DNA from: a virus
Lineage: Duplodnaviria; Heunggongvirae; Uroviricota; Caudoviricetes
Virus record (IMG/VR): IMGVR_UViG_2541047706_000009
Length of the DNA: 38,923 nucleotides
Strand: one strand, 5' to 3'
In this document: positions 1 through 38,923 of the stretch, in pieces
Numbering within the stretch: position 1 is the first letter of the stretch
Layout: every line of letters starts with the position of its first letter
Notes under the pieces: generated by a model
What the model was told of the DNA's origin: nothing
What the model saw: only the letters and a program-made list of their open reading frames with translations
The model's database searches: none
Translations under genes and position numbers: made by a program

Positions 1-516
1 ATGAAATTTAAAAAATGTCTTCTGCCTGTGGCAATGTTAGCGTCATTCACTCTGGCAGGATGCCAGTCAAATGCTGACGATCATGCCGCCGATGTTTATC
101 AAACCGATCAACTGAATACCAAACAAGAAACTAAAACCGTTAATATTATTTCCATTCTTCCCGCAAAAGTTGCCGTAGACAACTCCCAAAATAAACGGAA
201 CGCACAAGCCTTCGGCGCGCTTATTGGCGCAGTCGCTGGCGGTGTTATCGGCCACAACGTCGGTTCTGGCAGCAATTCCGGAACGACGGCAGGGGCAGTT
301 GGCGGCGGAGCTGTAGGCGCGGCAGCGGGTTCTATGGTGAATGATAAAACCTTAGTGGAAGGTGTTTCTTTAACATATAAGGAAGGCACCAAAGTGTATA
401 CCTCTACCCAGGTGGGTAAAGAGTGCCAGTTTACGACAGGTTTAGCCGTTGTTATTACCACAACGTATAACGAAACGCGTATTCAGCCAAATACTAAATG
501 TCCTGAAAAGAGCTAA
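1..516 (+). CDS. Exported lipoprotein with Gly-rich (glycine-zipper-like) segment
   Basis: Lipobox LAGC after a signal peptide; Gly/Ala-rich stretch GALIGAVAGGVIGHNVGSG typical of SlyB/17-kDa-antigen-like lipoproteins. ORF begins at window base 1. Confidence 0.55.
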   Translation: MKFKKCLLPVAMLASFTLAGCQSNADDHAADVYQTDQLNTKQETKTVNIISILPAKVAVDNSQNKRNAQAFGALIGAVAGGVIGHNVGSGSNSGTTAGAVGGGAVGAAAGSMVNDKTLVEGVSLTYKEGTKVYTSTQVGKECQFTTGLAVVITTTYNETRIQPNTKCPEKS

Positions 517-531
517 TAATCAGGAGGAGTC

Positions 532-1071
532 ATGAAGAAAGTTTTTCTTTGCGCCATCTTGGCCTCCTTAAGCTATCCGGCTATCGCCTCATCATTGCAG
601 GATCAACTCTCTGCTGTAGCAGAAGCTGAACAGCAAGGTAAAAATGAAGAGCAAAGGCAGCATGACGAATGGGTCGCGGAGCGCAACAGGGAAATCCAGC
701 AAGAGAAGCAACGTCGCGCAAATGCCCAGGCCGCCGCTAACAAAAGAGCGGCAACGGCAGCAGCAAATAAGAAAGCTCGTCAGGATAAACTGGACGCCGA
801 AGCCTCTGCGGACAAAAAACGCGATCAAAGTTATGAAGATGAGCTACGCAGCTTAGAGATTCAGAAACAAAAACTGGCGCTGGCGAAAGAAGAAGCCCGC
901 GTTAAGCGAGAAAACGAATTTATCGATCAGGAACTGAAGCACAAAGCTGCGCAAACCGATGTGGTGCAATCTGAAGCTGACGCCAACAGAAATATGACTG
1001 AAGGCGGTCGCGATCTGATGAAAAGCGTGGGCAAAGCAGAAGAGAACAAATCGGACAGCTGGTTTAATTAA
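532..1071 (+). CDS. Secreted charged coiled-coil protein (unknown function)
   Basis: N-terminal signal peptide (MKKVFLCAILASLSYPAIA), then K/E/Q/A-rich low-complexity sequence. AGGAGG RBS 7 nt upstream; follows the previous gene after 15 nt. Confidence 0.5.
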   Translation: MKKVFLCAILASLSYPAIASSLQDQLSAVAEAEQQGKNEEQRQHDEWVAERNREIQQEKQRRANAQAAANKRAATAAANKKARQDKLDAEASADKKRDQSYEDELRSLEIQKQKLALAKEEARVKRENEFIDQELKHKAAQTDVVQSEADANRNMTEGGRDLMKSVGKAEENKSDSWFN

Positions 1072-1112
1072 TCGATGTTAGTAACTTCAAGCCTATGATT
1101 CTTGAAGATAAA

Positions 1113-1145
1113 AAACCCTCTGTAGTAACAGAGGGTTTTGTTCAT
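1113..1145. terminator. Bidirectional rho-independent terminator
   Basis: Hairpin aaaccctctg-tagtaa-cagagggttt with an A-run before and a T-run after; lies between the convergent left-end operon and the lysis cassette. Confidence 0.5.
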
Positions 1146-1290
1146 TCATAGTGCAGGGATTAAAATCATTCCCACTCAATTATTTACGATAACCATAACT
1201 AATTGAGTGATAACATTTTTCCAAATCTCAATTTTTCCCGTACCGTTTTATATACCGTCACCGGAAATCAGTACCATGAAAAATGCCATG

Positions 1291-1773
1291 CTATCTGGTC
1301 AAAGTGTCGTACTGTTTTTCGCAGACTCTTCCGGCTTCGGCTGCCCGGTCAGCATACTCTGCCAGTTGTCTGTTTCTCTCGAGAGATTTGCTGAGCACGT
1401 CGGCAAGCAAAACTCCGGTGTCTGCGGCTGACGACCCAGCGCCGACAATGGCGTTATACTGCCTGAGCTGCTCACGGATGGCAAAGAGTTGTTGCTGCAA
1501 CCGGCCAGCGCGAGCGGCAGCATCAAGAGCATCATTGCGCGCCTGGTCGATCCTCTGCTGCGCTTCACGTTCATTTGTCGCTTTCTCCTGTTCGTAGTGC
1601 TGACGAACTCTCTCATCTTCAGCTTTGCGGTCTTCCTTCGCCTGCGCATACCCGGCGTCGTACTGACGACTGCCGTGTGCATTCCAGGCTACAACTCCTT
1701 ATATGACCAGAACAGCAAGCATCGCCATGATAACCAACTGTTTCCAGTATGCTTTTGCGAATGCCAAGATCAT
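1291..1773 (-). pseudogene. i-spanin (Rz-like) interrupted by an in-frame TAA
   Basis: ATG overlaps the endolysin stop (ATGA at 1770-1773). It encodes a hydrophobic N-terminus [24 protein letters not shown], then an in-frame TAA at 1699-1701, then a continuous Rz-like periplasmic coiled coil (..SRQYDAGYAQAKEDRK..RLQQQLFAIREQL..) to the stop at 1291. Confidence 0.5.
1299..1574 (-). CDS. o-spanin (Rz1-like) outer-membrane lipoprotein embedded in Rz
   Basis: Alternate frame inside the Rz region. AGGAG RBS 10 nt before ATG; signal MNVKRSRGSTRRAMMLLMLPLALAGCS with lipobox, followed by a short Pro-containing mature part. Confidence 0.5.
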   Translation of the reverse strand: MNVKRSRGSTRRAMMLLMLPLALAGCSNNSLPSVSSSGSITPLSALGRQPQTPEFCLPTCSANLSRETDNWQSMLTGQPKPEESAKNSTTL

Positions 1774-2399
1774 ACCGCCAGCACCTTACTGGCAGTGATG
1801 TACCGCGCGCGCCGGTCGTCGATGCCGTTCCGGCCACCATTGATAATCAGAGTTACACGTGCAATATCGCCGGTATACTTCATGCATCCTTTGCTGGCGA
1901 AAAACCACGCCGCGCTACGAGCCGCATATTCGTCCTGCGCCAGCAGTTCAGGATTCTCCAGCAGGTCAACCTTCAGACCGTTTCCGCAATCACGATAGTT
2001 ATTCAAACCGGTAATCTGGATAAGTCCGCGACCTCGGTAATTCCATCCATCGCCGGGGGCATTGTTCCCCATGCGTTTGCTGTACACCAGATTGGCAATC
2101 GCTCTCTGGCGCTCAAGTGGCAATGGTGGTTCGCCTGCGCGTCGCCCCAATGCGTTGGCCTGTCCCTGGGTGAGACGCCCAGCCCGAACGAAGTTAGCCA
2201 GTCCGGTGACGCTGTAGTTGAAATTTTCCTGCAACTGGTTGAAGCCCCCAGACTCATGCCCGACTTGAGCAATAAACATTGCCTGCTCTTCTGGTTTGCT
2301 GATACCAAACTCTCTCATCGCAGAAGTTATATGCGAGAACCAGCGTGCAGCCAGCGCCTCGCTGATACCAGCAGCTCGCTGGAATTGTTTAATCTCCAT
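1770..2399 (-). CDS. Endolysin, family-19 glycoside hydrolase (chitinase-like lysozyme)
   Basis: Translation from [23 protein letters not shown].. carries GH19-like blocks ([29 protein letters not shown]). GAGG RBS. The ORF-track N-terminal extension to 2564 was trimmed. Confidence 0.75.
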
Positions 2400-2697
2400 G
2401 TTTAGACCTCGATACTTTGAAAATTTGAACGACGTTACCGCGCGTTTTAATAACCGCAGCGAGCATGACAGCGTTGATAATGACCTCAGATAAATCCACA
2501 GCCATTGGCGTGCGGAACCAGATTGCATAGGCAACACGAACCGGAATACTGGCCGCAGCAACAATCAGGAAATAAGCAAGCCACCCCCCCCATCTTCGAT
2601 GTTGAGATCCGTTACGCCGGAATGTGACAACGCGAATTGCTATGCCAGTACAAATAACTGCATTGGTGATAAGCAAAAAAAACTCATGCGTTACCAT
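2389..2697 (-). CDS. Small membrane protein, holin/antiholin candidate
   Basis: 102 aa with 2-3 predicted TM segments, directly upstream of and overlapping the endolysin start; GGGAGA RBS. Confidence 0.45.
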
Positions 2698-3097
2698 CGT
2701 CTTTTCTCCCCGGAATTAACTCGCGTGGATTATCGGAACGGTGATAGAGCCAGATGCCAATTCGTACTGCGACGATTGCTGACACAAATGCGCCAGCAGA
2801 GAAAACAATCCCTTTCTCGAAAGAGTCCTGCGTGATGGTAGGTATCAGGCTGGCTATGCCGATAAGAATTGATGCTGTGGGTTTGTAGAAGAGAAGACCG
2901 CAGAGAAAGCTGAGTAACGCCAGGAGAACGCGGCGCTTGACAGGATACTCTACTGCAGAGGTAACAAAAATTACCGCCCCGGCCAGCGATCCAAGCGCCA
3001 CTTCAGGAGGTACGCCGGCGATGACTGCCGCCAGCGCACCGTAGCTAAGCCCCTGATTTATCGTATCAGCTGTTAGCGATGCGGACATGATGACCAC
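2684..3097 (-). CDS. Multi-TM membrane protein, holin candidate
   Basis: About 135 aa, very hydrophobic with 3-4 TM segments, first gene of the lysis cassette. Start ambiguous between GTG at 3097 and ATG at about 3088. Confidence 0.45.
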   Translation of the reverse strand: MVIMSASLTADTINQGLSYGALAAVIAGVPPEVALGSLAGAVIFVTSAVEYPVKRRVLLALLSFLCGLLFYKPTASILIGIASLIPTITQDSFEKGIVFSAGAFVSAIVAVRIGIWLYHRSDNPRELIPGRKDDGNA

Positions 3098-3177
3098 CGT
3101 TTACTATGCATGATGAACCTCCTTAGTTGGGTAAGTTCATCATACACAATAAACCGTTTATGGATAAATGGTAATAG

Positions 3178-5340
3178 TTAAGCGCTGAAACCGCCGACTC
3201 TAACTTTTAGCGTAGAGAGATCAACATTAACAGTTATGTTTAATACACCACTCCCCGCTGAAATAGAGAATAAGCGCCGTCCGCCTGACGTTCCGCCCCC
3301 CGCCGGTGGAGTGGTATCGAGTTCACCTGTGATCGATATTGAAATGGTACCCTCACGGTTAGCAACGAGTAGCTCTAAACATTCAGCCCAGGTGTTTTGT
3401 GCAGAAGACCAAGCATCGATAAGGATTCTCTGCGTCGTTCTGTTTGGTATTGCGATGGATTTGACTTCACCTGTATTTACCAGACCTTGAAAACGAGTTC
3501 CGTAATCTATCCAGCTAATGCTATAACCTGCATTTGCTGCAGGGTCTTGAGAGGTATACCAGGTCTTGGTTCTCACGCCAGTATGACCGATTGTCAGTAG
3601 AGGACGAGCAAATTGATCTCGATGAATGTATGCATTATCTCTGATCCCGTTGCTCTGCAGATCAATATCTGCAGCACGTGGATTAGGGAAAGTCGCTTTT
3701 CCACCAACATCAAAAACATCATAATGATTTGCAACTGCAGGAATCCATCCGTTCCTGTCCAGATTTCTAAAGAAATCCTCGAAAGCCAGCCAGTATGATT
3801 GCTGATGACCTAAAAGGTTAGGGTGAACAGTCTGTATTTCAGGGGTCCGGTCAAATAATGCCGTTTCACCATATTTAGCAACAGCATCAAACCAGTATTT
3901 TTCCACATCGATAAGCACGCAACCCATTTCTACAGCGATTTTCCTGATCGCATCGTTTCCTCGAAGGAAGCGGACACCTGCTTGAATATTTACCCCATTC
4001 CACTCAAACGTGACATTTGAGTTTGCGGCAGATGGTATAATGTTATTATCAGAGACTGGGGCCGGAGAAGATGAAGGCCATATTTGAGAAATTCCAGCCG
4101 GCATGCTCCAGCTATATTCAGAAATATTCGGATGAGGTGTGGTTGTTAGCACAACATCCCCGCCGGCCTCCCTGACTAAATTAATAGCATTTCGAAGGCG
4201 CTGTTTAAATCCGTTTTCATTGAATGTTTGCCCGGCATTATATTGTGCGGTAGGAAAATCATTCATTCCATATATAAACAAAGCAATATCAGGATATATT
4301 CCTTCAGCAACAACTTCAGGCCATTGGTTAACAATAAAATTATTTATCGTTGAACCATTAACAGATTTGTTTGTGAAGTTAATGGGATAAATACGCTGCT
4401 TATTTAGCGTATCGTTCATATACTCAAAAAATTTAGCAACTGGTGCCTGTGTTGCTGGATCAGGAAGCGTAGCACCAACCCCAACAGAAGAACCAAACCC
4501 ATAGAGTCGAAATAAGTTCTGATAGCCAGAAACCCCATGCCGATAAGCTGTTAATTTATTGACGAAATTTGGGAAAAGGGCCTGTGATGATCCAGACGCA
4601 GCACGAATAGAAGCCTCTACCGTTCTTCCTGTTTCCGTAGCAACTAAGCCAGCACCGTCTTTTGATGCTAGCTTGATTGCCAAATCTGCCGTTTCAGTTT
4701 GCCCTGCAATCGGAACAGGATCCCCCTGGTCATTGAATCCAATCAGCATATTTGCTCTGGCTCGTACAGATGCCATGATTCCTACCTGACTTTCCGGAAC
4801 TCGCAAAGTTCGCTGGAAAAGACCATCTGCATGATGAGTGCTGTCATTGTCTCCCGAGTCCACATAAGATTTTGTTGCTGCATCCTGTGCCTGTGACGGG
4901 TCACGCAGATTACGAATGCGGTTGTTGAGTGCGTCGTAATAGTTCGCGATGAACGACGGCTTACGCAGCGCCAGGCGGAGAAAGCTGAAGCACTGCTGGA
5001 TAAGCATGGTCAGCTTGTCGAACGCATCCTCATGTACCTCTGCGAAAAATTTCCCCTGGTTACGCAGATCAGTCTCCTGGGTAACAGGCAAGTCACGTGA
5101 GATAGAGATTTGCCATCCGTTGGCCAGAGGTGACATCAACACAATGCTCCCACCTGAATAGCTTCCCGCCCCGGTAACGGAGTAATCGGTATCCAGAGTA
5201 AGTACCGTAATATTTTCGTTAAGGTCAGCAACCTGTACTGTCAGATCTGACTTCTTGAAAATACGAAACTTGTACGGGAAAGATGTGGTAACGCCGTTAC
5301 CAGTGTATTCGTTGTGGTCAACTTCGGTTGAGACCGTCAT
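3178..5340 (-). CDS. Tailspike/tail fibre with conserved N-terminal particle-binding domain and SGNH-hydrolase-like block
   Basis: 720 aa. N-terminus TVSTEVDHNEYTGNGVTTSFPYKFRIFKKSDLTVQV resembles the virion-attachment domain of podovirus tail fibres/spikes. Central region has GxND (IYGMNDF) and HPN motifs of SGNH/GDSL esterases. GGAG RBS. Confidence 0.7.
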   Translation of the reverse strand: MTVSTEVDHNEYTGNGVTTSFPYKFRIFKKSDLTVQVADLNENITVLTLDTDYSVTGAGSYSGGSIVLMSPLANGWQISISRDLPVTQETDLRNQGKFFAEVHEDAFDKLTMLIQQCFSFLRLALRKPSFIANYYDALNNRIRNLRDPSQAQDAATKSYVDSGDNDSTHHADGLFQRTLRVPESQVGIMASVRARANMLIGFNDQGDPVPIAGQTETADLAIKLASKDGAGLVATETGRTVEASIRAASGSSQALFPNFVNKLTAYRHGVSGYQNLFRLYGFGSSVGVGATLPDPATQAPVAKFFEYMNDTLNKQRIYPINFTNKSVNGSTINNFIVNQWPEVVAEGIYPDIALFIYGMNDFPTAQYNAGQTFNENGFKQRLRNAINLVREAGGDVVLTTTPHPNISEYSWSMPAGISQIWPSSSPAPVSDNNIIPSAANSNVTFEWNGVNIQAGVRFLRGNDAIRKIAVEMGCVLIDVEKYWFDAVAKYGETALFDRTPEIQTVHPNLLGHQQSYWLAFEDFFRNLDRNGWIPAVANHYDVFDVGGKATFPNPRAADIDLQSNGIRDNAYIHRDQFARPLLTIGHTGVRTKTWYTSQDPAANAGYSISWIDYGTRFQGLVNTGEVKSIAIPNRTTQRILIDAWSSAQNTWAECLELLVANREGTISISITGELDTTPPAGGGTSGGRRLFSISAGSGVLNITVNVDLSTLKVRVGGFSA

Positions 5341-5443
5341 GTTAAATCTCCAGATAGTCGCAGCACCCGTTGCGCCGCATATCTGGTTATTCTATTACCT
5401 GAAAAACCATATATGTATAGAAAGACTATAAATACCAATAGAT

Positions 5444-5460
5444 ATTACCTTTATGGTAAT
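5444..5460. promoter_or_regulatory. 17-bp palindromic operator-like site ATTACC-tttat-GGTAAT
   Basis: Perfect inverted repeat with 5-bp spacer in the divergent tailspike / candidate-antirepressor intergenic region; same motif as the sites flanking the repressor gene. Confidence 0.55.
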
Positions 5461-5496
5461 TTGCAAAACGTGCTGGATAGCAAACAAATTATTTGA

Positions 5497-5516
5497 TACT
5501 GTATAAATATACAGTT
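5497..5516. promoter_or_regulatory. LexA (SOS) box
   Basis: TACTGTATAAATATACAGTT matches the consensus TACTGTATATATATACAGTA at 18/20 with perfect CTGT-N8-ACAG; sits 20 nt upstream of the ATG at 5536. Confidence 0.7.
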
Positions 5517-5535
5517 ATTGCATGGAGAAGATAAG

Positions 5536-5793
5536 ATGCAGCGGTATCACTATCCACTGGAAGACGGATTTACCGAAAGGATTCACACGCCGGGAGGCGT
5601 CAGGTCACTGGTGGAGGGATCGCACTTGATGAAATTACTCCGGGATCTCGATAAGGATGGATTTAATGTCGATGGCCCACTTGCCGAACTGACTGCACTG
5701 ATTAACTACGTCACCAGCTCACAGATGTCTATGCAGGATCTGCAAACACATCTCGACTATTGTGCCGAACAATTACGAAAACAAACCACATAA
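5536..5793 (+). CDS. Small SOS-regulated protein, candidate antirepressor
   Basis: 85 aa (MQRYHYPLEDGF..). GGAGA RBS 7 nt upstream; promoter region carries a LexA box and an operator-like palindrome. Function inferred from regulatory context only. Confidence 0.45.
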   Translation: MQRYHYPLEDGFTERIHTPGGVRSLVEGSHLMKLLRDLDKDGFNVDGPLAELTALINYVTSSQMSMQDLQTHLDYCAEQLRKQTT

Positions 5794-5798
5794 AGAAA

Positions 5799-5816
5799 AG
5801 GCCGCGAAAGCGGCCT
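5799..5816 (-). terminator. Hairpin terminator at the end of the late operon
   Basis: aggccgc-GAAA-gcggcct stem-loop, followed on the minus strand by a T-rich tract (cttttcttta). Confidence 0.5.
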
Positions 5817-5828
5817 GTGACATGTCAC
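5817..5828. repeat. Perfect 12-bp palindrome GTGACATGTCAC (copy 1)
   Basis: Identical 12-mer recurs at 26015-26026; this copy overlaps the stop of the 5825-6121 gene and abuts the terminator hairpin. Confidence 0.6.
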
Positions 5829-6121
5829 GTTCCTTTTCTGAATGATAGCCATTCGAAAAATGATGACATTCCACCGCAGACAATAGCAAAGATTATCCCA
5901 CCAAAGAAGAGAAGGCCAGCCTGCCACCACTCCCACCGCCATACATCCACAGCGCCAACCATACCAACAATCGCTCCAACAAATGGAATATAGCTCACGA
6001 TGAAAGCAATGGGGGCTGCAATTATCCAGTGCAATCCCCACCATGATTCAAGCCCAGCCATAATTGCTGCCAACTGAAAAAGACCAACGACGATATAAAC
6101 AATGAATCCTATAGCTTGCAT
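5825..6121 (-). CDS. Small integral membrane protein (3 TM)
   Basis: 98 aa, hydrophobic throughout with Trp-rich loops; AGGTGA RBS; last gene of the late transcription unit. Confidence 0.55.
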   Translation of the reverse strand: MQAIGFIVYIVVGLFQLAAIMAGLESWWGLHWIIAAPIAFIVSYIPFVGAIVGMVGAVDVWRWEWWQAGLLFFGGIIFAIVCGGMSSFFEWLSFRKGT

Positions 6122-6133
6122 GTAGTCACCTAT

Positions 6134-6307
6134 TTACCCAGTAAAAATCAGAGGCCTCCCCTCAATAAGGCTTGCAACAAGAACTAATCCCTGCACAACA
6201 AAGATGAACCAGCAAATAGCTTGAGTCTGAGGGTTAAGAAAATATTTGTAGCGGTCAATAAATAACAGCCCACCAGAAATTATCACACTCAAAATAATTA
6301 AAAACAC
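6134..6307 (-). CDS. Possible small membrane protein (57 aa, GTG start)
   Basis: Hydrophobic ORF below the ORF-track size cutoff, found by manual translation; AGGA RBS 6 nt before GTG, between the 824-aa gene and the 98-aa membrane protein gene. Confidence 0.3.
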   Translation of the reverse strand: MFLIILSVIISGGLLFIDRYKYFLNPQTQAICWFIFVVQGLVLVASLIEGRPLIFTG

Positions 6308-6316
6308 AACACATCC

Positions 6317-8791
6317 TTATTGCGGAGTGACATCCTGAGGTCGCCACCAGTATGTCTGGTTAAACTCTTTCTTCGAACGTTGCTCCATTTTACGCAAATA
6401 GCCTGGTGAAAAATACTCCTGCATCTGGTTAAAGATCATGTGATCAAGAGCTGCCTTCAAGTACCAGAGATTCGCACCTGGCATCAGCCCTTTCCCAAGT
6501 TTCACCAGATCACCACCAGTCTGCTCGTTCTTCCCTTCCACAGCATTTAATGGTATGCCCTGAGCTATCTTCACTACGTCATCAACCAGGCCAGCTACCG
6601 GGCCAAGCATCGACGCCAGCGCGCCGCTTCCGTACCTAGTGTGATCTGACAATAAAAAGTCACCGTAAAGGCCAAGACCACCACCTTTCAGTAGAGCACC
6701 AAGCCAAAATTTAGCAGCATCTTCTCCTGTCATCTCGCGAGGATTACGACCAGACGCAAGGTCGTTAAGTTGCTGCGACAAAGCGCCAAGAATGGTCGTA
6801 CTGGCAATAAACGTCGCAATATATGCCGCACGCCCACCAGCAGACGGCATACCCATAGCGCGTGACCAGTGACGCATAACCACCGAGATAGGGAACGATT
6901 TAAACAGGAAAACACTTCTCGTTAATTCACCTTTCCATGTTCCACGCTGAATACCAGAACCGGTTATCAGTTGCTCACGTGCTCCCGGTGTAATAACAGC
7001 CATATCAACTTCTTCAGTTACGGCACCGAGCAGTTTACGCATTGCCTCAAATTTCACGCGTTCAGGCTCACCAAGATGTTTAACTGCTGAATCAGGGATA
7101 CGCATAATGCTTTCCGGTGTCAGCATCGTATTATTACCGTTCCCCCAGTCCTCCTGTTGCGCCAGCTTCCATACGCTCCAGTCTGTGTCAGTAATCCCTT
7201 TGCTTTTCAGGATACGAAAATCAGAGTCATCGAGGCTACGAAGGTCTGGTGTCCGTGACACTACTTCTCCCAGGCTTCCCATCATGGTTACGCCATAGGC
7301 GCGCTTGTGCGCATCTGACCATGCTGTAAGCCCACTGGCACGCATTACCGCCGTTGCTGCCCAACGAGACACTGACGGCCCCATATTATCCATCGCCCAG
7401 CGGTTAACGCTGCCAAGTAGAGATTCCATTGCCAGACCAGCGCGGCGCGCCCGCGCAAGTTCTGTACGGTTCGTTGGGTCCATAGCTTCAAGCTGGTTGC
7501 GGAATAACTGGTTCATTGGAAGGTTGGTCACCTTCGCAGACAGATACATGGTTCCAAGATCAGAGAACGATGATAGCAACGCGGATCCGAGTCTGCTGGC
7601 AACCAGCCAGTTGCGGATATTGTCAGACCATCGCGCGATGTGCGGATTCGCTACAGGCTGTGTCTTTCCGGAAATAAAGTTGTACAGATTCTCTGTGTTG
7701 TTCGCCAGCCGCTCGACTTTACCGGTTTTACTCGGGTTAGCTGTTGCCGTTTCTGCCTTCACCTGATCAAGAAGAGAGCGGAAAACATGATCGGGGTTTG
7801 GGCCATATGTTTCCACCAGTGCAATATCTTTACTGATACCTTCCAGGTGACCGACCATGATTTCCCATAGAGAGCGATCGCCATAAAGTTGCTGATATTG
7901 CAGATATGAATCTGCATCTTTGAAATGTATCTGTCGTGATGCATTACCACGGTTAGCACGTGCGCCGGAAATTCGCATGCCGGTATCAGTAAGCTTATTC
8001 AGCCCACCAGTGGCGATTGTGTTATAAGCTTCTCCAAGAAATGCAGACAACTCGGCATCGTTCATCAGTTGTCCATCGGCTCGGATATAATATTTGCGAT
8101 CCAGCTTACCTATAACATCGCTAACCCACTTATCCTTTGATACCGCCCCAACCTTTTCCATAGAATGATGTTGAGGGATCCCCCAGTTTTCGAGATAGCC
8201 AATGTCCCCACCAGCATCATTAAACCGGCGGCGCAGTAGCTCTGTCACTTCTCTCCACGCCTTAGCACCTTTTCTTGCTTTAGCATTGCCAGTATTTTGC
8301 CCCCGCATTTCATATACCAGATCACGTACGCCCGCTTCATCTTCAAACAGACCAAAAAAGCGAGGATCAACTGCTTCGAATGCCTCCTGCAATTGACTCA
8401 ATGCATAATCACGGGTGGCTTTTGTTCTGGATTCAACAGAGAGGAAATTCGATTTACCGTCTGCATTAAAAGCAATAGTACGGTTAAGAGCGCCAAGTTT
8501 CCCATCAGCCCCTTGATAGCTATTGATAAATTTATCCAATCTCTGACGTGCGGCTATAGTGAGGGTCACACGACGTTTCTTTAATGCCGCTTCTCGCTGT
8601 AATTCTTCAGATGCCAATTGTGCTGCACGATATAGCCGCTCTGATTCGGAAAGTTGTCTCCACGACATCGGGTCATCACGAGCAATGGAGCGCATATTTC
8701 GATAAATGCGGTCTTCAATGTTCTGTATTTCTCGCGCCGTTAACGTGCGCTGCGCCGCCTGCTGGACCGCTTGTATACATTCCTGTCTCAT
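6317..8791 (-). CDS. Large internal virion / DNA-ejection protein
   Basis: 824-aa ORF in the block of large ORFs between the tubular proteins and the tailspike, the position of podovirus ejection proteins; no specific motif recognised. Confidence 0.55.
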   Translation of the reverse strand: MRQECIQAVQQAAQRTLTAREIQNIEDRIYRNMRSIARDDPMSWRQLSESERLYRAAQLASEELQREAALKKRRVTLTIAARQRLDKFINSYQGADGKLGALNRTIAFNADGKSNFLSVESRTKATRDYALSQLQEAFEAVDPRFFGLFEDEAGVRDLVYEMRGQNTGNAKARKGAKAWREVTELLRRRFNDAGGDIGYLENWGIPQHHSMEKVGAVSKDKWVSDVIGKLDRKYYIRADGQLMNDAELSAFLGEAYNTIATGGLNKLTDTGMRISGARANRGNASRQIHFKDADSYLQYQQLYGDRSLWEIMVGHLEGISKDIALVETYGPNPDHVFRSLLDQVKAETATANPSKTGKVERLANNTENLYNFISGKTQPVANPHIARWSDNIRNWLVASRLGSALLSSFSDLGTMYLSAKVTNLPMNQLFRNQLEAMDPTNRTELARARRAGLAMESLLGSVNRWAMDNMGPSVSRWAATAVMRASGLTAWSDAHKRAYGVTMMGSLGEVVSRTPDLRSLDDSDFRILKSKGITDTDWSVWKLAQQEDWGNGNNTMLTPESIMRIPDSAVKHLGEPERVKFEAMRKLLGAVTEEVDMAVITPGAREQLITGSGIQRGTWKGELTRSVFLFKSFPISVVMRHWSRAMGMPSAGGRAAYIATFIASTTILGALSQQLNDLASGRNPREMTGEDAAKFWLGALLKGGGLGLYGDFLLSDHTRYGSGALASMLGPVAGLVDDVVKIAQGIPLNAVEGKNEQTGGDLVKLGKGLMPGANLWYLKAALDHMIFNQMQEYFSPGYLRKMEQRSKKEFNQTYWWRPQDVTPQ

Positions 8792-8796
8792 TTAAT

Positions 8797-10599
8797 TTAA
8801 CCTCTCAAGAAACACGCCACAGCGACATCAAACAGGCTGGAATCCTGTATTGCCTGCTCACTTTCCCTGTTCGCTTCATCCAGTACTTCACGCGCGCTGC
8901 GCGATTGTGGATTACCATCATCATCCAGCACGGTGATTATCATGTCAGGTGATTCAAGCAGCGAGTCTTCAGCTATGCGCAGATCAATATCTCCTGCCTG
9001 ATCCGCCATCATTTTTTGTTCTGCCTGTTGCAATATTTTATCAGGCTCAAAAGGAGCTACTTCGTCTGGCGTCCTGACCTCTGCTGTTTTATAGAATGAA
9101 ACAGCCTGAGCATTAAGTTCACTTTCTGCCTGCTGTCTCCGAGCCAGTTCTGCTCGAGCTTCAAAAAACTGACCGCCAGGCTCATGCGGTGCCAACGCGT
9201 TACGAGAAAATTCCAGGCGTTCTTGTGCCTGCCGGATTCGTTGGTCAATATCGCGAAGTCTGGCCTGTTTATCTGATCGAGCACGAGACAAAGCTTTACC
9301 GCTACCGGTTGGCTCTTCTGCAAGAATTTGTGCACGCTGTTCAGTGAGATTTTCAATAATTCGTTGGCTATTAGCGATTTCAGACTGGTAAACCTGTCTA
9401 TCTCCACGCGGCAAAAGCTGCGCGGCCTGTTCTTCAAGCAACCGATTTTCTATAGCGCGCGCCGTTACTCCATCATCTACAGATGACAGAGCCTCATTAA
9501 CTGCCTGAGACAGCAGACTCTTGCGCCTAGGAATTTCACTGAAAGATGCAGACTCAACAATGCTGGCAACGTCTACAGGTCTCCCCTGGCTAACATCAGA
9601 CATAGCTTTTCGCAGAGCCTGAATGTGAGAATTGCGCGAAAGCACGTTGATCGGCACGCCGGGAGAAATATCAATTTCAGCATGATGAGCGGCATTCGCC
9701 GCCAGTGCAGCATCGACATCAACTGGTGAAAAATTGGGGGTGCTTGTAGCCTCACCGCGAGAGTTAATAAATCTGCCGACACCACCAAACGCCACCCCAA
9801 GAACAGCATCAATAGCAATTGCCTGTCGATCCAACACATCATACTGGTTAGCCATTTCGCTATAGCCACCATCACGAAGCGTTTTTGCAGTAAGCCCACG
9901 CTGTGCCATACCGAACGCAATATTTGTACCTGCGGCATAGGCAATATCTGGCGTTGCACGTACTGCTGTTGCTGCGGCGCGTCGCACTGAACTTTCACCC
10001 GTCCGCGCAAGCTGAGCCGCCACACCTTCCGCCAGCGCACCACCAGCACGTAACCCGAGGCTCATAGGGATCAGTGTTCCGGCACCAGCAGTAATACCCT
10101 GCACTAATCCCGCTTCCTGCGCCGTCCTGAAATCAACACCCTGTGCTGTCAGCCGTTCAAACTCAGAAAAACCCTGTAGCGAAGTTACCGCCGCAGCACC
10201 TCCGACCGGACCACCGAGCGTTGTACCGATAACAGCCTGCCCGCCCATATCGAACAACCCATAAAGAACCTGCCCGGCGGTTCCGGTTGTCGCGGCATCA
10301 GGCGTCAGCCGCTTAACCTGCTGCTCTGCTAGTTTTCTCTGCTCGGCAATGTATGAAACTGAAGTGTCATTGAGCGAGGTGTTTTCGTTAACAAACTGAG
10401 CAATCGGGGATACGATTTTATCCATCCCTGCCCAGAGCAACTGATCTGGCTTTGCCACCAGCCCGGAGTACAAACCAGACAATGCCGCTCCTACAGCATT
10501 GTCGAAAAAACCAACATCGCTGTTAAAGCCAACTGGATTTGATGCTGCTTCGTCAAGCTGCTGATTCTGGTTTACTTGATTAAGGCCAAAGTAACTCAT
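8797..10599 (-). CDS. Internal virion / ejection protein
   Basis: 600 aa, Gly/Ala-rich N-terminal half and charged coiled-coil C-terminal half; start overlaps the upstream gene stop. Confidence 0.5.
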   Translation of the reverse strand: MSYFGLNQVNQNQQLDEAASNPVGFNSDVGFFDNAVGAALSGLYSGLVAKPDQLLWAGMDKIVSPIAQFVNENTSLNDTSVSYIAEQRKLAEQQVKRLTPDAATTGTAGQVLYGLFDMGGQAVIGTTLGGPVGGAAAVTSLQGFSEFERLTAQGVDFRTAQEAGLVQGITAGAGTLIPMSLGLRAGGALAEGVAAQLARTGESSVRRAAATAVRATPDIAYAAGTNIAFGMAQRGLTAKTLRDGGYSEMANQYDVLDRQAIAIDAVLGVAFGGVGRFINSRGEATSTPNFSPVDVDAALAANAAHHAEIDISPGVPINVLSRNSHIQALRKAMSDVSQGRPVDVASIVESASFSEIPRRKSLLSQAVNEALSSVDDGVTARAIENRLLEEQAAQLLPRGDRQVYQSEIANSQRIIENLTEQRAQILAEEPTGSGKALSRARSDKQARLRDIDQRIRQAQERLEFSRNALAPHEPGGQFFEARAELARRQQAESELNAQAVSFYKTAEVRTPDEVAPFEPDKILQQAEQKMMADQAGDIDLRIAEDSLLESPDMIITVLDDDGNPQSRSAREVLDEANRESEQAIQDSSLFDVAVACFLRG

Positions 10600-13109
10600 T
10601 GCGGAATATCTCCGGAGAATCTCTGACGCTTCTGTGTCAGATCAAGAACAACGGGAGAACCATCATCTTTTAGCAGATAACCAGTACCAAGTTTCACCAG
10701 GTACTGACTATCGCCGTAACTTTGCAAACCATACTGACCAGGCGGTGTTTTTATCCCTGTGCCAACAACTTGTTCATTCCAAGCCTGATTAACCTGCTTA
10801 TCGAATTGCTCTGCAGACATTCCCCACGGCAAAAGAACATTCCCCATTCCGTTATAGTCATGCACGCCACCTGTAGCTACGTTAACAGCCTGTTTCCAGA
10901 TATCATTGTCAATTTCGCCTGATACCACGCCTTTTTTCGCCATCACACCAGCGTAATAGTCCTTTGCGATCTCGTATGCCATTGATGCCCCCTGAGCATC
11001 ACCAGCAAATGCATCCTTCACCATGTCAGAAAACTCAAGGCGAAGATCAGCATCTTTAGGCATCGGAATACCTTTCGCGTCATCAGTACCTTTACGAGCC
11101 GCCGCGCCAGCAAGAATTGTCTGCGCAGCGGTTTCTGGAGACACGGAAACATCCGGATTAAACCAGTTTTTTTCTGCCAAAATACCACCTGGCTTATCCA
11201 TCAGTATCCCGGCAACGGCAGCAGATGGAGCGTTGGCACTGATCTGCTGTAGTGCTGACATATACACCTGCCCACCACCAGTGCTCTGCCTGATGGTATC
11301 GAGATATGCTGCCTGTTGGGAAACGGGCGCATCACGAAAGAAAACACCGATCTGATTGGCCTCGTCTTTGGAAAAGAACGTCAGTGGAGTGCCATATGAC
11401 TTAGCAAGGTCACTGACCTGAGCAGCACGCAAGGCAACGCTCTGTCCAAAGTTATCCTTATTGCTCATGTCGATAGGCTTTGCCTGTCCGGCGGCAAGAG
11501 AGAACTGCACAGGATCCGATTGCCGCTGCTTTATCACCTGATTTGCAGCCGAAACAACGTTGTCATAAAGAGCTGCGCGTGCCTCATACCCCTCCCCTGT
11601 CTCACCAGTATCCGGGCGTAATTGCTCAACATATGCTGTAATGCTGCTTGTCGGCATATTGCGGAAAGAGCCTATATACTGTCCGGCGATCTGCGTATTT
11701 CTGAACTCGGTATATCGCAGGTTTCCTTCTCTGACGCCATAAGCTGCAATAAAATCAGCCTCACCAGGTGGGTTAGGAAATTCAACGCCACGCATATACG
11801 CAGCCGTCGCATCGCGAACCTGGCTGTCAATCATCGTTTTATATTCATCCTGCTGCTGCCGACGAAGTTGATCCGCCTGTCGCATAAAACTTGCCTGCGC
11901 CTCAGGAGATGCCGCATCGAATGCTGCATTACCGGTATAGCGTTTAGTGTTGGTTGGAATTGTTAATAAACCAAGTGCTGCACTGACACCAGCAGTTAAC
12001 TGCTGATCACTGTATGGCTGGCTACCGTTCTCATGATGGATAATGGCTGCACAAAGCGCCTTCAGGGTATCAGGATTAGATGCATCGAGAGGCTCATCAG
12101 CAGAAACGCCAAGTTGTTCGCACACTGCTTTGATATACGACATAGTGTCATTTTTATCAGTAGGCGGTGCCCAGCGATTAATTATCTCGCTGACGGTATC
12201 AATACCCTGCCTCTGATACGACATCAGGTTCCGCCCTAATGCACGAATCCCGTGTTCAGGTGTTTCGAATTTAGCAAATCGACCATCATCACCGGTCTGG
12301 CCTACCCACGGATTAGTTTTGCTGTATTCGAGATTTCCTGGGTTATTGTTGCGTATGCCACGGGCACGCTCGGAAGAGTCACTATCTGCTACAGCACGGC
12401 GAGCTCCAGCAGCAGTATCACTTAACTCGCCATTACTTTGGATGAATGCGGTCGCATTGTTTGCCGACCACTGGGACAATGCAGCATCAGCAACCTTCTC
12501 TTTAAACTCGATTTTCTTGGCCTGGATTTGCTCGTCACTCCAGCCATGTGCAATGCCGTAATCCTCAATTTGCTGGAAAGTTTGCTTATTAGCCAATACG
12601 TATGCGGCGTTGTCGCCATACAATGCTGCGGCATTTTTACCATTGTTCAGCAGCGTAGCCTGAAACTGGCCTTCTTCGTAGGCATTTATTTGCCCTATCT
12701 CGTGCCGCCCTGCCTGCGTAGTGAACTGAATGCGCTGCTGCTGCGCCTGCTGCATGAAAGCATTACGAGCCTGTTCATCCGGCAGCGACATAGCCAGTTG
12801 TTCGACCTGAGCATCAAACTGCTGCGTATACTCATGGCCTTTTCCAATAGCATTTTTCCCTTTCAGGTTAAGCAATCCTGTTTCAGGATTATTCAGCAGA
12901 TCACTGCTTATCTGACTGAGGTTAAGAGATGCCTCCTGAGCCAAAGCGATATTGGCACGCTGTTTTGCCTGACCAAAAACATCAATTGCCTCTGTCCCTG
13001 CCCGAACAAAAGCATCACCAATACCTGGCTGAGAAAACGTCTGCAAGCCTGCTGACTGAACTCCACGGCTCTGAACCTGACGGCCGGATACTGTTGGTAC
13101 GACTGGCAT
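10596..13109 (-). CDS. Large internal virion protein
   Basis: About 837 aa from ATG at 13109 with GGAGGA RBS (ORF-track GTG extension to 13184 trimmed). Contains a conserved-looking block ..GIRNNNPGNLEY..W.GQ..D.RFA.F.TPEHGIRA.. of unassigned function. Confidence 0.5.
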   Translation of the reverse strand: MPVVPTVSGRQVQSRGVQSAGLQTFSQPGIGDAFVRAGTEAIDVFGQAKQRANIALAQEASLNLSQISSDLLNNPETGLLNLKGKNAIGKGHEYTQQFDAQVEQLAMSLPDEQARNAFMQQAQQQRIQFTTQAGRHEIGQINAYEEGQFQATLLNNGKNAAALYGDNAAYVLANKQTFQQIEDYGIAHGWSDEQIQAKKIEFKEKVADAALSQWSANNATAFIQSNGELSDTAAGARRAVADSDSSERARGIRNNNPGNLEYSKTNPWVGQTGDDGRFAKFETPEHGIRALGRNLMSYQRQGIDTVSEIINRWAPPTDKNDTMSYIKAVCEQLGVSADEPLDASNPDTLKALCAAIIHHENGSQPYSDQQLTAGVSAALGLLTIPTNTKRYTGNAAFDAASPEAQASFMRQADQLRRQQQDEYKTMIDSQVRDATAAYMRGVEFPNPPGEADFIAAYGVREGNLRYTEFRNTQIAGQYIGSFRNMPTSSITAYVEQLRPDTGETGEGYEARAALYDNVVSAANQVIKQRQSDPVQFSLAAGQAKPIDMSNKDNFGQSVALRAAQVSDLAKSYGTPLTFFSKDEANQIGVFFRDAPVSQQAAYLDTIRQSTGGGQVYMSALQQISANAPSAAVAGILMDKPGGILAEKNWFNPDVSVSPETAAQTILAGAAARKGTDDAKGIPMPKDADLRLEFSDMVKDAFAGDAQGASMAYEIAKDYYAGVMAKKGVVSGEIDNDIWKQAVNVATGGVHDYNGMGNVLLPWGMSAEQFDKQVNQAWNEQVVGTGIKTPPGQYGLQSYGDSQYLVKLGTGYLLKDDGSPVVLDLTQKRQRFSGDIPQ

Positions 13110-13654
13110 TATAATCCTCCGGGTAATCTGGTTCCTGCTGCTGCCCCGATTGGCGCAGGAGTGCTTTGAGTAAACGGACTCCACGTCCCACCAAACATCT
13201 GGTACGCACCGTATGCCTTCAGAGGCGCAGTGAGCAATGTTGTTGCTGCTCCCACATTCCCCTGTTTACGGGCTGAACTGGCTTCTGCTTTATAGTTGGC
13301 AGCCTGAACCTGATAACCGTAAGCCTCGCGTTGCGCGTTATTCACCGTCGTCAGCGAATCAAGAGCGCCAAACTGGGCAGTGTCGCCAAATATATCCAGC
13401 GCGTTACCTGTAGATAAATCAGCGCCGGTAGCCCCCATTGTCGCCGCCTGTGTACCAAGCCGCTGTCGGGTCTCTCTGCGTCGTTGCTCAGCTTCAGCGT
13501 TACCTCTGTTTATTGCATCATTTGCCTGAGATGTGGCTATATCTGCGTTCGCTTCTGCAACCTTCGAGGCATACTTTCCCTGTTGGTACTGGGTGTATGC
13601 CTGAATGCCACTCATGGCGAGCATTGCGCCACCAGCAATAACCGGATCGCACAT
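13109..13654 (-). CDS. Internal virion protein (small, Ala/Gln-rich)
   Basis: 181 aa; its TAA stop overlaps the next ATG by one base (TAATG); position matches a gp14-like internal core protein. Confidence 0.45.
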   Translation of the reverse strand: MCDPVIAGGAMLAMSGIQAYTQYQQGKYASKVAEANADIATSQANDAINRGNAEAEQRRRETRQRLGTQAATMGATGADLSTGNALDIFGDTAQFGALDSLTTVNNAQREAYGYQVQAANYKAEASSARKQGNVGAATTLLTAPLKAYGAYQMFGGTWSPFTQSTPAPIGAAAGTRLPGGL

Positions 13655-14118
13655 TATTTTCTCTCCATGTGAAATCTGTGGAAATTAAGACCAAGAGCAC
13701 CATAAGGCGCGGCTTCTTCAAGCCTGAATCCAAGCCAGTGCAGCCATGCTTTGGCAACATGGTTTCGCTCGTCGACGTAGTTTTCCAGGCGCGGATAAAC
13801 TGCCAGCATCTGCTGCAATACAGGGCGGCAGTGGCGCAGAAATGTCTTCTGATATTTTTCAATACGGCTGGTTCCTACCAGCCAGGGCGTACCATTGCCA
13901 CCGATCATTGACGCCGGAGATACACCAAACATGGTTACCAGTTCTCCGTTCGCGAACCCTGACCAGGCCATAGTCGCAGTGCGAAGACCAACGCGCAGCG
14001 CATCTTCGGTAGTCATCAGCGATACCGCATACAGTTCGTCAATATCAGCCTGACGAACATCCGGCAAAATCATCTGAAGATGCTCTTCGGTAGCGGGAAT
14101 AATTTGAACATCGATCAT
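13654..14118 (-). CDS. Virion-associated protein, unknown function
   Basis: 154-aa ORF coupled to flanking structural genes (overlapping stop/start). Confidence 0.4.
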   Translation of the reverse strand: MIDVQIIPATEEHLQMILPDVRQADIDELYAVSLMTTEDALRVGLRTATMAWSGFANGELVTMFGVSPASMIGGNGTPWLVGTSRIEKYQKTFLRHCRPVLQQMLAVYPRLENYVDERNHVAKAWLHWLGFRLEEAAPYGALGLNFHRFHMERK

Positions 14119-16589
14119 CAGAATCCCCCAACAGTAAGGCGAGGAATAACGGCAAGAACAGACAGCGGCAACGGGTCAAGCTGACGGATTTTTACACGCC
14201 CGTTTTTGCCCCAGTTACTGTCCAGTTTCACTTCTACTTTTCCGGTAGCATCATCAACAGGATCATCGTAGAACTCGAATTCACGCTGTGGATATTCGTA
14301 CCATTTACCGCCGGGCGTAGTCGCCCAGATGCCGCGACTGGCATTCACAACCAGAGTAACGGACGGGATCACCTGTTTTTTGTCCAGCAGCGTTTCCTGT
14401 CCGTTAATGTTGATATCCAGTGTTTCGAATTCAGCAGTTATTGGCAGGCCGATGTGCACAACAGCCCCCGGTGATTCCAGCGTGACGGCACCTCCGGAAA
14501 CCACTTTTTGTGGTTCCACGTTCGCATCAGAGAGGATGTTTACGGTCTGGCCTTCAAGATGAGACAAGCCGCCAAATGTCCGGCGCGCCATCTGCCAGTT
14601 CGTGGTGGCCACATTCCTGAGGGATGGCGGGACGTTCCTGTTAGCACGAACCACTACTGCGGTATTGCTGGTTACAGAAATAATGTCGCAACGTAATTCT
14701 TTTGACACTTCATCGCCAGTATCAGGATCAGCTCCGGTATAAGGGAACTGTAGTTGCGCACCAACATCACTACTGGTGAAGTACGCACCACCAGAAACAC
14801 TGATTGTATATTCCGCGTGGTAATCCCATTCACCAGAACCACCAGTGATGGTCATCGTTCTGTCAGACGTATTTCTTCCATCATAGCTAAGGCCAGAATC
14901 AACAAAGAAAGCATCTTCATCGCTGGTAAATAAACGGCTGGACAGTCTCTCGATGTATCTCACTGTTTGCCCGTTAACGGTTCTGTTAACGACGAAATAC
15001 ACTGCATCTTCATTGCCTTCGCTGATACTGCATGTGCTTTCATATTTTCCGGTACTGGATTGTGGTGCCCATGCAAAAACCTGCTGATCACGCAAATAGG
15101 TCATCACCAGTAATTTACCGTCATCACGAATGCAGAAGGCACTGGAGTAAGGGACAATCGAGAAGCACCAGTCAACAATGCTGTGCTTCTGAAAAAGATG
15201 ATTGGCAAGGATAGTAAGGTCGTTCCCCTGATAGCCGTCAACATCGAATGAATAGGCCAGATCACGGACAACACTGCCTTTCTCCTGGACGAACAGAGCA
15301 ATATTCGCCACAGCAATTGGTGGGACGTTGCTTGAGCCATTTGATCCCTGAGAGCTGAATGCAAATGATGATGGGGTTAACACTTTGTTCTGGTCACCGG
15401 TGATGACGTACTCACCTCCGGAAGTCAGCGCCACCAGAGAACCAACATCAATCAGGTGACGGATCTCATTAACCTGACGCCCGGCATAGGTGTAGATAAT
15501 TCTGTCGTCATCCTGCGTAGGATTGCTTTTGCCAAAATCCTTATAATCCCCGGTACGGCTGGCCCAGATAGTCTGAGGGAACGCAGTCGATGCGGCGAAG
15601 TAAAGACGTTGTTGATAATAAACAACAGTGCCAGGATAACCATTAACACTGTTCCAGGCATATTTAGCCCATTTATAGCTGGCATTATCCTCGCCCACGA
15701 CCTGCGAAGGGATATAGGAAATCACCTCGGCAGTTGCAGTAGTTCCATTTGCAGCAGTGATACGGGCAATGCCAAAACCACTGTGCAGATATTCCCACTC
15801 AATGCCAGTATCATCATCACCGGATCCGCCCCAGCCATCCCATGATGTGCCTTCTGTATGCGAAGGGCGCAAAGTACCTGTTTTGCCTGCTGTAACGGCG
15901 CGATAGTAGTTACTGTCTGCACGGCGAATATCGCCAATCGACGTACTCTTACTGGTTTCCCATACCGGCACTGAATCCACTGCAGGCTGTTCCAGATAGA
16001 ACAATTTGCCTACCTGCTCCGCGCCAAAAATAGAGGCGCTTGCCGTTAACGTAATTGTCCCGGTGCTGGCGCTGGCATAAACCGTCACTGACTCGTCAAT
16101 ATTGATATCTTCAAATGGCCCGTTCTTCGTTACCACATCAACCAGTTGCCAGTTGTCATGAGCATATCGGCGCAACTCTTTCGGCGGGTATGCCGGGTGA
16201 ACCAGCGTAAGCACGTCGGCGCTTTGCGTGAATTTAATTCGGAACAGATCGGCTTCAGTATATGGCGTGGCAATTTCATAAATAACATTGCTGCTGTTCA
16301 GCACCAACGCACCATCTTTGATAACGCGCATGTACTGGTGTCCGAACTCCAGAGCATAGGTCTGAACCGTCGAGAACTGGAACGGGATCAGGCGGCATTT
16401 CCGATTTGGGTATTTGGCGGCACCGACAAAACGCGTACCAGGTCGATTCTCAACGCCGCCATACTGCCGCACGATAAAGTTATCGCACTTGCGCAATGCT
16501 ACCTGGTACTTCGCCATGTCAATACGCCCGTACAACGACGGTCCAATCTCACCACCGGCAAAGCTGGGCTGGATCCAACTGATAGCCAT
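14118..16589 (-). CDS. Tail tubular protein B-like (nozzle)
   Basis: 823 aa immediately after the gp11-like gene; size and position match T7 gp12-type nozzle proteins, with weak resemblance by eye. Confidence 0.5.
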   Translation of the reverse strand: MAISWIQPSFAGGEIGPSLYGRIDMAKYQVALRKCDNFIVRQYGGVENRPGTRFVGAAKYPNRKCRLIPFQFSTVQTYALEFGHQYMRVIKDGALVLNSSNVIYEIATPYTEADLFRIKFTQSADVLTLVHPAYPPKELRRYAHDNWQLVDVVTKNGPFEDINIDESVTVYASASTGTITLTASASIFGAEQVGKLFYLEQPAVDSVPVWETSKSTSIGDIRRADSNYYRAVTAGKTGTLRPSHTEGTSWDGWGGSGDDDTGIEWEYLHSGFGIARITAANGTTATAEVISYIPSQVVGEDNASYKWAKYAWNSVNGYPGTVVYYQQRLYFAASTAFPQTIWASRTGDYKDFGKSNPTQDDDRIIYTYAGRQVNEIRHLIDVGSLVALTSGGEYVITGDQNKVLTPSSFAFSSQGSNGSSNVPPIAVANIALFVQEKGSVVRDLAYSFDVDGYQGNDLTILANHLFQKHSIVDWCFSIVPYSSAFCIRDDGKLLVMTYLRDQQVFAWAPQSSTGKYESTCSISEGNEDAVYFVVNRTVNGQTVRYIERLSSRLFTSDEDAFFVDSGLSYDGRNTSDRTMTITGGSGEWDYHAEYTISVSGGAYFTSSDVGAQLQFPYTGADPDTGDEVSKELRCDIISVTSNTAVVVRANRNVPPSLRNVATTNWQMARRTFGGLSHLEGQTVNILSDANVEPQKVVSGGAVTLESPGAVVHIGLPITAEFETLDININGQETLLDKKQVIPSVTLVVNASRGIWATTPGGKWYEYPQREFEFYDDPVDDATGKVEVKLDSNWGKNGRVKIRQLDPLPLSVLAVIPRLTVGGF

Positions 16590-17197
16590 CAGGACAACCT
16601 CGCAATGGTAAACTCATCAACCGGTGGCTGTGGTTCCTGTGATTCATTCTGGCTATGCGAGCCAGCACTAAGAATCACGCGATTGTACATATTGAGGGCA
16701 AACGTACCGAGGTCTGCATTCCCAGTCAGCGCCATGTTAATAGCTGCCGCAAGACGCCAGGCCAACGCCTCCATAAAAATGGCATCAAACATGTTCACAT
16801 CTGTAACGCGAGAGACATACTTGAGCCATGCCTGAGGCTGGTCTGTGTAGATCAACTTTCCTGTTCCGTTGGTGTCTGCACCAACTTCGTACTGAACGCG
16901 CATTGCTGCTGTTGGATTGCGTACACCAGGAAGCATAATTTCAGTAATGCGCAGACAATCTGACGGGTACTGGTACGCATATTCCCAGTCAGGCGGTGGA
17001 TTGCTCGTATCTGCAAGCGCCACGCGTTTGGTAGCAAAGTTCCAGTCAAAATCAGAAAGCACAGCATCACGACAGGCCTCAAAGTGCAGCGAACATTCCC
17101 CCGCTTCCTTGCTGGCTTCCGTCAGGCTGTTAATGCTGCGGCTGTTGCCAATATTGGACAGCGCACGATTACAGATCTCTACTACAGAGGCCATCAC
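16589..17197 (-). CDS. Tail tubular protein A-like (adaptor)
   Basis: 202 aa; N-terminus VEICNRALSNIGNSRSINSLTEASKEAG..DFDWNF follows the pattern of T7 gp11 ([22 protein letters not shown]..GWTFN). Confidence 0.55.
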   Translation of the reverse strand: MMASVVEICNRALSNIGNSRSINSLTEASKEAGECSLHFEACRDAVLSDFDWNFATKRVALADTSNPPPDWEYAYQYPSDCLRITEIMLPGVRNPTAAMRVQYEVGADTNGTGKLIYTDQPQAWLKYVSRVTDVNMFDAIFMEALAWRLAAAINMALTGNADLGTFALNMYNRVILSAGSHSQNESQEPQPPVDEFTIARLS

Positions 17198-17523
17198 TCA
17201 CCTCCGTTACCGTACAGAGTTTCAGCCGCTGATTTTTCTACATCCCCGGAAACAGGAGCGATCGCCATATCAGTGATCTGCAGATCGGCGCTGCGATTAA
17301 CGCCATCGTTAGTTTCTCTGGCAGACAGGCCTCGAATAACAGCCTTTGCAGTTATCATCACTTCCGTTCCGACGCCCTTAGGTTGCGCCTTCAGCTTATT
17401 CAATGTGTCGTTATTAAGAGTGATGCACAGCCCCCACGGGTATTCATCGCGAGTTCTGGTTTCTCCGCTCTCATCCTGGTAGCTGTCAGTGCCGGTTTTG
17501 AGGTTTACGAGTTCCATATACAC
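17194..17523 (-). CDS. Hypothetical head/tail-associated protein
   Basis: 109-aa ORF in the structural block; exact start uncertain. Confidence 0.4.
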   Translation of the reverse strand: MYMELVNLKTGTDSYQDESGETRTRDEYPWGLCITLNNDTLNKLKAQPKGVGTEVMITAKAVIRGLSARETNDGVNRSADLQITDMAIAPVSGDVEKSAAETLYGNGGE

Positions 17524-17567
17524 TCCTGCAATAAAGGGGCCGAAGCCCCTTGTCTGATCCGCGAGGC

Positions 17568-17912
17568 TTACACGCCCAGTTCTTTACGCTTATCTGCGAT
17601 CTTCTCGCGGAGCGTTTCGGCTTTGGCGTTATGGTGTGGCTTCTCGTTAAAGAGCAATTCGTACTCTTCACGGAGCTTATCCAGCTCACCATCATCTGAC
17701 ACATCGTTGATGATTTTGGTACTGGTTGCTGCCATTGACACCTTTCCTGCTACCTTTGCTTTTGCCTGTCTGGCTGCATCGTTAACAGGTTCCAGTGCGC
17801 TACCAGGCTCACCTTCGTATTCGATTTCTGCCCCCTCCGGCCACAGAGTGTTATGGATATGAGAGAGGCGCAGAACGCGGTATCTTGGTTTCTCACCTGA
17901 CATCGATATCAC
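17568..17912 (-). CDS. Hypothetical structural-module protein
   Basis: 114-aa ORF following the 145-aa gene; charged C-terminus. Confidence 0.4.
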   Translation of the reverse strand: MISMSGEKPRYRVLRLSHIHNTLWPEGAEIEYEGEPGSALEPVNDAARQAKAKVAGKVSMAATSTKIINDVSDDGELDKLREEYELLFNEKPHHNAKAETLREKIADKRKELGV

Positions 17913-17913
17913 C

Positions 17914-18351
17914 TTAACCAGTTACTTTTGAGCGGATCGGATACGGCGTATTGGCATCAACATCAAGACTGATACCAGCAGTGAATTCGCCAGCCGTTAG
18001 TGGGCCAGTTGCGACGGAGTAGTTAACACGCAGATATCGCTGAACACCGGCAGGCACCTTTGCAGAAACAACTCGTTTACCTGCTGTCAGGGCGGTCTTT
18101 GCCAGTGCACCACTATCATAAATAGTGGTCCATGAGCTGTTATTCTCACTCGTCTGCAACTGGATGTTTACAGTTGCCTCACCACTTGCCGTGGCGGCTT
18201 CGTTAACCAGCGCCCAAAACTCAAGCGGGTAACCCACGCCGATATCACGACGTTTTCCGTCAATTGGACCGAGATCGATTACGTCAGTAGAAGCCGCGGT
18301 ATTCGTAACCGCCTGAGCTTCGGAGAACATCAACAGTTTGTCGGTGATCAT
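17914..18351 (-). CDS. Possible capsid decoration/stabilising protein
   Basis: 145 aa, beta-rich composition, immediately downstream of the major capsid gene. Confidence 0.4.
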   Translation of the reverse strand: MITDKLLMFSEAQAVTNTAASTDVIDLGPIDGKRRDIGVGYPLEFWALVNEAATASGEATVNIQLQTSENNSSWTTIYDSGALAKTALTAGKRVVSAKVPAGVQRYLRVNYSVATGPLTAGEFTAGISLDVDANTPYPIRSKVTG

Positions 18352-18402
18352 CTTCTTTCTCCATTAGTGGGTCTGTTACGACCCACAGGTTAATAACAGG
18401 CG

Positions 18403-19395
18403 TTACACCACGCGGGCTTCTGTTTCCAGAAGCGCATCAGTTTCACGGATTGGTACACCACGGAATGAAGTCCACCACTCGCCTTCAGTCTCTTTTACGC
18501 TGATAGCCAGAGATGTTTTCTCCAGAGATTGCAGATCAAGAGCCTGGCCTACAGTGCGGTTCATGTAGAACACCGGGCGGCCCATTCCACGGTTTGGAAT
18601 GCGATGCAGTGCTTTAACCATCAACTTCGCAATATTTGCGGCAGAGGAAGGTTCTGAAAGATTGCTGACATCGATGTTTGCAATGCGAACAACATAACGC
18701 CAGTCACGCAGAGCAAGTCCGTTGTCCCATTTGTAATGGGTGCGATAGCCTTCGTACTTGCCGCCATTAGCATCTTCCAGTGTCACCTGGCCTTTATCTT
18801 CCATCTGGATGCCAGCCTTCTGCCCTTTCGGGAAGATGCCATGCACGGTGTTTTCGCCCCACACCACTAACCAGATTGAGGTGTTATCTGTACCCGTGCC
18901 ACCAGCATCAATGATGTTCTGAGCATTACCCGCAGACAGGCTGGAATAGCGGGAGGACAGTCCCATAAACTGCTGAGGGTTAACGCTGGAATCACCATAA
19001 AACAGCGTCTGCGCCATCTGCTGATTCATCGCTTCAATAAATGCGCGGTCTTCAGACAGGCGGAATTCAGCGGTATTGCCGTTCAGATCAGCCAGTGACT
19101 TATCGACTTCAGCATAGGTTTCCAGCATGCCAACGGAATCGGTTACCTGCACTGTGGTTGATTTGCTTGGCTGTACGCCATAGTTCAGCAAACGCCAGGT
19201 AGCTGAAGGTAAACCAGAACGAATGGTGGTTCGGTGTCCGGTAGGAAGGTTCCCTTCGACAAAAGGCATATCCTGAAGGATCGGGTTAGTTTGACCGAGA
19301 AGCTCGATAATCTTATCGACTTTCCCGTTTGGATCGACGCGCTTACCCCAGTCAGCCATCGTTAGCGCAGTTAAGCCTTTAACAGCCATTGTCAT
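18403..19395 (-). CDS. Major capsid protein
   Basis: About 330 aa, following the scaffold-like gene and preceding the decoration-like gene. RBS AGAGAGG fits the second ATG better (19389). Confidence 0.7.
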   Translation of the reverse strand: MTMAVKGLTALTMADWGKRVDPNGKVDKIIELLGQTNPILQDMPFVEGNLPTGHRTTIRSGLPSATWRLLNYGVQPSKSTTVQVTDSVGMLETYAEVDKSLADLNGNTAEFRLSEDRAFIEAMNQQMAQTLFYGDSSVNPQQFMGLSSRYSSLSAGNAQNIIDAGGTGTDNTSIWLVVWGENTVHGIFPKGQKAGIQMEDKGQVTLEDANGGKYEGYRTHYKWDNGLALRDWRYVVRIANIDVSNLSEPSSAANIAKLMVKALHRIPNRGMGRPVFYMNRTVGQALDLQSLEKTSLAISVKETEGEWWTSFRGVPIRETDALLETEARVV

Positions 19396-19403
19396 TTCCT
19401 CTC

Positions 19404-20105
19404 TTATTTGCCATAGAGCACTTCGGCCGCACTACGCTGGCCTTCATTACCACCGGTGACCATGCCATCTTCAGACATCGCCTTTCCGATTTTCACGAAC
19501 GTTTTGACCAGATCAGGGTGATTACCCAGCCCGGTGGTGTTCAGATATTCTTTGAGTTCAGGTGTCCCGAACTGGTCAAGCGCACGCTGTGCGGCGCTAA
19601 GGTTAGAAATCAACTTGTCGCCACCGATTTCTTTGTCAGCTTTTACATCCGCAGCCCACTGCTCGGTTGTTTTCTGCCAGGCTTCTGCCTGGCGCTGCTG
19701 AACACCTGCCAGAATCTTCGGATAAGCATCAACCAGCTTTTGCGCTTGCTCGTTGGTCAGGTTAAGTTCTCGCGCCACCGGCTCGAATTCATTCAACGCT
19801 TCTGTATCCAGCTCTACGCCTTCGGCAGCCTGAAACTCGTACTTCTCAGGCGCACCCTCTGGTTTATCGCCGTCCTTTTTTTCATCCTGCTTATCGTTTT
19901 CAGGCTTTTTGTCATCAGCAGGTTTATCGCCATCAGCAACAGGTTGTGGCTTATCACCTTCCTGTTGTGATGGATCACCAACTGGAGCAGGGTTATCACC
20001 TGCAGGCGCTGACGGTTCTGACGCAGCCGGAGCTGCTCCACCATCGACTGGTTGCTCATTGCAAAGACGGCGATACAGCAAACGCTCAAATAAATTCATG
20101 ATCAC
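19404..20105 (-). CDS. Scaffolding protein
   Basis: 233 aa, highly acidic, Pro/Asp/Lys-rich linker then helical C-terminus; lies between portal and capsid genes. Confidence 0.55.
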   Translation of the reverse strand: MIMNLFERLLYRRLCNEQPVDGGAAPAASEPSAPAGDNPAPVGDPSQQEGDKPQPVADGDKPADDKKPENDKQDEKKDGDKPEGAPEKYEFQAAEGVELDTEALNEFEPVARELNLTNEQAQKLVDAYPKILAGVQQRQAEAWQKTTEQWAADVKADKEIGGDKLISNLSAAQRALDQFGTPELKEYLNTTGLGNHPDLVKTFVKIGKAMSEDGMVTGGNEGQRSAAEVLYGK

Positions 20106-20398
20106 TCCTGTTCACTGGCCTCTTTGGCCATCTTCAAATACTGTTCAGGGCAATGCGCCATAACGCGCTGAAACAGTTCCAGCGCCAGATTGCGTTGCCC
20201 CTCATTAAATGCCATTGCCATAGCGTCCATCGGTGAGATGGCGGAAAACACACGGCCTTTCTCCAGCACCGACCAGACAACGCGACGCCCCTGTTCACTG
20301 CTCATGACAAAGCGAATGTCATCAATTTCACGCTGCGCCATGTCACGTTGCTTACGGGCGTTTTCTTCTTTCAGTTGATCGTCTTCGTAATCTGTCAT
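20102..20398 (-). CDS. Hypothetical protein
   Basis: 98-aa acidic ORF overlapping the portal stop and scaffold start. Confidence 0.4.
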   Translation of the reverse strand: MTDYEDDQLKEENARKQRDMAQREIDDIRFVMSSEQGRRVVWSVLEKGRVFSAISPMDAMAMAFNEGQRNLALELFQRVMAHCPEQYLKMAKEASEQE

Positions 20399-22074
20399 TG
20401 TGATTGCCCACCCTGACCACTAACTGCATTCGCCATAGCTGACAACACACTCGGATCCGAAGTTTTAGCTTCGCTTAGCGTCTTGGCCCCCTGTGCCGCC
20501 GCCATCCCCATCGCCATCATTTGTTGCTGCTGTTGTTGCTGTGCCCGTTGCTGGCGAGCCTGCTCAACCTGTTCCTGCGGAACAATGACGGTTGGAGACA
20601 CTCCGGACATATCAGCGAATGCATCGATCGCCTGATCAACGTTGAGTTTGTCGAGAGCTTCTGGTTTCGCTTGCGCAAGTTGACCAATGAAGTTGACCGT
20701 AGACGCCAGACTGGACAGGCCGATAGACTTCTGCGCCTGAGCCATGACGGAAATGTATTCGACCTTCAGGGGCATACCTTCCATCGCGTCAGGCGGTGGC
20801 GGCAGCATGTTTTTACGCACCATCATCGAGAAAGCGCGGTCAATGAGAGGATTAAGACATTCGTCGTTCAGACGCTCCAGAACCGGCCCCAACATCAGAA
20901 GTTTTTCTTCTTTCATTTCGATCACCGCTTCAACAGGCATCGAGCGGGTATTGATGTTCTGCAACATCATGAACAGATCGACAAAGTAGGCGCTGTTAAT
21001 AATTTGGCGAGTGTCCTGAATGTCTGCTACCAGATCTGCTGTACTGGGGTTAACCAGATAAGCAGGCCTGAAACCATCCTGACCAGTAATCTGATCGATA
21101 TACGTGATGTCGCCAGGAAGAAGGGAGGCGCGCTGATTCTTGAGGGAAGTCGGAGCAACCATCGGCGGATTGGTGGCTTTATCAATCAACTGCGACTTGC
21201 GCTTCTGGAGAAGCTGCAATGCCTTAACAGGTCCAAGCGCCAGCATACCCGGGCATGATGATCCATAAACATCTTCGCCGTTAACTTCCCAGCGCGGAGC
21301 CATAATTGGAAACTCATCGAATCCGGACTCACGCAACAACTTGTCGTTATCGCCACCAACCTCGTAATAAACCGATTTGAATGGCTTGTTCTTGCTATCC
21401 AGCTTCGATGTATCGCGGTCAATGTTCGGGTAAACCGAATGCATCACTTCAATCCACTTCTCGTAGGTGCCGCTTTCCCACATGCTTTTTACGGATTCGC
21501 TGACGTTATTTAGCCCGAACTCCTGAACAAGCTGACGAACAGTCATAGAGAACTTGCGAAAACAGGTGTCCACACTGCCACGAGGTGAGTTAGCCAGGTA
21601 GTAACTGCCTATCGGGAATGGCATTGTGCGAATGATGTCCTCGTCATCCTCCAGCACTGCCATTGCACCAGTGCTGTATGTGCCGAGGCTTCCGTATAAC
21701 TGCGGCAGAGACTGATAGAGATTCGACTTATTGAACATATCGTTCATGCGGTTCTGCACCGCCTCAAGCCACAACTTAACAGGGCCATAATCCATCATTT
21801 CAGGATCTGGCGTAGCCAGGCGAAACCACGGACGCGCGGGGCTTGTGATGCCTGACATCATGCCGCTGGCGAGAGTGCGCGCCGCCATAGTCCCGGTCGA
21901 ATCAATAATGCGTGTATTGCGTCGATCGTTACGGTTGACCTCAGAAGTCAGAAAGCGGGAACCACGCGGGTTGATGTAATCACTCAACTCGCGCCAGTGC
22001 GGCTCGAACGACTGACGCTCGCTTTCAAGTTGTGCGAACTGTTTGTTCAATCGCTCTTTAGTTGTTTCCGCCAT
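20395..22074 (-). CDS. Portal protein
   Basis: 559 aa, first large ORF after the terminase region, followed by scaffold and capsid genes; GGAG RBS. Confidence 0.7.
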   Translation of the reverse strand: MAETTKERLNKQFAQLESERQSFEPHWRELSDYINPRGSRFLTSEVNRNDRRNTRIIDSTGTMAARTLASGMMSGITSPARPWFRLATPDPEMMDYGPVKLWLEAVQNRMNDMFNKSNLYQSLPQLYGSLGTYSTGAMAVLEDDEDIIRTMPFPIGSYYLANSPRGSVDTCFRKFSMTVRQLVQEFGLNNVSESVKSMWESGTYEKWIEVMHSVYPNIDRDTSKLDSKNKPFKSVYYEVGGDNDKLLRESGFDEFPIMAPRWEVNGEDVYGSSCPGMLALGPVKALQLLQKRKSQLIDKATNPPMVAPTSLKNQRASLLPGDITYIDQITGQDGFRPAYLVNPSTADLVADIQDTRQIINSAYFVDLFMMLQNINTRSMPVEAVIEMKEEKLLMLGPVLERLNDECLNPLIDRAFSMMVRKNMLPPPPDAMEGMPLKVEYISVMAQAQKSIGLSSLASTVNFIGQLAQAKPEALDKLNVDQAIDAFADMSGVSPTVIVPQEQVEQARQQRAQQQQQQQMMAMGMAAAQGAKTLSEAKTSDPSVLSAMANAVSGQGGQSQ

Positions 22075-22088
22075 TTCAATGACTCCGG

Positions 22089-22295
22089 TTACTGACCAAG
22101 TAGCGTTTTACCGCTGGTATTAGCGGTTGATGTGTCGCCCTGAGAACCGGTAAGCAGCGTAGAACTACGACCAGCAGCAGCGCGACGGCGACGAGTTTCT
22201 TCGTCGCGGGCATCAACAACGGCGGCATCCTGCTCCTGTGGTGCTGCCTGAACTTCTGGTGTTGCAGGCACTGATGGTGAGCTACCCATGCACAT
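22089..22295 (-). CDS. Small acidic/Arg-rich protein
   Basis: 68-aa ORF with GGAG RBS directly upstream of portal; the overlapping 22076-22315 frame is judged less likely. Confidence 0.3.
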   Translation of the reverse strand: MCMGSSPSVPATPEVQAAPQEQDAAVVDARDEETRRRRAAAGRSSTLLTGSQGDTSTANTSGKTLLGQ

Positions 22296-22363
22296 ATCAA
22301 TGACTCCGTACGCAATTAAATTATTACCAATTTAACCACATATGATTTATTTATCGTAGGAGG

Positions 22364-22401
22364 TTGACATTTAACGCACGAATTATTACCTTTCAGGTAA
22401 C
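22364..22401 (+). promoter_or_regulatory. Promoter-like TTGACA with operator-like palindrome ATTACC-tttca-GGTAAC
   Basis: TTGACA at 22364-22369; palindrome at 22385-22401 overlaps the -10 position. Faces the noncoding region and tRNA. Confidence 0.4.
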
Positions 22402-22419
22402 CAAAAAGTTCATTCCGGT

Positions 22420-22720
22420 TACTAACCTGACTGGCTTGTCGTTAAATTGAACAGGTGGAGTGAGCTTTTATTTTGAGCAGTACGGCGTATGGCACATGCG
22501 CCGATAGCGGTCTGGGTACGTTTAAGGGGCACCCTCCCTTGCTCGGGCAAACGAACCAGGTAGCCGGAATGTGCAAGTCGAGCGGTTTTATTCCGCGCAC
22601 GGGGATTCACCATCCCGGCGATTCGGTGTGACGCCTCGGAAGAGACGAGGTACAACGATGAGAGCATTTATGGATCCGCGACAAAGTGTGGCGCCTTAAC
22701 AGGCTAAGTGCTCTCAGCGT
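22420..22720 (+). ncRNA. Possible structured noncoding RNA
   Basis: About 300 bp with no credible ORF on either strand but several local hairpins, between a promoter-like element and the tRNA. Confidence 0.2.
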
Positions 22721-22721
22721 T

Positions 22722-22798
22722 GTGGCATTAGCTCAGTTGGACAGAGCAACCGCCTTCTAAGCGGTTGGTCGCAGGTTCGAATCCTGCATGCCACGCCA
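22722..22798 (+). tRNA. tRNA-Arg (anticodon UCU), phage-encoded
   Basis: Cloverleaf readable by eye: acceptor GTGGCAT/ATGCCAC, D-arm GCTCAGTTGGACAGAGC, anticodon stem ACCGC/GCGGT with loop CTTCTAA, T-arm GCAGGTTCGAATCCTGC, discriminator G and encoded CCA. Confidence 0.85.
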
Positions 22799-22852
22799 GA
22801 ATCACGCCTAAGGACCGTGATGCCAGAAGTTCCAAGTGCTTGGCGGTGATGG

Positions 22853-22884
22853 TTTCCCTTGAAGGACTATCACCGCCCTTTTTA
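22853..22884 (+). terminator. Hairpin with T-tract downstream of the tRNA
   Basis: ggcggtgat...atcaccgcc stem followed by ctttttac. Confidence 0.4.
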
Positions 22885-22960
22885 CAGCAGGACGCCATTG
22901 CGATGACTTCATGCTGTAAACCCGTACAGCCACGGAAGGCAGAACTCATTGCTTCCAGTT

Positions 22961-22987
22961 CGCCCGGTTCGCCGGGCATTTTTTTGC
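22961..22987 (+). terminator. Rho-independent terminator
   Basis: cgcccgg-ttcg-ccgggc GC-rich hairpin followed by TTTTTTT. Confidence 0.65.
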
Positions 22988-23000
22988 TTGATGACCGCAA

Positions 23001-23017
23001 ATTACCTTAAAGGTATA
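23001..23017. promoter_or_regulatory. Operator-like palindrome ATTACC-ttaaa-GGTATA overlapping a TATAAT element
   Basis: Half-site ATTACC plus imperfect right half; ggTATAATc lies 4 nt before the moron ATG at 23021. Confidence 0.4.
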
Positions 23018-23020
23018 ATC

Positions 23021-23839
23021 ATGAAAAACTTCAAGGTAATTAGCATGTTTGAATCGTTCAAAGAGCTGTTTTTATCTACTGCCAATACTGCCGTGAATCG
23101 AGCCAAAAACCCTGTGCTTGGTGCTTTTGTTATGTCCTGGTGCGCCTTCAACTGGAAATCAATTCTTTATCTATTTTTTAGCAAATCAAACATAATAGAT
23201 AAAATTTCATATATCTCAGATAACAGCACATGGAAAACTGTTATGTTTTATCCATGCTTATCTGTAATTGCTATCTGCTGCCTATTACCATGGGTAAACA
23301 ATATCATTAACGTATGGCAAGCAAAGCCTCTTGATAATAATGACTCAATCGAAAATCACCTGAAGGCAAGAAAAATCCAGCGTGAAACAAGGCTGCAGAG
23401 GTTATTGGCTAAAAAAGATGTTACATACGACAAAGTTAAGACTGGCGCGGAAAAAGACATCCAAGAGATGAAAGAAGAGATTATTCGTTCAAAGAATAGT
23501 ATGGGGGAATTGACTGCCGAGTTGAAAGCTAAAGATGACGAATTGAGATCCGCCAGTGCTCAGTTAGCAGCTCTAAATCATTCATTAAAAGAGATATCGG
23601 AAACTCTTGGAAGAATGAATGAGGCATATAAGACCCTCCAAAATGATTTCGACGAATACAAACTCAAATACCCTGAAAAATCTCAAATAAAAAGCCTTGC
23701 ACTTGGCAACGGCCAAACAATTAGCAACTTTTTGGAGCAACACAACTTATCCGGATTAAAATCTGGTAAGCCAAACGTTTTTAATAACTTTGGTGTTCTA
23801 TCTGGATTATCAGGTTTCGAGGATAAAAATAAAGACTAA
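23021..23839 (+). CDS. AT-rich moron: membrane-anchored coiled-coil protein
   Basis: 273 aa from ATG 23021 (ORF-track start 22949 trimmed; 22991 also possible). Two N-terminal TM segments then a K/E-rich coiled coil. Visibly lower GC than flanking genes and opposite in strand to the late operon. Confidence 0.6.
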   Translation: MKNFKVISMFESFKELFLSTANTAVNRAKNPVLGAFVMSWCAFNWKSILYLFFSKSNIIDKISYISDNSTWKTVMFYPCLSVIAICCLLPWVNNIINVWQAKPLDNNDSIENHLKARKIQRETRLQRLLAKKDVTYDKVKTGAEKDIQEMKEEIIRSKNSMGELTAELKAKDDELRSASAQLAALNHSLKEISETLGRMNEAYKTLQNDFDEYKLKYPEKSQIKSLALGNGQTISNFLEQHNLSGLKSGKPNVFNNFGVLSGLSGFEDKNKD

Positions 23840-25311
23840 GCATATGGATCGTACTCGGTAAGCGCCTTGCCTTGCTGGTTCTGCTGCCCGGGAAGTCGCA
23901 GGCGCTTTGACACCGGGAAAGCAAACGTCAGCAGTAGCGCATCGCCTTTACCAGGCGAACGCCCAAGTCGTTCTTTGATATCTTCCTTCGGTTCGATAAC
24001 GATTTTACCGTCCACGCGAACTTTGTACTCTGCCGCCGACAGATCGTCCGCTGTTTCCTGGTCATCCAGCATCCCGCCCAACCTCAGCCATGTCTTGCAT
24101 GAGTTGAACATCTCCCCACGCTTGTTAAGCATCTGCGGGTCAGTGGACGCACCGCCGAACGGAACAAGTTGCCATGTACGTCCCCAGCCATCACCGATTG
24201 ACTTCAGACCAGTTCCGTAACCGAAGTCGATGAACACTGCGTCAGCCTGGTACTGGTCTTCAAAGTCAGCGATACGCTTCGCCATAATCAGATCGTCGGT
24301 GGTCTTGTTACCAGTCCATAGCACCTTACTGTGCAGCCCCTGCCGCAGGTATATCACAGCGTCATCAACGCCGGAGTATGCCGGGTCAACGCCGATTATC
24401 ACCGGAGCATGTGCAACCTGCGCAGCGGTTACCACCCGTTTCATTGCCTCGTCAGTAAGGCCGGTAGGGATAAACTGCAATTCAGATGCATCCGGGAATA
24501 TGCCGCGCACACGGATTTTAACGAAGTCGCTGTCTTCCCCGTAGTCATCAACCCATTTCTGCAACTGCTGTTTGTTAGTGCCTTCCACCGTCCGGCTGTC
24601 AATCTGCGCAGTTTTCCAGCGGTGTTTATATTTGCGGAAACATTCGCGGAAACGCCCGGTGTTACGTGTAGGGTTTCCGAATGCCACCCAGATAATCTCA
24701 GTGTCTTCGTCCGTCAGCGCACCCTCTGCTACCTCCCACACCAGATCGGCAATGTTGGATGCTTCGTCGAATACCACGATGATGCGTTTGCGCTCGTTGT
24801 GTAGTCCGGCGAATGCCTCAGTGTTGTGCTCAGACCAGGGGATTGCGTCAGCTCGCCACCGCTTGTCGTGCCCAGGGTCATTGCTGTACATCGCGGTAGC
24901 GGTACAGGTAAACCAGTCTTTCGTGATAGCAAGGTTCGACCACTTGATAATTTCCGGCCAGGTCTTCGTTCGTAGCTGGTTGTCGGTGTTGGCGGTCACC
25001 ACGACCTTACAATCCTCGCAAGTGGACATGCCCCAGTTGATCAGCATTGAGATGAATGCGGATTTACCAATACCGTGACCAGAAGCACGTGCCAGCATAA
25101 GCGGCTGATATCGCGTCTCTGGATTCTGCAGGTGATCACGTATCTCTCGGAACGCATCGGCCTGCCACTGACGTGGACCGGTGGCATGTGCCAGTTCAGT
25201 ACCCTCTTCCCCCCACGGGAACGCATAGAGGGCATAGCCAAGCGGATCGTGAGTGAACCCTGCAATATCCTCGATTAACTGCTCTTCAGGAGATAACGCT
25301 GTATCTGTCAC
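23836..25311 (-). CDS. Terminase large subunit
   Basis: 491 aa; Walker-A-like ASGHGIGKS near the N-terminus and acidic nuclease-like C-terminal half; start overlaps the small-subunit stop. Confidence 0.8.
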   Translation of the reverse strand: MTDTALSPEEQLIEDIAGFTHDPLGYALYAFPWGEEGTELAHATGPRQWQADAFREIRDHLQNPETRYQPLMLARASGHGIGKSAFISMLINWGMSTCEDCKVVVTANTDNQLRTKTWPEIIKWSNLAITKDWFTCTATAMYSNDPGHDKRWRADAIPWSEHNTEAFAGLHNERKRIIVVFDEASNIADLVWEVAEGALTDEDTEIIWVAFGNPTRNTGRFRECFRKYKHRWKTAQIDSRTVEGTNKQQLQKWVDDYGEDSDFVKIRVRGIFPDASELQFIPTGLTDEAMKRVVTAAQVAHAPVIIGVDPAYSGVDDAVIYLRQGLHSKVLWTGNKTTDDLIMAKRIADFEDQYQADAVFIDFGYGTGLKSIGDGWGRTWQLVPFGGASTDPQMLNKRGEMFNSCKTWLRLGGMLDDQETADDLSAAEYKVRVDGKIVIEPKEDIKERLGRSPGKGDALLLTFAFPVSKRLRLPGQQNQQGKALTEYDPYA

Positions 25312-25904
25312 TGATTGCCATCCTGACGTTCTTTCAGTCTCTTCCTGGCTGCCGCTATGCGATCAGCAATTGTCACATTCACATTAACATCCAGGCGTTC
25401 TTTGAATGCGTTGACGTCGACGTGCTTACCAATCAGTTCGAGGTTCTTCACCTTGTCAGGCCATTTAATTTTTTTGAGGATTGTCTCTATCGAATCCTCG
25501 TTCATGTTCATGATGGTCGATGACAGATCAAAGCCACTAAGCGTAGTGCGCCAGATTTTCGGCCACTCACGGATTGGTTTAAGGCTCCCATCGTCGTTGA
25601 GGATATCGATCACGTCCATCTGGTCGATCTCCACCAGGCGCATGAGAACGTAATCAGCACTGACGCGCATTCGTTTGTTGCGCTCCTCCATCAACTCGGC
25701 AATCCGTTTTTGAATGCGTTCATCGCGCATCATGACACTGGCTTTAACTGCCGCTGTATTTGGGGAGAATCCTGCGTTAATCGCTGCCTGAGTCTGGTTT
25801 TCAGGCGTTTTGATGTATGACTGGCAATAAGCCTCCTGCATTGCTGTTAGTGGCTTAAATTGCGTTGATTTGCGTTTATAGGTTTTAGGTTCAGCAGGCA
25901 TCAT
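25308..25904 (-). CDS. Terminase small subunit
   Basis: About 198 aa from ATGATG at 25904 with GGTGG RBS (ORF-track start 25982 trimmed because a terminator lies inside the extension). Confidence 0.6.
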   Translation of the reverse strand: MMPAEPKTYKRKSTQFKPLTAMQEAYCQSYIKTPENQTQAAINAGFSPNTAAVKASVMMRDERIQKRIAELMEERNKRMRVSADYVLMRLVEIDQMDVIDILNDDGSLKPIREWPKIWRTTLSGFDLSSTIMNMNEDSIETILKKIKWPDKVKNLELIGKHVDVNAFKERLDVNVNVTIADRIAAARKRLKERQDGNQ

Positions 25905-25911
25905 AACCACC

Positions 25912-25943
25912 GTGGTAATAGTTACCGTTGTGGTAATAGTACC
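25912..25943. repeat. Tandem repeat GTGGTAATAGT(T)ACC x2 in the terminase leader
   Basis: Two adjacent copies separated by gtt; each holds GGTAAT and TACC half-site-like elements. Confidence 0.4.
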
Positions 25944-25946
25944 ATG

Positions 25947-25974
25947 CAAAATAAAGCCGCCATAGTTGGCGGCA
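25947..25974 (-). terminator. Rho-independent terminator upstream of the late operon
   Basis: gccgcc-aactat-ggcggc hairpin followed on the minus strand by tttatttt; about 45 nt upstream of the terminase small-subunit start. Confidence 0.6.
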
Positions 25975-26014
25975 GTATTCAAAACACATCAAATTCATCA
26001 TGCATAATCTACTC

Positions 26015-26026
26015 GTGACATGTCAC
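26015..26026. repeat. Perfect 12-bp palindrome GTGACATGTCAC (copy 2)
   Basis: Identical to the copy at 5817-5828; lies at the stop of the zinc-finger gene, about 40 nt upstream of the late-operon terminator. Confidence 0.6.
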
Positions 26027-26364
26027 ACTATTAATTTCGTTTCATGCCAGCCTTTAGTCACCCAGCATTGCGAGTCACCATTGCACGGGCATGAATTAAC
26101 TGGAACTCTCTCGCCGCACTTACCGCAACGTTTTCTGCTGATCGATTTTATACGCCCGCGCACCCGGGCATCATCCTGGCGGATCAGCAGCGCGATGTAC
26201 TCGGCCATTTCATAGGGATCTCGACCAGGGCGCCGGGCGGCGCAGTTACGCTCCAGCATTTCAATTTCCTGAGCATCAAGCACAATCTCCAGCTTACGCA
26301 CACCAGATGCAGCTTGTCTGGCTCTCTGAGCGGCTTTGCGCTCTGCTGCTGATTTAGCCATCAA
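26023..26364 (-). CDS. Small zinc-finger protein, candidate late-gene regulator
   Basis: 113 aa, basic N-terminus, C-terminal CxxC..CxC cluster (RKRCGKCGERVPVNSCPCNGDSQC); last gene before the late operon. Confidence 0.4.
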   Translation of the reverse strand: MMAKSAAERKAAQRARQAASGVRKLEIVLDAQEIEMLERNCAARRPGRDPYEMAEYIALLIRQDDARVRGRIKSISRKRCGKCGERVPVNSCPCNGDSQCWVTKGWHETKLIV

Positions 26365-26635
26365 TATTTACCTTTATCGCGTATACCTTTACCGGTTTAT
26401 CGCCGAAGTGGGGATGTGTGATTGTCTTGATTTCATATCCGTCATACGGGACGTCAATTCTACGACTGGAGTCGTCGCGCTTCGGATATCCCTTTGTGAT
26501 AATCAGTCGGTCATAATCCCTGAACATAATTCGCTTATTCCAGTAGTCATTACACAGGCGATACTCTTCCGTTTTCTCTCCGCGAATGATGGCATCGAAG
26601 TATTCACCTTTAACGGCTAGTTGCAGGTTAGCCAC
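26354..26635 (-). CDS. ASCH-domain protein
   Basis: About 93 aa from GTG with AGGAGG RBS; has the GxKxxExR signature (GEKTEEYR) of ASCH domains. Confidence 0.5.
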   Translation of the reverse strand: MANLQLAVKGEYFDAIIRGEKTEEYRLCNDYWNKRIMFRDYDRLIITKGYPKRDDSSRRIDVPYDGYEIKTITHPHFGDKPVKVYAIKVNIDG

Positions 26636-27203
26636 GATTAACCTCCTGCTTCGGTGCTGCTGGCATTTCACGCCAGTGCGTAACTGAGTGCGGATCCGGA
26701 TATTCGGTGCCATCATCCCAGCGATTACCATTCCACATTGCAGACCACATCTCACCGTCTTCATACATGACCATTACCGGAATTAACTTATCCGGCATTC
26801 GCTCACTACAGCTTATCCAACCATCCGGAGTTCCCGGAGTTGGTCCATCGAATTCGGGCATGTCAGGACCTTTTCTGATAGCTTTAGCCAGCTCCAGCGG
26901 GTCATCGTAAAGCCAGTCGCCAGTTTGTGGGTGATTTGCTTCTGCCAGTTGCGCCGCCCATTCAAGGCCGTCTTTGTGACCTTGCAGATAGCCCAGCGGC
27001 AACTCATCACGATTACTTACATGTTCGGCACCCCGAAGCATGGCGGCGCGGAGTTTCTGTATCTCCCGTGCCATTATTGCGTCCTGACGAGGAGTGAACA
27101 TATCACCTGCAATAATTCTGTTTAGTTCCTCGTCAGTGAACTCATAATCATCAGGAACATTGTGAACCTCAGCATAAAGAGGCTTTTTGGTAGAAATGGT
27201 CAT
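26628..27203 (-). CDS. DUF551-like phage protein
   Basis: 191 aa; C-terminal region DGWISCSERMPD..VTHWREMPAAP matches the DUF551 pattern (GWISV..RLP...THWMPLP). Confidence 0.5.
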   Translation of the reverse strand: MTISTKKPLYAEVHNVPDDYEFTDEELNRIIAGDMFTPRQDAIMAREIQKLRAAMLRGAEHVSNRDELPLGYLQGHKDGLEWAAQLAEANHPQTGDWLYDDPLELAKAIRKGPDMPEFDGPTPGTPDGWISCSERMPDKLIPVMVMYEDGEMWSAMWNGNRWDDGTEYPDPHSVTHWREMPAAPKQEVNRG

Positions 27204-27904
27204 CGTAAAACACCCTCCGCACTTACCAGTCCGTTTCGCAAAAGATAATCCATCGCCCTATCTGGTAATTTGCAATCAGGTTTTGCTTTTTTCAGTTGGC
27301 TGACCAATTGTTTAACCAGCACTGTTAATTCGATAACCTGGTAGCGCGGCAATGGTGAATTATCGGATTTGCCCTGACTTTCTGCGCTGCATGAATGCCC
27401 TTCCAGCCATGCCAATGCTTGTCGCATGAAATACGCAATATGTTTGCCGTGGTAATCGTCTTCATCGATGTGAAAAGCGATACTGCGGATGTATTCTATT
27501 GCGTTTTCAATAGCCTCCGGCCTTATCGGCGCTGACATATTTTGATTTTGGAGTGCCAAGACGCGGCTGGCATCCTCAACATCTTTAACTGCATCTGCGC
27601 AGTAGTTATAGCGATTGCACTCCACTAACTTCTGCTTGAGATTTTCAATTGCTTGCGCGACATCAGCCTGCAATTCCCGAACTGGCGGAGTGGCATATAA
27701 CGGCACCCACTTTGGTGCTTTATCCCCGACCGAACGCTGATACCAGTCACCCGGTTTGTATTCATAAAACTCACCAACAGGCTCTGCTTCCAGCAAGGCT
27801 AACGCTATTTCATAAGCTCGGCGCTCAATATTGTCTCGCACGTCCAGGCTGCCGATGCGCTCTTTGATTTCTTTAATCAGTTCTTTGTCGGTGAAAGTGG
27901 TCAT
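27200..27904 (-). CDS. Hypothetical nin-region protein
   Basis: About 234 aa from ATG 27904 with AAGGAG RBS (ORF-track extension to 27985 trimmed). Confidence 0.45.
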   Translation of the reverse strand: MTTFTDKELIKEIKERIGSLDVRDNIERRAYEIALALLEAEPVGEFYEYKPGDWYQRSVGDKAPKWVPLYATPPVRELQADVAQAIENLKQKLVECNRYNYCADAVKDVEDASRVLALQNQNMSAPIRPEAIENAIEYIRSIAFHIDEDDYHGKHIAYFMRQALAWLEGHSCSAESQGKSDNSPLPRYQVIELTVLVKQLVSQLKKAKPDCKLPDRAMDYLLRNGLVSAEGVLR

Positions 27905-27905
27905 A

Positions 27906-28466
27906 TCACTCTCCTTTGATGCGAATGCCAGCGGCGCGTGGCACATTAACTTCCACGATGCGCACTGTTGGTTTGTACATCTCAATCGCTGTCAGCCAGT
28001 CAGCTCCTGTCATGCGCTTTTCCGCATCGCCATTAGTCCACTGAACCGGTACACCAATAGCCTTCATCGCGATTTCTATTTCCCCGGCAATGGCGCTTTT
28101 TCCGCAACCAGTAAAACCAGAAACAACGACAAGAACTTCACCTTTGGCTGGTTTTATTTCCCGTGCTTCCAGTTCTGCAATGCGCTTTTTGTCTGCTTCC
28201 CGTTCATCCAGTAGTGCCAGCACGGTAGCTGGACTGGCTGCGGCGATGAATTCAGCATTGGCCTGCTGTTCCATTTGGAAATCTTCATCGAAACCGCTTT
28301 CAGGATGCGCTCCTTCAATTCTGCAAATGGGAATATATCCAGCAGCCTCGCGATGAATTAGTGCATCATCACCATCAAATCGGCCCTCTCCATATTCGAG
28401 CGACCACACACCACACGTTGCTTTCTCTGCCTTTTCACGCAGTGCCTGATAGTCAATTTCGCTCAC
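27906..28466 (-). CDS. Ead/Ea22-like protein
   Basis: 186 aa; N-terminal MSEIDYQALREKAEKAT and internal ..ATVLALLDEREADKKRIAELEARE.. resemble the Ead/Ea22 family of lambdoid prophages (from memory). Confidence 0.45.
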   Translation of the reverse strand: MSEIDYQALREKAEKATCGVWSLEYGEGRFDGDDALIHREAAGYIPICRIEGAHPESGFDEDFQMEQQANAEFIAAASPATVLALLDEREADKKRIAELEAREIKPAKGEVLVVVSGFTGCGKSAIAGEIEIAMKAIGVPVQWTNGDAEKRMTGADWLTAIEMYKPTVRIVEVNVPRAAGIRIKGE

Positions 28467-28948
28467 TGTTTGCCCTCCTTCATAAAAATAATCCAGTGGG
28501 TCTTGTCACCTTTTCCTGTTCGTTGACCGATAACAGGCTTTCTGTCGGTCAGTGCCAATATCTGGCGAACAGGTATTTGCGTTTCATTCCATTTAAAAAT
28601 CAGAACGCCGGATGGACGCAACACACGAAAGGCTTCTTTAAATCCCTGCCGCAAATCATCACGCCAGGTATCTTTATTCAGTCGTCCATATTTCTTTCCC
28701 ATCCAGGCGTTATCACCAACACGCTCAAGATGCGGAGGGTCGAATACAACCATCGAAAAGGATGCGTCTGCAAATGGTAGTGCACGAAAATCAGCTATCA
28801 GGTCAGGACTGATAATCAGGCGTCGTCCATCACATAATGTGTGCTCTTCCTTTCTGATATCGCTAAATATCGCCCGGTCGTCATTCTTATCGAACCAGAA
28901 CATGCGACTGCCACAGCACATGTCGAGGATTGCTGCATTTCCAGTCAC
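28463..28948 (-). CDS. DNA methyltransferase (amino-methyltransferase type)
   Basis: About 161 aa from GTG with AAGGAGG RBS; SAM-binding-like block ILDMCCGSRMFWF and catalytic DPPH tetrapeptide (VVFDPPHL). Start overlaps the upstream stop (GTGA). Confidence 0.55.
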   Translation of the reverse strand: MTGNAAILDMCCGSRMFWFDKNDDRAIFSDIRKEEHTLCDGRRLIISPDLIADFRALPFADASFSMVVFDPPHLERVGDNAWMGKKYGRLNKDTWRDDLRQGFKEAFRVLRPSGVLIFKWNETQIPVRQILALTDRKPVIGQRTGKGDKTHWIIFMKEGKQ

Positions 28949-29610
28949 TGGCTGCCTCCTTTGCGAATCTGTTCCGCCCATTCTTCAAGGGATTTTTCCG
29001 CATATTCACCGGACAGGCCATCAATCGGATGCGGTTCATTAGCCAACTCTTCTTTCGCTGACAAAATCATGCGTGTAACGTCGAAAACTTCACGCAAAGA
29101 CTTATTGATAAATCCGTGATTGAACGCAGCAGCAAGACGGCTGGCGGTATAGTTAATCCCCTCGTTGCGTGCTTCCGCACGAATTTCAGACAGGAAAGCA
29201 TCGGTGGCCGGGGTTTCAACACGGATGCTGTCGCGCAAGATGAAAAATGCATTGAGCATTCCAGTCTCTGGCGCTTCATCCTGATGCTTCTCATACGCAT
29301 CAAGAGCCTTCATCATCTCAGGTCCGAATGGTTGAGGTTGCACATACTTCAGCCCCGCATTCTCCACTGCCAGCGCCGAAAACTTATCGTGTGCCAACTT
29401 AACAGCTGCATCAGCCTGCTTAATTGACTCAATCGCTTTCTGTTGGTCTTCGGCCAGCGCATTAGCACGCACCAGTTGCACTTCCAGTTGCGTTGCCAAA
29501 TCGCTGATCAGCTTTGCCACACTACGCATATCAACGGCACCACATTCTGCTTTCAGTTCCGAAGCCATCTCATGCCCGGCGGCAACTAACCCTTTGATAT
29601 TACTTTCCAT
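28945..29610 (-). CDS. Hypothetical protein coupled to the methyltransferase
   Basis: 221-aa helical/acidic ORF whose stop overlaps the methyltransferase start. Confidence 0.4.
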   Translation of the reverse strand: MESNIKGLVAAGHEMASELKAECGAVDMRSVAKLISDLATQLEVQLVRANALAEDQQKAIESIKQADAAVKLAHDKFSALAVENAGLKYVQPQPFGPEMMKALDAYEKHQDEAPETGMLNAFFILRDSIRVETPATDAFLSEIRAEARNEGINYTASRLAAAFNHGFINKSLREVFDVTRMILSAKEELANEPHPIDGLSGEYAEKSLEEWAEQIRKGGSQ

Positions 29611-29671
29611 CTTTACCCTCGCTTATCCACATAACTTATTGATTACATTGATAACTAAAAAGATCGTCGAT

Positions 29672-30016
29672 TCAGAACTTTTCGATGTTCCAGCCACCAC
29701 CTGCTTTCTTTGGTTTAACCGTTACCCCGATGATTCGGAACGGATACTGATCTGCGGCGACTTTGGTTTTCACCCTGGCGTCGTCGGTCCAGAAACCTTT
29801 CACTTCGTGCAGTTCCATCTCGCCGGTGGCGAGCATCACAGCAAAATCGGGCGTATAGAACGTGTTGTCAGCTAACCGCAGCTTGATACCCTCAAATCGA
29901 TACCAGACGATTTCTCCTGCACGTTTACGCAGCTCAAGGTGCTGGCAATACGCAGATTCTGTTTTGTTCATCTGACCTGTTTTGAGTCGACCAAGAGCCT
30001 GTATCTGTTTTCTCAT
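29672..30016 (-). CDS. DUF1064-family protein
   Basis: 114 aa; pattern KTE..Y...LEL.K.AGEI..........L.L......Y.PDF.V......E.HEVKG..T matches DUF1064 phage proteins. Confidence 0.5.
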   Translation of the reverse strand: MRKQIQALGRLKTGQMNKTESAYCQHLELRKRAGEIVWYRFEGIKLRLADNTFYTPDFAVMLATGEMELHEVKGFWTDDARVKTKVAADQYPFRIIGVTVKPKKAGGGWNIEKF

Positions 30017-30018
30017 GA

Positions 30019-30035
30019 TTTACCTCTGAGGTAAT
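30019..30035. promoter_or_regulatory. Operator-like palindrome TTTACC-tctga-GGTAAT
   Basis: Lies 3 nt upstream of the DUF1064 start codon and includes its RBS. Confidence 0.5.
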
Positions 30036-30080
30036 TAAAAACCACATAAGACACGAAATCAATAGATTTTAGAATATTTT

Positions 30081-30097
30081 ATTACCTAACAGGTAAT
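30081..30097. promoter_or_regulatory. Operator-like palindrome ATTACC-taaca-GGTAAT
   Basis: Perfect site between the P-like gene stop and the DUF1064 gene. Confidence 0.5.
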
Positions 30098-30133
30098 TGT
30101 CGAGGCGTAAAAAAATGCGCTATCGCGCTGGTA

Positions 30134-30934
30134 TTACTTGATAAATCCTGCCGCCTTTCCCCGCCTGTATTCCTCCATCAGCCACTGCGCCGGTGTTATT
30201 CCCCCAAGGGTGGCGGCGTTAGGCATGCACCCGAAACTTCGCCCTGGTGGATGGTAAACGTCTCTCCCTGTGTCCGGAGGTGTACTCATGGGTTCTGGCT
30301 TTGCCTGTATGCTGATCACCGGATCGGGTATCTGCTGTCCGGAAGCCACCTTTTTCGCCCAATCATCGAGCAGCCTGCGCGCGTGTTTCTCAACCTCAAT
30401 CTCGCTAAGCTGGCGCTGATACATTGCACGGCGGGTATCACATACGACCCAGTACATAACCGGATGTCGCCACGGGAATCTTTCGGGACCACCAGGATAT
30501 AAACTTTTTTCCTTGCTGTACCGGTGAAACTCCGCCATCACATCGTCAATGGTGACGCCAAGAACCATCTTGCTGTCTTTGCACCACTTGATAAATTGCC
30601 CTGGAGACGGCCAGAACGGAGATTCACTGGCGCGGGCGTGGCGCATACCAGCAGAAACCTGTTCACGGGTTCGGATCCCCCCTTCGGCAAACGCAGCAAT
30701 CCACTGCTGTTTTGCAGCAACTTCCTGCTCTGGCGTCTTCAGGTTGGTTACCACTGCCGCCGGAAACAGTTGTTTCAGCTGTTTAAAAAGGGCATCAACA
30801 AGCCTCTCTGCTGACATGTTCACCACATTGTCATTGTTGACGTACTGATGCTCATAACCTGACATGCGAGAAAGGGCTTCTCCGTCACGGTTTTGTATCG
30901 CGGTAAAAACGTTGTTCACAAGAAATCCTCCCAT
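30134..30934 (-). CDS. Replication protein P-like (helicase loader)
   Basis: 266 aa; block ..MRHARASESPFWPSPGQFIKWC.. matches lambda P ..MRVARRQNRPFLPSPGQFVAWC.., and the N-terminal region also aligns. Confidence 0.75.
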   Translation of the reverse strand: MGGFLVNNVFTAIQNRDGEALSRMSGYEHQYVNNDNVVNMSAERLVDALFKQLKQLFPAAVVTNLKTPEQEVAAKQQWIAAFAEGGIRTREQVSAGMRHARASESPFWPSPGQFIKWCKDSKMVLGVTIDDVMAEFHRYSKEKSLYPGGPERFPWRHPVMYWVVCDTRRAMYQRQLSEIEVEKHARRLLDDWAKKVASGQQIPDPVISIQAKPEPMSTPPDTGRDVYHPPGRSFGCMPNAATLGGITPAQWLMEEYRRGKAAGFIK

Positions 30935-31755
30935 GCTTCAGGGCTGTTCCAGTGCGGAACGTTGTTATCAGGTAATGTTGATTGCTTCTGTCTGCTAATC
31001 TGCAGCCGCCTTGCCAGCTTCTGCTCCCACTGTGCCTGATGGTATGCCTTACCCTCAGCCATCCAGTAAATTCTGAACTCTGCAAGTTCCTGTGCCGTTG
31101 GCAGACTGTCCAGGTAGATCCCCTGCAATGAGCTTTTCCGAAGAAAGTCATCTGATGGCTGCCATTGTTCATGCATGACAAATTTGCCTAATTGCCCTGG
31201 CCCACCAGGAGGAACAAAGTTATTCATCACGGCGTTGTTTGCGCCGGGGTCATGAGGCACAGAATCCCCGCTTTTTGTCCTGCTCTCCCTCTCTTGGTTA
31301 AATGACTGGTTATATGACTGGTTCTGGATCCCGTTTTTGGGATCATTCAACATCCCGTTTTTGGGATCATTCAACATCCCGTTTTTGGGATCATTCAACA
31401 TCCCGTTTTTGGGTATATTCCCGTTTTCGGTAACATTACCGTTTTCGGGTTCATTACCCCCCTCCCGGTTGCCTTTAATGTTCCCGTTTTTGGTTATATT
31501 AAGAGAGAAAACCCGTACTCTTTTCGTCGCCCCCTTTCTCTCTCCGGTATCTGAAATAAGCCCCATTTTCATGAGCGATATAAGCCCGGCCTGCACGGTT
31601 TTTTTATTCAGGCAAGTGTCTTTAACGAGGCGTTCTATGCTGGGGTAGCAGAGGTTATATTCATCGGCTCTGTCAGCCATCGAGAGCAGTATGAGCTTTA
31701 ATGATGAGCTACCTGGATCTGTCTCCCAGGCCCAATCTGTTGCATGTCTGCTCAT
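30916..31755 (-). CDS. Replication initiator O-like protein containing the origin iterons
   Basis: 279 aa; helical N-terminal domain; the central region encodes the repeated PKNGMLND peptide from the iterons; directly upstream of the P-like gene; GGAG RBS. Confidence 0.65.
   Translation of the reverse strand: MSRHATDWAWETDPGSSSLKLILLSMADRADEYNLCYPSIERLVKDTCLNKKTVQAGLISLMKMGLISDTGERKGATKRVRVFSLNITKNGNIKGNREGGNEPENGNVTENGNIPKNGMLNDPKNGMLNDPKNGMLNDPKNGIQNQSYNQSFNQERESRTKSGDSVPHDPGANNAVMNNFVPPGGPGQLGKFVMHEQWQPSDDFLRKSSLQGIYLDSLPTAQELAEFRIYWMAEGKAYHQAQWEQKLARRLQISRQKQSTLPDNNVPHWNSPEAWEDFL
31328..31458. repeat. Origin iterons: 3 perfect 24-bp repeats plus degenerate copies
   Basis: ATCCCGTTTTTGGGATCATTCAAC at 31328-31351, 31352-31375 and 31376-31399, then degenerate CCCGTTTTTGG / CCGTTTTCGG copies and an AT-rich stretch; each perfect unit contains GATC. 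Confidence 0.7.
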
Positions 31756-31770
31756 GATTAATCTCCGCTA

Positions 31771-31971
31771 TCAGCTTGAGTGTTGTGGGGAGGAATTAAT
31801 CATGATCTGCTTAATCTCTGCCCTGATGCGACGGTTTGATTCCATGGTGCACTCAACACAGTGTCCGTTGTAAACCCAGCGTTCACTGTCATGTCCGTGC
31901 TTACATGGTTTTCCGGTGTAGTAGCGTTTAAGTCCGCGCTTTGCGGCATCAATACGTGTAATGATTTCCAT
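31771..31971 (-). CDS. Small zinc-ribbon protein (CII-position gene)
   Basis: 66 aa from ATG 31971 (MEIITRIDAAKRG..) with C-x-H..C-x-x-C motif; sits between the cro-like and O-like genes. Confidence 0.4.
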   Translation of the reverse strand: MEIITRIDAAKRGLKRYYTGKPCKHGHDSERWVYNGHCVECTMESNRRIRAEIKQIMINSSPQHSS

Positions 31972-32050
31972 GGTAAGCCCTGTTATTAGTATTGGGATTA
32001 CGGTTATTTTGTGCTGACACAAAAAAAAGATCAACCATATTTGGTTTTTT

Positions 32051-32067
32051 ATTACCTTTGAGGTACG
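32051..32067. promoter_or_regulatory. Operator-like palindrome ATTACC-tttga-GGTACG
   Basis: Between the zinc-ribbon gene and the terminator that follows the cro-like gene. Confidence 0.4.
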
Positions 32068-32080
32068 AATAGATATGAAA

Positions 32081-32100
32081 AGACCGCCGGATGGCGGTCT
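32081..32100 (-). terminator. tR1-like terminator after the cro-like gene
   Basis: agaccgcc-ggat-ggcggtct hairpin followed on the minus strand by ttttcat. Confidence 0.55.
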
Positions 32101-32121
32101 ACAGAGGGTTGTGGCTGGATA

Positions 32122-32352
32122 TCATGAGTAGAAGAAGTATGCCAGTTCTGCTTTTGAGCGCAGCCATTGTCTTGTTTTACAGGCTTTAAAAAGCCCATTC
32201 ATCAATACCTTACCTGGCATTTTGCGCTTACCTGTTAAGTGAGTCTGGATATAGTGACTCGTCGTTCCGGCTTCCTGTGCGAAGGCTTCACGCTCATCCG
32301 GAGTAAGTGCAAGCCAGTGCTTTTTGAAATCGAAATGTCCGTTATCGCTCAT
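32122..32352 (-). CDS. Cro-like early regulator (first gene of rightward-type operon)
   Basis: 76-aa basic protein divergent from the repressor gene across an intergenic region with three operator-like palindromes. Confidence 0.45.
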   Translation of the reverse strand: MSDNGHFDFKKHWLALTPDEREAFAQEAGTTSHYIQTHLTGKRKMPGKVLMNGLFKACKTRQWLRSKAELAYFFYS

Positions 32353-32387
32353 AGCTATTGCCTGATATTTATTTCAGATAATAAATA

Positions 32388-32452
32388 TTCACCCATAAGG
32401 TAACAAAAATCAAGGATAGTTACCTGTGGGGTGCATTTACCTGTTGGGTAAT
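32388..32452. promoter_or_regulatory. OR-like region with three operator-like sites and divergent promoters
   Basis: TTCACC-cataa-GGTAAC (32388-32404), GTTACC-tgtgg-GGTGCA (32419-32435, weaker) and TTTACC-tgttg-GGTAAT (32436-32452). On the minus strand, a TTGATT -35 and GAATAT -10 flank the first site. Confidence 0.6.
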
Positions 32453-32506
32453 ATTGCTTTAAATTGAATCATCTACTGATTCATATATGAGGCGATTTTC
32501 CAGAAA

Positions 32507-33091
32507 ATGAAAAGTATCCAGGACGTCCGCAGGCAAAATCTCAACGACTTGATCGACCGTGAATGCAATGGTGTTCAGACGCGGATGGCAGAAAAACTTG
32601 GAACTCAGGCAAATCTGGTAAACCGCTGGGCTCTTGGCAAGAAGGTTATCGGCGACCAGGTTGCACGAAAAATTGAAGCTGCCGCCAATAAACCCCGTAA
32701 CTGGCTTGATATTGATCGTTCGCTTTCTCAGGAGGGTTTTCAGCCTGTCGGCCCGAGCGATATAGGTCAGCTGGCGGCTCACAACCTGGAACGCTGGATG
32801 AGCGAAAGCCGCGACCTTTCAACACAGGGAAAACTTCACCGCGCATCCGGCGTCGCCCAGGTGACAATCAGCCGCCTGTTAAACAATGAGGTCAGCGTTT
32901 CCATTTCCACCCTGGAGAATGTTGCATCCGCATTCGGGCGTCACGGCTATGAATTACTGATTCACCCGCACGACCCTGCGACCATCAACTATGATCGCTC
33001 GCGCTACGCATTGTTACCCGAAACCGAGAAAGCAAAGATCGAAAGTTACATTGAATTTGTCATCAACCAGAACGAAAAAAACAAACAATAA
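32507..33091 (+). CDS. Putative prophage repressor, tandem HTH, no S24 peptidase domain
   Basis: 194 aa with two helix-turn-helix-like segments (..VQTRMAEKLGTQANLVNRWALGKK.. and ..ASGVAQVTISRLLNNEVSVSISTLENVASAFG..); no Ala-Gly/Ser-Lys autocleavage signature. Flanked by operator clusters and followed by a terminator. Confidence 0.55.
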   Translation: MKSIQDVRRQNLNDLIDRECNGVQTRMAEKLGTQANLVNRWALGKKVIGDQVARKIEAAANKPRNWLDIDRSLSQEGFQPVGPSDIGQLAAHNLERWMSESRDLSTQGKLHRASGVAQVTISRLLNNEVSVSISTLENVASAFGRHGYELLIHPHDPATINYDRSRYALLPETEKAKIESYIEFVINQNEKNKQ

Positions 33092-33112
33092 AACCATATT
33101 TTTCAGTAAGTA

Positions 33113-33136
33113 AGCCGCCTTATGGCGGCTTTTTTA
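33113..33136 (+). terminator. Rho-independent terminator after the repressor gene
   Basis: agccgcc-ttat-ggcggct hairpin followed by TTTTTT. Confidence 0.65.
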
Positions 33137-33147
33137 TTGTCTATTCG

Positions 33148-33226
33148 ATTACCTAACGGGTAATTTTTTTAACTCATATCTATTGACATCAAACCATATA
33201 CGCATAATTATTACCTCAACGGTAAC
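33148..33226 (+). promoter_or_regulatory. OL/pL-like region with two operator-like sites and TTGACA
   Basis: ATTACC-taacg-GGTAAT (33148-33164), TTGACA at 33183-33188, ATTACC-tcaac-GGTAAC (33210-33226). Confidence 0.55.
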
Positions 33227-33244
33227 AGACCGAGGTAACAAGTT

Positions 33245-33397
33245 ATGCAGTGGAAAATCATCAACGGTTGGTACTGCGTTACTGCATGCGGATTCATGAG
33301 CTGGAAGTTCCGCACCTTACAGGAAGGCATTAAGTGGGCTTTCGTCAGCAAAGAAGCTAGCGATGTGGCCAACGATAACGAGATATGGGAGGGCTGA
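33245..33397 (+). CDS. Small protein (50 aa), first gene of leftward-type early operon
   Basis: ATG with GAGGT RBS 9 nt upstream; below the ORF-track size cutoff, found by manual translation. Confidence 0.35.
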   Translation: MQWKIINGWYCVTACGFMSWKFRTLQEGIKWAFVSKEASDVANDNEIWEG

Positions 33398-33399
33398 TA

Positions 33400-33699
33400 A
33401 TGAACGTTAATCAGCAGAAAAATCTTCAAAAAATCATGCTGGCATTCGACAAGGACTACCGTCTGTCAGAACAGCTATATGACCGACAAGTTGAACTGAT
33501 TGAGAGTATCCGGCTTCATCAACTGGCATCAACTTTCGACGTTGTAACAGTTAAAGGCGTTCGCCAGGAAGTACTGGAGGCCGCTAAAGACAGCCCTGAG
33601 TTCGAAGAACTAATGGATGCCTACCGGCGCGAGGCAATGGCAATTATCGCCCGCTGGGATCTGGCTGATCAGCTTGATGGGCAGAGGGACGCGGCATGA
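33400..33699 (+). CDS. Hypothetical early protein
   Basis: 99 aa from ATG 33400 with GGGAGGG RBS; its stop overlaps the next start (ATGA). Confidence 0.45.
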   Translation: MNVNQQKNLQKIMLAFDKDYRLSEQLYDRQVELIESIRLHQLASTFDVVTVKGVRQEVLEAAKDSPEFEELMDAYRREAMAIIARWDLADQLDGQRDAA

Positions 33700-33902
33700 A
33701 ACCAACACTCCTCTCATTGCTGCGAGGTGGAAAACACAGCATCCGAGATATGGCAAAGATTCTTGGTATCTCAAGATCGAAGGTTTCTTGGTTCATCGCT
33801 GAGCTTGAACGTCGCAAATGGGTAGAGGTAACCATGAGCGCAATATATTTCCACGATGGAACCCGTTCCAACAAGCAGAACGAATACAAGGTTAAGTTAT
33901 GA
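33696..33902 (+). CDS. Small HTH DNA-binding protein
   Basis: 68 aa with helix-turn-helix-like segment (SIRDMAKILGISRSKVSWFIAEL); coupled to both neighbours by ATGA overlaps. Confidence 0.45.
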   Translation: MKPTLLSLLRGGKHSIRDMAKILGISRSKVSWFIAELERRKWVEVTMSAIYFHDGTRSNKQNEYKVKL

Positions 33903-34720
33903 ATACTGGCATCTATTTCGACATCAGCAATGAGGACTACCACGCCGGTGACGGCGTGAGTAAGTCGCAACTGGACATGGTTGCCAAGAATCCGGCGCTT
34001 CTTAAATGGGTTCAGGCAGCACCAGAAGACGAAGAGAAAAAGTCTGCACTGGATATGGGAACCGCATTGCACTGTCTGCTTCTGGAGCCTAGAGAGTTCG
34101 ACAAACGCTTCATTGTTTCACCGAAATTCGATCGTCGGACGAAACAAGGTAAAGCTGACGAAGAGGCATTTCTTCGTGATGTGGCGGATATGGGGATTAC
34201 GGTACTTGATGCCGAGCAGTGGCGGAAACTGGAGCTGATGCGTGATAGCGCAATGGCTCACCCGGCGGCACGCTGGATGTTGGAAGCACCTGGTTACTGC
34301 GAAGCATCAATGTACTGGAACGATGAAGAGACGGGTGAGTTGTGCCGAATTCGTCCAGACAAATGGCTGAACGAGCACAACGTGATCGTCGACGTGAAAA
34401 AGGTTGCAGATATGGACCGTTTTGCACGCCACATCGAGGAATTCCGCTACCACGTGCAGGACGCAATGTACCGCGAAGGCGCAATGAGGGTTACTGGTCA
34501 GCCGCATGGTTTTTTCTTTCTTGCCGTGAGCGAAAGCATTGATTGTGGTCGGTATCCGGTACGCGTGTTCGAGCTGGATGCGCAGGATGTCGATGCCGGG
34601 CACGCTCTGTTCCGCCGGGATCTGAATACCTATCACGAATGCCGCATCAATGATGAATGGGGCGGTGTGGAAATCATTAAACGCCCTGAGTGGGCACGCA
34701 AACAGGATATGTACATATGA
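33899..34720 (+). CDS. PD-(D/E)XK-type exonuclease (RecE/YqaJ-like recombination nuclease)
   Basis: 273 aa; acidic residues and a D-x-K block (IVDVKKV) consistent with a PD-(D/E)XK fold; immediately upstream of and coupled to the annealing-protein gene. Confidence 0.55.
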   Translation: MNTGIYFDISNEDYHAGDGVSKSQLDMVAKNPALLKWVQAAPEDEEKKSALDMGTALHCLLLEPREFDKRFIVSPKFDRRTKQGKADEEAFLRDVADMGITVLDAEQWRKLELMRDSAMAHPAARWMLEAPGYCEASMYWNDEETGELCRIRPDKWLNEHNVIVDVKKVADMDRFARHIEEFRYHVQDAMYREGAMRVTGQPHGFFFLAVSESIDCGRYPVRVFELDAQDVDAGHALFRRDLNTYHECRINDEWGGVEIIKRPEWARKQDMYI

Positions 34721-35658
34721 GCAACGACATCGCAAACATCAACGCACCAGTAGACACAGCAATCGCTGGAACTGCTGCAACTATTTTCAGCCCAGACGGC
34801 TTGAACCAACTGATGAAATTCGCCGAGGTAATGGCGCAAAGCCGCGTAACGGTACCGGCGCACCTCGCCGGGAAACCAGCTGATTGCATGGCCGTGGCAA
34901 TGCAGGCTGCGCAGTGGGGAATGAACCCGTTTGCCGTGGCTCAGAAAACCCATGTTGTGAACGGCACGCTAGGTTATGAAGCCCAATTAGTAAACGCAGT
35001 TATCTCAACGATGTCGCCAACAAAAGATCGCATCAACTACGAGTGGTTTGGGCCGTGGGAACGCGTGATCGGTAAGTTTGTTGAGAAAACATCCAAAAAC
35101 GGCAATCCATATATCGCACCAGGCTGGACTCTAAAAGACGAAGAAGGCTGCGGTGTTCGCGTATGGGCAACCATGAAGGGCGAGGATCAACCTCGAGTGC
35201 TTGAGTTAATGCTGTCTCAAGCACAGGTAAGAAACTCCACACTTTGGGCCAGTGATCCGAAACAACAACTCGCATACCTTGCGACAAAACGCTGGTCTCG
35301 CCTGCACTGTCCTGACGTAATCATGGGCGTCTACACCCCAGACGAATTACAGGAAACGGCACCGCGCGTTGAGCGAGACATTACTCCGCAAACGACAACT
35401 GCTGCGGGAATGAACAGTCTGATCAACGCTAAAACAGTGAAAAAGCCTGATGAGCAAACGCGTAAAGCGGATAGCCGTGATCCAGAAGAAATGCTGATGG
35501 CCTTTACCAGCGCAGCGATGAATTACAGCACTGTCTCCGAACTGGATAAGGCTTACAAATACATTGCACAAAAACTTTCAGATGATGACGAACTGCTGGC
35601 AAAAGCCACCGACGTTTACAGCGTTCGTCGGGAAGAATTAAACGAAATATCTATGTAA
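34717..35658 (+). CDS. RecT/Bet-family single-strand annealing protein
   Basis: 313 aa from ATG 34717; block ..CMAVAMQAAQWGMNPFAVAQKTHVVNG.. parallels the Bet/RecT core (..LLIVANQYGLNPWTKEIYAF..). Confidence 0.6.
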   Translation: MSNDIANINAPVDTAIAGTAATIFSPDGLNQLMKFAEVMAQSRVTVPAHLAGKPADCMAVAMQAAQWGMNPFAVAQKTHVVNGTLGYEAQLVNAVISTMSPTKDRINYEWFGPWERVIGKFVEKTSKNGNPYIAPGWTLKDEEGCGVRVWATMKGEDQPRVLELMLSQAQVRNSTLWASDPKQQLAYLATKRWSRLHCPDVIMGVYTPDELQETAPRVERDITPQTTTAAGMNSLINAKTVKKPDEQTRKADSRDPEEMLMAFTSAAMNYSTVSELDKAYKYIAQKLSDDDELLAKATDVYSVRREELNEISM

Positions 35659-35707
35659 CCACCACCGCGGCGCCACGCGCGCCGCACTGCAACCAAGAGA
35701 GGTATTT

Positions 35708-35956
35708 ATGAAAGGTGCATTAGGTAAGAAGGAACTCCTGGCGGTGGTGCCACTGTCATGGAGCACTATCGACCGTATGGAGCGCGCAGGTGAATTTCCT
35801 AAACGCTGGTATATCACTGACAAACGCTGCGCATGGAACCGTGACGAAGTTGAGCGTTGGCTTGATGAACGTCAGGCAGCAAGCCCGGCAGAGTTCCAGG
35901 GTAAAAAGCCTCCTGTTCAGCAACGTGTATATCGTCCTGTGAGCAACGCTGCATGA
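35708..35956 (+). CDS. AlpA/Xis-family DNA-binding protein (candidate excisionase)
   Basis: 82 aa; ..LSWSTIDRMERAGEFPKRWYITDKRCAWNRDEVERWL.. fits the AlpA/Vis-type HTH pattern; lies about 1.7 kb from the P4-type integrase. Confidence 0.55.
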   Translation: MKGALGKKELLAVVPLSWSTIDRMERAGEFPKRWYITDKRCAWNRDEVERWLDERQAASPAEFQGKKPPVQQRVYRPVSNAA

Positions 35957-36113
35957 GTGCGCTGCTAAGGCACTGGAGCAAATGGTCAGGATGGTACTTA
36001 TTCCTGGCCTCTGTTTCAGCATGGCTTTATCTGCTGGCATTAATTTTCAGAGAGGGTTGGATTAAGTGAGAAAGTTAAGCCGACTTGAAAAATATCACAT
36101 GAACAAGGTTTCA

Positions 36114-36365
36114 ATGCGCAGCCCTTCAAAGATTGTCGCCGTTACTCCTGCGGCGATAGAGATCGAAAAACGCGCGATTGAAAGAGAGAAAAAAGGGCAA
36201 TTCCGCATTGCCGCTCACCTTTGGCTTCAGTGTATGGATGTTGCTTCTGGTGATGTTGAACGTGCAAGGATCGCGGTTCGCAGGGACCAATGTATCACAA
36301 AAGGTAACGGCCTTCGCCGTGGCGACTATAGCGGCATAGGATGTTGTGGGGTGGTTTATGACTAA
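36114..36365 (+). CDS. PerC-family-like small regulator
   Basis: About 83 aa from ATG 36114 with AAGG RBS (upstream starts at 36066/36099 possible); ..FRIAAHLWLQCMDVASGDVERARIAVRRDQC.. resembles the PerC pattern. Confidence 0.4.
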   Translation: MRSPSKIVAVTPAAIEIEKRAIEREKKGQFRIAAHLWLQCMDVASGDVERARIAVRRDQCITKGNGLRRGDYSGIGCCGVVYD

Positions 36366-37008
36366 GAAATACACACTAATCTATGCAGATCCACCCTGGG
36401 TATACCGGGACAAAGCCGCAGATGGTAATCGCGGTGCCAGTTTTAAATATCCGGTTATGAGTGTGATGGATATCTGCCGCCTTCCTGTGTGGGATTTGGC
36501 CGATGAAAACTGTCTGTTGGCCATGTGGTGGGTGCCAACACAACCACTCGAAGCGCTAAAAGTTGTTGAAGCCTGGGGATTCCGTCTGATGACCATGAAG
36601 GGCTTCACGTGGATAAAATGTGGTAGTCGACAACCAGATAAACTGGTTATGGGTATGGGGCACATGACTCGCGCCAATAGTGAAGATTGCCTGTTTGCGG
36701 TAAAGGGAAAACTACCTACGCGCATTAATGCAGGGATCGTTCAGTCATTTACCGCACCGCGGCTTGAGCATTCAAGAAAACCAGATATCGTTCGTGAAAA
36801 ACTTGTGCAATTGTTAGGCGATGTTTCTCGCATTGAACTGTTCGCCCGCCAGACGTCTCATGGCTTCGATGTTTGGGGTAATCAGTGCGAAGACCCGGCA
36901 GTGCAACTACACCCTGGATACGCGTTGGATATTGGCGGATTAACAAATGCATTCAGCAATGCTCCGGTGTCACCAATAGACAACCAGGGGCGGGAGCGTG
37001 CAGCATGA
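36358..37008 (+). CDS. MT-A70-like DNA N6-adenine methyltransferase
   Basis: 216 aa from ATG 36358; catalytic DPPW in YADPPWVY near the N-terminus, typical of MT-A70 enzymes. Confidence 0.65.
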
Positions 37009-37664
37009 ACCTATATCAACGCATCAATGGCGCTGACTGGTGCAATATCTTCGTCGTCGGCGATCTGCATGGGTGCTACACGCTGCTGATGAACGAACTC
37101 GACAAAGTTTCATTCGACCCGGCGCGCGATTTACTTATTTCCGTTGGTGACCTTGTTGACCGCGGCGCTGAAAACGTCGAATGCCTGGATTTGATTACTA
37201 TGCCGTGGTTCCGAGCTGTTCGTGGCAACCATGAGCAGATGATGCTGGATGCACTGGTCAACGGCGGAAGTTTCGGACATTGGATGTCAAACGGCGGTGG
37301 ATGGTGGCACCAACTTGATTCTGAGCAGGATGTGCAACTCAAATACCTTCTGCCAAAGATTACCAACCTCCCGATGATTATCGAACTGGTTACCGGCAAT
37401 AAGAAGGTCGTCATCTGTCACGCAGACTACCCGCACAACGAATACGCATTCGATAAGCCAGTACCAGAAGAAATGGTGATATGGAATCGTGAACGGGTTA
37501 GCGACGCGCAGGACGGTATTGTCTCGGAGATAACCGGTGCCGATTTGTTCATCTTCGGTCATACGCCAGCACATCACCCACTGGTGTATGCAAACCAGAT
37601 GTACATCGACACCGGCGCAGTGTTCTGCGGAAATCTGACGCTTACCAAAGTCCAGGAAGGATAG
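37005..37664 (+). CDS. Ser/Thr protein phosphatase (lambda-phosphatase-like)
   Basis: 219 aa from ATG 37005; GDLHG, GDLVDRG and GNHE motifs of the PPP metallophosphatase family; start overlaps the methyltransferase stop (ATGA). Confidence 0.75.
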
Positions 37665-37666
37665 AA

Positions 37667-38923
37667 TTATTTATTACTGTCTTCCATCCACTTCTCAAAC
37701 TTCGACGGGGAGAACGGAATCAGATCCGTATGCTCCCCGTTAATCCAGGAATCAATCATATCGGCCCACTGCTGCAACATGTAGGCGCGCTGTCTGGCGT
37801 ATTCCGCTTTGTTATATACGGCGCGCACACCTTTCTGCTCATGTGCCAGAGCCTTTTCAATCCAGTCTGAAGGATAACCAGCCTCATGCAACAACGTACT
37901 GGCTGTACGGCGCATATCGTGTACGGTGAAGTCCTGAATATTCTCACCATCTTCATTTATTATTTTCACCGTTCTGTCGATCAGAGAGTTCAGCGCGGCA
38001 TTAGATAATGGCTTCCTGAAATTGTAACGACCAGGAACCAGATATTCACTTCCACCAGCGCACATCTGCAACCCGACCAATATATCCTGAGCCTGTTTAG
38101 GCAGGTAAATAACATGCGCCCGGCTTCCCTTCATGCGGTCTGAAGGAATTGTCCATGTCCATTTTTTAAAATCTATTTCATCCCACGTTGCATTGGTGAA
38201 TTCGCCCTTACGAACCATAGTGATAAGCACCAGTTTTAAAGCCATTTTCATAGTGCCCATAGCACCAATGGCATCCAACGTGCGGAAGAACAGGCCAATT
38301 TCTTCTGGTGTCAGTGTTCGCTCTCGTGGTTTAAATATGGCGATAGACGAAGGTTTAATGTCAGCCGCAGGATTAAACAAACCATGACCACGGTCATTGG
38401 CGTGACGGTATACGCTGCTGATGATCTCCCTGGCCTGTACTGCTGTTGCCCGACCACCACGTTCGACAATCCGGTCACACAAATCACGAACCATCGATGT
38501 GGTAATTTCAGCCATCATTTTGTTGCCAAGAACCGGAAGTATGTCACGGTCGATCACCGCCTGCTTCATTGCTCGGGTACTGTCAGCCAGGATGACGTGT
38601 TTCATATAACTGTCGGTATGTACCGCAAACGTCTCGGCACCACGAATCTTTTTGATACCGTCACGTTTAGCCGCAGCCGGCGACTGGCCTGCTTTAAGCA
38701 GCTTCTTTGCAGCAATCAGTTCTTCTCGCGCTTCTGCTAGACTGATACCGTCACGCCCATACTGCCCGATTACCAGTGTTTCGCGGCGACCGTTGATACG
38801 GTAGTCATAGCGAAACGAGACCGTGCCTGACGTAAGCACAGCTACATACAGCCCGTCACGATCGGAGACCTTGTACAGTTTGTCCTGCGGCTTGAGGTTT
38901 TTTAATTTTGTATCGGTAAGCAC
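37667..38923 (-). CDS. P4-type tyrosine integrase (5' end at window edge)
   Basis: 418 aa readable; N-terminal LTDTKLKNLKP..DGLYVAVLTSG..SFRYDYRINGRRETLVIGQYG arm-binding domain and C-terminal catalytic domain (..HDMRRTASTLL..). Reading frame begins with GTG at the last window bases, so the true start may lie just outside. Confidence 0.8.
   Translation of the reverse strand: MLTDTKLKNLKPQDKLYKVSDRDGLYVAVLTSGTVSFRYDYRINGRRETLVIGQYGRDGISLAEAREELIAAKKLLKAGQSPAAAKRDGIKKIRGAETFAVHTDSYMKHVILADSTRAMKQAVIDRDILPVLGNKMMAEITTSMVRDLCDRIVERGGRATAVQAREIISSVYRHANDRGHGLFNPAADIKPSSIAIFKPRERTLTPEEIGLFFRTLDAIGAMGTMKMALKLVLITMVRKGEFTNATWDEIDFKKWTWTIPSDRMKGSRAHVIYLPKQAQDILVGLQMCAGGSEYLVPGRYNFRKPLSNAALNSLIDRTVKIINEDGENIQDFTVHDMRRTASTLLHEAGYPSDWIEKALAHEQKGVRAVYNKAEYARQRAYMLQQWADMIDSWINGEHTDLIPFSPSKFEKWMEDSNK

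Follow-up and report, generated by a model that had tools for sequence, protein, structure and literature searches.

The i-spanin gene Rz of a prophage in the chromosome of Escherichia coli carries an ochre codon (TAA) at codon 25, and we consider it about 82% probable that this is a real mutation, i.e., a recent null allele that arose by one base change. Judged from its sequence, the locus can be classed as a nonsense pseudogene, having a stop where the intact orthologues have a sense codon and homology that continues beyond it. The Rz of the window, by which we mean the whole 38,923-nt stretch of DNA that was analysed, is a homologue of the embedded two-component spanin family, yet it cannot encode the protein that defines that family. 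Its partner, the embedded o-spanin gene Rz1, is intact. The system is a known one, namely the embedded spanin of epsilon15 and phiV10, and the state is known as well, from rzpR/rzoR of the Rac prophage and from alleles of lambda; no new mechanism is involved, and the stop marks an ordinary loss of function, a base-call error being the less likely reading.

The lysis cassette and the interrupted Rz frame

DNA searches place the prophage in the epsilon15/phiV10 group (genus Uetakevirus), beside yfgI in the E. coli chromosome. As the window reaches from yfgH in the host to the start of the integrase gene (37667-38923), nearly the whole prophage is included. The cassette (Table 1) runs in the order holin-like gene, holin, GH19 endolysin, Rz/Rz1 and terminator, with the spanin genes last and directly after the endolysin. 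The site collinear with the terminator-like hairpin is annotated as a terminator in both phiV10 and epsilon15, and the host genes yfgI and yfgH lie downstream of it.

Table 1. Features of the lysis cassette, with positions numbered along the window
Feature	Position	Strand	Remarks
Second holin-like membrane protein (Phage_holin_8), 134 aa	2684..3088	-	
Holin (Phage_holin_3_7), 102 aa	2389..2697	-	
GH19 endolysin, 209 aa	1770..2399	-	Its stop and the Rz start share an ATGA; amino-acid sequence 100% identical to that of BE311
Rz-like i-spanin gene (DUF2514) with internal ochre codon	1291..1773	-	160 codons plus stop; collinear with the 483-nt Rz of BE311, phiV10 and epsilon15
N-terminal Rz stub, 24 aa, partial transmembrane segment	1702..1773	-	Hydropathy maximum at residues 12-31
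Premature TAA, codon 25 of Rz	1699..1701	-	Wild type TCA (Ser); mutated base 1700, plus strand T against G in relatives
Untranslated rest of the Rz frame	1294..1698	-	Last six residues of the transmembrane segment plus periplasmic two-helix domain
AGGAG, Shine-Dalgarno-like motif	1585..1589	-	10 nt 5' of the Rz1 ATG; direct reading
o-spanin Rz1, 91 aa, intact	1299..1574	-	Signal peptide with LAGC lipobox; +1 frame, nested in Rz
Terminator-like hairpin with T tract	1112..1139	-	3' of Rz, at the prophage/host junction

Read on the minus strand and translated, the start codon of Rz (ATG, 1773-1771) overlaps the stop of the endolysin (TGA, 1772-1770) as ATGA, and the frame then holds 24 sense codons, the TAA at 1701-1699 and a further 135 open codons up to a TAG at 1293-1291. 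A reading made earlier from the letters alone (the sequence-only reading) had described the frame in the same way, with a TAA at 1699-1701, an ATG overlapping the endolysin stop and 135 codons to the stop at 1291, and translation bore out its coordinates and counts. The 135 codons past the TAA match the Pfam family DUF2514 (E=8.5e-38) and PHROG 312, 'Rz-like spanin' (E=3.7e-48); an NCBIfam search gave no match for Rz, Rz1 or the endolysin. An AlphaFold2 single-sequence model of the domain encoded past the stop contains two long helices, at its residues 3-85 and 91-134 (mean pLDDT 82), and the periplasmic domain is thereby predicted to be helical, with two helices joined by a linker, as the spanin family requires. 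The periplasmic part of lambda Rz has the same helix-linker-helix layout (PMC5295617). From the translation, a single Cys near the C-terminus of Rz (RVCEKQ) would be periplasmic and is a candidate for an intermolecular disulfide.

The 19-residue hydropathy maximum of Rz lies at residues 12-31 (mean Kyte-Doolittle value 2.37), so the stop at codon 25 falls inside the transmembrane segment and the 24-residue product is without a full anchor. The sequence-only reading had put the stop after this segment; that a hydrophobic N-terminus is encoded holds, but the stop lies within the segment and not behind it. The change is G-to-T on the plus strand at 1700, i.e., C-to-A in the gene, which turns Ser25 (TCA) into the ochre codon TAA, and the site lies outside any homopolymer or repeat. 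Beyond the TAA, the first in-frame start codon is a TTG at 1500 (codon 92), and the 69-aa ORF which begins there is absent from the recorded gene calls. The trait that defines an i-spanin, one polypeptide with both an N-terminal transmembrane anchor and a periplasmic domain, would consequently be lost from the product of the window's Rz as it reads.

The nested Rz1 frame runs from the ATG at 1574 to a stop at 1301-1299 and matches PHROG 11621, 'Rz-like spanin' (E=5.8e-41). It lies wholly out of frame within Rz and occupies 0.41-0.98 of its length, a range typical for embedded spanins (PMC6139136). Its signal (...MMLLMLPLALAGC) includes an LAGC lipobox (...LPLALAGC) with Ser at +2, which is not an inner-membrane retention residue, while the mature protein has two further Cys (EFCLPTC), both candidates for intermolecular disulfides. 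Rz1 of the window is nucleotide-identical to that of BE311, the exact protein match is EQO28893.1, and Pfam PF28595 (RzoQ) is recorded for a protein identical to it. The earlier description of an intact Rz1-like lipoprotein in the alternate frame, with a good ribosome-binding site, was therefore confirmed by its 91 aa, the AGGAG 10 nt upstream, the LAGC lipobox and the match to PHROG 11621. A lipobox scan of all ORFs in the window returned only Rz1, the host protein YfgH and out-of-frame noise, and no second or unimolecular spanin that could compensate for Rz was found.

The +1 frame of Rz1 is also open for 36 codons 5' of the annotated Rz1 ATG, as far as an ATG at 1682 (window 1299-1682, minus strand). 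This extension is seen alike in the window, phiV10 and epsilon15, and is very basic (MHTAVVSTTPGMRRRRKTAKLKMREFVSTTNRRKRQ); the 127-aa extended product is absent from the recorded gene calls.

Relatives of the prophage and the rarity of the stop

Among 5,426 complete E. coli genomes, the search for the nearest relative gave BE311 (NZ_CP097213) as the best, with 99.8% identity over 601 bases and a single difference, TCA (Ser25) in BE311 against TAA in the window. When window 1-5816 was aligned with BE311, base 1700 (T against G on the plus strand) was the sole difference between 1163 and 5787, a stretch of 4.6 kb that holds Rz/Rz1, the endolysin, the two holins and the tailspike. The same stretch is identical but for base 1700 in four complete genomes and one IMG/VR contig. 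The BE311 prophage shares the insertion site between guaA and yfgI and is identical from the tailspike through Rz except for the one base, but it has TCA and an intact 160-aa, 483-nt Rz (WP_001375210.1); strains F41, K99S and EC24.26 carry the same phage arm as BE311. Elsewhere the window differs from BE311 by ~1% (e.g., 231 mismatches in 20.6 kb), and BE311 has ~2.8 kb extra and another mosaic in the early region. In the host flank (1-1071; yfgH, yfgI) there are 10 differences from BE311, all silent at the protein level, against one in the adjacent 4.6 kb of prophage, which indicates that one phage arm occupies the guaA-yfgI site in hosts of different background.

Two departures from the BE311 prophage were noted, at about window 5788-5816 and 26360-29450. 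The ~2.8 kb of BE311 that are missing from the window hold DUF4760, a hypothetical gene and a BRO-N gene with a frameshift. The early-gene mosaic of the window differs in turn, with ead/Ea22-like, DUF551 and methyltransferase-like genes, and window 26300-29500 is covered to at most 58% by any complete E. coli genome. A 12-nt string, CAGAGGGTTTTT, is common to two intergenic regions of BE311, guaA-integrase and Rz-yfgI (window 1100-1122; positions 3618 and 43829 of L004). The string, which overlaps with the terminator hairpin, may belong to an att core; a run of 12 bases could also match by chance.

The named phages of the group have the same arrangement. Rz/Rz1 of phiV10 (YP_512284, YP_512285) and of epsilon15 (NP_848234, YP_850992) are found in the same place after the GH19 endolysin, with the ATGA overlap, the 483-nt length and a nested, +1-frame Rz1 of 91 aa, and in both phages the two genes are annotated 'Rz-like spanin'. 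The nucleotide identity of the window's cassette is 95% to phiV10 and 89% to epsilon15, and codon 25, which is TAA in the window, is TCC (Ser) in the former and GTC (Val) in the latter. Kongari et al. 2018 (PMC6139136) place epsilon15 and phiV10 with the embedded two-component spanins, in the 'Bcep176' family.

Apart from Rz, no damage is seen in the prophage genes compared. All 45 of the other prophage genes compared with BE311 are full length and free of stops, mostly at 98-100% identity, and they include the integrase, repressor, replication proteins, terminase, portal, capsid, tail proteins, tailspike, holins and endolysin. General decay of the prophage was considered as a cause of the stop and is ruled out by these 45 full-length genes. 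With Rz the only broken gene among those compared, the mutation can be taken as recent and as separate from general decay.

The frequency of the TAA allele was assessed by searching for an exact 38-mer, with the same pattern carrying NNN at codon 25 as control. The TAA 38-mer had no match in IMG/VR or in metagenome contigs, where the control matched 46 viral and 14 metagenome loci, all 60 with TCA. In species-representative genome contigs neither the 38-mer nor the control matched, so the null there is uninformative, whereas the viral and metagenome nulls are informative. With a 61-mer centred on the stop, matches came from 196 complete E. coli genome records, and all of these were inexact. 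Of the 60 control loci, 59 reach the gene start, and every one of these keeps the ATG at the ATGA overlap and the conserved hydrophobic N-terminus; full-length Rz (160-165 aa) is encoded by 57 of the 59, the exceptions being L054 and L064 (contig ends inside the gene). The genome with the alternative-start holin variant has wild-type Rz. A stop at codon 25 of Rz occurs in no homologue compared besides the window's own assembly; the TAA allele is a singleton, seen directly in one assembly and unique among the relatives examined. Aligning the gene to the Rz of related phages was the check that had been proposed along with the sequence-only reading, and in BE311, phiV10, epsilon15 and the 59 loci alike the gene starts at this ATGA, encodes a membrane segment at the N-terminus and reads a sense codon at position 25.

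Two observations on these loci stand apart from the stop. Across L005-L064, in which the 38 bases of the partial transmembrane segment are identical by construction of the search, the first ~45 residues of Rz are nearly identical and are followed by periplasmic domains of two types which look unrelated, one of 160 aa (the window's type) and one of 162-165 aa (QEDQKQADDK...SLKKQKSWH). Near-identical N-termini with two periplasmic types point to a recombination breakpoint within the spanin gene, immediately behind the anchor. L054, a human gut metagenome contig of very low coverage (ORCL01005574, about 2.9), has an Rz of the second periplasmic type that is truncated by a premature stop (141 against 165 aa), which may be an error.

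The assembly that carries the stop could be traced. Window 1-11574 is 100% identical, TAA included, to scaffold KE699144.1 of E. coli HVH 33 (4-2174936) in the consensus assembly GCA_000456525.1, and the chromosome carrying the prophage is almost certainly that of this strain. The annotators of GCA_000456525.1 called Rz1, as a 'hypothetical protein' (EQO28893.1), and made no call in the Rz region. The 91-aa Rz1 protein is also recorded from Logan re-assemblies of public reads, and two further contigs of 50-200 kb, known from gene calls alone, have the Rz1 call and mostly the same neighbouring gene calls. This pattern of gene calls suggests that Rz is uncallable, with the TAA present, in these two re-assembled contigs too.

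Mutation, sequencing error or rescue

The sequence-only reading had left the choice between a spanin-defective prophage and a sequencing or assembly error, and the finding that the window departs by one base from an otherwise uniform 4.6-kb haplotype supports this framing. About 3-4% of random single-base changes in the 4.6-kb stretch would give a nonsense codon, and a chance stop in Rz is therefore unremarkable.

The alternative that deserves most weight, although we hold it to be rather unlikely, is that the TAA arose in the draft genome through a mistake in base calling, polishing or assembly and that the isolate has TCA and a normal spanin. It would account for an allele that is absent from every collection searched and for a base that is the only difference from five other sequences in 4.6 kb. 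The change itself, G-to-T, is moreover typical of oxidative damage to template DNA. On the other side, real substitutions are common between the window and BE311 (~1%, as given above), consensus substitution errors are far rarer in high-coverage Illumina assemblies, and base 1700 lies in neither a homopolymer nor a repeat, while the Logan re-assembled contigs seem, from their gene calls, to show the same pattern.

If the base is real, a functional i-spanin might still be made by an ochre-suppressor tRNA, by readthrough or by downstream reinitiation, which we regard as very improbable. What invites the idea is the Shine-Dalgarno-like AGGAG directly after the stop, followed 12 nt past it by an ATG, together with the fact that the prophage encodes a tRNA. 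The sequence-only reading had likewise suggested that the TAAGGAG containing the stop could serve as the ribosome-binding site for the next ATG, but this does not hold up as a rescue of Rz, since that ATG (1682) is in the +1 frame of Rz1 and since the AGGAG is already present in the wild-type relatives (tcA GGA Gtt), though not in phiV10 or epsilon15. With ATG 1682 out of frame and the next in-frame start, the TTG, at codon 92, restart cannot rescue Rz, and a product begun at this TTG would be without a membrane anchor. A suppressor tRNA from the prophage is ruled out as well, as the only tRNA it encodes is Arg(TCT). Nor is there a conserved recoding site, since no homologue compared has a stop at codon 25, and of the stop codons UAA is the one at which termination is most efficient in E. 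coli.

It is just as doubtful that the TAA allele is a maintained state, be it a spanin-null state of an intact, inducible prophage whose induced host cells die as spheres with an intact outer membrane and retain the virions or, as an alternative to this, a state in which the Rz1 lipoprotein or the 24-residue stub has gained a role of its own; these two versions together are given very little credence. No support for selection on the TAA allele was found, the allele being a singleton and the nonsense share 3-4%.

That Rz naturally starts downstream of the stop in the epsilon15/phiV10-like family, and that the gene is intact, is already refuted, because Rz begins at the ATGA overlap with the endolysin in the RefSeq records of BE311, phiV10 and epsilon15, the ATG and hydrophobic N-terminus are kept in all 59 loci that reach the gene start, the post-stop fragment is preceded by another 17-23 positions in the PHROG 312 and DUF2514 profiles, and no in-frame start codon lies between the stop and codon 92. 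Homologues with such a start were what the sequence-only reading had named as evidence against itself, and none is found among BE311, phiV10, epsilon15 and the 59 loci.

Expected phenotype, parallels and other features of the prophage

Rz of lambda is a type II inner-membrane protein whose periplasmic helices bind the lipoprotein Rz1, and together they span the periplasm (PMC5295617). Nonsense alleles across its periplasmic domain are lysis-defective, only the last codon being dispensable (PMC5295617). Loss of either spanin subunit gives fragile spherical cells bounded by the outer membrane, a defect that goes unnoticed in shaken flasks if the medium is not supplemented with divalent cations at millimolar concentration (PMC6139136). 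By analogy with lambda Rz/Rz1, the recent null allele that we favour would leave only the 24-residue stub to be made, no i-spanin would be delivered to the periplasm, and Rz1 by itself could not link the inner to the outer membrane. The holin and endolysin would, on induction, still kill the cell and remove its wall, and the outer membrane would be neither fused nor disrupted; the cells would round up, with phage release relying on shear or low divalent cations. The phenotype predicted from this analogy is one of spherical, unlysed cells in the presence of Mg2+ and of poor progeny release under low-shear, Mg2+-rich conditions. Since the lysis genes are silent in the lysogen, the Rz mutation is probably neutral for it, and as spanin loss does not save the induced cell, no selection for that loss is expected in the lysogen.

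Two known cases resemble the window. In the Rac prophage of E. coli K-12, the i-spanin rzpR is likewise annotated as a pseudogene and the embedded o-spanin rzoR as an intact CDS, but Rac is a heavily decayed lambdoid prophage in which rzpR is a 300-nt remnant of another spanin family, whereas the prophage of the window is otherwise complete and has a one-base defect. The laboratory nonsense alleles of lambda Rz (Cahill et al. 2017, PMC5295617; Berry et al. 2012, as cited in that paper), which are standard tools, place a stop in the i-spanin and leave the nested o-spanin frame untouched, with spheres bounded by an intact outer membrane as the expected outcome. These alleles were made or selected in the laboratory and belong to another spanin family, whereas that of the window is natural (or apparent) and stands in the genome of a clinical isolate.

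The significance of the finding is mostly one of annotation, and there is little beyond it. In place of the lone 'hypothetical protein' that was deposited, the annotation should give a pseudogene of Rz (DUF2514), interrupted by an internal stop, and beside it Rz1 as an intact gene. If the base is real, HVH 33 has a Uetakevirus prophage that is complete but for a spanin-null allele of natural origin, and the strain might serve to test whether release depends on spanins in the Bcep176 family as it does in lambda. A prophage that is scored 'intact' by gene content can hide a one-base release defect.

Two further features of the prophage were noted. The tRNA-Arg lies between the terminase and portal genes (window 22722-22798, plus strand), has the anticodon TCT, which reads the rare AGA codon, and is annotated in BE311 too. 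The tailspike gene (window 3178-5340, minus strand), directly upstream of the lysis cassette, encodes an SGNH/GDSL hydrolase domain, an esterase-type receptor-modifying enzyme; that place upstream of the cassette is taken by an O-acetyltransferase gene in phiV10 and by serotype-conversion genes in epsilon15.

Follow-up and report, generated by a model that had tools for sequence, protein, structure and literature searches.

Does a short palindrome that recurs from the immunity region to the late genes of a prophage mark the operators of one repressor, and how would that repressor act at such scattered positions? We addressed this question in a window of 38,923 nucleotides (IMG/VR record IMGVR_UViG_2541047706_000009; all positions refer to it unless another genome is named), which is a phiV10/epsilon15-type (Uetakevirus) prophage of the Escherichia coli phiV10 lineage. 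A sequence-only reading had listed 11 sites and proposed that a single repressor silences the whole prophage through them, in a manner resembling the stoperators of mycobacteriophage L5. All 11 sites are present at their positions, but the list was incomplete, as it missed a tandem pair at terS, and our set therefore comprises 13 sites: 12 with at most one mismatch and one with two. These sites, which on the evidence of sequence are very probably the operators of the prophage's immunity repressor and are called operators below, lie among the following elements.

3178-5340, minus strand: tail-fibre gene
5444-5460: single operator, ATTACCTTTATGGTAAT, exact, between the divergent tail-fibre gene and ant
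5499-5514, plus strand: LexA box, CTGTATAAATATACAG, perfect, upstream of ant, kept in five genomes
5536-5790, plus strand: ant, small antirepressor, 85 aa
22089-22295, minus strand: p06, head/portal operon
22385-22401: single operator, exact, upstream of the head/portal operon
22991-23019: promoter-like site ATGACC-17-TATAAT before orf272
23001-23017: single operator, one mismatch, over the spacer and -10 of the orf272 promoter-like site
23021-23839, plus strand: orf272, accessory gene, phrog_4780, function unknown
25901, minus strand: ATG start codon of terS
25903-25937: tandem operator pair, 25921-25937 exact and 25903-25919 with one mismatch, 18 bp start to start
30019-30097, minus strand: operator pair, O1 30081-30097 and O2 30019-30035, both exact, bracketing the promoter behind the replication genes
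32051-32067: single operator, one mismatch, upstream of p42 and the replication genes
32122-32352, minus strand: cro-like gene, 76 aa, phrog_35, transcriptional repressor
32388-32452: three operators between the cro-like and repressor genes, 32388-32404 with one mismatch, 32419-32435 with two, 32436-32452 exact
32507-33091, plus strand: Rep, immunity repressor, 194 aa; DNA-binding domain N-terminal, oligomerisation/Ant-binding domain C-terminal
33148-33226, plus strand: operator pair at the early-left promoter, O1 33148-33164 and O2 33210-33226, both exact
33183-33211, plus strand: early-left promoter, -35 TTGACA at 33183-33188 and -10 AATTAT at 33206-33211

Enrichment and conservation of the palindrome

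The operators share the consensus ATTACC-N2-W-N2-GGTAAT, a 17-bp palindrome whose logo is two-fold symmetric. Its core, TTACC-N5-GGTAA, occurs eight times exactly in the window, where 0.01 occurrences are expected, and 13 times with up to one mismatch (0.58 expected). Intergenic enrichment against shuffled sequence had been set as a check on the motif: non-coding DNA amounts to 2456 bp (6.3% of the window) and holds 12 of the 12 operators with at most one mismatch (0.08 expected, 300 shuffles), including all eight exact sites (0.00 expected, 300 shuffles within non-coding segments). Since shuffled non-coding DNA yields next to no such matches, the motif is real and not a product of chance. The 36.5 kb of coding DNA contains no exact site and one match with a single mismatch, at 5162-5178 inside the tail-fibre gene, which is consistent with chance. 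The claim that every site is intergenic holds if terS starts at ATG 25901.

When all 5-mer hyphenated palindromes were counted without bias, TTACC-N5-GGTAA came first in the window as well as in four relatives. Furthermore, across 12 syntenic sites in three divergent lineages, half-site columns were identical in 93% of cases, compared with 35% for the N5 spacer and 44-52% for the flanks; conserved half-sites around a free spacer form the pattern expected of a dimeric binding site. It could be argued that AT-rich intergenic DNA yields the motif through its composition, or that the motif serves as a promoter element and not as a protein site, given that GC content is 0.42 in non-coding and 0.50 in coding DNA and that the outer motif bases resemble -10 hexamers. 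This explanation is refuted by the palindrome ranking, by the shuffles within non-coding DNA and by the difference between half-site and spacer conservation, and we give it practically no weight.

Occurrence in relatives and earlier records

Related phages of E. coli, Salmonella, Enterobacter and Klebsiella carry the motif too, in syntenic places. Alignment across five genomes was possible for the sites at terS, the head operon, tail fibre/ant, behind cro, between rep and cro, at early-left and behind the replication genes, and Klebsiella phage BUCT711 has operators at the same positions. Operator 5444-5460, for example, has syntenic counterparts in phiV10, epsilon15, SPC32H, Tyrion and BUCT711, while the terS tandem pair is kept in phiV10, epsilon15, SPC32H and Tyrion.

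The scattered operators are a rediscovery, because the record of the depositors of Salmonella phage epsilon15 (AY150271.2 / NC_004775.2) already marks seven scattered copies of the motif as repressor-binding. All seven read (A)TTACC-N5-GGTAAT and are syntenic with sites in the window; they include the counterparts of the tail-fibre/ant operator (19895-19911), the head-operon operator (2931-2947), the terS pair (12-27), the site behind the replication genes (35906-35922) and the two early-left sites (32554-32570 and 32616-32632). The epsilon15 record marks seven of about 15 sites, leaving the three rep-cro sites and the second member of each pair unmarked, and public records of the phiV10 lineage annotate no operators. 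A full-text literature search for the motif returned only primer noise.

Among phages whose portal is 60% or more identical, all have a Rep of the same family, so this group offers no relative with a differing repressor for a covariation test. Sodalis phiSG1, the next relative, could not serve for this comparison; it is a degenerate mosaic of P22 and epsilon15.

Operators, promoters and terminators

Most of the operators coincide with sigma-70-like promoters or terminator-promoter junctions. The overlap with promoter elements or ribosome-binding sites proposed in the sequence-only reading was borne out at 23001, 30019/30081, 32388 and 33210: promoter-like elements are covered at 23001, 32388 (the spacer of TTGTTA-17-TATTAT, a promoter reading towards cro) and 33210, and ribosome-binding sites at 30019, where O2 lies over that of a DUF1064 gene (29672-30016), and at 25903, where the pair covers that of terS. 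Four clusters stand directly 3' of intrinsic terminators, namely those at 33148 (rep terminator, 33112-33131), 32051 (beginning 13 nt beyond the cro-like gene's terminator, 32081-32100), 30081 and 25921 (terminator 25956-25973). Sixteen nt downstream of operator 32051-32067 lies a conserved weak promoter candidate, TTGATC-17-CAAAAT. The middle operator of the rep-cro region, 32419-32435 (GTTACCTGTGGGGTGCA), is weak and is credible only because it adjoins a strong site and is kept in phiV10 and Tyrion.

Two promoters, at 33148/33210 and 30081/30019, are bracketed by operator pairs spaced 62 bp start to start. In this layout 18 nt separate O1 from the -35 downstream of it, and O2 overlaps both -10 and start site; five genomes have this geometry unchanged at both promoters, around a -35 that is itself conserved, and the early-left arrangement is shared with phiV10, epsilon15, SPC32H and Tyrion. 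The minus-strand order at 30019-30097 is O1, 18 nt, TTGATT (30062 to 30057), 17 nt and TTTAAT (30039 to 30034), the last overlapping O2 by 2 nt. This promoter, TTGATT-17-TTTAAT, is conserved; TCGACA-16-TAAAAT, which looks strong and lies over operator 30081, was rejected as the main promoter, as phiV10, epsilon15 and Tyrion do not keep its -35.

At the terS, p06 and tail-fibre sites we found no convincing sigma-70 promoter at the classical repression distance. At the tail-fibre/ant operator, each candidate -10 is some 50-60 bp downstream, and at operator 22385-22401 a conserved leader block has its 5' end. These three sites weigh against the general scheme proposed below, and simple promoter occlusion is a candidate mode of repression at them.

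Of the 13 operators, eight lie outside the immunity region, as the comparison with lambda had implied. The proposal of a single repressor silencing the prophage stands to the extent that operators flank rep and head most transcription units; it does not extend to literally every unit, as the lysis cassette of this prophage has no operator. The lysis-cassette operator of phiV10, epsilon15 and Tyrion is absent from the window at up to two mismatches, and only an ATTACC half-site is left. The operator of orf272 shares its 17-mer (ATTACCTTAAAGGTATA) with an integrase-proximal site of phiV10, but the flanks are unrelated and give no evidence of a duplication. PADLOC matches of orf272 to DndD, JetC and LmuB are weak coiled-coil matches and do not count as evidence of a defence gene.

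Rep, Ant and the cro-like protein

We attribute the operators to the immunity system because three of them lie between rep and the cro-like gene and two more on the other side of rep. The probable assignment to Rep itself draws on database annotation, homology and secondary citations. Over its full length Rep is 41% identical to the Rep of Salmonella phage SPC32H (196 residues), and it matches PDB 5D50_A with E=5e-41; among solved structures, the only matches are the SPC32H Rep entries 5D50 and 5D4Z, in which the Rep/Ant pair has already been solved. Two papers (PMC9638917; PMC9986798) describe SPC32H Rep as binding palindromic DNA as a tetramer, with DNA-binding dimers formed across different dimers. 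Inactivation of that protein by Ant, and not by self-cleavage, is stated in PMC9638917 and PMC7380047. Pfam finds only helix-turn-helix domains in the Rep of the window, and no Peptidase_S24 domain. Its putative recognition helix, NLVNRW, is invariant in five lineages at an overall identity of only 41-44%; this agrees with the constancy of the operator motif among the phages of E. coli, Salmonella, Enterobacter and Klebsiella. In the ZX5 paper, which maps no operators, lysis-gene transcripts fall by more than 99.9% when the repressor is overexpressed.

Ant shares 88% identity with its SPC32H counterpart and matches PDB 5D50 chain E (E=3e-47). The expectation that the repressor also silences the antirepressor found no support here: a perfect LexA box lies over the likely -10 of ant, and operator 5444-5460 is about 50 bp further upstream, adjoining the divergent tail-fibre promoter. 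Judged by its sequence, the LexA box is part of the induction circuit and not a repressor site; for SPC32H, direct control of ant by LexA is documented, as cited in PMC7380047.

The cro-like protein raises the question of whether the scattered sites serve mainly this or another phage regulator, tuning or shutting lytic transcription. It is 58-84% identical among relatives and thus more conserved than Rep, and its helix-turn-helix segment AGTTSHYIQTHLT is nearly invariant genus-wide, with one T-to-V change in BUCT711. Moreover, Cro and repressor share operators in classical switches, and sequence alone cannot separate the two. However, the depositors of epsilon15 give the repressor as the ligand of the sites, both the invariant Rep helix and the spacing of the pairs at 62 bp agree with a tetramer that carries two DNA-binding dimers, and a 76-aa Cro-type protein is not expected to bridge 62 bp. 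We therefore regard a mainly non-Rep role of the sites as very improbable. The cro-like protein probably binds the same operators; given its equally conserved helix-turn-helix, it could be their chief ligand or a further one.

Comparison with other repressor systems

Compared with epsilon15 and SPC32H, the window has the same 17-bp motif at syntenic positions, homologous Rep and Ant proteins, a LexA box at ant and a Rep without an autocleavage domain. It differs from them in an extra operator, at orf272, and in the loss of the lysis-cassette operator. The three operators between the divergent repressor and cro-like genes, which overlap divergent promoters, and the second cluster at the early-left promoter recall OR and OL of lambda. 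Unlike lambda, the prophage also has operators at late, replication and accessory units, its early-left promoter is placed after rep and is transcribed in the same direction as that gene, and its Rep has no domain for RecA-dependent self-cleavage, induction proceeding by antirepressor. The repressors of phage P1 (C1) and Streptomyces phage phiC31 also control many promoters via scattered operators, and these proteins are unrelated to Rep. The phiC31 sites are likewise 17-bp inverted repeats, whereas the P1 operators are asymmetric, and we know of no fixed 62-bp promoter bracket in either phage.

With L5 and the cluster A phages the prophage shares one immunity repressor with sites genome-wide, including late regions, and global silencing. 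In a stoperator-like mode, repressor bound at scattered sites would stop elongating RNA polymerase, and several features lend themselves to it: late and accessory regions contain scattered sites, four clusters come right after intrinsic terminators, and the terS pair stands between a terminator and a start codon with no good sigma-70 promoter, where it might form a second barrier to read-through. However, an L5 stoperator is a 13-mer without symmetry that is oriented with transcription and bound by a monomer, and such sites block elongation from short gaps within operons (PMC9283540). The sites in the window are palindromic, neither asymmetric nor oriented, and most coincide with conserved promoter elements or terminator-promoter junctions. 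None was found in the four gaps inside operons (17518-17567, 18352-18402, 29611-29671 and 35659-35707). The L5 repressor is a monomer with two DNA-binding domains, whereas the Rep homologue of SPC32H is described as a palindrome-recognising tetramer. The likeness to stoperators thus did not hold, and we consider this mode very improbable.

Proposed mechanism

We infer that Rep binds the sites, bridges the paired ones as a tetramer and represses at each of them. The genome consists of short transcription units, most of which open with one or two operators, often right after the preceding terminator, and one repressor very probably acts directly on most of them. In the lysogen, Rep on its operators would block initiation directly at each promoter, without a lambda-style cascade; the units affected would be early-left, cro/early-right, replication, the accessory block, terS-terL, the head operon, the tail-fibre gene and orf272. 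A single Rep tetramer, through its two DNA-binding dimers, may clamp both sites of a 62-bp pair, as the bracketing pairs fit a tetrameric repressor homologous to that of SPC32H (PDB 5D50). LexA would repress ant, and after DNA damage Ant would strip Rep from all operators at once; during lytic growth, the cro-like protein would probably occupy the same sites. Taken as a whole, this explanation, with the palindrome as the Rep operator, direct repression at most units, clamping of paired sites and induction by Ant, appears to us highly probable.

A more tentative extension, which we regard as possible though doubtful, is a genus-wide promoter template of the form O1-18 nt-(-35)-17 nt-(-10)/O2, in which each promoter is clamped by a tetramer, Ant switches on all of them in one step and relatives may be cross-immune. 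O2 would then be a full site at early promoters and a half-site at late and post-cro promoters. The suggestion of cross-immunity comes from an operator code that is unchanged across four host genera although Rep identity falls to about 41%.

Implications for annotation and engineering

In this enteric temperate phage, the immunity repressor apparently acts directly at the head of nearly every unit, including packaging, head and tail, and not just through a cascade of early genes. The principle was recorded by the epsilon15 depositors and the mechanism has been solved for SPC32H, so no new question is opened; the possible genus-wide template, in which the repressor would also control structural and packaging operons directly, may still lack a full description in earlier work. 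The operator map is useful for engineering phiV10 reporter phages and for annotating phiV10-type prophages in E. coli O157 and other hosts, whose records lack operators and mis-start terS. The conserved ATG at 25901 is the terS start annotated in epsilon15, SPC32H and Tyrion, whereas the phiV10 annotation begins at an upstream TTG (25982), which yields an open reading frame running through the terminator hairpin and both operators.

Identity and extent of the prophage

By megablast and tblastn, the window groups with the phiV10/epsilon15 temperate podophages of the genus Uetakevirus, sharing 97-99% identity with phiV10, phiv142-3 and PAS61, and it runs in reverse orientation to the phiV10 record. 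The attachment core AATCATTCCCACTCAAT, taken from PMC9782041, lies at 1164-1180 and is the left boundary of the prophage, beyond which host DNA continues; the window ends on the right (38923) at the integrase start codon. It therefore holds nearly the entire prophage plus ~1.1 kb of host DNA. The main features are as follows.

3178-5340 (-), tail-fibre gene
5536-5790 (+), ant, small antirepressor gene
22089-22295 (-), p06, head/portal operon
25901 (-), ATG of terS
30081 and 30019 (-), operators O1 and O2 behind the replication genes
32122-32352 (-), cro-like gene
32507-33091 (+), candidate immunity repressor, Rep
33148 and 33210 (+), operators O1 and O2, early-left

A probable operator, dispersed and conserved

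The sequence-only reading had placed a 17-bp palindrome, (A/T)TTACC-N5-GGTAA(T/C), at 11 or more intergenic sites and assigned them to one repressor. All 11 coordinates were correct, and the total now extends to 13; a tandem pair at 25921-25937 and 25903-25919 had been absent from that list. Exact matches to TTACC-N5-GGTAA number 8 in the window against 0.01 expected, and sites with at most one mismatch 13 against 0.58. The site at 32419-32435, the middle one of those separating the repressor and cro-like genes, departs from the motif at two positions and owes its credibility solely to adjoining a strong site and being conserved. On a gene map built from phiV10 proteins, non-coding DNA amounts to 2456 bp (6.3% of the window) and contains 8 of 8 exact and 12 of 13 one-mismatch-or-better sites, whereas shuffled non-coding segments yielded 0.00 and 0.08. 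When all hyphenated palindromes with 5-mer arms and spacers of 0-9 nt were counted without bias, this motif ranked first in the window and four relatives; the logo extends it to ATTACC-NN-W-NN-GGTAAT, with A/T at either end and W in the middle. Its distribution over intergenic DNA is uneven: operators occupy 8 of the 16 non-coding segments of at least 40 bp, and none lies in the four gaps inside operons.

Equal enrichment was found in phiV10, epsilon15, SPN1S/SPC32H, Enterobacter phage Tyrion and Klebsiella phage BUCT711 (13-18 sites each at up to one mismatch, ~0.5 expected), at the same syntenic positions despite Rep divergence to 41-44% identity. Across 12 syntenic sites in the window, epsilon15 and Tyrion, half-site columns are 93% identical, the N5 spacer 35% and the flanks 44-52%; conserved half-sites around a free spacer are the pattern that would be expected of a dimeric protein-binding site. 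The NLVNRW segment of Rep is invariant, as is most of its N-terminal domain, and the helix-turn-helix segment of the cro-like protein is also nearly invariant.

In the epsilon15 record, both in RefSeq and as deposited in GenBank, seven protein_bind features bear the label "repressor / lysogeny". One each is found upstream of terS and of gp3, between gp19 and the tail-fibre gene, and behind the replication gene; the remaining three are on the early-left side of the repressor gene. Each has the sequence (A)TTACC-N5-GGTAAT; the scattered operator was therefore already recognised in the genus type phage and is a known feature of this genus. Our additions are modest, namely a conserved 62-bp bracket and conservation across four host genera.

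Also cited in that record is PDB 5D50, a structure of Rep bound to Ant from Salmonella phage SPC32H. The window repressor is homologous to SPC32H Rep over its full length (41% identity; 5D50_A, E=5e-41) with no Peptidase_S24 domain, and the 85-aa product of 5536-5790 is 88% identical to SPC32H Ant (5D50_E, E=3e-47). Secondary sources (PMC9638917, PMC9986798 and PMC7380047) describe SPC32H Rep as binding palindromic sites as a tetramer whose DNA-binding dimers are drawn from different dimers, Ant as breaking this tetramer, and ant as controlled by LexA. Ant binds the Rep C-terminal domain, and the mismatch in divergence between these partner proteins (Ant 88%, Rep 41%) is unexpected.

Promoter anatomy and the stoperator comparison

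In all five genomes, the early-left promoter and the one behind the replication genes are built alike. O1 is followed after 18 nt by a conserved -35 (TTGACA in the former; TTGATT or TTGAAA in the latter) and then, 17 nt further on, by a -10 that shares its final two bases with the start of O2. The starts of O1 and O2 are separated by 62 bp, roughly six helical turns, and from this geometry we infer that a single Rep tetramer could hold both, enclosing the promoter. The post-cro, head-operon and tail-fibre loci have a full O1-type operator and then, 50-62 bp downstream, only a half-site by a conserved -10-like hexamer, which tentatively suggests the same plan with a weak O2. The proposed overlap with promoter spacers holds for 32388 (cro promoter) and 23001 (promoter of orf272, an accessory gene), and that with ribosome-binding sites for 30019 and 25903. 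At four clusters (after rep, cro and the P-like replication gene, and before terS), an intrinsic terminator is followed by an operator within ~20 nt, so that the genome looks like a string of terminator-operator-promoter modules.

The terS pair directly follows its terminator and covers the terS ribosome-binding site. Its seemingly intragenic position stems solely from the phiV10 annotation, in which terS begins at a TTG further upstream (window 25982); in the SPN1S record the gene begins at position 1. Such a start would carry the ORF through the terminator hairpin and two operators, and the epsilon15, SPC32H and Tyrion records use a conserved ATG just past the operators. The true start is likely this ATG at 25901 (MPAEPK...).

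The L5 stoperators to which the sites had been likened are 13-mers without symmetry, each bound by a monomeric protein that has two DNA-binding domains. Their orientation follows transcription, and they occupy gaps inside operons, where elongation is stopped (PMC9283540). We looked for three L5 stoperator features in the window and found none. Roadblock action is possible at one locus, the terS pair, where we saw no convincing sigma-70 promoter. The likeness to L5 lies in the outcome, the probable silencing of a whole prophage by one repressor, whereas the means here are ordinary operators repeated at many promoters. Of the sequence-only reading, the single-repressor regulon is supported and the stoperators are not. 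Phage P1, with its dispersed C1 operators, and phiC31, whose repressor has 17-bp inverted repeats as its sites, come closer in logic.

Accessory, antirepressor and lysis genes

The gene orf272 (23021-23839) occupies the place of phiV10 p03 and belongs to a PHROG family without assigned function. Because an operator covers its promoter-like site, it would more probably be an accessory gene of the lytic phase than one expressed in the lysogen.

On the phiV10-protein gene map, the Bro-N antirepressor-like gene (phiV10 p23) is absent from the window, and the true antirepressor homologue here is the small ant gene. A perfect LexA box, CTGTATAAATATACAG, stands in front of ant at 5499-5514 and is conserved in all relatives; direct control by LexA is documented in the SPC32H homologue and would apply here too. 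The 5444 operator is ~50 bp upstream of the likely ant -10 and is placed at least as well for the divergent tail-fibre promoter.

The lysis region (3089-3177) lacks the O-antigen acetylase gene, and of the operator found ahead of the lysis cassette in phiV10, epsilon15 and Tyrion it has only an ATTACC half-site. The tail-fibre gene abuts the lysis genes, and these may be co-transcribed with it.

Additional sequence elements

A conserved operator-like site, ATTACCYTAAAGGTATA, lies ~57 bp upstream of int in all relatives; since the window ends at the integrase start codon, this site falls just outside it. RecE and RecT (33899-35658) occupy two overlapping ORFs that differ in frame, as is also the case in epsilon15 and Tyrion. 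The phiV10 annotation instead has a single 586-aa RecE-RecT fusion, perhaps owing to a frameshift in one of these sequences. Within the DnaT-like replication-initiator gene, a 24-bp unit, TGGGATCATTCAACATCCCGTTTT, is repeated three times in tandem (31338-31405); the repeats are probably origin iterons, as in the lambda O gene.

A near-palindromic element, (A/T)CCATATRTGGTT, recurs inside or beside promoters downstream of operators (5405-5412, 22334-22341, 30040-30047, 32033-32040 and 33192-33199), and it takes the perfect form AACCATATATGGTT at the lysis promoters of phiV10 and Tyrion. For ATRTGGTT there are 7 occurrences, with 2.6 expected; the element could be a promoter part or a second-factor site.

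A second conserved palindrome, GTGACATGTCAC, marks the ends of late transcription units, always by an intrinsic terminator: after the last structural gene, terL, and the gp49/p55-like regulator just upstream of terS. It lies at 5817-5828 and 26015-26026 in the window, 2262 and 19493 in phiV10, and 2142, 19517 and 39612 in epsilon15. Its core is expected ~0.04 times per genome. One possibility is that a late regulator or antiterminator acts there.

Follow-up and report, generated by a model that had tools for sequence, protein, structure and literature searches.

The closest described system to the locus considered here is the Ant/Rep/LexA switch of Salmonella phage SPC32H, reportedly established by Kim & Ryu 2013 (J Virol 87:11775) and Kim et al. 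2016 (PNAS 113:E2480), with the structures PDB 5D4Z and 5D50. Two articles cite Kim & Ryu 2013 for an antirepressor induction that depends on SOS and LexA (PMC7380047; PMC9437464). Citing papers describe SPC32H Ant as tetrameric, engaging two Rep dimers and taking the Rep tetramer apart (PMC9638917). Rep is described as using its C-terminal domain both to tetramerise and to bind Ant (PMC9986798), and the tetramer is said to be broken via this C-terminal domain and not by occlusion of the DNA-binding surface (PMC9638917; 2025 bioRxiv preprint).

Other antirepressors differ in their control or in their targets. The Gifsy antirepressors GfoA/GfhA are LexA-controlled and trans-acting (Lemire et al. 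2011, PMC3121763), whereas ant of phage P22 is described as being under Mnt/Arc and not LexA control (PMC7380047). In E. coli phage vB_EcoP_ZX5, treatment of lysogens with mitomycin C yields 10^9 PFU/mL; the same 2022 study examined a Bro-N 'anti-repressor' (ORF4), whose overexpression shifted ZX5 towards lysis, without mention of ant (PMC9782041).

We analysed a stretch of 38,923 nt (IMG/VR record IMGVR_UViG_2541047706_000009), referred to in its entirety as the window. We classify it as an epsilon15/phiV10-type (Uetakevirus) E. coli prophage, that is, a podophage. phiV10-type phages of E. coli O157:H7 serve as reporter phages. The nucleotide identity of the ant region is 95–98% to the E. coli phages phiV10, ZX5, PAS61 and TL-2011b and ~76% to the Salmonella phages epsilon15, SPN1S and SPC32H. 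A preliminary description had proposed a small SOS-controlled antirepressor gene in this window. Judged by its sequence, the module belongs to the SPC32H-type Ant/Rep/LexA systems, with all defining features that can be read from sequence present.

Results

Ant is an orthologue of the SPC32H antirepressor

The gene ant (5536–5793, plus strand) starts with an ATG at 5536 and encodes 85 aa plus stop; the program-made list of open reading frames begins it instead at a TTG at 5518. Searched against the Protein Data Bank, Ant matched one entry, 5D50 chain E ('Anti-repressor protein', E=3.1e-47, residues 2–85), which belongs to the solved structure of an antirepressor in complex with its repressor. 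Ant is 88% identical to the gene product annotated ant, 'anti-repressor protein', in SPC32H (KC911856). Within PHROGs it falls into phrog_450, a family of unknown function (E=2e-47); a weaker match is to phrog_1760, an antirepressor family, in its C-terminal part. We found 132 homologues across Enterobacteriaceae. In Pfam, Ant matched no family above cut-off (DUF724 at E=0.004 is below threshold) and contained no Bro-N/ANT domain, and no NCBIfam model matched. The match to 5D50 chain E bears out the antirepressor proposed in the preliminary description.

The gene lies in the late region, at a large distance from the immunity region. It is transcribed away from the divergent 720-aa tailspike gene (3178–5340, minus strand) and towards the convergent late structural operon, whose end it faces. 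This placement, part of which had already been noted for the tailspike side, is shared with SPC32H, epsilon15 and phiV10, which have the same gene order around ant. Direct orthologues with box and palindrome are present in phiV10 (phiV10p24), vB_EcoP_ZX5 and epsilon15 (gp19); in the phiV10 and epsilon15 records the ant homologue is a 'hypothetical protein' and the LexA box is unannotated.

Sister phages carry Bro-N 'anti-repressor' genes just downstream of ant (L086:2309–2998, L003:2307–2891 and L088:2317–3021). phiV10 and Tyrion have such an extra gene, annotated 'anti-immunity/anti-repressor', and ORF4 of ZX5 is its equivalent, whereas the window has none: a Bro-N homologue was sought throughout and is absent from 5794–6316, and at the place of the sisters' Bro-N gene the window has two small minus-strand ORFs for membrane proteins (5825–6121 and 6134–6307). 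Ant is homologous to the last ~80 residues of a Bro-N antirepressor, that of Klebsiella phage ST11-OXA245phi3.2 (38% identity, E=3e-16), and for this reason Ant looks like a stand-alone effector domain of larger antirepressors. Like P22 Ant and the Bro-N/KilA-type proteins, it is an antirepressor encoded near a podophage tailspike gene, but those proteins span 190–300 aa with an N-terminal Bro-N domain, whereas here the 85-aa domain stands by itself.

A single LexA box in register with ant

The sequence TACTGTATAAATATACAGTT at 5497–5516 matches the LexA consensus TACTGTATATATATACAGTA at 18 of 20 positions and is the sole site at ≤3 mismatches from this consensus in the 38.9 kb searched. The bare CTGT-N8-ACAG core occurs three times in the window versus 0.46 expected; the other two cores (18373 and 22914) have GC-rich spacers and flanks that do not match the consensus. 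The box ends 19 nt, not 20 nt as given earlier, before the ant ATG, and the ribosome-binding site that had been noted for the 85-aa ORF is present as GGAG at 5524–5527, plus strand, 8 nt before the ATG as read from the sequence.

Conservation of the box was assessed by comparing the ant upstream regions of 86 loci from 80 IMG/VR contigs and 6 GenBank phages. The scan of viral contigs gave just near-identical relatives (98–100%), and it was the GenBank phages that supplied the diversity. Both half-sites of CTGT-N8-ACAG are intact and at the same position in 81 of the 86 loci, with 18–20 nt between box end and ATG (19–20 nt in all but one of the 81). The 8-nt spacer, by contrast, drifts among loci (ATAAATAT, ATATTTAT, ATGTTTAT, GTATTTAT, TTATTAAT, ATAAGCAT and ATAAACAT), so that half-sites are kept and spacers vary in phages of four host genera. 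Half-sites that stay fixed around a drifting spacer are what selection for LexA binding is expected to leave.

A natural variant bears on the same site. SPC32H and SPC32N, a clear-plaque-type variant of SPC32H, show just two base differences over the 3.5-kb stretch compared, and one of them changes ACAG (SPC32H) to AAAG (SPC32N) in the right half-site of the ant LexA box. The homologous base in the window, C5512, is intact. The AAAG change agrees with Kim & Ryu 2013, who reportedly found that mutation of the LexA box makes Ant constitutive and the phage lytic.

These observations allow us to weigh the possibility that the match is a chance AT-rich palindrome to which LexA does not bind. None of 100 dinucleotide-preserving shuffles of the window contained any LexA-type site at ≤3 mismatches. 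Neither the retention of the half-sites across four host genera around a variable spacer nor the half-site point mutation among only two SPC32H/SPC32N differences in 3.5 kb is in line with chance, which we consider a highly improbable origin of the match. The near-consensus LexA box of the preliminary description is therefore borne out.

Five loci are without an intact box: two Klebsiella phages, a truncated contig, a contig with adapter sequence and the prophage L066. In the Klebsiella phages (L086:1690–1712 and L087), the ant box is ATATGTATATATATACAGTA; its left half has A in place of the first base of CTGT and so becomes ATGT, while spacer and right half match the consensus perfectly. In these two phages, ant may be under weaker LexA control. 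In L066 (IMGVR_UViG_2563366870_000004), an ISL3-family transposase gene (218–1480; Pfam DDE_Tnp_ISL3, E=1e-58) lies inside the LexA box. Because this insertion replaces both the left half-site and the inferred -10 element of ant, it may represent a naturally occurring loss of SOS inducibility. The adapter-bearing IMG/VR contig (L058:1–40) opens with a Nextera adapter (…AGATGTGTATAAGAGACAG) joined directly to the central part of the LexA box, an artefact of untrimmed adapter sequence.

The box overlaps a candidate ant promoter

Seven diverged phages share two invariant blocks upstream of ant, CTGGA.A (5473–5479) and T.TG.TA.TGT (5492–5502), and the base following TG varies between A, T and C among them, as would be seen with a TGn extended -10 element. 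From these we propose a candidate promoter at 5474–5502, plus strand, with a -35 element TGGATA (5474–5479), a 17-nt spacer and an extended -10 element TGaTACTGT (5494–5502). Since a scan with the sigma-70 consensus detected a promoter neither for ant nor for the tailspike gene and the candidate has 7 of 12 hexamer matches, the assignment is drawn from conservation. With this promoter, the LexA box would cover the -10 element and the predicted transcription start. Further downstream, the block TTGCATGGAGA.GA..AGATG is kept in the five non-Klebsiella sequences, and the two Klebsiella phages diverge there.

Two other arrangements were examined. An alternative -10 element TATAAA (5502–5507), paired with a -35 element AGCAAA, is ranked lower than the TGn element, because this hexamer falls within the box spacer, which varies, and ends on a non-conserved base. 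A leftward promoter starting from TTGCAA (5461–5466), with the operator-like palindrome upstream of the box as spacer, was rejected for want of an acceptable -10 element.

The position of the promoter is relevant to the question which gene the box serves. The 195-bp intergenic region is common to ant and the tailspike gene, and the scan found a promoter for neither, so that the box could mainly control the tailspike gene, or else the divergent region as a whole, with regulation of ant being incidental. The box is, however, 19 nt from the ant ATG and 157 nt from the tailspike ATG, its distance to ant is near constant over the loci (18–20 nt), and the conserved TGn/-10-like element that it overlaps faces ant. 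We give control of the tailspike side very little credence and regard ant as the gene served by the box.

At the far end of the gene, the terminator scan found a GC-rich hairpin (5799–5816, minus strand) that separates ant from the end of the late operon, with its T-run on the minus strand; the terminator is possibly bidirectional. The epsilon15 record annotates the homologous stem-loop as a rho-independent terminator. Directly after the hairpin follows a perfect 12-bp palindrome, GTGACATGTCAC (5817–5828), and then a T-rich run; this palindrome may contribute to ant termination. An Rfam scan of 5000–6400 returned Trp_leader as its sole match, below threshold.

Rep is a repressor of the non-cleavable type

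The presumed target of Ant is the 194-aa repressor Rep (32507–33091, plus strand), assigned by its match to 5D50 chain A and its Pfam HTH domains. Rep matches 5D50 chain A ('Repressor') over its full length (E=4.9e-41) and 5D4Z, the crystallised C-terminal fragment, with E=4e-20. It is 99.5% identical to the phiV10 and ZX5 repressors and 41% identical to SPC32H Rep. Pfam places HTH_3 at residues 106–147 above cut-off and a weaker HTH at 21–61, and found no Peptidase_S24 in Rep. LexA and lambda CI, used as tblastn queries against the window, gave no S24-like match (best E=0.19). The earlier statement that the putative repressor has no S24 autocleavage domain therefore holds.

Comparing five phages, we find that the invariant columns of Rep cluster in the NLVNRW recognition helix of its N-terminal domain and in a C-terminal segment, I160–N189, which includes I160, Y162, D163, Y167, L170, P171, E174, K175, K177 and I178. 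Against SPC32H Rep, identity is correspondingly uneven: 51% in the recognition-helix region, 48% in the last 40 residues and 29–33% between them (33% in the middle HTH).

Ant and Rep have diverged to very different degrees. Compared with the Salmonella phages, Ant is 85–88% and Rep 41–42% identical; for the Klebsiella phages the values are 62–64% and 44%. This discordance suggests that modules were exchanged or that Rep evolves much faster, and it raises the possibility of cross-induction between divergent prophages. The phage records with a Rep homologue (36) and those with the ant region (35) are essentially the same.

Operator-type palindromes at ant and at the early promoters

Upstream of the LexA box lies the palindrome ATTACCTTTATGGTAAT (5444–5460), a perfect member of the family ATTACC-N5-GGTAAT. 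The window contains 13 copies of this motif at ≤2 mismatches versus 0.95 expected, almost all intergenic and distributed over nearly all intergenic regions of the prophage, with further 17-bp sites at 22385, 23001, 25903, 25921, 30019, 30081, 32051, 32436, 33148 and 33210. The preliminary description correctly pointed to an operator-like palindrome at ant; its distance to the box is 36 nt and not 38 nt. This spacing of 36 bp is found wherever the palindrome was matched (80 of 86 loci), with conserved half-sites and a variable centre. In the epsilon15 GenBank record, homologous sites, including one upstream of gp19, the ant homologue, are annotated as protein_bind 'repressor; lysogeny'. The conserved operator half-sites fit the invariance of the NLVNRW helix in the five Reps.

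Further sites lie in the immunity and early regions. One operator-type palindrome (32436–32452, one mismatch to ATTACC-N5-GGTAAT) is placed between rep and the divergent cro-like gene. Downstream of rep, two sites 62 bp apart (33148–33164 and 33210–33226) bracket a promoter TTGACA-N17-AATTAT; the homologous pair in epsilon15 (32554 and 32616) is also 62 bp apart and annotated as repressor sites. A second pair with the same 62-bp distance (30019–30035 and 30081–30097) brackets a sigma-70-like promoter. Such pairs would fit a tetrameric repressor that contacts two operators approximately six helical turns apart.

The arrangement at ant resembles one half of such a pair. The ant palindrome is positioned 13 nt upstream of the candidate -35 element, compared with 18 nt for the distal operator at the early promoters, and the LexA box occupies the position of the promoter-proximal operator.

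The tailspike side of the intergenic region

The tailspike has an epsilon15-type N-terminal adaptor, and its residues 298–512 form a GDSL/SGNH esterase domain (Pfam Lipase_GDSL_2, E=2e-10) in place of a beta-helix glycanase. It is probably a receptor-binding protein of the O-antigen deacetylase type. In the intergenic region, a lone half-site (5390–5399) lies within TTCTATTACC, 50 bp left of the palindrome, and is kept in 7 of 7 phages. Read on the minus strand, TTCTATTACC becomes GGTAATAGAAT, which contains a -10-like TAGAAT directed towards the tailspike gene, and the adjoining block CCATATATG is also conserved. This may be the regulatory region of the tailspike gene.

Discussion

The locus is very probably the SOS input of the lysis–lysogeny switch of this prophage, orthologous to the Ant/Rep/LexA system of SPC32H. 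In the lysogen, host LexA bound to the box at 5497–5516, over the -10 element and start of ant, would silence ant, and Rep, unable to cleave itself, would hold the lytic promoters via the ATTACC-N5-GGTAAT operators. Upon DNA damage, RecA-stimulated cleavage of LexA would free the promoter and Ant would be made. Ant would then bind the C-terminal tetramerisation and antirepressor-binding domain of Rep, converting the Rep tetramer to dimers that bind DNA poorly, and the lytic promoters would fire. Because Ant is 88% identical to SPC32H Ant, awakening of the prophage by the SOS response through the published mechanism appears almost certain.

We infer retention of the Ant–Rep interface, because Rep is just 41% identical to SPC32H Rep. 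The mechanism should transfer, since the invariant segments of Rep are the recognition helix and the C-terminus and since ZX5, whose Rep is 99.5% identical to the one studied here, is inducible by mitomycin C. The E. coli orthologues would accordingly be expected to behave like SPC32H Ant and Rep.

The same low identity of Rep opens a different reading, namely that Ant is controlled by the SOS response but inactive on its own, diverged Rep, and acts mainly in trans on the repressors of other prophages or has another role, with the prophage being induced by a different route. The discordant divergence of the two proteins (85–88% versus 41% to the Salmonella copies) is compatible with it, as are the action in trans of the Gifsy antirepressors (PMC3121763) and the second, Bro-N antirepressor of sister phages, which upon overexpression shifted ZX5 towards lysis. 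On the other hand, the phages that carry Ant are essentially those that carry Rep, and the invariant columns of Rep cluster in the NLVNRW helix and in the C-terminal segment reported to bind Ant. In addition, no alternative SOS route is visible in the window, because it contains neither a Bro-N homologue nor an S24 domain. We therefore judge an inactive Ant to be improbable and favour Ant acting on the Rep encoded in the same prophage.

The palindrome beside the LexA box invites a more speculative extension. The ant promoter might be a two-key lock operated by LexA and Rep together, and the conserved Ant might induce divergent Uetakevirus prophages in trans, since Ant is 85–88% conserved whereas Rep has diverged to 41%; we hold this combined proposal only tentatively and consider it rather doubtful. 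If Rep also damps ant, Ant output would become self-reinforcing once LexA falls, which would lead to a sharp and irreversible switch.

Compared with SPC32H, the system shares (i) Ant at 88% identity, the position of its gene, flanked by the tailspike gene on one side and the end of the late operon on the other, and the distance from LexA box to ATG, and (ii) a two-domain HTH Rep without S24 and the operator palindrome 36 bp upstream of the box. It differs in the host, which is E. coli here and Salmonella for SPC32H, in Rep at just 41% identity, in the box spacer (ATAAATAT here and ATGTTTAT in SPC32H, with two and three mismatches to the consensus, respectively) and in the cargo beside ant, which here consists of the two small minus-strand ORFs for membrane proteins.

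The preliminary description had likened the locus to Tum of coliphage 186 and to the Gifsy phages. The logic is indeed analogous, as the Gifsy GfoA/GfhA and 186 Tum systems combine a non-cleavable repressor with a small LexA-controlled antirepressor gene outside the immunity region. For Gifsy, this likeness is one of functional architecture as described (PMC3121763), so that the locus works like these systems without being a member of them. The comparison does not extend to homology: Pfam and NCBIfam model searches detected no relation of Ant to Tum, including its DinI-like domain, or to the Gifsy antirepressors, and the family is that of the SPC32H-type Ant of epsilon15-like podophages. Gifsy phages are siphophages and 186 is a myophage, whereas the Ant system studied here belongs to a podophage.

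The proposal of an SOS-controlled antirepressor is supported computationally by the homology of Ant and Rep and by a box in register with the gene. The reading is right but not new, as the Ant/Rep/LexA system is already known and published, and it opens no new question. Its main value is for annotation, with ant being unnamed in phiV10 and epsilon15 and having no Pfam or NCBIfam model. Recognising ant explains the response to DNA damage of prophages whose repressor cannot cleave itself. The locus is present in 531 of 5,426 complete E. coli genomes, and among the matches listed that cover the gene, 14 of 14 label ant 'hypothetical protein'. The name 'Anti-repressor protein' is used by some UniRef entries only, and RefSeq E. 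coli entries read 'hypothetical protein'. Gene calls for ant are likewise inconsistent, being truncated to 54 aa in Tyrion (L088:1739–1999) and lengthened to 126–127 aa in many metagenome calls (P0001, P0020, P0024 and others).

Follow-up and report, generated by a model that had tools for sequence, protein, structure and literature searches.

A conserved structured RNA of enterobacterial temperate phages precedes a swappable tRNA-Arg(UCU) cassette

Described systems close to the RNA reported here include putL and putR of phage HK022; the put RNA is about 70 nt long (PMC9378689). A recent expert analysis, of the Casjens type, detected no homolog of N in LLS/mEp460-like phages, guessed at an RNA mechanism termed 'put-like' and left open how the terminators beyond the early-left promoter PL are passed (PMC12315714). 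Phage regulatory RNAs are also derived from the leaders of repressor-related operons, namely P1 c4, P4 CI and isrK, which tRNA-processing enzymes mature. GOLLD and ROOL, said to have been described by Weinberg and colleagues in 2009 and 2017 and in a cryo-EM preprint, are reportedly ornate prophage RNAs, often beside or enclosing tRNAs.

We analysed a stretch of 38,923 nt of phage DNA (the window; IMG/VR virus record IMGVR_UViG_2541047706_000009), in which the original prediction had placed a tRNA-Arg(UCU) after about 300 bp of noncoding sequence. These 300 bp contain an independent, widely conserved structured RNA and are not junk, and the phage tRNA-Arg is an exchangeable cassette within a bigger conserved noncoding transcription unit.

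A transcription unit around tRNA-Arg(UCU)

Positions 22364-22885 almost certainly form a single transcription unit under operator control, encoded on the other strand from the late genes. With the same high confidence we read its order as promoter, short leader, core RNA of about 170 nt, stem of 18-20 bp, tRNA-Arg(UCU), conserved hairpin and intrinsic terminator, and regard the tRNA as an optional cassette. As predicted, the tRNA lies on the plus strand between portal (20395-22074, minus strand) and large terminase (23836-25311, minus strand), genes that flank the unit and are named here through the annotation of relatives. The unit and its downstream neighbour comprise the following features.

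22364-22369, plus strand: perfect -35 hexamer TTGACA, promoter of the RNA/tRNA unit (direct reading)
22386-22400, no strand assigned: operator-like palindrome TTACCTTTCAGGTAA, overlapping the -10 TACCTT (sequence and recurrence)
22437-22482, plus strand: 5' leader with a degenerate punctuation motif, GUCGUUAAAU ... GGAGUGAGCUUUUAUUUUGAG (comparison with relatives)
22483-22650, plus strand: core structured RNA, covariance-model match 22469-22676 (model R1, covariation)
22652-22723, plus strand: stem A, a helix of 18-20 bp (22652-22671 with 22704-22723) around a variable insert (RNAfold)
22722-22798, plus strand: tRNA-Arg, anticodon UCU, encoded CCA at 22796-22798 (ARAGORN, Rfam RF00005)
22801-22821, plus strand: conserved 3' hairpin AUCACG-CCUAAGGAC-CGUGAU (relatives)
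22842-22883, plus strand: intrinsic terminator 1, 14-bp stem GGCGGUGAUGG...CUAUCACCGCC followed by CUUUUU (terminator scan)
22962-22985, plus strand: intrinsic terminator 2, GCCCGG-UUCG-CCGGGC followed by AUUUUUUU (terminator scan)
22991-23839, plus strand: next same-strand unit, with promoter ATGACC-17-TATAAT at 22991-23019 and a 272-aa cargo ORF at 23021-23839 (promoter scan)

Both promoter elements of the original prediction, a TTGACA and an overlapping operator-like palindrome, are present. The hexamer is separated by 17 bp from the -10 TACCTT (22387-22392), and the same TTGACA-N17-TACCTT arrangement is found in SPN1S-type relatives; the promoter at 22364 escaped the consensus scanner because this -10 is weak, fitting at just three of six positions. 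The palindrome, which overlaps the -10, is no chance feature, since the window contains 13 occurrences of TTACC-N5-GGTAA (at most one mismatch) where 0.58 would be expected, and no shuffle out of 100 had as many. These sites precede most transcription units in the window and flank an HTH_3 repressor-like ORF (32507-33091).

The tRNA was called by ARAGORN as tRNA-Arg(tct) at 22722-22798 (plus strand) and matched Rfam RF00005 with 73.3 bits (E 2.4e-14; gathering score 29), bearing out the description of a well-formed gene; scanner and covariance model returned this one tRNA over the region. The identity elements of arginine tRNAs are A20, C35, U36 or G36, and A73 or G73. Here the sequence reads ...GGAC with A20 in the D-loop, C35, anticodon UCU, discriminator G73 and CCA. 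It is an ordinary member of a set known from phiV10-, SPN1S- and TL-2011b-type phages; it is annotated in relatives, and 29 loci have it at one fixed distance from the core. Codon compensation, one role originally suggested for it, is plausible from codon counts, with AGA making up 6.65 of every 1000 codons in the ORFs of the window, which we take to be about three times the E. coli genome average.

The following points on regulation and processing are, as a group, probable. A phage repressor on the palindrome would silence the unit in the lysogen, with early firing upon induction or infection; an RNase P cut at the tRNA 5' end would set the 3' end of the leader RNA, a role that the tRNA-like cassette would take in other phages; the long stem A would be a likely RNase III site; and the tRNA-Arg would supply AGA decoding to a phage that presumably uses this codon more than its host does.

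Relatives carry GUCGUUAAAU...GGAGUGCGCUUCCAGGUGUG at the leader position and repeat it between downstream cassettes. The 3' strand of stem A, ...UGCUCUCAGCGUUGU, enters the first bases of the tRNA, so that the stem links the core to the tRNA 5' end; by RNAfold, 31 of 34 distinct variants have at least 9 closing pairs (mostly 17-18), with compensatory changes. The AUCACG/CGUGAU hairpin trails the tRNA or its replacement cassette in most relatives, and terminator 1 is kept at the unit end. The cargo genes at 22991-23839 differ among relatives, and in the window a second operator copy (23002-23016) overlaps the cargo-unit promoter.

Fold and covariation of the core RNA

Model R1 matched the window at a single site, with 162.9 bits (E 4e-46). 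The core very probably consists of helices P1, P2, P4, P5 with a pseudoknot, and P6, together with a conserved block of 18-19 nt, placed as follows.

22483-22503, plus strand: helix P1 hairpin CGGCGUAU-GGCAC-AUGCGCCG, with invariant AUGGCACAUG (covariation, MFE fold)
22511-22560, plus strand: helix P2 (22511-22515 with 22556-22560), closing a variable arm (covariation)
22519-22523/22549-22553, plus strand: P2b, within the P2 arm (pairs covary), followed inwards by hairpins 22524-22540 and 22541-22548
22559-22577, plus strand: conserved block GGUAGCCGGAAUGUGCAAG (identical in 73 of 73 aligned homologs)
22582-22596, plus strand: P4 variable hairpin GCGG-UUUUAUU-CCGC (position-matched hairpin in every homolog)
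22602-22628, plus strand: P5 hairpin (22602-22605/22613-22616) and H-type pseudoknot, CACC 22608-22611 with GGUG 22625-22628 (covariation)
22634-22650, plus strand: P6 hairpin CCUCG-GAAGAGA-CGAGG, with a conserved GGAAGAG loop (covariation)

The covariation test used 73 non-redundant homologs, aligned by MAFFT without structural information. Paired cells made up 93.1% of the total, compared with 82.6% after shuffling and 31-47% in slid controls; cells with double changes numbered 213 (60.2 ± 11.3 in shuffles) and fell on 16 of 29 pairs; and the covariation score was 0.316, against at most 0.081 in slid controls. In none of 500 shuffles was the pairing, the number of double changes or the covariation score as high as observed. 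The many G-U pairs identify the plus strand as the RNA strand. Several hairpins had been proposed upstream of the tRNA, and they are real and conserved with compensatory changes.

Within helix P1, which also appears in the MFE fold, 36 sequences have G-C and 35 have A-U at pair 19/31, and pair 17/33 occurs as G-U, G-C, A-U or C-G. Helix P2 shows C-G in 53 and U-A in 20 sequences at pair 45/99, and G-C in 69 and A-U in 3 at pair 46/98; the length of its arm differs among phage groups. Double changes were seen at three of the four P5 pairs and at four of the five P6 pairs (CCUCG/CGAGG, GCCGG/CCGGC, CCUGG/CCAGG, CCCGG/CCGGG), and the pseudoknot joins CACC to GGUG in 65 sequences and AACC to GGUU in 8; 99.3% of its cells are paired. 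The hairpin at the P4 position varies in sequence and length across homologs and was left out of covariation scoring, the alignment being out of register there.

The invariance of GGUAGCCGGAAUGUGCAAG is partly by construction, as its last 18 nt were the search pattern for homolog collection; a second core copy in locus L030, picked up by the model alone, reads GGAAGCUGG in the block. RNAalifold proposed that AUGUGC in the block may pair with GCACAU in the helix P1 loop, both sides being invariant in the alignment. This pairing competes with helix P1 and was rejected as the main fold; because P1 alone covaries, we keep the local helix and list GCACAU/AUGUGC as a possible pseudoknot or switch.

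The 300 bp were originally described as free of a credible ORF, and this holds: the short ORFs of 42-81 aa in the region had no Pfam match, and homologous cores of 142-174 nt fall in all three length classes modulo 3 (29, 25 and 19), so that no reading frame is conserved. A protein-coding gene was rejected on the same grounds, indels not being multiples of three. Of the identities first suggested for this stretch, a small RNA or processed leader was the right general category, a structured noncoding RNA; a degenerate tRNA was not, as the fold is no cloverleaf and both ARAGORN and Rfam see one tRNA and none in the core.

The core is very likely an RNA family absent from Rfam 15 and not found in the searchable literature. 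A gathering scan of the whole window against Rfam 15 matched the tRNA alone, a permissive scan of 22000-23100 at E<10 placed nothing on 22400-22720, and a gathering scan of 17 related loci returned tRNAs, C4, isrK and int-alpA alone, all outside the core. The families that thus failed to match the core include GOLLD, ROOL, C4, isrK, 6S, Y RNA-like RNAs, riboswitches and ribozymes. The same lambdoid genomes do contain a genuine C4/isrK pair, at another site. Literature text searches with the invariant sequences retrieved no papers, and we found no description of the core in work on put, antitermination, prophage sRNAs and P1 transcriptomes, nor in the P1vir/hfq transcriptome paper. The literature on Pas sRNAs and on lambda PreS/LPR1 does not describe this RNA, and these candidates were set aside.

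Distribution and genomic contexts

We are highly confident that the core family is spread through the temperate phages of Enterobacteriaceae, P1 and Shiga-toxin phages included. It occurs in 88 phage records, 591 plasmids (P1-like) and more than 120 IMG/VR contigs, and GTDB species genomes contributed 23 genuine loci, nearly all titled Enterobacteriaceae; four genome matches to the 18-mer (L139, L143, L149 and L159) were chance matches. Whatever its function, the region is matched by 756 of 5426 complete E. coli genomes (about 14%), where annotations are blank or spurious hypothetical proteins. Some records place such proteins on the core itself, for example mEp460_037 and Tyrion gp54, and in phage P1 the stretch between trnI and ban carries no annotation.

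The core usually stands at the start of repressor-controlled early transcripts. Uetakeviruses have it between portal and terminase; in lambdoid phages apparently lacking N the PL transcript begins with it, before terminators and early-left genes; and in phage P1 it lies between trnI and ban, immediately 5' of ban and inside the C1-controlled ban operon. The order in Stx2a_1447 is cI, terminator, OL operators with the PL promoter, core, terminators and first ORF, and in L003 the core follows OL/PL by 40 nt, with terminators next. Across eight different immunity types, the nearest same-strand ORF upstream was a CI-type repressor in all eight, and promoter-like hexamers, judged by eye, lie 7-70 nt before helix P1. 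Phage mEp460 encodes a late regulator of Q type, N is not among its annotated genes, and its early-left strand carries about 14 annotated genes beyond the core; the first PL ORF had no Pfam match. Terminators were counted downstream of the core in 31 of 62 loci and upstream in 19 of 62, a weak enrichment from a simple counter that misses imperfect stems.

No tRNA was present within -400/+900 nt of the core in 107 of 157 loci, and in other phages tRNA-like cassettes fill the tRNA slot. No conserved protein gene accompanies the core across the compared loci.

Candidate functions and known systems

Our main reading, to which we assign a probability of about 0.4, is that the core is a cis-acting early-leader RNA that helps RNA polymerase past downstream terminators. 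It would act on the polymerase that has just made it, possibly with host Nus factors, and the modified polymerase would pass the terminators separating the early promoter from downstream same-strand genes, so that the core would do the job of lambda nutL plus N, or of HK022 put RNA. In favour of such a role, the core in the window precedes two terminators and then the same-strand cargo ORF. Against it, this ORF has its own operator-controlled promoter, so that read-through is not obviously needed in the window; past the ORF the plus strand is antisense to the terminase gene; and three loci (L036, L092 and L049) have a terminator directly after the core. As L092-type phages have a canonical boxA, the core may there add to, rather than replace, a Nus-dependent system.

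Of 65 non-redundant loci, 53 carry a motif TGC[TG]CTYN..GTTGTG, with a boxA-like UGCUCU..., on the downstream side of the core. In L092 the core is directly followed by a perfect rrn-type boxA, TGCTCTTTAACAA; L049 has a near match, and the full consensus occurs after the core in 2-3 loci; the window has just UGCUCUCA, the first 6-8 nt of the consensus, paired inside stem A. The short motif shows no strand enrichment because the stems are self-complementary, and no boxB-like GNRA pentaloop hairpin was recognised. We treat Nus-factor involvement as a lead, the likeness of stem A to boxA/boxC being confounded by the complementarity within the stem and lacking statistical support. Tentatively, the cis-acting leader could be extended to a third RNA class of processive antiterminator, after put and EAR, possibly using Nus factors and driving P1 ban and the early-left operon of N-less-looking lambdoid phages (Stx2a, Stx2c and Stx2k converting, cdtI). 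The same tentative extension would have phages carry rRNA-operon-like 'RNA operons', arrays of core, tRNA-like domains and real tRNAs split by long processing stems and boxA-like motifs.

Nearly as likely as the cis-acting leader, and still only a possibility, is a stable RNA acting in trans, its core cut from the early transcript by RNase P, RNase III or RNase E and binding a conserved host machine or defence protein; candidate partners are RNA polymerase (as for 6S), Rho, RNase E, the ribosome, a tRNA-directed nuclease or another immune effector. Phages of Escherichia, Salmonella, Klebsiella, Enterobacter, Kosakonia and others share, without any change, an 18-nt single-stranded block and several loops (homologs having been collected by that 18-mer), and such identity across genera fits recognition of one very conserved host partner. 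The Uetakevirus unit, with its promoter, RNAs and two terminators, resembles a self-contained gene, some loci consist of promoter, core and terminator alone, no protein gene is conserved beside the core, and the linked tRNAs or tRNA-like cassettes come with long stems resembling processing signals. A position after early promoters would then simply ensure the earliest expression, which leaves unexplained why the core sits between PL and terminators in many N-less-looking immunity types, and the partners named remain hypothetical. A passive tRNA precursor leader, mRNA 5' stabiliser or processing scaffold with no function of its own is unlikely: tRNAs do adjoin the core in the window and in phage P1, and the 3' stem abuts the tRNA 5' end, yet most loci lack a nearby tRNA (the 107 of 157 above), sequence invariance and pseudoknot covariation far exceed what a passive element needs, and the core is kept across unrelated phage types and positions.

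The aptamer-like build of the core (pseudoknot, invariant junction nucleotides, variable peripheral hairpins) and its place in a 5' leader, before terminators or before the ban ribosome-binding site of phage P1, would suit a riboswitch-like sensor of a ligand or signal that tunes early read-through of terminators or translation of ban. We consider this very unlikely, however, as no alternative pairing of the core's 3' part with the terminators was seen, there is no link with metabolic genes, and the 'expression platforms' downstream differ greatly from one another and often lie 100-400 nt off, with tRNA or other cassettes between. Least probable by far is a site acting as DNA (operator cluster, pac site, origin or recombination site) or a small protein gene. 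Hypothetical proteins are annotated over the core (mEp460_037, Tyrion gp54), and the conserved boundary sequences (ACAAC/GTTGTGG) could be recombination linkers between cassettes, but compensatory changes keep the helices, G-U pairs fall on one strand only, indels are not multiples of three, no ORF has a Pfam match and the orientation to promoters and tRNAs is constant.

If correct, the cis-acting leader would account for passage of the post-PL terminators in N-less-looking lambdoid phages, including those converting for Shiga toxin and cytolethal distending toxin. Phage P1, which ranks among the best-studied phages, would gain a well-defined, covariation-supported RNA of about 170 nt, and RNA biologists would have a new pseudoknotted fold, with the transcription machinery as a candidate for interaction.

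The core shares with HK022 putL/putR the character of a cis-encoded structured RNA just past a repressor-controlled early promoter in an N-less-looking lambdoid phage, before terminators and early genes, and both have conserved unpaired nucleotides. It differs in size and fold (five or six helices and a pseudoknot in about 170 nt, compared with two stem-loops in put), in being single copy with no PR-side partner within the loci examined, in occurring also in P1-like and Uetakevirus genomes, and in being trailed by tRNA or tRNA-like cassettes; its put-like cis activity is predicted. The put RNA itself suppresses termination in cis through the beta' zinc-binding domain of RNA polymerase, with no need of a phage protein. 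We rejected the core as a put homolog, since R1 with filters off scored at most 3.4 bits on HK022 27500-32500 (nun, cI, cro); a search of HK022 19000-29000 gave no match. The modular organisation, prophage setting and tRNA association recall what is reported of GOLLD and ROOL, whose Rfam models do not match the core; the core is much smaller, sits at early promoters and has Enterobacteriaceae as hosts, whereas theirs are said to be Firmicutes and others. P1 c4, P4 CI and isrK resemble it in their leader origin and in their maturation, which for the core is proposed; in contrast, the core matches neither the C4 nor the isrK model, is about twice as long and has no antisense target assigned.

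The position of the core is that of lambda nutL, the sequence UGCUCU...GUUGUG follows it in most loci (a perfect rrn-type boxA in L092), and its long processing stems and enclosed tRNAs are reminiscent of rRNA operons with their boxB-boxA-boxC leaders; the difference is that no boxB was recognised and no N is annotated in mEp460 or reported in LLS (PMC12315714). Like other phage-borne tRNA-Arg(UCU) genes, the tRNA reads a host-rare codon, but here a conserved noncoding unit encloses it as an exchangeable cassette, which recasts the phage tRNA-Arg as part of that transcription unit rather than a stand-alone gene.

A conserved, pseudoknotted RNA 5' of tRNA-Arg(UCU)

One tRNA was detected in the whole 38.9-kb window, a tRNA-Arg with anticodon TCT at 22722-22798 (+) (ARAGORN), carrying A20, C35, a G discriminator and an encoded CCA. 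The original prediction had placed it on the plus strand in the portal/terminase interval, to be checked by tRNA scanner and covariance model over 22400-22800; ARAGORN and the Rfam tRNA model (73.3 bits, threshold 29) both called it. The tRNA itself is not new; relatives have it annotated.

Features around tRNA-Arg in the window
20395-22074 (-): portal gene, one flank
22652-22671 with 22704-22723 (+): stem A, an 18-20-bp helix after P6 (RNAfold)
22801-22821: conserved hairpin AUCACG-N9-CGUGAU, 3' of the tRNA slot
22842-22883: intrinsic terminator after the conserved hairpin
22962-22985: second terminator, added in the window
23836-25311 (-): large terminase gene, other flank

The tRNA-centred interpretation stood in part: the object of interest is a conserved RNA 5' of the tRNA (the core, 22483-22650). 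The first clue was a stretch of ~165 nt (22482-22644) with 80-82% identity to an unannotated stretch of phages P1 and P7 (BLAST). We drew its structure manually from 73 non-redundant homologs aligned with MAFFT without structural information; these had been collected with an 18-mer anchor whose own invariance is partly by construction. Between the invariant blocks AUGGCACAUG, UAGCGGUC, GGUAGCCGGAAUGUGCAAG, GGCGAU.CGGUGUGAC and GGAAGAG lie hairpins in which the sequence changes and the pairing is kept. The model has six helices: P1, P2, P2b, P5, a pseudoknot (P5 loop with a downstream GGUG) and P6.

Across the 73 homologs, standard pairs filled 93.1% of cells (82.6% in shuffles) and 213 cells had changed on both sides (60 in shuffles); none of 500 shuffles matched the observed pairing, double changes or covariation score, and sliding the 3' partners left 31-47% of cells paired. 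Pair 19/31 of helix P1 is G-C in 36 sequences and A-U in 35, pair 45/99 of P2 is C-G in 53 and U-A in 20, and the pseudoknot is CACC/GGUG in 65 and AACC/GGUU in 8; P6 occurs as CCUCG/CGAGG, GCCGG/CCGGC, CCUGG/CCAGG and CCCGG/CCGGG. Because G-U pairs are frequent, we assign the RNA to the plus strand, as for the tRNA. The core is therefore a conserved, strand-specific, pseudoknotted RNA, and the hairpins predicted upstream of the tRNA are real, being maintained by compensatory changes. The view that these ~300 bp are noncoding was likewise borne out: core lengths of 142-174 nt fall in all three mod-3 classes, with no frame conserved, which rules out a protein-coding core, and the window's short ORFs in the region had no Pfam match.

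A covariance model made from the alignment (R1) found exactly one copy in the window (22469-22676, 162.9 bits, E 4e-46) and one at each related locus (130-193 bits), apart from L030, where two stand in tandem. These lie on its minus strand at 4779-4971 and 3972-4166, ~800 nt apart; in the second (130 bits), GGAAGCUGG replaces the otherwise invariant GGUAGCCGG and the 5' junction is GGCC instead of GGUC.

Exchangeable elements 3' of the core

The 3' strand of stem A, ...UGCUCUCAGCGUUGU, extends into the first tRNA bases, and its closing helix was predicted in 31/34 distinct variants, with compensatory changes (RNAfold). The motif TGC[TG]CTYN..GTTGTG follows the core in 53/65 non-redundant loci. 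After the junction GUUGUGG comes a slot, filled by tRNA-Arg in the window and elsewhere by a tRNA with a long insert, a tRNA-like Ile(AAT) or, most commonly, a domain closed by GUGGUG/CACCAC. This domain has two hairpins with covarying stems and complementary loops (GGCUGAU and AUCAGC), a layout that resembles the tRNA L-shape. Its tRNA-like cassette form, GUGGUGAAU-GCGCA GGCUGA UGCGC ... GCCGG AGAUCAGCA CCGGC-CACCACAAC, has an acceptor-like closing helix, follows the junction GTTGTGG (2797-2930 in L003, the Stx2a_1447 locus; also L006, L007, L008, L012 and others) and is absent from Rfam 15.

No tRNA lay within -400/+900 nt at 107/157 core loci; 29 had tRNA-Arg(UCU) at a fixed downstream offset, 19 (P1-like) tRNA-Ile2 just upstream and 2 the tRNA-like Ile(AAT) farther downstream. 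The tRNA is thus an exchangeable cassette and not the core's raison d'être. Other modules also recur: a conserved, RNA-like cassette, GCCCAGACGAUAUCUGAGUGGCUUAAAAAACAGAUGGGAGCCGGUGGAAUCCCGGC, occurs at differing places (L007 ~2690-2760, L017 ~9060-9130, and downstream of the core in L039) and takes the place of P6 in L017-type phages, and a 'type B' module, UCAGCCAUUCAC..GGUGCUUAGCGGGACUGGAAGAGUUACCACUUGGAGACGGUCC, lies 3' of the core in 65FD and L039. The tRNAs and tRNA-like domains may serve as RNase P punctuation that frees the neighbouring RNA, and long stem A could, by analogy with rRNA operons, be an RNase III site.

Codon use favours the suggested compensation for host codon bias. In 45 non-overlapping window ORFs, AGA and AGG occur at 6.65 and 4.95 per 1000 codons, AGA making up 10.8% of Arg codons. 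Across the E. coli genome the corresponding averages are near 2 and 1.5 per 1000, which makes AGA about threefold commoner in the phage. Both codons are enriched in the tail/tailspike genes (3178-16589; up to 8 AGA per gene); within 17914-25311, the portal, capsid-region ORFs and large terminase are AGA-free. The frequency of AGA and its concentration in tail genes support a tRNA that supplements phage codon use.

Genomic position and distribution

Upstream of the core, a perfect TTGACA (22364-22369) is followed 17 bp further on by TACCTT; the -10 is weak, and this promoter went uncalled by the consensus scanner. The palindrome TTACCTTTCAGGTAA (22386-22400) overlaps the -10, so that the predicted TTGACA and operator-like palindrome are both present. 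Matches to TTACC-N5-GGTAA number 13 in the window against 0.58 expected.

TTACC-N5-GGTAA sites in the window
5163, 5445, 22386, 23002, 25904, 25922, 30020, 30082, 32052, 32389, 32437, 33149, 33211

They precede most transcription units, including the tailspike and terminase operons, and lie on either side of an HTH_3 repressor-like ORF (32507-33091). Judged by sequence, this is a dispersed-operator pattern, reminiscent of P1 C1 control; on that pattern, the core/tRNA unit should be off in the lysogen and would fire on induction.

In Uetakeviruses (the window, phiV10, SPN1S, Tyrion, BUCT554, 65FD and BUCT711), the core lies between a portal-side 68-aa ORF and terminase, on the opposite strand to the late genes, followed by variable same-strand cargo genes. 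The window's cargo ORF (272 aa, 23021-23839 (+)) is hydrophobic at its N-terminus, contains a coiled coil and matched no Pfam family above cut-off; its own promoter, ATGACC-17-TATAAT, is overlapped by an operator copy (ORF plus promoter, 22991-23839). Relatives carry unrelated genes here (DUF551, the N4 gp49/Sf6 gp66 family and others), so the interval between portal and terminase looks like a moron hotspot.

In P1, P7, D6, SJ46 and RCS47, the core is within the C1-controlled ban operon, downstream of tciABC and trnI and ~100 nt before ban; in P1 it is unannotated (AF234173 70698-70875) and starts 14 bp after tRNA-Ile(CAT)/trnI. Lambdoid carriers comprise mEp460, cdtI, 2H10, Ayreon, 1720a-02, Stx2a_1447/WGPS2, twelve Stx2c phages, an Stx2k phage and many IMG/VR contigs. 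Here the core is 143-470 nt 3' of a same-strand CI-type repressor gene (8/8 immunity types tested). In Stx2a_1447, the cI stop is followed by a terminator, two OR-type operator motifs with a TTGCAT-17-TATCTT promoter and, ~40 nt later, the core; the tRNA-like domain comes next, and another terminator and then a second long hairpin (with a T-run) precede the first early-left ORF. Other lambdoid promoters, 7-70 nt before helix P1, are TTGACC-17-GATACT (the lambda PL -10) or TTGACA-18-TACATT. This order indicates that the core is the first PL-transcribed element in lambdoid carriers. The core thus follows repressor-controlled promoters in three unrelated phage types, and in the window and lambdoid members terminators separate it from same-strand protein genes. 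C4 antisense RNA and isrK RNA (Rfam, 83.6 and 67 bits) adjoin the antirepressor gene of Stx2a_1447 on the PR side (L003 208-396 (-)), so this phage group relies on two or more kinds of regulatory RNA.

The window is an E. coli prophage of the epsilon15/phiV10 type (Uetakevirus); its tRNA/core region is identical (100%) to four complete E. coli genomes and ~98% identical to phiV10, TL-2011b and O157 typing phages 9 and 10. The core occurs in 88 phage records, P1 and Shiga-toxin phages included, in 591 plasmids (mostly P1-like) and, among the matches listed, in >120 IMG/VR contigs; ~14% of complete E. coli genomes match the core-bearing region. GTDB species genomes held 23 genuine loci, nearly all titled Enterobacteriaceae (Escherichia, Citrobacter, Klebsiella, Enterobacter, Kosakonia, Kluyvera, Phytobacter, Buttiauxella, Erwinia and others); one short contig titled Bacillota MAG is taken to be mis-binned. 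Annotations skip the core or overlay it with 'hypothetical proteins' on either strand, which are probably spurious (L004 2443-2811, mEp460_037; L006 2601-2762, Tyrion gp54; L008 2638-2889; L012 2652-2903; L005 2323-2613).

Possible function and comparison with known systems

By analogy, we rated the core as a phage early-leader structured RNA. With a modest but real probability, it may represent a previously unrecognised kind of RNA antiterminator, or else one element of an rRNA-operon-like array of RNA cassettes. Our tentative reading (probability about 0.4) is that the core, once folded in the nascent transcript, acts in cis on the polymerase transcribing it, perhaps recruiting Nus factors through boxA-like sequences, and that the modified complex would pass the following terminators to reach the early-left genes, ban or the cargo ORF. 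In locus L092 the core is immediately followed by a perfect rrn-type boxA, TGCTCTTTAACAA, with a hairpin in front of it; this boxA is 128 nt past the anchor (at 3235), where a perfect 13-mer is expected by chance ~7e-4 times; L049 has a near-match, AGCTCTTTAAAAA, at +121. Both phages carry an opposite-strand membrane-protein gene between leader and early-left genes. mEp460 carries a Q-type late regulator but no gene annotated as N, and ~14 annotated genes lie on its early-left strand beyond the core; the first PL ORF had no Pfam match. For the related phage LLS, an independent analysis reports no N homolog and guesses at a put-like RNA mechanism (PMC12315714). Against cis antitermination, the window's cargo ORF is served by an operator-controlled promoter of its own, a terminator directly follows the core in some members, a crude terminator count was only mildly enriched, and the boxA/boxC likeness of stem A relies on consensus sequences and is statistically inseparable from the stem's self-complementarity.

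The main rival, which we think possible if rather unlikely, is a stable trans-acting RNA, excised by tRNA-processing enzymes, that binds a highly conserved host factor or a defence protein. This rival is consistent with the invariant single-stranded block and with the self-contained appearance of the Uetakevirus unit, but leaves the fixed PL-leader position in apparently N-less phages unexplained. A passive tRNA leader or stabiliser is improbable, the core being found at loci with and without tRNA; a riboswitch-like sensor is slightly more so, and a DNA site or small protein very improbable given the covariation and the length classes.

A gathering scan of the window with Rfam 15 returned the tRNA alone, a permissive scan (E<10) gave nothing on 22400-22720, and 17 related loci yielded tRNAs, C4, isrK and int-alpA, none on the core. 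R1 did not match the HK022 immunity region (<=3.4 bits), and put RNAs are ~70-nt, two-stem elements (PMC9378689); the core is therefore not a put homolog. We therefore rejected membership in a described family (Rfam 15, put, C4/isrK, GOLLD/ROOL); within our incomplete coverage of the literature, no account of the core was found by sequence or topic. Its position and context are like those of RNA-based processive antiterminators and nut/rrn leaders; it shares with lambda nutL and HK022 putL the place of first PL-transcribed element. Its association with nested prophage tRNAs recalls GOLLD and ROOL.

Follow-up and report, generated by a model that had tools for sequence, protein, structure and literature searches.

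Genes and terminator at the end of the early unit

The window (the whole 38,923-nt stretch of the virus record IMGVR_UViG_2541047706_000009) contains a junction composed of (i) a gene encoding a small basic protein of 113 aa, (ii) an intrinsic terminator and (iii) terS, the terminase small subunit gene, all read on the minus strand. A megablast search revealed that the region 25200-27300 matches podoviruses of the phiV10 and epsilon15 types (Uetakevirus), with 95-99% identity over terS and the gene upstream of it. The gene order of the entire window is also that of phiV10 and epsilon15, read on the opposite strand. Judged from these comparisons, the window is a Uetakevirus genome of the phiV10/epsilon15 type. 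Phages of this type are used for typing Salmonella and E. coli O157 and as reporter phages for these bacteria; in the literature we found no account of how their late transcription is timed.

The features considered in this study, together with their positions, are presented in Table 1. The 113-aa gene is the last gene of the delayed-early unit that starts with the replication genes, and terS is the first gene of the packaging/late block.

Table 1. Positions of the genes and sequence elements of the window considered in the text (dot, no strand given)
Feature	Position	Strand	Remarks
Prophage repressor gene	32507..33091	+	Matches PHROG transcriptional regulator/repressor families and PDB 5d50_A
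O-like and P-like replication genes	31755-30134	-	Start of the unit leading to terS
DUF1064-type gene	30016-29672	-	Match to the Holliday-junction-resolvase family PHROG 190
ea22-like genes, methyltransferase-like ORF, then DUF551 and ASCH genes		-	Between the PHROG 190-type gene and the 113-aa gene
Gene for the 112/113-aa basic protein	26023..26364	-	PHROG 536; predicted RHH core and Cys cluster
Palindrome A, GTGACATGTCAC	26015..26026	.	Perfect, 12 bp; contains the TGA stop codon of the 113-aa gene
Intrinsic terminator (predicted)	25947..25973	-	Stem 25973-25956, T tract to 25947; closes the delayed-early unit
Predicted extended -10 of the terS promoter, TGgTACTAT	25936..25944	-	Predicted transcription start near 25929
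Two adjacent repressor operators (probable)	25903..25937	.	O1 25937-25921, O2 25919-25903; consensus ATTACC-N5-GGTAAT
terS, terminase small subunit gene	25308..25901	-	Pfam Terminase_2, E 1e-29; first gene of the packaging/late block
terL	25311-23836	-	Follows terS
Palindrome C and terminator	5799..5828	-	Palindrome 5817-5828, terminator stem 5816-5799
Third copy of GTGACnnGTCAC (GTGACGGGTCAC)	4893..4904	.	Inside the tailspike gene; significance uncertain

The terminator has the stem and loop GCCGCCA/ACTA/TGGCGGC, after which TTTATTTTG extends down to position 25947; as a structure, a 4-nt loop closes a stem of 7 bp, six of them G-C, and TTTATTTT comes next. The predicted folding energy of the 36-nt terminator RNA is -15.8 kcal/mol (z = -4.4), and none of 200 shuffled sequences was as stable. 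Salmonella-type relatives contain the same hairpin with its T tract at this place (GCCGCCGACTATGGCGGC), and so do Cronobacter prophages, where the outer stem pairs and the loop are different (AACCGCC-TCTAC-GGCGGTT). A rho-independent terminator has already been annotated here in the database records of phiV10 and epsilon15. A scan of the region for terminators was not enriched overall (11 terminator-like sites vs. 8.4 expected from shuffles), so it is the strength and the conservation of this element, and only these, that argue for it. Its G+C-rich hairpin runs directly into a U tract where a transcription unit ends. On all criteria that could be applied to the sequence it qualifies as a strong, conserved intrinsic terminator, and it is predicted to be active. 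The preliminary description of this DNA had proposed a good terminator here, about 45 nt upstream of terS, and both statements agree with our data: the start codon of terS is most likely the ATG at 25901, which aligns with the epsilon15 start, is preceded by a ribosome-binding sequence (GGTGG, 25911-25907) and lies 45 nt after the T tract.

A predicted repressor-controlled promoter of terS

The short segment between the terminator and terS contains a predicted extended -10 element, located directly upstream of, and fused to, the first of two adjacent operators (O1 and O2), which cover the predicted terS transcription start site and leader. The operator motif, ATTACC-N5-GGTAAT, was found at 13 operator-like sites in the window (0.95 expected; none of 100 shuffles reached 13), which lie in the immunity region, behind the replication genes and in front of terS and of the portal and tailspike genes. 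In the epsilon15 record the same motif is annotated as a repressor binding site in the immunity region and before the terS, portal and tailspike genes. On the strength of this annotation, of the enrichment and of the position of the sites, their assignment as operators is probable.

The window shares the components of the repressor-operator-antirepressor system of SPC32H, SPN1S and epsilon15, since it encodes (i) a repressor homologous to the crystallised repressor of SPC32H (5d50_A; E 4.9e-41), (ii) operators of the above type and (iii) a candidate antirepressor gene, with a LexA box in front. This system accounts for the operators of the terS junction, but not for the 113-aa protein or for the palindromes described below.

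An alignment of the intergenic segment, comprising 26 distinct versions, revealed three haplotypes (E. coli, Salmonella and Cronobacter), which differ by an 18-nt indel and many substitutions. The sequence TGnTAnTAT is retained in all of them and varies only at the two 'n' positions (TACTAT, TATTAT or TAGTAT, after TGG, TGA or TGT). These are the two positions at which a sigma-70 extended -10 best tolerates substitutions. A -10 hexamer running into ATTACC was also identified at the pL-like promoter near 33180-33226 (with consensus TTGACA) and at the junction after the P-like gene (30097-30019), and each of these also has a terminator in front. The terS promoter was not called by the consensus scanner, because it has no -35 element. 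No terminator was found between the extended -10 and terS. The conserved extended -10 and the two operators argue that the packaging operon probably has its own repressor-controlled promoter, located downstream of the terminator.

These observations bear on two further proposals of the preliminary description, which had assigned the terminator the position of tR′ of lambda and had concluded that late expression probably needs antitermination or activation. A tR′ terminator would follow a late promoter; the terminator of the window appears to precede the probable terS promoter, and is most simply read as one of several junctions of the type 'terminator, then operator and promoter' that would divide the genome into units. 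The comparison with tR′ is thus not upheld. Nor is a need of late expression for antitermination supported, with a conserved extended -10 and two operators downstream of the terminator and no further terminator before terS.

The PHROG 536 protein and the palindrome at its stop codon

The ORF upstream of the terminator (26364-26023) encodes 113 aa from a TTG codon or, more likely, 112 aa from the ATG at 26361, as in its homologues. The protein is basic (pI 9.6; 23 K+R vs. 14 D+E), and its cysteines (residues 41, 80, 83, 92, 94 and 100) include a CxxC...CxC cluster followed by C100; the earlier account of a basic protein with such a cluster was therefore accurate, apart from the probable start codon. 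The protein matches the PHROG 536 profile over its full length (residues 2-112; E 5.6e-55), and no Pfam family was matched. PHROG 536 includes gp49 of epsilon15, gp55 of phiV10 and gp46 of N15. There are 702 close homologues in enterobacterial prophages, and an exhaustive search yielded only 161 clusters at 50% identity. No neighbouring gene is conserved across the lineages as a possible partner.

An alignment of 50 diverse members revealed that R9, C80 and C83 are invariant, and that R14, E55, L60, P88, G96 and C100 are nearly so. The family consensus comprises a basic helix (A-x-R-K-x-x-Q-R-x-R), a short strand and two helices, followed by C-x-K-C-G-x-x-L-P...G-D-x-x-C-W. The AlphaFold2 model of the protein is confident (pLDDT 87.5), and the predicted fold contains the beta-strand-helix-helix arrangement that defines the ribbon-helix-helix (RHH) fold of CopG, Arc and MetJ. 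Weak profile matches to YbfE-type RHH, RHH_5, RepB and RHH_1 were also obtained. Among viral models, a structure search matched only a fragment of the PHROG 536 family itself. The protein is thus predicted to consist of an RHH core, an N-terminal basic helix and a C-terminal Cys-rich knuckle, which presumably binds zinc (hence 'RHH-zinc protein' below). It is very probably a sequence-specific nucleic-acid-binding regulator.

The remote-homology search recommended in the preliminary description led to PHROG 536 and to the weak RHH matches. Pfam and PHROG scans of the 113-aa protein and of the early-region ORFs revealed no member of the Q, N or Ogr families, and tblastn with a P2 Ogr sequence gave no match in the window. 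The earlier statement that nothing resembling lambda Q is present is in accordance with these scans.

The stop codon of the 113-aa gene is embedded in a perfect 12-bp palindrome, GTGACATGTCAC (palindrome A). A second perfect copy, palindrome C, contains the stop codon of a gene for a 98-aa membrane protein that closes the structural operon; a terminator follows directly, and faces a convergent antirepressor-like gene. A specific 12-mer would occur by chance about 0.002 times in 39 kb (our estimate), and this sequence is found twice. A third copy of the more general motif GTGACnnGTCAC is located inside the tailspike gene. It spans the codons R-D-P-S-Q (about aa 145-149), close to where the strongly conserved N-terminal domain of the tailspike ends. 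At the corresponding place the epsilon15 and phiV10 genomes lack the motif, and about 0.04 such sites are expected per genome (estimate).

Related genomes contain the palindrome at equivalent positions. There are three perfect palindromes in epsilon15 and three in SPN1S; phiV10 contains two, plus a single-mismatch copy at the stop codon of its homologous gene. Three positions are conserved: the end of the RHH-zinc gene, a place beside the terminator after terL, and the end of the structural operon. The equivalents of palindrome C in phiV10, epsilon15 and SPN1S show the same order of palindrome, then terminator. Across four Uetakeviruses, the palindrome is followed by 0-41 nt and a terminator, in the direction of the gene ending there; at two of these sites, after terL in epsilon15 (an imperfect hairpin) and at the gene end in SPN1S (the end of the record), a strict automated check did not confirm the terminator and the order was read from the sequence.

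The linkage between gene and site is the strongest result of this analysis. The motif GTGACnnGTCAC has ten specified bases and is expected about once per million positions; it begins 1 nt before the stop codon of the PHROG 536 gene in 55 of 65 non-redundant loci, drawn from the Uetakevirus, N15 and Yersinia groups. The same register was observed in one Pantoea prophage and in two metagenomic lineages with proteins that share only about 30-35% identity with that of the window. Other positions of the motif are 2-9 nt after the stop codon (ZF40, Chlobot and a third metagenomic lineage), 15 nt before it (a second Pantoea prophage) and about 230 nt downstream of it (Vibrio phages); no such motif was found within 500 nt of the gene in two Aeromonas phages. 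In at least nine phage lineages the motif and the stop codon overlap or abut. The 33-kb genome of a Yersinia P2-like phage contains a single copy, at the gene, and ZF40 has two further perfect copies inside early genes, flanking the immunity region. The gene-plus-site cassette is present in temperate phages of the podo-, myo- and siphovirus types, infecting Enterobacterales, Vibrio and Aeromonas. The anatomy of this cassette, its conservation and the tight association of gene and site are direct observations.

The half-sites are invariant, while the two central bases and the proteins diverge; such a pattern is characteristic of symmetric DNA sites to which a dimer binds. The palindrome is thus likely to be the binding site of the RHH-zinc protein. 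The family differs from the phage RHH repressors (Arc and Mnt of P22; CopG/MetJ superfamily), since its sites are located in the transcribed 3′ ends of genes and not in promoters, and since it possesses, in addition to the RHH core, the N-terminal basic helix with invariant arginines and the C-terminal Cys cluster.

The gene and the terminator were already annotated, and the gene was labelled as a predicted 'transcriptional regulator', a PHROG label that itself appears to be a prediction; no paper was found on the palindrome or on the function of gp49, gp55 or gp46. New are (i) the probable cognate site and its stop-codon register, (ii) the matS-like half-sites (see below), (iii) the association with terminators and (iv) the Q-like position of the cassette in other lineages. 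Our search retrieved no publication on the site, the register, the half-sites, the terminator association or the Q-like position.

Possible roles of the cassette

We give about an even chance to the reading that the RHH-zinc protein is a boundary regulator acting at palindromes beside terminators, with the packaging operon driven by its own repressor-controlled promoter. In a lysogen, the repressor would silence the packaging operon directly. Upon its removal, terS would be transcribed from its own promoter, and antitermination would not be strictly needed. The terminator would stop polymerases arriving from the early unit. The RHH-zinc protein, presumably as a dimer, would sit on the palindromes located just upstream of the unit-closing terminators (at 26015 and 5817) and would modulate polymerases at the boundaries of transcription units, in an accessory role. 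Binding of the protein to its site, activity of the promoter and the direction of the effect are what we infer in this model. Its components (the 12-bp site, the predicted RHH protein, the predicted repressor-controlled promoter and the specific terminators) are now testable objects.

As to the way in which the protein would act, we lean slightly towards read-through into the next late block, rather than a roadblock or insulator function. In phiV10, epsilon15 and SPN1S, the palindrome located by terL has a terminator after it only in the direction of a reverse-oriented moron, an arrangement more easily reconciled with a roadblock than with read-through. Convergent genes flank two of the three Uetakevirus sites as well as the Pantoea site, a position that suits a symmetric roadblock. 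At odds with a role beside terminators is one Vibrio-phage site, located 19 nt before the ATG of terS, which has no terminator nearby.

It is possible, although in our view unlikely, that the RHH-zinc protein is instead an obligatory late switch, i.e. a functional analogue of Q, which, bound to the palindrome, would make polymerases resistant to the terminator or would activate a late promoter; late genes would then stay off in its absence. The order of gene, site, terminator and late gene resembles that of Q, qut and tR′ in lambda. As in the Q/qut/pR′/tR′ module, the early genes end with that of the regulator, the probable cognate site comes right after the stop codon of this gene and a strong terminator precedes the late genes. 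With the site immediately after the stop codon of the regulator, gene and site would be inherited together. The protein, as the last delayed-early product, would be a natural timer. The palindromes at 26015 and 5817 precede terminators toward terS and toward the tailspike and lysis genes, respectively, and Pfam and PHROG scans found no other antiterminator in the window. The C-terminal half of the protein shows weak similarity to the RNA-polymerase-binding zinc fingers of TraR and YbiI (E 0.07).

The same reading draws on three other lineages, represented by (i) metagenomic contigs L152, (ii) metagenomic contigs L155/L158 and (iii) the Vibrio phages K233, PhiPS02 and L141. In each of them the gene is followed by the palindrome, 50-110 nt, a good, near-consensus sigma-70 promoter, a structured leader and one or two strong terminators, after which come holin/endolysin/spanin genes or terS. 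By analogy, this is the Q-pR′-tR′ layout of lambda. The early operon of L158, the one that was fully inspected, contains no recognisable Q. The Q-like position in these lineages favours a stronger, obligatory role.

Several observations stand against such a role in the window phage. The family has no homology to any Q, and its predicted fold is RHH plus a Cys knuckle. In the window, the terminator precedes the probable late promoter, whereas the order in lambda is the reverse, and the predicted repressor-controlled promoter downstream of it would act independently. A palindrome and a terminator are present, but there is no conserved promoter between them in the window phage, and no conserved promoter or pause element overlaps the palindrome. 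One promoter candidate at the palindrome (GTGACA-18-CATGAT, minus strand, 26026-25997; 9/12) was dropped because it is not conserved: its equivalent in epsilon15 is GTGACA-17-TAAATT, and the Cronobacter type lacks a -10. The copy at 5817 has no promoter -10 in the sense direction. Even in the other lineages a distance of 92-139 bp (our own count) separates the palindrome from the predicted late starts downstream of it, and the palindrome is thus outside the promoter, whereas Q sites lie within it.

Moreover, homologues of the protein are found alongside other late regulators. N15 carries, besides the cassette (gene 46), a Q of its own together with a separate late promoter and terminator. In the Yersinia P2-like phage the cassette, located after gpA, is accompanied by a true Ogr (tblastn, 3e-27), and no palindrome was found at the late promoters of this phage. 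The ogr gene of this phage is annotated on the wrong strand. The coexistence with a true Q and a true Ogr argues that the conserved job of the family is not that of a late switch. In Pantoea prophages the gene ends the early-left operon and is convergent with int.

The preliminary description had named the zinc-finger protein as the obvious candidate for the late regulator, functioning like a Q- or Ogr/Delta-type factor. The first part of this proposal retains some force, since the protein is very probably a regulator with a conserved target between its stop codon and the terminator, and occupies a Q-like place in three lineages. The second part is weakened by the lack of any sequence or predicted-fold likeness and by the coexistence noted above. 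Like Ogr of P2, Delta of P4 and B of 186, which are small basic zinc-binding phage proteins tied to late gene control, the 113-aa protein is small and basic; unlike Ogr and Delta, it has no match to Pfam Ogr_Delta and no Ogr-like predicted fold.

A wider proposition is that the RHH-zinc protein and the matS-like palindrome represent a late-gene gate of a new class, with no relation to Q, N, Ogr and Mor/C. Recruited to DNA that overlaps the stop codon of its own gene and lies beside terminators, the protein would pass polymerases through the terminators between the early, packaging, structural and lysis blocks, and gene and site would be a portable cassette replacing Q in several temperate lineages. 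This we regard as distinctly doubtful. If the cassette does gate terminators, phages would have in it a novel way of making the early-late switch.

An improbable alternative is a non-transcriptional role, in which the protein, as a DNA organiser resembling MatP, would bridge or anchor phage DNA or mark module boundaries for recombination, replication or packaging; the proximity of terminators would then reflect only the scarce non-coding DNA shared at module ends. MatP is an RHH DNA-binding protein with a preceding basic helix, and the half-sites of the phage palindrome (GTGAC/GTCAC) are identical to those of matS. All hosts seen for the family are Enterobacterales, Vibrio or Aeromonas, which belong to orders in which MatP occurs. 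Module borders are where the sites are found: between early and late genes, behind terL, where the structural block ends, and close to the point at which the conserved part of the tailspike gives way to the variable part. Some genomes have a single site. The spacing is different: the phage site is 12 bp long (GTGAC-NN-GTCAC), with a 2-bp centre, whereas matS has a 3-bp centre, and no 13-bp version was found in the window. The four-helix bundle and coiled coil of MatP are expected to have no counterpart in the phage protein, which has the Cys knuckle instead. Comparison of the family profile with MatP by hhalign gave a probability of 0.2, a value without significance, so that no sequence homology is detectable, and MatP was not among the matched Pfam families. 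The phage sites number only 1-3 per genome and are located at gene ends. Also against this alternative, the order of palindrome, then terminator, is consistent in four phages at three positions, and several lineages have the cassette immediately in front of late control regions. The consensus of matS is GTGACRNYGTCAC, of 13 bp (PMC6907758). The identity of the half-sites is of interest whether the cassette gates terminators or organises DNA, and the latter would be a new idea for phages.

Also improbable is a role at the RNA level, in which the transcribed palindrome would form a hairpin, (Y)GUGA-CNNG-UCAC(R), bound by the arginine-rich N-terminal helix, with N/nut-like antitermination or translational control of the next gene as the outcome. 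Every site lies within transcribed sequence, a small hairpin is predicted by RNAfold, and the N-terminal basic helix contains R9 (invariant) and R14 (near-invariant in the 50-member alignment). In N15, Chlobot and one Vibrio phage the next gene has its ribosome-binding site directly beside the palindrome or 7 nt away from it. Against this, an invariant stem with a free loop is what a symmetric DNA site would leave and the opposite of known arginine-rich-motif hairpins, the hairpin has only 4-5 bp, no compensatory covariation was found, and RHH proteins, including MatP, bind duplex DNA.

Two minor possibilities were rejected. A role in pac or terminase recognition does not agree with the N15-type and P2-type cassettes, which lie far from the terminase genes. 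Helical phasing of the palindrome to the downstream start was suggested by the periodic-looking positions of its centres (-72.5, -73.5, -91.5, -92.5 and -111.5 by our count), but the Vibrio site at about -138.5 breaks the pattern.

Repressor operators and genes they may control

Inspection of the window revealed 13 putative operators of the prophage repressor (ATTACC-N5-GGTAAT), which are spread genome-wide (span 2729-33226) and lie ahead of the early, packaging, portal and tailspike blocks (examples are listed in the table below). Because these sites are scattered over the whole genome, they suggest that many promoters are silenced directly by the repressor and not via one master switch. This control may extend to a moron, a 296-aa ORF inserted, together with a tRNA gene, between terL and the portal region, since its promoter-like site contains the operator-like sequence ATTACCTTAAAGGTATA. 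The ORF and terL are arranged head-on and overlap by 4 nt. In phiV10 and epsilon15 the corresponding region after terL carries a palindrome (the matS-like site) and a terminator.

A 91-aa gene, convergent with the end of the structural operon, is directly preceded by a LexA box. The gene probably corresponds to the antirepressor, under SOS control, that has been described in the related phages SPN1S/SPC32H.

Features of the window and of related genomes (positions in nt)
Feature	Genome	Position	Strand	Remarks
Example operators	window	5444-5460, 22385-22401, 30019-30035, 30081-30097, 32436-32452, 33148-33164, 33210-33226		
tRNA-Arg(TCT) gene	window	22722-22798	+	
296-aa ORF	window	22949-23839	+	PHROG 4780
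Promoter-like site of 296-aa ORF	window	22991-23019		ATGACC-17-TATAAT
Operator-like ATTACCTTAAAGGTATA	window	23001-23017		
LexA box	window	5499-5514	+	CTGTATATTTATACAG, near-perfect
91-aa gene, candidate antirepressor	window	5518-5793	+	PHROG 450; weak anti-repressor family match
Third palindrome copy	window	4893-4904		GTGACnnGTCAC, tailspike codons RDPSQ
Palindrome variant	Vibrio phage K233	8220-8231		GTGACACGTCAC, 19 nt 5′ of terS start codon
PerC-like 'transcriptional activator' gene	window	36066-36365	+	PHROG 868, E 6e-62
Ogr homologue, clear	Yersinia phage vB_YenM_31.17 (NC_070918.1)	32431-32643	+	tblastn 3e-27; query, P2 Ogr sequence
Late leader with inverted repeat	metagenomic lineage L155	3484-3660		
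Late leader with inverted repeat	metagenomic lineage L152	649-740		
Late leader with inverted repeat	Vibrio phage K233	5649-5775		

Palindromes away from the RHH-zinc gene

The tailspike copy GTGACnnGTCAC is located close to the junction between the strongly conserved N-terminal domain and the variable part of the protein; it could be either a chance occurrence or a mark of a module boundary. Pectobacterium phage ZF40 contains three perfect copies of GTGACATGTCAC (at 5125, 7622 and 14944), one after the RHH-zinc gene (gp22) and two within the early genes gp08 and cII-like gp12, flanking the cI/cro region. In K233, an additional GTCAC half-site immediately precedes GTGACACGTCAC, and no terminator was found near this variant ahead of terS. 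Its placement is not well explained by any of the current models.

Other candidate regulators of late genes

The PerC-like gene belongs to the early-left operon and has counterparts in phiV10 (gp34) and epsilon15 (gp31). Its product is another candidate positive regulator of the late genes. In the Yersinia phage, the database record shows at this place not the Ogr homologue but an ORF on the other strand, annotated as a hypothetical protein of 92 aa.

The late leader of three lineages opens, ahead of the terminator(s), with an inverted repeat that is conserved and has the form GTGGTG...CGCCAC or TTGTGG...CCACAA. This repeat lies, on our own count, at about +8 to +40 and may constitute a second regulatory element.

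What the first reader, a model, noticed from the sequence alone, without database searches (positions are those of the whole stretch)
26015..26026. Identical 12-bp palindrome GTGACATGTCAC at both ends of the late operon, each next to a terminator
The 12-mer occurs at 26015-26026, just upstream of the terminator that precedes the terminase genes, and at 5817-5828, abutting the terminator after the last late gene. Two identical perfect 12-bp palindromes in about 39 kb are unlikely by chance, and both have the same arrangement relative to a hairpin terminator on the minus strand. It could be a regulator or antiterminator binding site, a processing signal, or part of the terminator structures.
Basis: seen in the sequence. 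Interest (0 to 1): 0.5.

Follow-up and report, generated by a model that had tools for sequence, protein, structure and literature searches.

The report
Conserved phage palindrome: regulator's docking site
The repeated 12-base palindrome is real and conserved at the same spots in many temperate phages, and it is most likely the DNA docking site of the small, uncharacterised ribbon-helix-helix/zinc protein whose gene ends inside one of the two copies.

Summary
Observation confirmed. GTGACATGTCAC occurs exactly twice in the window (5817, 26015). Each copy overlaps the TGA stop of a minus-strand gene and lies upstream of a minus-strand terminator.

The window is an epsilon15/phiV10-like (Uetakevirus) prophage. 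The same 12-mer sits at homologous places in every relative checked from E. coli, Salmonella, Enterobacter, Klebsiella and Citrobacter.

The core is Y-GTGAC-N2-GTCAC-R, and the 2-bp spacing is strict: 22 copies in 8 genomes against 0.3 expected, and none at any other spacing. It is therefore not matS.

One copy travels with the 3' end of the 112-aa gene at 26023-26364, including in unrelated phages (ZF40, Chlobot, P2-like Yersinia, Vibrio). That protein has no Pfam or NCBIfam family. Its model is a ribbon-helix-helix domain plus a C-terminal Cys4 element.

Subfamilies with Glu at the DNA-facing strand position pair with centre AT or AG. Subfamilies with Arg pair with GC or AC.

Best reading: the palindrome is the cognate operator of this protein, marking transcription-unit boundaries. 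Whether it blocks or promotes read-through is unresolved. I lean to roadblock/insulator.

Main caveat: 28 of 80 YdaT-type lambdoid loci keep the sites but show no copy of the gene in the 14 kb held.

The parts
26015..26026 (.). Site A: palindrome GTGACATGTCAC (14-bp form cGTGACATGTCACa, 26014-26027), overlapping the TGA stop of the RHH/Zn gene.
   Evidence: The same position and register is seen in eps15, SPN1S, Tyrion, TL-2011b, PAT1, Kp4865-1, Omnitron and dozens of IMG/VR loci.
5817..5828 (.). Site C: second identical palindrome (tGTGACATGTCACg). It overlaps the TGA stop of the 98-aa minus-strand ORF and abuts the terminator at a convergent gene junction.
   Evidence: Homologous copies are in eps15 (19517), phiV10 (19493), Tyrion (20377), SPN1S (19662), PAT1 (3438) and TL-2011b (32282). 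Several IMG/VR loci share only the terminator+palindrome cassette (window 5791-5835) with the window.
26023..26364 (-). Gene for the 112-aa protein (ATG at 26361; eps15 gp49 / phiV10 p55 family; phrog_536). It has an N-terminal basic helix, a ribbon-helix-helix domain and a C-terminal Cys4 zinc-ribbon-like element. It is the proposed binder of the palindrome.
25956..25973 (-). Intrinsic terminator (GCCGCCAACTATGGCGGC + TTTATTTT) between the RHH/Zn gene and terS, 41 nt downstream of site A.
   Evidence: The homologous terminator is annotated in eps15.
5799..5816 (-). Intrinsic terminator (AGGCCGCTTTCGCGGCCT + TTTCTTTA) immediately downstream of site C.
25904..25944 (-). Context, not part of the palindrome system: two prophage-repressor-type operators (TTACC-N5-GGTAA at 25904-25918 and 25922-25936). 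An extended -10-like TGGTACTAT (25936-25944) overlaps them just upstream of terS. This suggests terS has its own repressor-controlled promoter.
   Evidence: The same TGnTAyTAT + operator arrangement is seen in Kp4865-1 and eps15. The promoter assignment is an inference.
4893..4904 (.). Possible third, weak site: tGTGACGGGTCACg inside the tailspike ORF. It has the same half-sites and spacing but a non-palindromic GG centre.
   Evidence: Not followed up; it may be chance.

Best explanation
The palindrome is a sequence-specific protein-binding site on double-stranded DNA, with core Y-GTGAC-NN-GTCAC-R. Its cognate protein is the 112-aa protein encoded at 26023-26364, whose own stop codon lies inside site A.

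Proposed recognition (inferred): a dimer inserts its two-stranded beta-ribbon into the central ACATGT. The basic N-terminal helices and/or the zinc elements read the invariant outer GTG/CAC.

In this phage group the sites sit at the 3' ends of transcription units, immediately upstream of intrinsic terminators. Site A ends the early-right operon, before terS. Site C ends the virion-gene block, at a convergent junction. Relatives have a third site (B) beside the terminator after terL.

Proposed function (inferred): the bound protein marks and tightens these boundaries. It would act as a roadblock or insulator that limits read-through between neighbouring and convergent units, including feedback on transcription leaving its own gene.

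Shown here: conservation, strict spacing, linkage of site to gene, the fold, and covariation of the centre bases with the protein.

Inferred only: actual binding, the stoichiometry, and the direction of the effect on transcription.
For: (1) Conservation.
- Exact copies lie at homologous positions in eps15, phiV10, TL-2011b, Tyrion, SPN1S, PAT1, Kp4865-1 and Omnitron, although the flanks are only about 77% identical or unrelated.
- In 1.39 Mb of 80 related loci the 12-mer occurs only at sites A and B.

(2) Strict architecture.
- GTGAC-N2-GTCAC occurs 22 times in 8 genomes (0.3 expected) and 211 times in 1.8 Mb.
- There are none at N0, N1, N3, N4 or N6 (4 at N5), and almost none in the inverted order (2 in 1.8 Mb).
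- Position -1 is Y in all 29 non-redundant contexts and +1 is R in 28 of them. Conservation falls to background beyond that.

(3) Linkage of site to gene.
- A copy lies within 0-10 nt of the family gene's stop in unrelated phages: ZF40, Chlobot, 50-63%-identical homologues L205 and L267, Vibrio PE002B, Yersinia vB_YenM_201.16 and Klebsiella Kpn74.
- In a sample of IMG/VR stretches taken as the scan met them, 41 of 135 copies are at the family gene's 3' end, and about 25 more are sites B or C of Uetakevirus-like phages.

(5) Covariation.
- Proteins with K-x-E-x-V on the strand pair with centre AT (AG in PE002B, which has both of its copies identical).
- Proteins with E-x-R-x-K/R (the L125 group, L163, K303, Yen 201.16) pair with centre GC or AC.
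- The D-type protein (Kpn74) pairs with TG.
- Glu-with-A and Arg-with-G is chemically sensible (established knowledge).

(6) Selection at the DNA level inside genes. In YdaT-family genes the codons CGT GAC ATG TCA C never vary at synonymous positions while neighbouring codons do. The next residue varies (H/R/Q) but its codon always keeps C followed by a purine.

(7) Position relative to terminators. Of 229 unique contexts, 80 have the motif only upstream of a terminator, 47 lie beside a bidirectional terminator, and 2 lie only downstream.

(8) terS seems to have its own repressor-controlled promoter downstream of the terminator. Read-through of that terminator is therefore not obviously needed.
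Against: - In 28 of 80 YdaT-type lambdoid loci both palindromes are intact, but the family gene is not found in the 14 kb held. Where I compared 12 of them with a gene-carrying locus, its usual slot holds other DNA (a reverse-transcriptase-like ORF in L294). So the sites can persist without the gene nearby, and loss of a site does not track loss of the gene.
- Some homologues lack any site within 3 kb (the L093/L098/L104/L122/L126 clade, and Yersinia 42.18).
- The covariation may rest on a single ancient split between the E-type and R-type subfamilies, so it could be one evolutionary event.
- A roadblock placed upstream of a good terminator is functionally redundant.
- In ZF40 and the lambdoids the sites lie inside early operons with no terminator nearby. 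The 'boundary' role may therefore be specific to this phage group.
- The host genome was not searched for the motif.
Confidence: 0.5

Rival explanations
1. Same protein and same site, but the opposite effect. The protein is a late-switch antiterminator, analogous in logic to lambda Q but unrelated to it. Bound just upstream of a terminator, it would modify or assist passing RNA polymerase so that it reads through the terminator before terS, and through the one before the tailspike and lysis genes.
For: - The gene is the last one of the early-right operon, directly before a strong terminator and the packaging genes.
- The motif lies upstream of terminators far more often than downstream: 80 contexts against 2.
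- Tailspike and lysis genes lie beyond the site C terminator on the same strand.
- No canonical -35/-10 promoter was found between the terminator and terS.
- No Q-like gene is annotated in eps15 or phiV10.
Against: - Repressor-type operators and an extended -10-like element sit between the terminator and terS, and operators precede each late unit. Late units therefore look self-promoted.
- At site B in relatives, the site is upstream of the terminator only for the opposite-strand accessory gene.
- In Chlobot, Kpn74, L205 and L267 the site is followed by the next gene's ribosome-binding site, with no terminator.
- ZF40 and the lambdoids with this gene also carry a Q antiterminator, and the P2-like phages have their own late system.
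- No promoter-proximal pause context exists: there is no enrichment of -10-like hexamers next to the motif.
Confidence: 0.17
2. The palindrome is bound by something other than the adjacent gene's product: a host protein of Enterobacterales, Vibrio and Aeromonas, or another phage protein. The linkage to the RHH/Zn gene would then reflect shared module boundaries, not recognition.
For: - Twenty-eight of 80 YdaT-type lambdoid loci keep both sites but show no copy of the gene in the 14 kb held.
- The half-sites are identical to those of matS (GTGACRNYGTCAC; PMC6907758, table 2).
- All hosts seen belong to the groups that, from my own knowledge, carry MatP.
- Homology breakpoints between phages coincide with the sites.
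Against: - Spacing is strictly N2. There is not a single N3 (matS-type) site in 2.1 Mb of these phages.
- Different centre variants occur among phages from enterobacterial hosts (GC in a Yersinia phage, TG and AT in Klebsiella phages, AT in E. coli and Salmonella phages), and each travels with one protein subtype. In PE002B and PAT1 the extra copies match or nearly match the genome's own variant.
- The site stays at the gene's stop codon across phages with unrelated downstream sequence.
Confidence: 0.15
3. The element works in RNA. A small GUGA-CAUG-UCAC hairpin in 3' untranslated regions would act as a processing, stability or antiterminator-binding signal, or as an accessory part of the terminator.
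For: - The sites are transcribed.
- They lie 0-4 nt 5' of terminator hairpins at sites B and C.
- A DNA palindrome gives the same RNA from both strands, which would suit convergent junctions.
- The protein has an arginine-rich N-terminal helix.
Against: - The hairpin is marginal (-1.2 kcal/mol) and no better than shuffles. At site A the predicted fold does not even keep it.
- The half-site sequence is invariant, with no compensatory stem changes from Vibrio to E. coli phages.
- The flanking Y/R positions vary independently, and the non-pairing C...A combination is not depleted: 7 of 29 seen, 5.3 expected.
- The predicted fold is a classic double-stranded-DNA binder.
Confidence: 0.05
4. No function. 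The repeat is chance, or a passenger of a terminator cassette spread by recombination.
For: - The within-window statistic is only p of about 0.02.
- The terminator+palindrome cassette does move as a unit between contexts.
Against: - Enrichment at exactly one spacing is more than 70-fold.
- The site is conserved across genera at about 35% protein identity.
- Synonymous positions are conserved inside ydaT.
- Three different terminator sequences accompany the same 12-mer.
Confidence: 0.02

Closest known systems
P22 Arc/Mnt and plasmid CopG: small ribbon-helix-helix repressors with short symmetric operators
   Different: - There is no detectable sequence homology to any Pfam, NCBIfam or PDB entry.
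- The protein has an extra N-terminal basic helix and a C-terminal Cys4 element.
- The operators are not at promoters. They overlap the regulator's own stop codon, sit beside terminators, or lie inside genes.
- There is one 12-14-bp site per locus, not tandem subsites.
MatP/matS of E. coli (macrodomain Ter organiser)
   Different: The spacer is 2 bp, not 3, with no exception in 233 phage copies and no N3 site at all. The binder proposed here is phage-encoded and lacks MatP's four-helix bundle and coiled coil. Its sites are tied to gene ends and terminators.
Lambda Q / QBE and N / nut antitermination systems
   Same: The regulator gene sits at the end of the delayed-early operon, just before a terminator and the late genes. 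In ZF40 and the lambdoids one site lies in each early operon, reminiscent of nutL/nutR.
   Different: There is no homology to Q or N. The site is not embedded in a promoter. It is not a stable RNA hairpin. Phages with this gene often carry a bona fide Q as well.
Protein roadblocks to transcription elongation (e.g. LacI or CodY bound within transcription units)
   Same: This is the proposed working principle: a tightly bound dimer on a symmetric site inside or at the end of a transcription unit stops polymerase arriving from either direction.
   Different: This is a resemblance by inference only; no roadblock activity was tested. Here the sites are dedicated and conserved, and in this phage group they are paired with intrinsic terminators.

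Membership tests
Ribbon-helix-helix (Arc/MetJ/CopG) DNA-binding regulators | Beta-strand followed by two helices (beta-alpha-alpha) in about 45 residues | tested here: met
Ribbon-helix-helix (Arc/MetJ/CopG) DNA-binding regulators | Obligate dimer whose paired strands enter the major groove | not testable with these tools
   Only a monomer could be modelled. The strand shows the alternating hydrophobic/polar pattern K-L-E-I-V-L-D.
Ribbon-helix-helix (Arc/MetJ/CopG) DNA-binding regulators | Symmetric or repeated operator recognised through strand residues | tested here: met
   The target is a 14-bp two-fold symmetric motif. The centre dinucleotide co-varies with strand residue 25: E with AT/AG, R with GC/AC, D with TG. 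Physical binding was not tested.
Ribbon-helix-helix (Arc/MetJ/CopG) DNA-binding regulators | Sequence membership in a curated RHH family | tested here: not met
   No Pfam, NCBIfam or PDB sequence hit. The only match is phrog_536, 'transcriptional regulator'. It is a new family within the fold.
matS (MatP-binding site) | 13-bp GTGAC-RNY-GTCAC (3-bp spacer) | tested here: not met
   The spacer is 2 bp in all 233 copies, with zero N3 copies in 2.1 Mb. The consensus is taken from PMC6907758.
matS (MatP-binding site) | Bound by host MatP | not testable with these tools
   This needs an EMSA or ChIP experiment.
Intrinsic terminator (as an integral part of it) | Contributes to the G+C-rich stem or the U-tract | tested here: not met
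   At site C it folds as a separate 4-bp hairpin of -1.2 kcal/mol. At site A it lies 41 nt from the terminator. In Chlobot, ZF40 and Kpn74 it occurs without any terminator.
Lambda Q-type antitermination site (QBE) | Binding site embedded in or next to a sigma-70 promoter with a promoter-proximal pause | tested here: not met
   GTGACA can mimic a -35 element, but -10-like hexamers at 16-18 nt are not enriched: 12 of 104 contexts, against 8-19 in controls. Promoter scans are at shuffle level.
N/nut-type RNA antitermination site | Stable boxB-like RNA hairpin recognised as RNA | tested here: not met
   The hairpin is -1.2 kcal/mol with z about 0. There are no compensatory stem changes, and the flanks follow DNA half-site logic.
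CRP-type site | TGTGA-N6-TCACA spacing | tested here: not met
   Here the arrangement is TGTGA-N4-TCACA. The sequence shows this directly, and the spacing is invariant.

The most novel reading that the evidence does not exclude
A previously undescribed, widespread phage regulatory module. It consists of a ribbon-helix-helix/zinc-ribbon protein whose operator is built into its own stop codon, with further operators placed directly in front of intrinsic terminators or inside early operons. The DNA-bound protein would gate whether RNA polymerase crosses transcription-unit boundaries: a protein-switched terminator or insulator, or a DNA-site-dependent antiterminator unrelated to Q and N. In epsilon15-like phages, which have no known late regulator, this would be the missing early-to-late control.
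Probability: 0.2. Interest if true: 0.8.

Novelty: new variant of a known kind. Interest (0 to 1): 0.58.

Why it matters
Epsilon15/phiV10-like phages are used as models for virion structure and as reporter and biocontrol phages for Salmonella and E. coli O157. As far as I could find, how they order early and late transcription has not been worked out.

This finding defines a concrete, testable cis/trans pair:
- a 14-bp site with strict geometry;
- a 112-aa protein with no curated family.

The pair is shared by podo-, myo- and siphovirus-type temperate phages of Enterobacterales, Vibrio and Aeromonas.

If the protein gates terminators or blocks read-through, it adds a new way for phages to insulate mosaic modules. 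It would also be a compact orthogonal part (site plus protein, with natural specificity variants AT, GC and TG) for synthetic biology.

It also warns annotators. The site is split by the arbitrary record start of phiV10 and Tyrion, and it is not annotated in the feature-rich epsilon15 record.

Tried and rejected
- Promoter hypothesis (GTGACA as a -35 element). Scans flagged GTGACA-18-CATGAT at site A and GTGACA-18-AATGAT at site C. Across 104 non-redundant contexts, -10-like hexamers at 16-18 nt are no more frequent than at other spacings. Rejected.
- matS/MatP. The half-sites are the same, but not one N3-spaced copy exists. Rejected as membership; kept only as a remote host-factor rival.
- CRP, LexA and repressor operator. 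The spacing or sequence is wrong. The true repressor-type operators are a different motif, TTACC-N5-GGTAA, with 13 copies.
- Part of the terminator, or an RNA hairpin. Rejected by folding and flank statistics.
- Small ORF starting at the internal ATG. It gives only 7 and 16 codons, read from the sequence. Rejected.
- Literature. No paper in the library contains the 12-mer. Searches for Uetakevirus late regulation and for RHH/zinc phage regulators found nothing relevant. The epsilon15 genome paper (PMC2698709) is not held.
- Pfam, NCBIfam and PDB sequence searches of the protein returned nothing.
- Not done: counting the motif in host chromosomes, because no tool scans 12-mers in E. coli genomes.
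- Not done: checking whether the Uetakevirus clade that lost site A (L093 type) also lost sites B and C, because only +/-3 kb of those contigs was available.

Full report
**1. The observation**

GTGACATGTCAC occurs exactly at 5817-5828 and 26015-26026. There is no other copy at one mismatch or fewer. At three mismatches or fewer the count equals chance: 16 against 17.95 expected.

The window has nine perfect 12-bp palindromes, and this is the only one repeated. Two percent of 1000 dinucleotide-preserving shuffles contain any repeated 12-bp palindrome. Within the window alone the coincidence is therefore suggestive, not compelling.

Both copies overlap the TGA stop of a minus-strand ORF in the same register (G-TGA-CATGTCAC). 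These are ORF 26023..26364 and ORF 5825..6121.

Both copies lie upstream, in the direction of transcription, of a minus-strand intrinsic terminator:
- 25973-25956, with a 41-nt gap;
- 5816-5799, with no gap.

**2. What the window is**

The window is an epsilon15/phiV10-like temperate podophage (genus Uetakevirus), with late genes on the minus strand.

- ORF 26023..26364 is the homologue of epsilon15 gp49 and phiV10 p55. It is the last gene of the early-right operon, directly before terS (25308..25982).
- The 5817 copy ends the block of head and internal virion genes, at a convergent junction with a plus-strand gene (5518..5793).
- The tailspike (3178..5340) and the lysis genes lie further on the minus strand. 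'Both ends of the late operon' is therefore only approximately right.

**3. Conservation**

The exact 12-mer is found at homologous positions in epsilon15, phiV10, TL-2011b, Tyrion, SPN1S, PAT1, Klebsiella phage Kp4865-1 and Citrobacter phage Omnitron. There are three site classes:

| Site | Position | In this window |
|---|---|---|
| A | At the stop codon of the gp49-like gene | 26015 |
| B | Beside the terminator between terL and a convergent accessory gene | Absent (a different gene, 22949..23839, abuts terL) |
| C | Between the last virion gene, or another gene, and a terminator | 5817 |

The phiV10 and Tyrion records are cut open in the middle of site A. The phiV10 copy carries one mismatch.

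In 80 closely related IMG/VR loci (1.39 Mb) the 12-mer occurs only at A and B, never in the 10 kb of early genes.

The three classes use three different terminator sequences, so the palindrome is not a piece of one duplicated terminator.

**4. Anatomy of the motif**

- GTGAC-N2-GTCAC occurs 22 times in eight genomes, against 0.3 expected.
- It occurs 211 times in 1.8 Mb of loci anchored on the gene.
- The same half-sites never occur at spacings 0, 1, 3, 4 or 6 (four copies at spacing 5), and the inverted order occurs only twice in 1.8 Mb.
- In 29 contexts whose flanks are less than 60% identical, position -1 is always a pyrimidine and +1 is a purine in 28. Beyond that, conservation drops to background.

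The unit is therefore a 14-bp two-fold symmetric element with a semi-variable centre (AT in 74%).

**5. The site travels with a gene**

A copy lies 0-10 nt from the stop codon of gp49-family genes in phages that share nothing else with the window around it:
- Pectobacterium myovirus ZF40: 2 nt after a TAA stop.
- Escherichia phage Chlobot: followed by the next gene's ribosome-binding site.
- Homologues of 50-63% identity (L205, L267).
- A Vibrio plasmid-prophage (PE002B): overlapping the TGA stop in the same register.
- A P2-like Yersinia phage (vB_YenM_201.16): same register.
- Klebsiella phage Kpn74: same register.

I also examined 120 IMG/VR stretches containing TGTGACATGTCACG, taken as the scan met them. 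Of their 135 copies, 41 lie at the 3' end of a family ORF, and about 25 more are B or C sites of Uetakevirus-like phages. The rest are mostly coding coincidences in other gene families, or GTGAC-rich iteron-like arrays.

**6. The protein**

The 112-aa product has no Pfam, NCBIfam or PDB sequence match. It belongs to phrog_536, labelled 'transcriptional regulator'. The family comprises about 160 clusters at 50% identity among 1.8 billion representatives.

The family alignment shows four parts:
- a basic N-terminal helix;
- a strand with alternating hydrophobic residues (K-L-E-I-V-L-D);
- two helices;
- a C-terminal C-x2-C...C...C element.

RHH proteins bind DNA as dimers through a two-stranded sheet (established knowledge). 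That fits a short palindrome.

**7. Covariation**

| Strand type | Members | Centre of their sites |
|---|---|---|
| K-x-E-x-V | Window, all Uetakeviruses, ZF40, L205, L267 | AT |
| K-V-V-E-V-K | Vibrio PE002B | AG, in both of its copies, which also share five further bases |
| E-x-R-x-K/R | L125/L153-155 group | GTGACGCGTCAC |
| E-x-R-x-K/R | L163 (36% identity) | GTGACGCGTCAC and GTGACACGTCAC |
| E-x-R-x-K/R | Vibrio K303 | GTGACACGTCAC |
| E-x-R-x-K/R | Yersinia 201.16 | GTGACGCGTCAC |
| R-R-D-W-V | Klebsiella Kpn74 | TG |

Glu paired with A and Arg paired with G agrees with common recognition chemistry.

E-type, R-type and D-type phages were all found in enterobacterial hosts (Yersinia, Klebsiella, E. 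coli, Salmonella). This argues for a phage-encoded determinant of specificity. The caveat is that the E/R split may be one ancient event.

**8. Other genomes**

ZF40 has three exact copies, against 0.003 expected:
- after the family gene;
- inside its YdaT-family (CII-like) gene in the rightward early operon;
- inside a gene of the leftward early operon.

A search anchored on the YdaT homologue returned 80 lambdoid loci. Nearly all carry two copies, one in ydaT and one about 5 kb away on the other side of the immunity region.

Inside ydaT the codons CGT GAC ATG TCA C are invariant at synonymous positions, while neighbouring codons vary freely. The next residue changes (H, R, Q) but its codon keeps C followed by a purine. 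Selection is therefore acting on the DNA motif.

The family gene is found in 52 of these loci and not in 28. In 12 of those 28, comparison with a gene-carrying locus showed its usual slot holding other DNA, for example a reverse-transcriptase-like ORF in L294. Loss of a site does not track loss of the gene.

This is the main observation that the gene-site model does not explain.

**9. Relation to terminators and promoters**

Among 229 unique contexts:
- 80 have the motif only upstream of a terminator;
- 47 have it beside a bidirectional terminator;
- 2 have it only downstream;
- 100 have no terminator within 70 nt.

The gaps are 0-4 nt at sites B and C, and 16-41 nt at site A.

As RNA, the 12-mer alone folds at -1.2 kcal/mol, no better than shuffles, and it is not part of the terminator stem. 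The flanking Y/R bases vary independently: the non-pairing C...A combination appears in 7 of 29 contexts, against 5.3 expected. An RNA-structure role is therefore unlikely.

GTGACA resembles a -35 hexamer, and the scanner paired it with weak -10s at both window copies. Across 104 contexts, however, such -10s are not enriched at 16-18 nt.

The window has 13 repressor-type operators (TTACC-N5-GGTAA), against 0.58 expected. They precede every transcription unit, including terS. There they overlap an extended -10-like TGGTACTAT just downstream of the terminator. The same arrangement is seen in epsilon15 and Kp4865-1.

Late units thus look self-promoted. That weakens, but does not exclude, the need for antitermination at site A.

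**10. Interpretation**

Well supported: the palindrome is a functional, conserved DNA element with strict geometry.

Most likely (about 0.75): it is the operator of the RHH/zinc protein whose gene ends in site A.

Inferred with lower confidence: in this phage group the bound protein reinforces transcription-unit boundaries as a roadblock or insulator with autoregulatory potential.

Rivals:
- The same pair acting as an antiterminator.
- A different (host) binder.
- An RNA element.
- No function.

The element is not matS, not a CRP or LexA site, not the prophage repressor operator, and not a terminator component.

**11. Novelty**

No paper in the searchable library contains the sequence. The richly annotated epsilon15 record does not mark it. 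The protein has no curated family.

It is a new variant of a known kind: an RHH regulator with a symmetric operator. Three features are unusual:
- a zinc-ribbon tail;
- an operator fused to the regulator's own stop codon;
- operators placed at terminators or inside operons rather than at promoters.

Noticed in passing
window 5445, 22386, 23002, 25904, 25922, 30020, 30082, 32052, 32389, 32437, 33149, 33211 (each 15 bp): There are thirteen TTACC-N5-GGTAA palindromes, against 0.58 expected. They match the 'repressor' sites annotated in the epsilon15 record and sit in front of every transcription unit, late ones included. The prophage repressor seems to control late units directly, through dispersed operators as in phage P1.
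   Followed up: partly
L088 (Klebsiella phage Kp4865-1) 12715-13105: Klebsiella Uetakeviruses have an insert between site A and terS. It carries TTGACT...TATACT overlapping a perfect LexA box (CTGTTTAAATATACAG), followed by a 109-aa ORF starting MGFPSPAADY (UmuD-like by eye; no Pfam hit). No terminator remains before terS.
   Followed up: partly
L288 (ZF40) 7622 and 5125; L294-L373 at about 7383 and about 1000-2460: In ZF40 and in about 70 lambdoid loci the same 12-mer lies inside the YdaT-family (CII-like) gene and again in the leftward early operon, symmetric about the immunity region. Synonymous positions are frozen. Twenty-eight of the 80 lambdoid loci show no RHH/zinc gene in the 14 kb held.
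   Followed up: yes
L294 10223-11707: In the slot where related lambdoids carry the RHH/zinc gene, this phage has a 494-aa ORF with a YRDD motif. It looks like a reverse-transcriptase-type defence gene.
   Followed up: no
window 4893-4904: tGTGACGGGTCACg lies inside the tailspike ORF. It has the same half-sites, spacing and Y/R flanks, with a GG centre. It could be a weak third site or chance.
   Followed up: no
window 22949-23839 (+) against 23836-25311 (-): A 296-aa plus-strand ORF with no Pfam match converges on terL and overlaps its stop by 4 nt. This is exactly where relatives have the site B palindrome+terminator cassette and a different accessory gene.
   Followed up: partly
L003 (phiV10 NC_007804.2) ends; L006 (Tyrion NC_031077.1) ends: Both reference records are linearised in the middle of site A, so the palindrome is invisible in them. 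The phiV10 copy is GTGACATGTTAC (one mismatch), and its 'terminator' feature is a single base at 39104.
   Followed up: yes
L170, L175, L180, L232, L273, L282: A family of Q-antiterminator-like genes begins ATG CGT GAC ATG TCA CAG (MRDMSQ). These genes therefore carry the 12-mer at their start codon. I treated this as a coding coincidence and did not test it.
   Followed up: no
L182, L201, L211, L230, L268: Dense arrays of GTGAC/GTCAC-containing repeats lie inside 300-360-aa ORFs and include the 12-mer. They look like origin iterons within replication-initiator genes of other phages.
   Followed up: no
L289 (Vibrio phage PE002B) 39336: The second copy of this phage's own variant (GTGACAGGTCACAAAGT) lies 137 nt upstream of a parA gene, next to a bidirectional terminator. 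The phage is a plasmid-like prophage with RepA.
   Followed up: no

Follow-up and report, generated by a model that had tools for sequence, protein, structure and literature searches.

The DNA stretch of 38,923 nucleotides analyzed here, hereafter called the window, is a phiV10/epsilon15-like (Uetakevirus) prophage of E. coli, of the phiV10-like temperate podovirus type, which encodes two real SAM-dependent amino-methyltransferases belonging to common phage families; both genes are themselves common and have been annotated before. We consider it fairly probable that the two are solitary enzymes, carried as accessory cargo and directed to DNA, and that the Ser/Thr phosphatase encoded beside one of them is independent of it. 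This account builds on the gene identities, the family membership of the products, the absence of a nuclease and a cassette swap; within it, we infer the substrates, the timing of expression and the biological role of both enzymes. The layout of the prophage is defined by the following elements, in which all promoter and terminator assignments are consensus matches only:

33183–33211, + strand: pL-like promoter of the early operon (TTGACA-17-AATTAT, 10/12 matches)
30076–30103, − strand: promoter-like site (10/12 consensus matches) upstream of the accessory-gene operon with the small methyltransferase
25956–25973, − strand: terminator-like site closing the accessory-gene block that holds the small methyltransferase
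37667–38923, − strand: tyrosine integrase, convergent with the early operon and marking the guaA-side end of the prophage (RefSeq context, E. coli BE311)

A repressor terminator found by consensus scan at 33112–33131 directly precedes the pL-like promoter, and no + strand terminator is predicted between this promoter and position 37664, the early operon ending with the genes of the MT-A70 methyltransferase and the phosphatase. The two methyltransferase genes lie in different operons, and because each of these appears to be repressor-controlled, both enzymes are presumably produced for the most part once induction or infection has occurred.

The MT-A70 gene, conserved in the early pL-type operon of this phage group, and its upstream neighbor are as follows:

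36358–37008, + strand: N6-adenine methyltransferase of the MT-A70 family (beta-class, DPPW), 216 aa, Pfam PF05063, start ATG
36388–36399, + strand: codons of the DPPW motif (residues 11–14), aligned with the DPPW of the MT-a70 family chain 7f4r
36114–36365, + strand: PerC-family small regulator (Pfam PF06069, E 6e-7; phrog_868, E 6e-62), the last 8 nt overlapping the MT-A70 start

The match to PF05063 is full length (E 1e-22, 81 bits with a cut-off of 23.9), and the best solved relatives in the PDB are the Tetrahymena MT-a70 family proteins (7f4l and related) and METTL3-METTL14, which share the same DPPW core (E 2e-13 and 4e-6, respectively). These eukaryotic enzymes function in heteromeric complexes, together with an inactive paralogue and with subunits that bind nucleic acids (PMC7544214), whereas the window does not encode such a paralogue and any partner is hypothetical. 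The closest phage homologue compared, phiV10 gp33 (PhiV10p33, "putative adenine methylase"), is 96% identical over all 216 residues, and its gene is similarly placed after those of an AlpA-like protein, a small membrane protein and PerC, and before the integrase. The Stx-phage enzyme M.EcoPA8orf6770P (PA8 gp5) shows 83% identity over residues 1–187; like M.EcoGV, it belongs to the MT-A70 family with the DPPW motif, and its gene is also found close to where a lambdoid prophage has its integrase, with a small upstream gene overlapping its start.

Conflicting targets have been reported for this closest characterized relative, namely GATC in DNA versus 16S rRNA (PMC10810198). Overexpression of its near-relative M.EcoGV leads to GATC methylation (PMC10810198, PMC6602927), whereas Gong et al. 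found the DNA activity of the MT-A70 relative by itself to be only weak and argued for an RNA target; together with PNB-2, M.EcoPA8orf6770P shows a preference for 16S rRNA and increases spontaneous induction (PMC10810198). For the enzyme of the window DNA is an unproven, candidate substrate; given the 83% identity to the M.EcoGV/M.EcoPA8orf6770P group, the target would probably be GATC or a similarly short site, with N6-methyladenine as the most likely product. GATC occurs 153 times in the window compared with 151 expected from base composition and so is neither depleted nor enriched; therefore, sequence composition gives no hint of the target.

We regard as unlikely, yet worth weighing, the alternative that the MT-A70 enzyme is mainly an m6A methyltransferase of 16S rRNA that tunes induction as proposed for PA8 gp5, with PerC possibly replacing PNB-2 as the targeting subunit. 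The identity to M.EcoPA8orf6770P does extend across the catalytic region, partner subunits are generally needed by MT-A70 enzymes (PMC7544214), and in both phages the methyltransferase start is overlapped by a small gene whose product is a putative nucleic-acid-binding protein; moreover, in 28 of the 29 full-length E. coli genomes sampled, PerC immediately precedes the MT-A70 gene (the PerC start being uncertain, 36114 in RefSeq and 36066 in the longest open reading frame). However, PNB-2, which precedes the methyltransferase gene in PA8 and on which the reported rRNA-directed activity depends, is absent from the window, and its similarity to PerC is undetectable. The C-terminal tails of the two enzymes, the proposed site of PNB-2 binding, are wholly unrelated beyond residue 187. 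Nor is the adjacency of PerC obligatory, because a DGQHR protein intervenes in SPN1S and in E. coli CRKP-1, accompanied in SPN1S by DUF1317, and the published claim for rRNA derives from SAM-consumption assays, with no modified base mapped.

The second methyltransferase is encoded on the opposite strand, among genes of the ea/ead type:

28463–28948, − strand: small stand-alone SAM methyltransferase, 161 aa (open reading frame; phrog_954; PADLOC; AlphaFold model)
28730–28741, − strand: codons of the DPPH motif (residues 70–73; FDPPHL), from the sequence
28945–29610, − strand: upstream "eae-like" accessory protein, 221 aa (phrog_614, function unknown), its stop overlapping the small-methyltransferase start
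27906–28466, − strand: downstream Ead/Ea22-like protein, 186 aa (Pfam PF13935, E 3e-22)
29672–30016, − strand: DUF1064 protein ("Holliday-junction resolvase" in PHROGs), the nuclease-type gene closest to the small methyltransferase

The initial annotation had located both methyltransferase reading frames, with their DPPH and DPPW motifs, where we find them; its assignment of the small gene to a nin-like region was loosely right, in that the gene sits among accessory genes between the replication genes and the terminase. The small gene starts with GTG, preceded by AGGAGG; this GTG overlaps the TGA of the upstream frame, and a similar overlap joins the TGA of the small gene to the GTG of the downstream frame. 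The products of these frames are a mosaic homologue of phiV10p46 and a homologue of phiV10p48, respectively, which in phiV10 flank a different small gene, a hypothetical one of 74 aa, and thus they are not partners of the methyltransferase.

In the small enzyme, motif I (ILDMCCGSR) precedes motif IV (FDPPHL), and D70, P71, P72 and H73 are kept across the family alignments, P72 being near-invariant in one of them. The protein matches phrog_954 "DNA methyltransferase" (E 1e-88) and the PADLOC model MTase_II PDLC03288 (MTase_II/oMTase; E 7e-75); Pfam returns weak matches alone (Methyltransf_11 and Methyltransf_25), and the NCBI label is the generic "class I SAM-dependent methyltransferase" or, once, "TRM11 family". 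Its AlphaFold model is confident (pLDDT 85), with nearest folds in the catalytic domain of M.TaqI, the top Foldseek match, Trm11 and PrmC, amino-methyltransferases of gamma order with (D/N)PP(Y/F/H) motifs with which it shares only 15–19% identity. The small enzyme consists of a catalytic core and has no target-recognition domain, none of the additional domains of these folds being present (DNA-recognition in M.TaqI, THUMP in Trm11, N-terminal in PrmC); the best 150 representatives of its family measure 112–318 aa each and contain no fused domains.

Homologues with 46–76% identity are found in phages of Streptococcus, Gordonia, Bacteroides, Vibrio, Acinetobacter and Pectobacterium, and no characterized member of the family was found in the literature searched. 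The phage relatives in phrog_954 (e.g., Pectobacterium ZF40 gp20, Gordonia Nymphadora gp67 and Streptococcus T12 gp28; 47–75% identity) have about 160 aa, the same invariant GSR...FDPPHL motifs and an accessory position in the early or replication module, but their neighbors differ in every phage. Several of them adjoin a second DNA methyltransferase, unlike the small enzyme of the window; such adjacency is seen in Nymphadora, ZF40 and LoVEphage, and a large C5 DNA methylase directly adjoins the homologue in 13 of 80 IMG/VR loci, across which the immediate neighbors are hypervariable (>55 clusters). Of note, the unusually high conservation of the small enzyme across phyla would also suit a universal RNA or protein substrate.

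The gene of the small enzyme fills a hypervariable accessory slot downstream of the replication genes, and its product, likewise no more than a candidate DNA methyltransferase, would most likely methylate phage DNA during its replication, with a short or loosely defined target, a modification by which the progeny may escape restriction in the next host. It is improbable, to about the same degree as for rRNA methylation by the MT-A70 enzyme, that the small enzyme instead methylates an RNA base (e.g., m2G or m6A in tRNA or rRNA) or a protein amide and thereby alters host translation. This possibility would accord with top folds that include Trm11, TrmN/Trm14, RsmC and PrmC, with the missing DNA-recognition domain and noncommittal NCBI naming, and with the 46–64% identity between homologues from phages of different phyla. 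Yet the protein has no THUMP or other RNA-binding domain and no evident Trm112-like partner, M.TaqI ranks first in Foldseek, and the homologues repeatedly adjoin bona fide DNA methyltransferases; REBASE-derived PADLOC models and PHROGs also indicate a DNA methyltransferase, although such labels are predictions.

We then consider the gene following that of the MT-A70 enzyme:

37005–37664, + strand: Ser/Thr phosphatase of the lambda NinI/lambda-phosphatase type, 219 aa (1G5B; phrog_246; junction alignment)

The protein is 67% identical to the lambda phosphatase 1G5B over 217 ungapped residues (E 9e-100), with the GDLHG, GDLVDRG and GNHE motifs aligned and all metal-binding and catalytic motifs kept. 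Its ATG (37005–37007) overlaps the methyltransferase TGA (37006–37008) in the sequence ATGA, as previously noted for this gene pair, but the coupling of the two functions that had been proposed from this arrangement does not hold. The homology of the window to phiV10 and E. coli CRKP-1 ends right after GCAGCATGAAC in the junction alignment, and in both an identical ATGA and identical first two codons lead into DUF1382 instead of a phosphatase. The overlap is part of the methyltransferase gene's conserved 3′ end, and the phosphatase is a cassette swapped in at the DUF1382 position of phiV10 rather than a functional partner of the MT-A70 enzyme. An independent cassette of the NinI type replaced DUF1382 at a recombination-prone junction between methyltransferase and integrase, the overlapping start being inherited operon architecture without functional link.

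That the two proteins form a translationally coupled pair, with the phosphatase regulating, for example, the methyltransferase or a shared target, is hence very doubtful. Besides the ATGA overlap, it could draw on the near confinement of the phosphatase allele (at least 95% identity) to this position, with 146 records compared with 143 genomes containing the PerC-methyltransferase-phosphatase block. However, these are 143 of 537 complete methyltransferase-bearing E. coli genomes (about 27%), the phosphatase missing from about 73%, and stop/start overlaps also join several other neighboring genes in both operons. In lambda, the homologous phosphatase gene belongs to the rightward operon, within the nin region, and has no methyltransferase alongside; in the window, the phosphatase gene closes the leftward early operon and borders on the integrase.

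Finally, it is barely credible that the two enzymes are modification halves of restriction-modification systems with an overlooked nuclease, as might be suggested by their best PADLOC matches to models named "Type II methyltransferase" and by the PD-(D/E)XK-type DUF1064 and RecE-like nuclease genes sharing their operons: none of the 52 candidate proteins of the window matches restriction-endonuclease models in PADLOC or Pfam, so that the orphan label of the initial annotation holds, and no restriction enzyme occurs among the immediate neighbors of the small enzyme's homologues in the 80 related loci. The flanking frames in which a nuclease fold was to be sought encode the accessory proteins listed above, with no match in Pfam, PADLOC or PDB for 28945–29610, no significant PDB sequence match for 27906–28466 and no sign of a nuclease in either. 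Conservation of DUF1064 and RecE/RecT extends to phiV10 and to the E. coli BE311 prophage irrespective of the small methyltransferase, the DUF1064 gene being present in both while the small gene is missing at that position.

The window (38.9 kb) is in essence a complete prophage, of phiV10/epsilon15 type (genus Uetakevirus). Its right-hand 13 kb are matched by phiV10, PAS61, phiv142-3 and related phages at 96-98% identity, and the stretch 35700-37700 has 100% identical counterparts in prophages that adjoin guaA, in E. coli BE311 among other strains. The layout is lambdoid, with an early operon that encodes a RecE-like nuclease, RecT, an AlpA-like protein, a 38-aa membrane protein, PerC, the MT-A70 methyltransferase and the phosphatase, and that reaches 37664 without a predicted terminator. 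The integrase gene is convergent with this operon and the opposite strand carries cro-like, O-like and P-like genes.

Features of the prophage around the two methyltransferase genes
25956-25973, minus strand: terminator closing the chain of small accessory genes
27906-28466, minus strand: Ead/Ea22-like ORF (PF13935)
28463-28948, minus strand: small methyltransferase, 161 aa
28945-29610, minus strand: 'eae-like' ORF, with no assigned function
30076-30103, minus strand: promoter-like site before the chain of small accessory genes
32507-33091, plus strand: repressor gene, with a terminator at its end
33183-33211: pL-like promoter, after the repressor terminator
35953-36066, plus strand: 38-aa ORF in the interval from the AlpA-like to the PerC gene, with 100% identity to phiV10p35, a membrane protein, and below the length floor of the ORF lists used
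36114-36365, plus strand: PerC-family gene
36358-37008, plus strand: MT-A70 enzyme, 216 aa
37005-37664, plus strand: lambda NinI-type Ser/Thr phosphatase, 219 aa

The initial annotation described two DNA methyltransferases devoid of a cognate restriction endonuclease, one of them coupled to a Ser/Thr phosphatase; our analysis sustains the observation itself and the orphan status of the enzymes, but not the functional coupling. Both ORFs are real. That of the MT-A70 enzyme begins with ATG at 36358 (as in RefSeq) and contains ADPPW at residues 10-14, and that of the small methyltransferase begins with GTG at 28948, seven bases past AGGAGG. The latter GTG overlaps the TGA of the upstream gene, and the TGA of the small methyltransferase (28463-28465) in turn shares bases with the GTG at which the next gene begins.

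PADLOC and Pfam scans of 52 candidate proteins, which together cover the entire window, produced no match to a restriction-endonuclease family (0/52), the two methyltransferases being the only proteins with strong defence-type matches. Their immediate flanks consist of Ead/Ea22, 'eae-like', PerC and phosphatase genes. The two ORFs flanking the small methyltransferase, proposed as places to search for nuclease folds, are free of nuclease signal by family, PDB-sequence and synteny evidence, and neither has a PADLOC match. Hence neither enzyme has the adjoining endonuclease gene that characterizes type II restriction-modification systems; both resemble solitary phage methyltransferases in having no cognate nuclease on the mobile element, a situation which for the small enzyme extends to its family, as judged from 150 neighbours in 80 loci. 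On this gene content, the two methyltransferases are classified as orphan. Moreover, the flanking ORFs 27906-28466 and 28945-29610 are mosaic homologues of phiV10 p48 and p46, which bracket a different gene of 74 aa, so that the place of the small methyltransferase is a slot for variable cargo; phiV10 and BE311 have the nearby DUF1064 and RecE-like genes without the small methyltransferase. As a separate observation, the C-terminal half of the Ead/Ea22-like protein contains a Walker-A-like P-loop, GFTGCGKS (28095-28118, minus strand), which is kept in phiV10p48 and is followed by a segment of only ~60 residues.

The overlap between the TGA of the MT-A70 gene and the ATG of the next gene is present as initially described, and the 219-aa product of the latter has the properties of a lambda-type PPP Ser/Thr phosphatase. 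Lambda phosphatase (1G5B) aligns to it gap-free (E 9e-100, 67% identity) with all catalytic motifs kept, including GDLHG, GDLVDRG and RGNHE, and Pfam Metallophos matches it with E 1e-15. Its score with NCBIfam PRK11439 (266 bits) lies under the equivalog cut-off of 326 bits, and the protein is therefore a homologue rather than an equivalog of PrpA/PrpB. A coupling of this phosphatase to the methyltransferase is nevertheless unsupported. The gene of phiV10p33, a protein 96% identical to the MT-A70 enzyme over all 216 residues, has the identical ATGA overlap at its 3' end but is followed by DUF1382, whereas the window has the phosphatase at this position. Furthermore, the PerC-methyltransferase-phosphatase block occurs in just 143 of the 537 complete E. 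coli genomes which, among the 5426 considered, contain this MT-A70 gene at a nucleotide identity of at least 95%; the phosphatase allele itself is present, at >=95% identity, in 146 records of complete E. coli genomes. When the junctions are aligned, the window, phiV10 and E. coli CRKP-1 are near-identical up to GCAGCATGAAC, a stretch made up of the stop, start and second codons, and unrelated thereafter. The overlap thus belongs to the conserved 3' end of the methyltransferase gene, behind which cassettes are interchangeable. Stop/start overlaps also join several other neighbouring genes in both operons. From these comparisons, the apparent coupling is best described as a cassette junction, with no functional link that the sequence would support.

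The small methyltransferase presents the SAM loop ILDMCCGSR (motif I) at residues 7-15 followed by FDPPHL (motif IV) at residues 69-74, and is matched by phrog_954 (E 1e-88) and by REBASE-derived PADLOC models (E 7e-75 and 9e-51), its Pfam matches being weak and confined to generic methyltransferase domains. PDB sequence and profile searches found no solved relative. AlphaFold modelling with 20 close homologues gave an unusable prediction (pLDDT 50), and with 43 more diverse sequences a confident model (pLDDT 85) that corresponds to a bare class I Rossmann methyltransferase, the top Foldseek match of which is M.TaqI. Motif I precedes motif IV in this fold, the arrangement of gamma-order amino-methyltransferases, and all 161 residues are accommodated within the catalytic fold, without a separate target-recognition domain. 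Given the motif order (I, then DPPH) and the nearest structural neighbours, the protein is identified as an amino-group methyltransferase of gamma arrangement lacking a recognition domain. It thus has its motif order in common with the DNA N6A enzymes similar to M.TaqI but not their recognition domain.

A search of 1.8 billion representatives retrieved 457 clusters of this family at E <=1e-30 and 1575 at E <=1e-10. The best 150 representatives are 112-318 aa long, and so there are no fusions hinting at the target of the enzyme. Homologues with 46-76% identity are present in phages of Streptococcus, Listeria, Enterococcus, Gordonia and Corynebacterium, as well as in those of Bacteroides, Porphyromonas, Vibrio, Acinetobacter and Pectobacterium. 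The gene is present in 944 of the 5426 complete E. coli genomes (80-100% nucleotide identity), with up to five copies in each; the copy of E. coli O157:H7 strain 3-5-1 (L012, 3497-3970), in a degraded prophage near yfdR, is an annotated pseudogene with an internal stop. Many enterobacterial homologues are 248 aa long (P0010, P0088 and others in alignment A1) owing to an extra C-terminal extension of ~88 aa without family match, which is either a true fusion or a read-through into the next gene.

The genomic neighbours of the family are diverse, since the 153 proteins encoded immediately beside it in 80 IMG/VR loci form >55 sequence clusters. None of the 150 neighbours scanned is a restriction enzyme. 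Their commonest Pfam family is that of large C5 cytosine DNA methylases (13 of the 80 loci), followed by Ead/Ea22, DUF977, DUF4222 and DksA/TraR zinc-finger proteins, with single cases of an MT-A70 enzyme and of an HNH-AP2 homing-type endonuclease. In those 13 viral loci a C5-methylase-domain protein of 650-765 aa is encoded directly 3' of the small methyltransferase (at ~3490-5780 of each locus), and the same order is seen in phage ZF40 with gp21 (L006, 2965-5118), the two genes forming a two-methyltransferase block. Homologues of both methyltransferases of the window lie in one cluster, ~1 kb apart (within 1.5 kb), in the 95-kb Enterobacter phage phiT5282EW, every gene of the cluster being annotated as hypothetical; the same two-methyltransferase prophage arrangement, is found in RefSeq genomes such as that of E. 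coli UTME-10, where the genes are ~7 kb apart.

Methyltransferase homologues in phage phiT5282EW (locus L016)
3501-3977: small methyltransferase homologue, 63% identical
4974-5639: MT-A70 homologue, 42% identical

The repeated adjacency to recognized DNA methyltransferases is the main reason for favouring modification of the phage's own DNA, by which the small enzyme would provide an escape from restriction; an RNA or protein substrate is a possible alternative, and the literature searched yielded no characterized member of the family. Two phage enzymes came into consideration for comparison. Pneumococcal phage SpSL1 encodes an 'N6 adenine methylase' that belongs to neither methyltransferase family of the window, and no m6A was detected for it (PMC6755750). 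PamA of a S. aureus prophage (141 aa, NPPY motif, GATC; PMC12435837) is similar by description in size and motif position, a likeness from which we claim no kinship.

The MT-A70 enzyme matches Pfam MT-A70 (PF05063) along profile positions 1-172 of 172, with 81.1 bits against a cut-off of 23.9. Its DPPW motif IV, near the N-terminus, aligns with the DPPW of chain 7f4r, and among solved structures it is closest to METTL3 and to MT-a70 family proteins of Tetrahymena. Among studied enzymes the nearest is that of Stx phage PA8, gp5 (M.EcoPA8orf6770P), which shows 83% identity over residues 1-187 and an unrelated C-terminal tail. According to Gong, Chakraborty and Koudelka (PMC10810198), PA8 gp5 has hardly any activity alone and binds PNB-2, which is encoded by the upstream gene overlapping its own; 16S rRNA is the preferred substrate of the complex (the modified base was not mapped), and the gp5 gene makes spontaneous induction of the Stx prophage more frequent. 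Conversely, M.EcoGV, highly similar to PA8 gp5, is cited in the same article as methylating GATC when overexpressed (Fang et al. 2012), and REBASE-based tables enter it as GATC-specific (PMC6602927).

A DNA target is plausible for both enzymes of the window. For the MT-A70 enzyme we favour an N6-adenine methyltransferase that is produced from the early lytic operon and whose site in DNA would be GATC or one of comparable shortness, although its link to the M.EcoGV type of specificity is only the 83% identity to a close M.EcoGV relative. Counts of GATC and other palindromes in the window are unremarkable and give no pointer to the target site. The Dam-type enzyme of Phi24B, which surfaced in the literature search on phiV10 methyltransferases, is unrelated.

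It is possible, instead, that the MT-A70 enzyme works in an RNA-directed or partner-dependent mode, as described for PA8 gp5. Yet the C-terminal ~27 residues proposed as necessary for the holoenzyme of the latter are not conserved in the window enzyme, which diverges after residue 187, and a PerC-family gene (overlapping the MT-A70 gene by 8 nt) replaces that of PNB-2. The PerC-family protein has no similarity to PNB-2, which is not found in the window by tblastn (best E 0.4). Other phages have still different upstream genes, encoding DGQHR-domain (331-355 aa) or 'PmgS-like' proteins and overlapping the MT-A70 start by 1-4 nt.

MT-A70 genes with other upstream genes
L008, 1009-2594: Salmonella phage SPN1S, upstream DGQHR-domain gene
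L011, 1934-3645: E. coli CRKP-1 prophage, upstream DGQHR-domain gene
L009, 865-2627: Vibrio phage douglas 12A4, upstream 376-aa 'PmgS-like' gene

With PNB-2 in PA8 and these proteins elsewhere, the MT-A70 gene therefore travels with interchangeable upstream genes. We regard it as improbable that at least one of the two methyltransferases is no plain DNA methyltransferase, for instance that the MT-A70 enzyme is a partner-dependent and possibly RNA-directed m6A writer targeted by PerC. Just as doubtful, taken jointly with that whole reading, is the notion that the small nucleic-acid-binding protein encoded immediately upstream (PerC here, PNB-2 in Stx phages, DGQHR in SPN1S) is the targeting subunit of such a two-part writer. 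If true, it would tie the PerC/Pch virulence regulators to adenine methylation of RNA or DNA.

Inside the O-like replication gene (30916-31755, minus strand), 3.6 perfect copies of the 24-bp unit ATCCCGTTTTTGGGATCATTCAAC extend over 31328-31413, followed by a degenerate 18-bp array at 31403-31458. These arrays are probably origin iterons. Since each 24-bp copy contains GATC, the origin could be affected by adenine methylation at this site, through host Dam or possibly through the MT-A70 enzyme of the phage.

Both methyltransferase genes belong to well-populated and already annotated families and do not constitute a new kind of system; RefSeq has annotations for both, and the phiV10 record lists the MT-A70 gene as a putative adenine methylase. 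Our results thus carry little weight as a discovery and are rather of corrective use, in reducing the coupling with the phosphatase to a cassette junction and in keeping the label of DNA methyltransferase putative for both families. The family of the small methyltransferase, which lacks a recognition domain, numbers hundreds of clusters at 50% identity, spread over phages from several phyla, with no characterized member in the literature searched, and so the function of one member would cover a large group of phage genes. For phage MT-A70 enzymes, DNA versus rRNA as target is under dispute, and the role of the variable upstream protein is part of this question.

Two additional observations concern the prophage at large. 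The ORF 1-516 (plus strand), which starts from the first base of the window, encodes a protein with a glycine-zipper 2TM domain and a TraT-like match that stays below threshold. Located at the far end of the prophage from the integrase, it is a possible gene for lysogenic conversion or exclusion. The tetranucleotide CTAG occurs 9 times in the whole window, against ~30 occurrences expected from a Markov model and ~151 from base composition, a depletion stronger than that of any other 4-6-bp palindrome tested.
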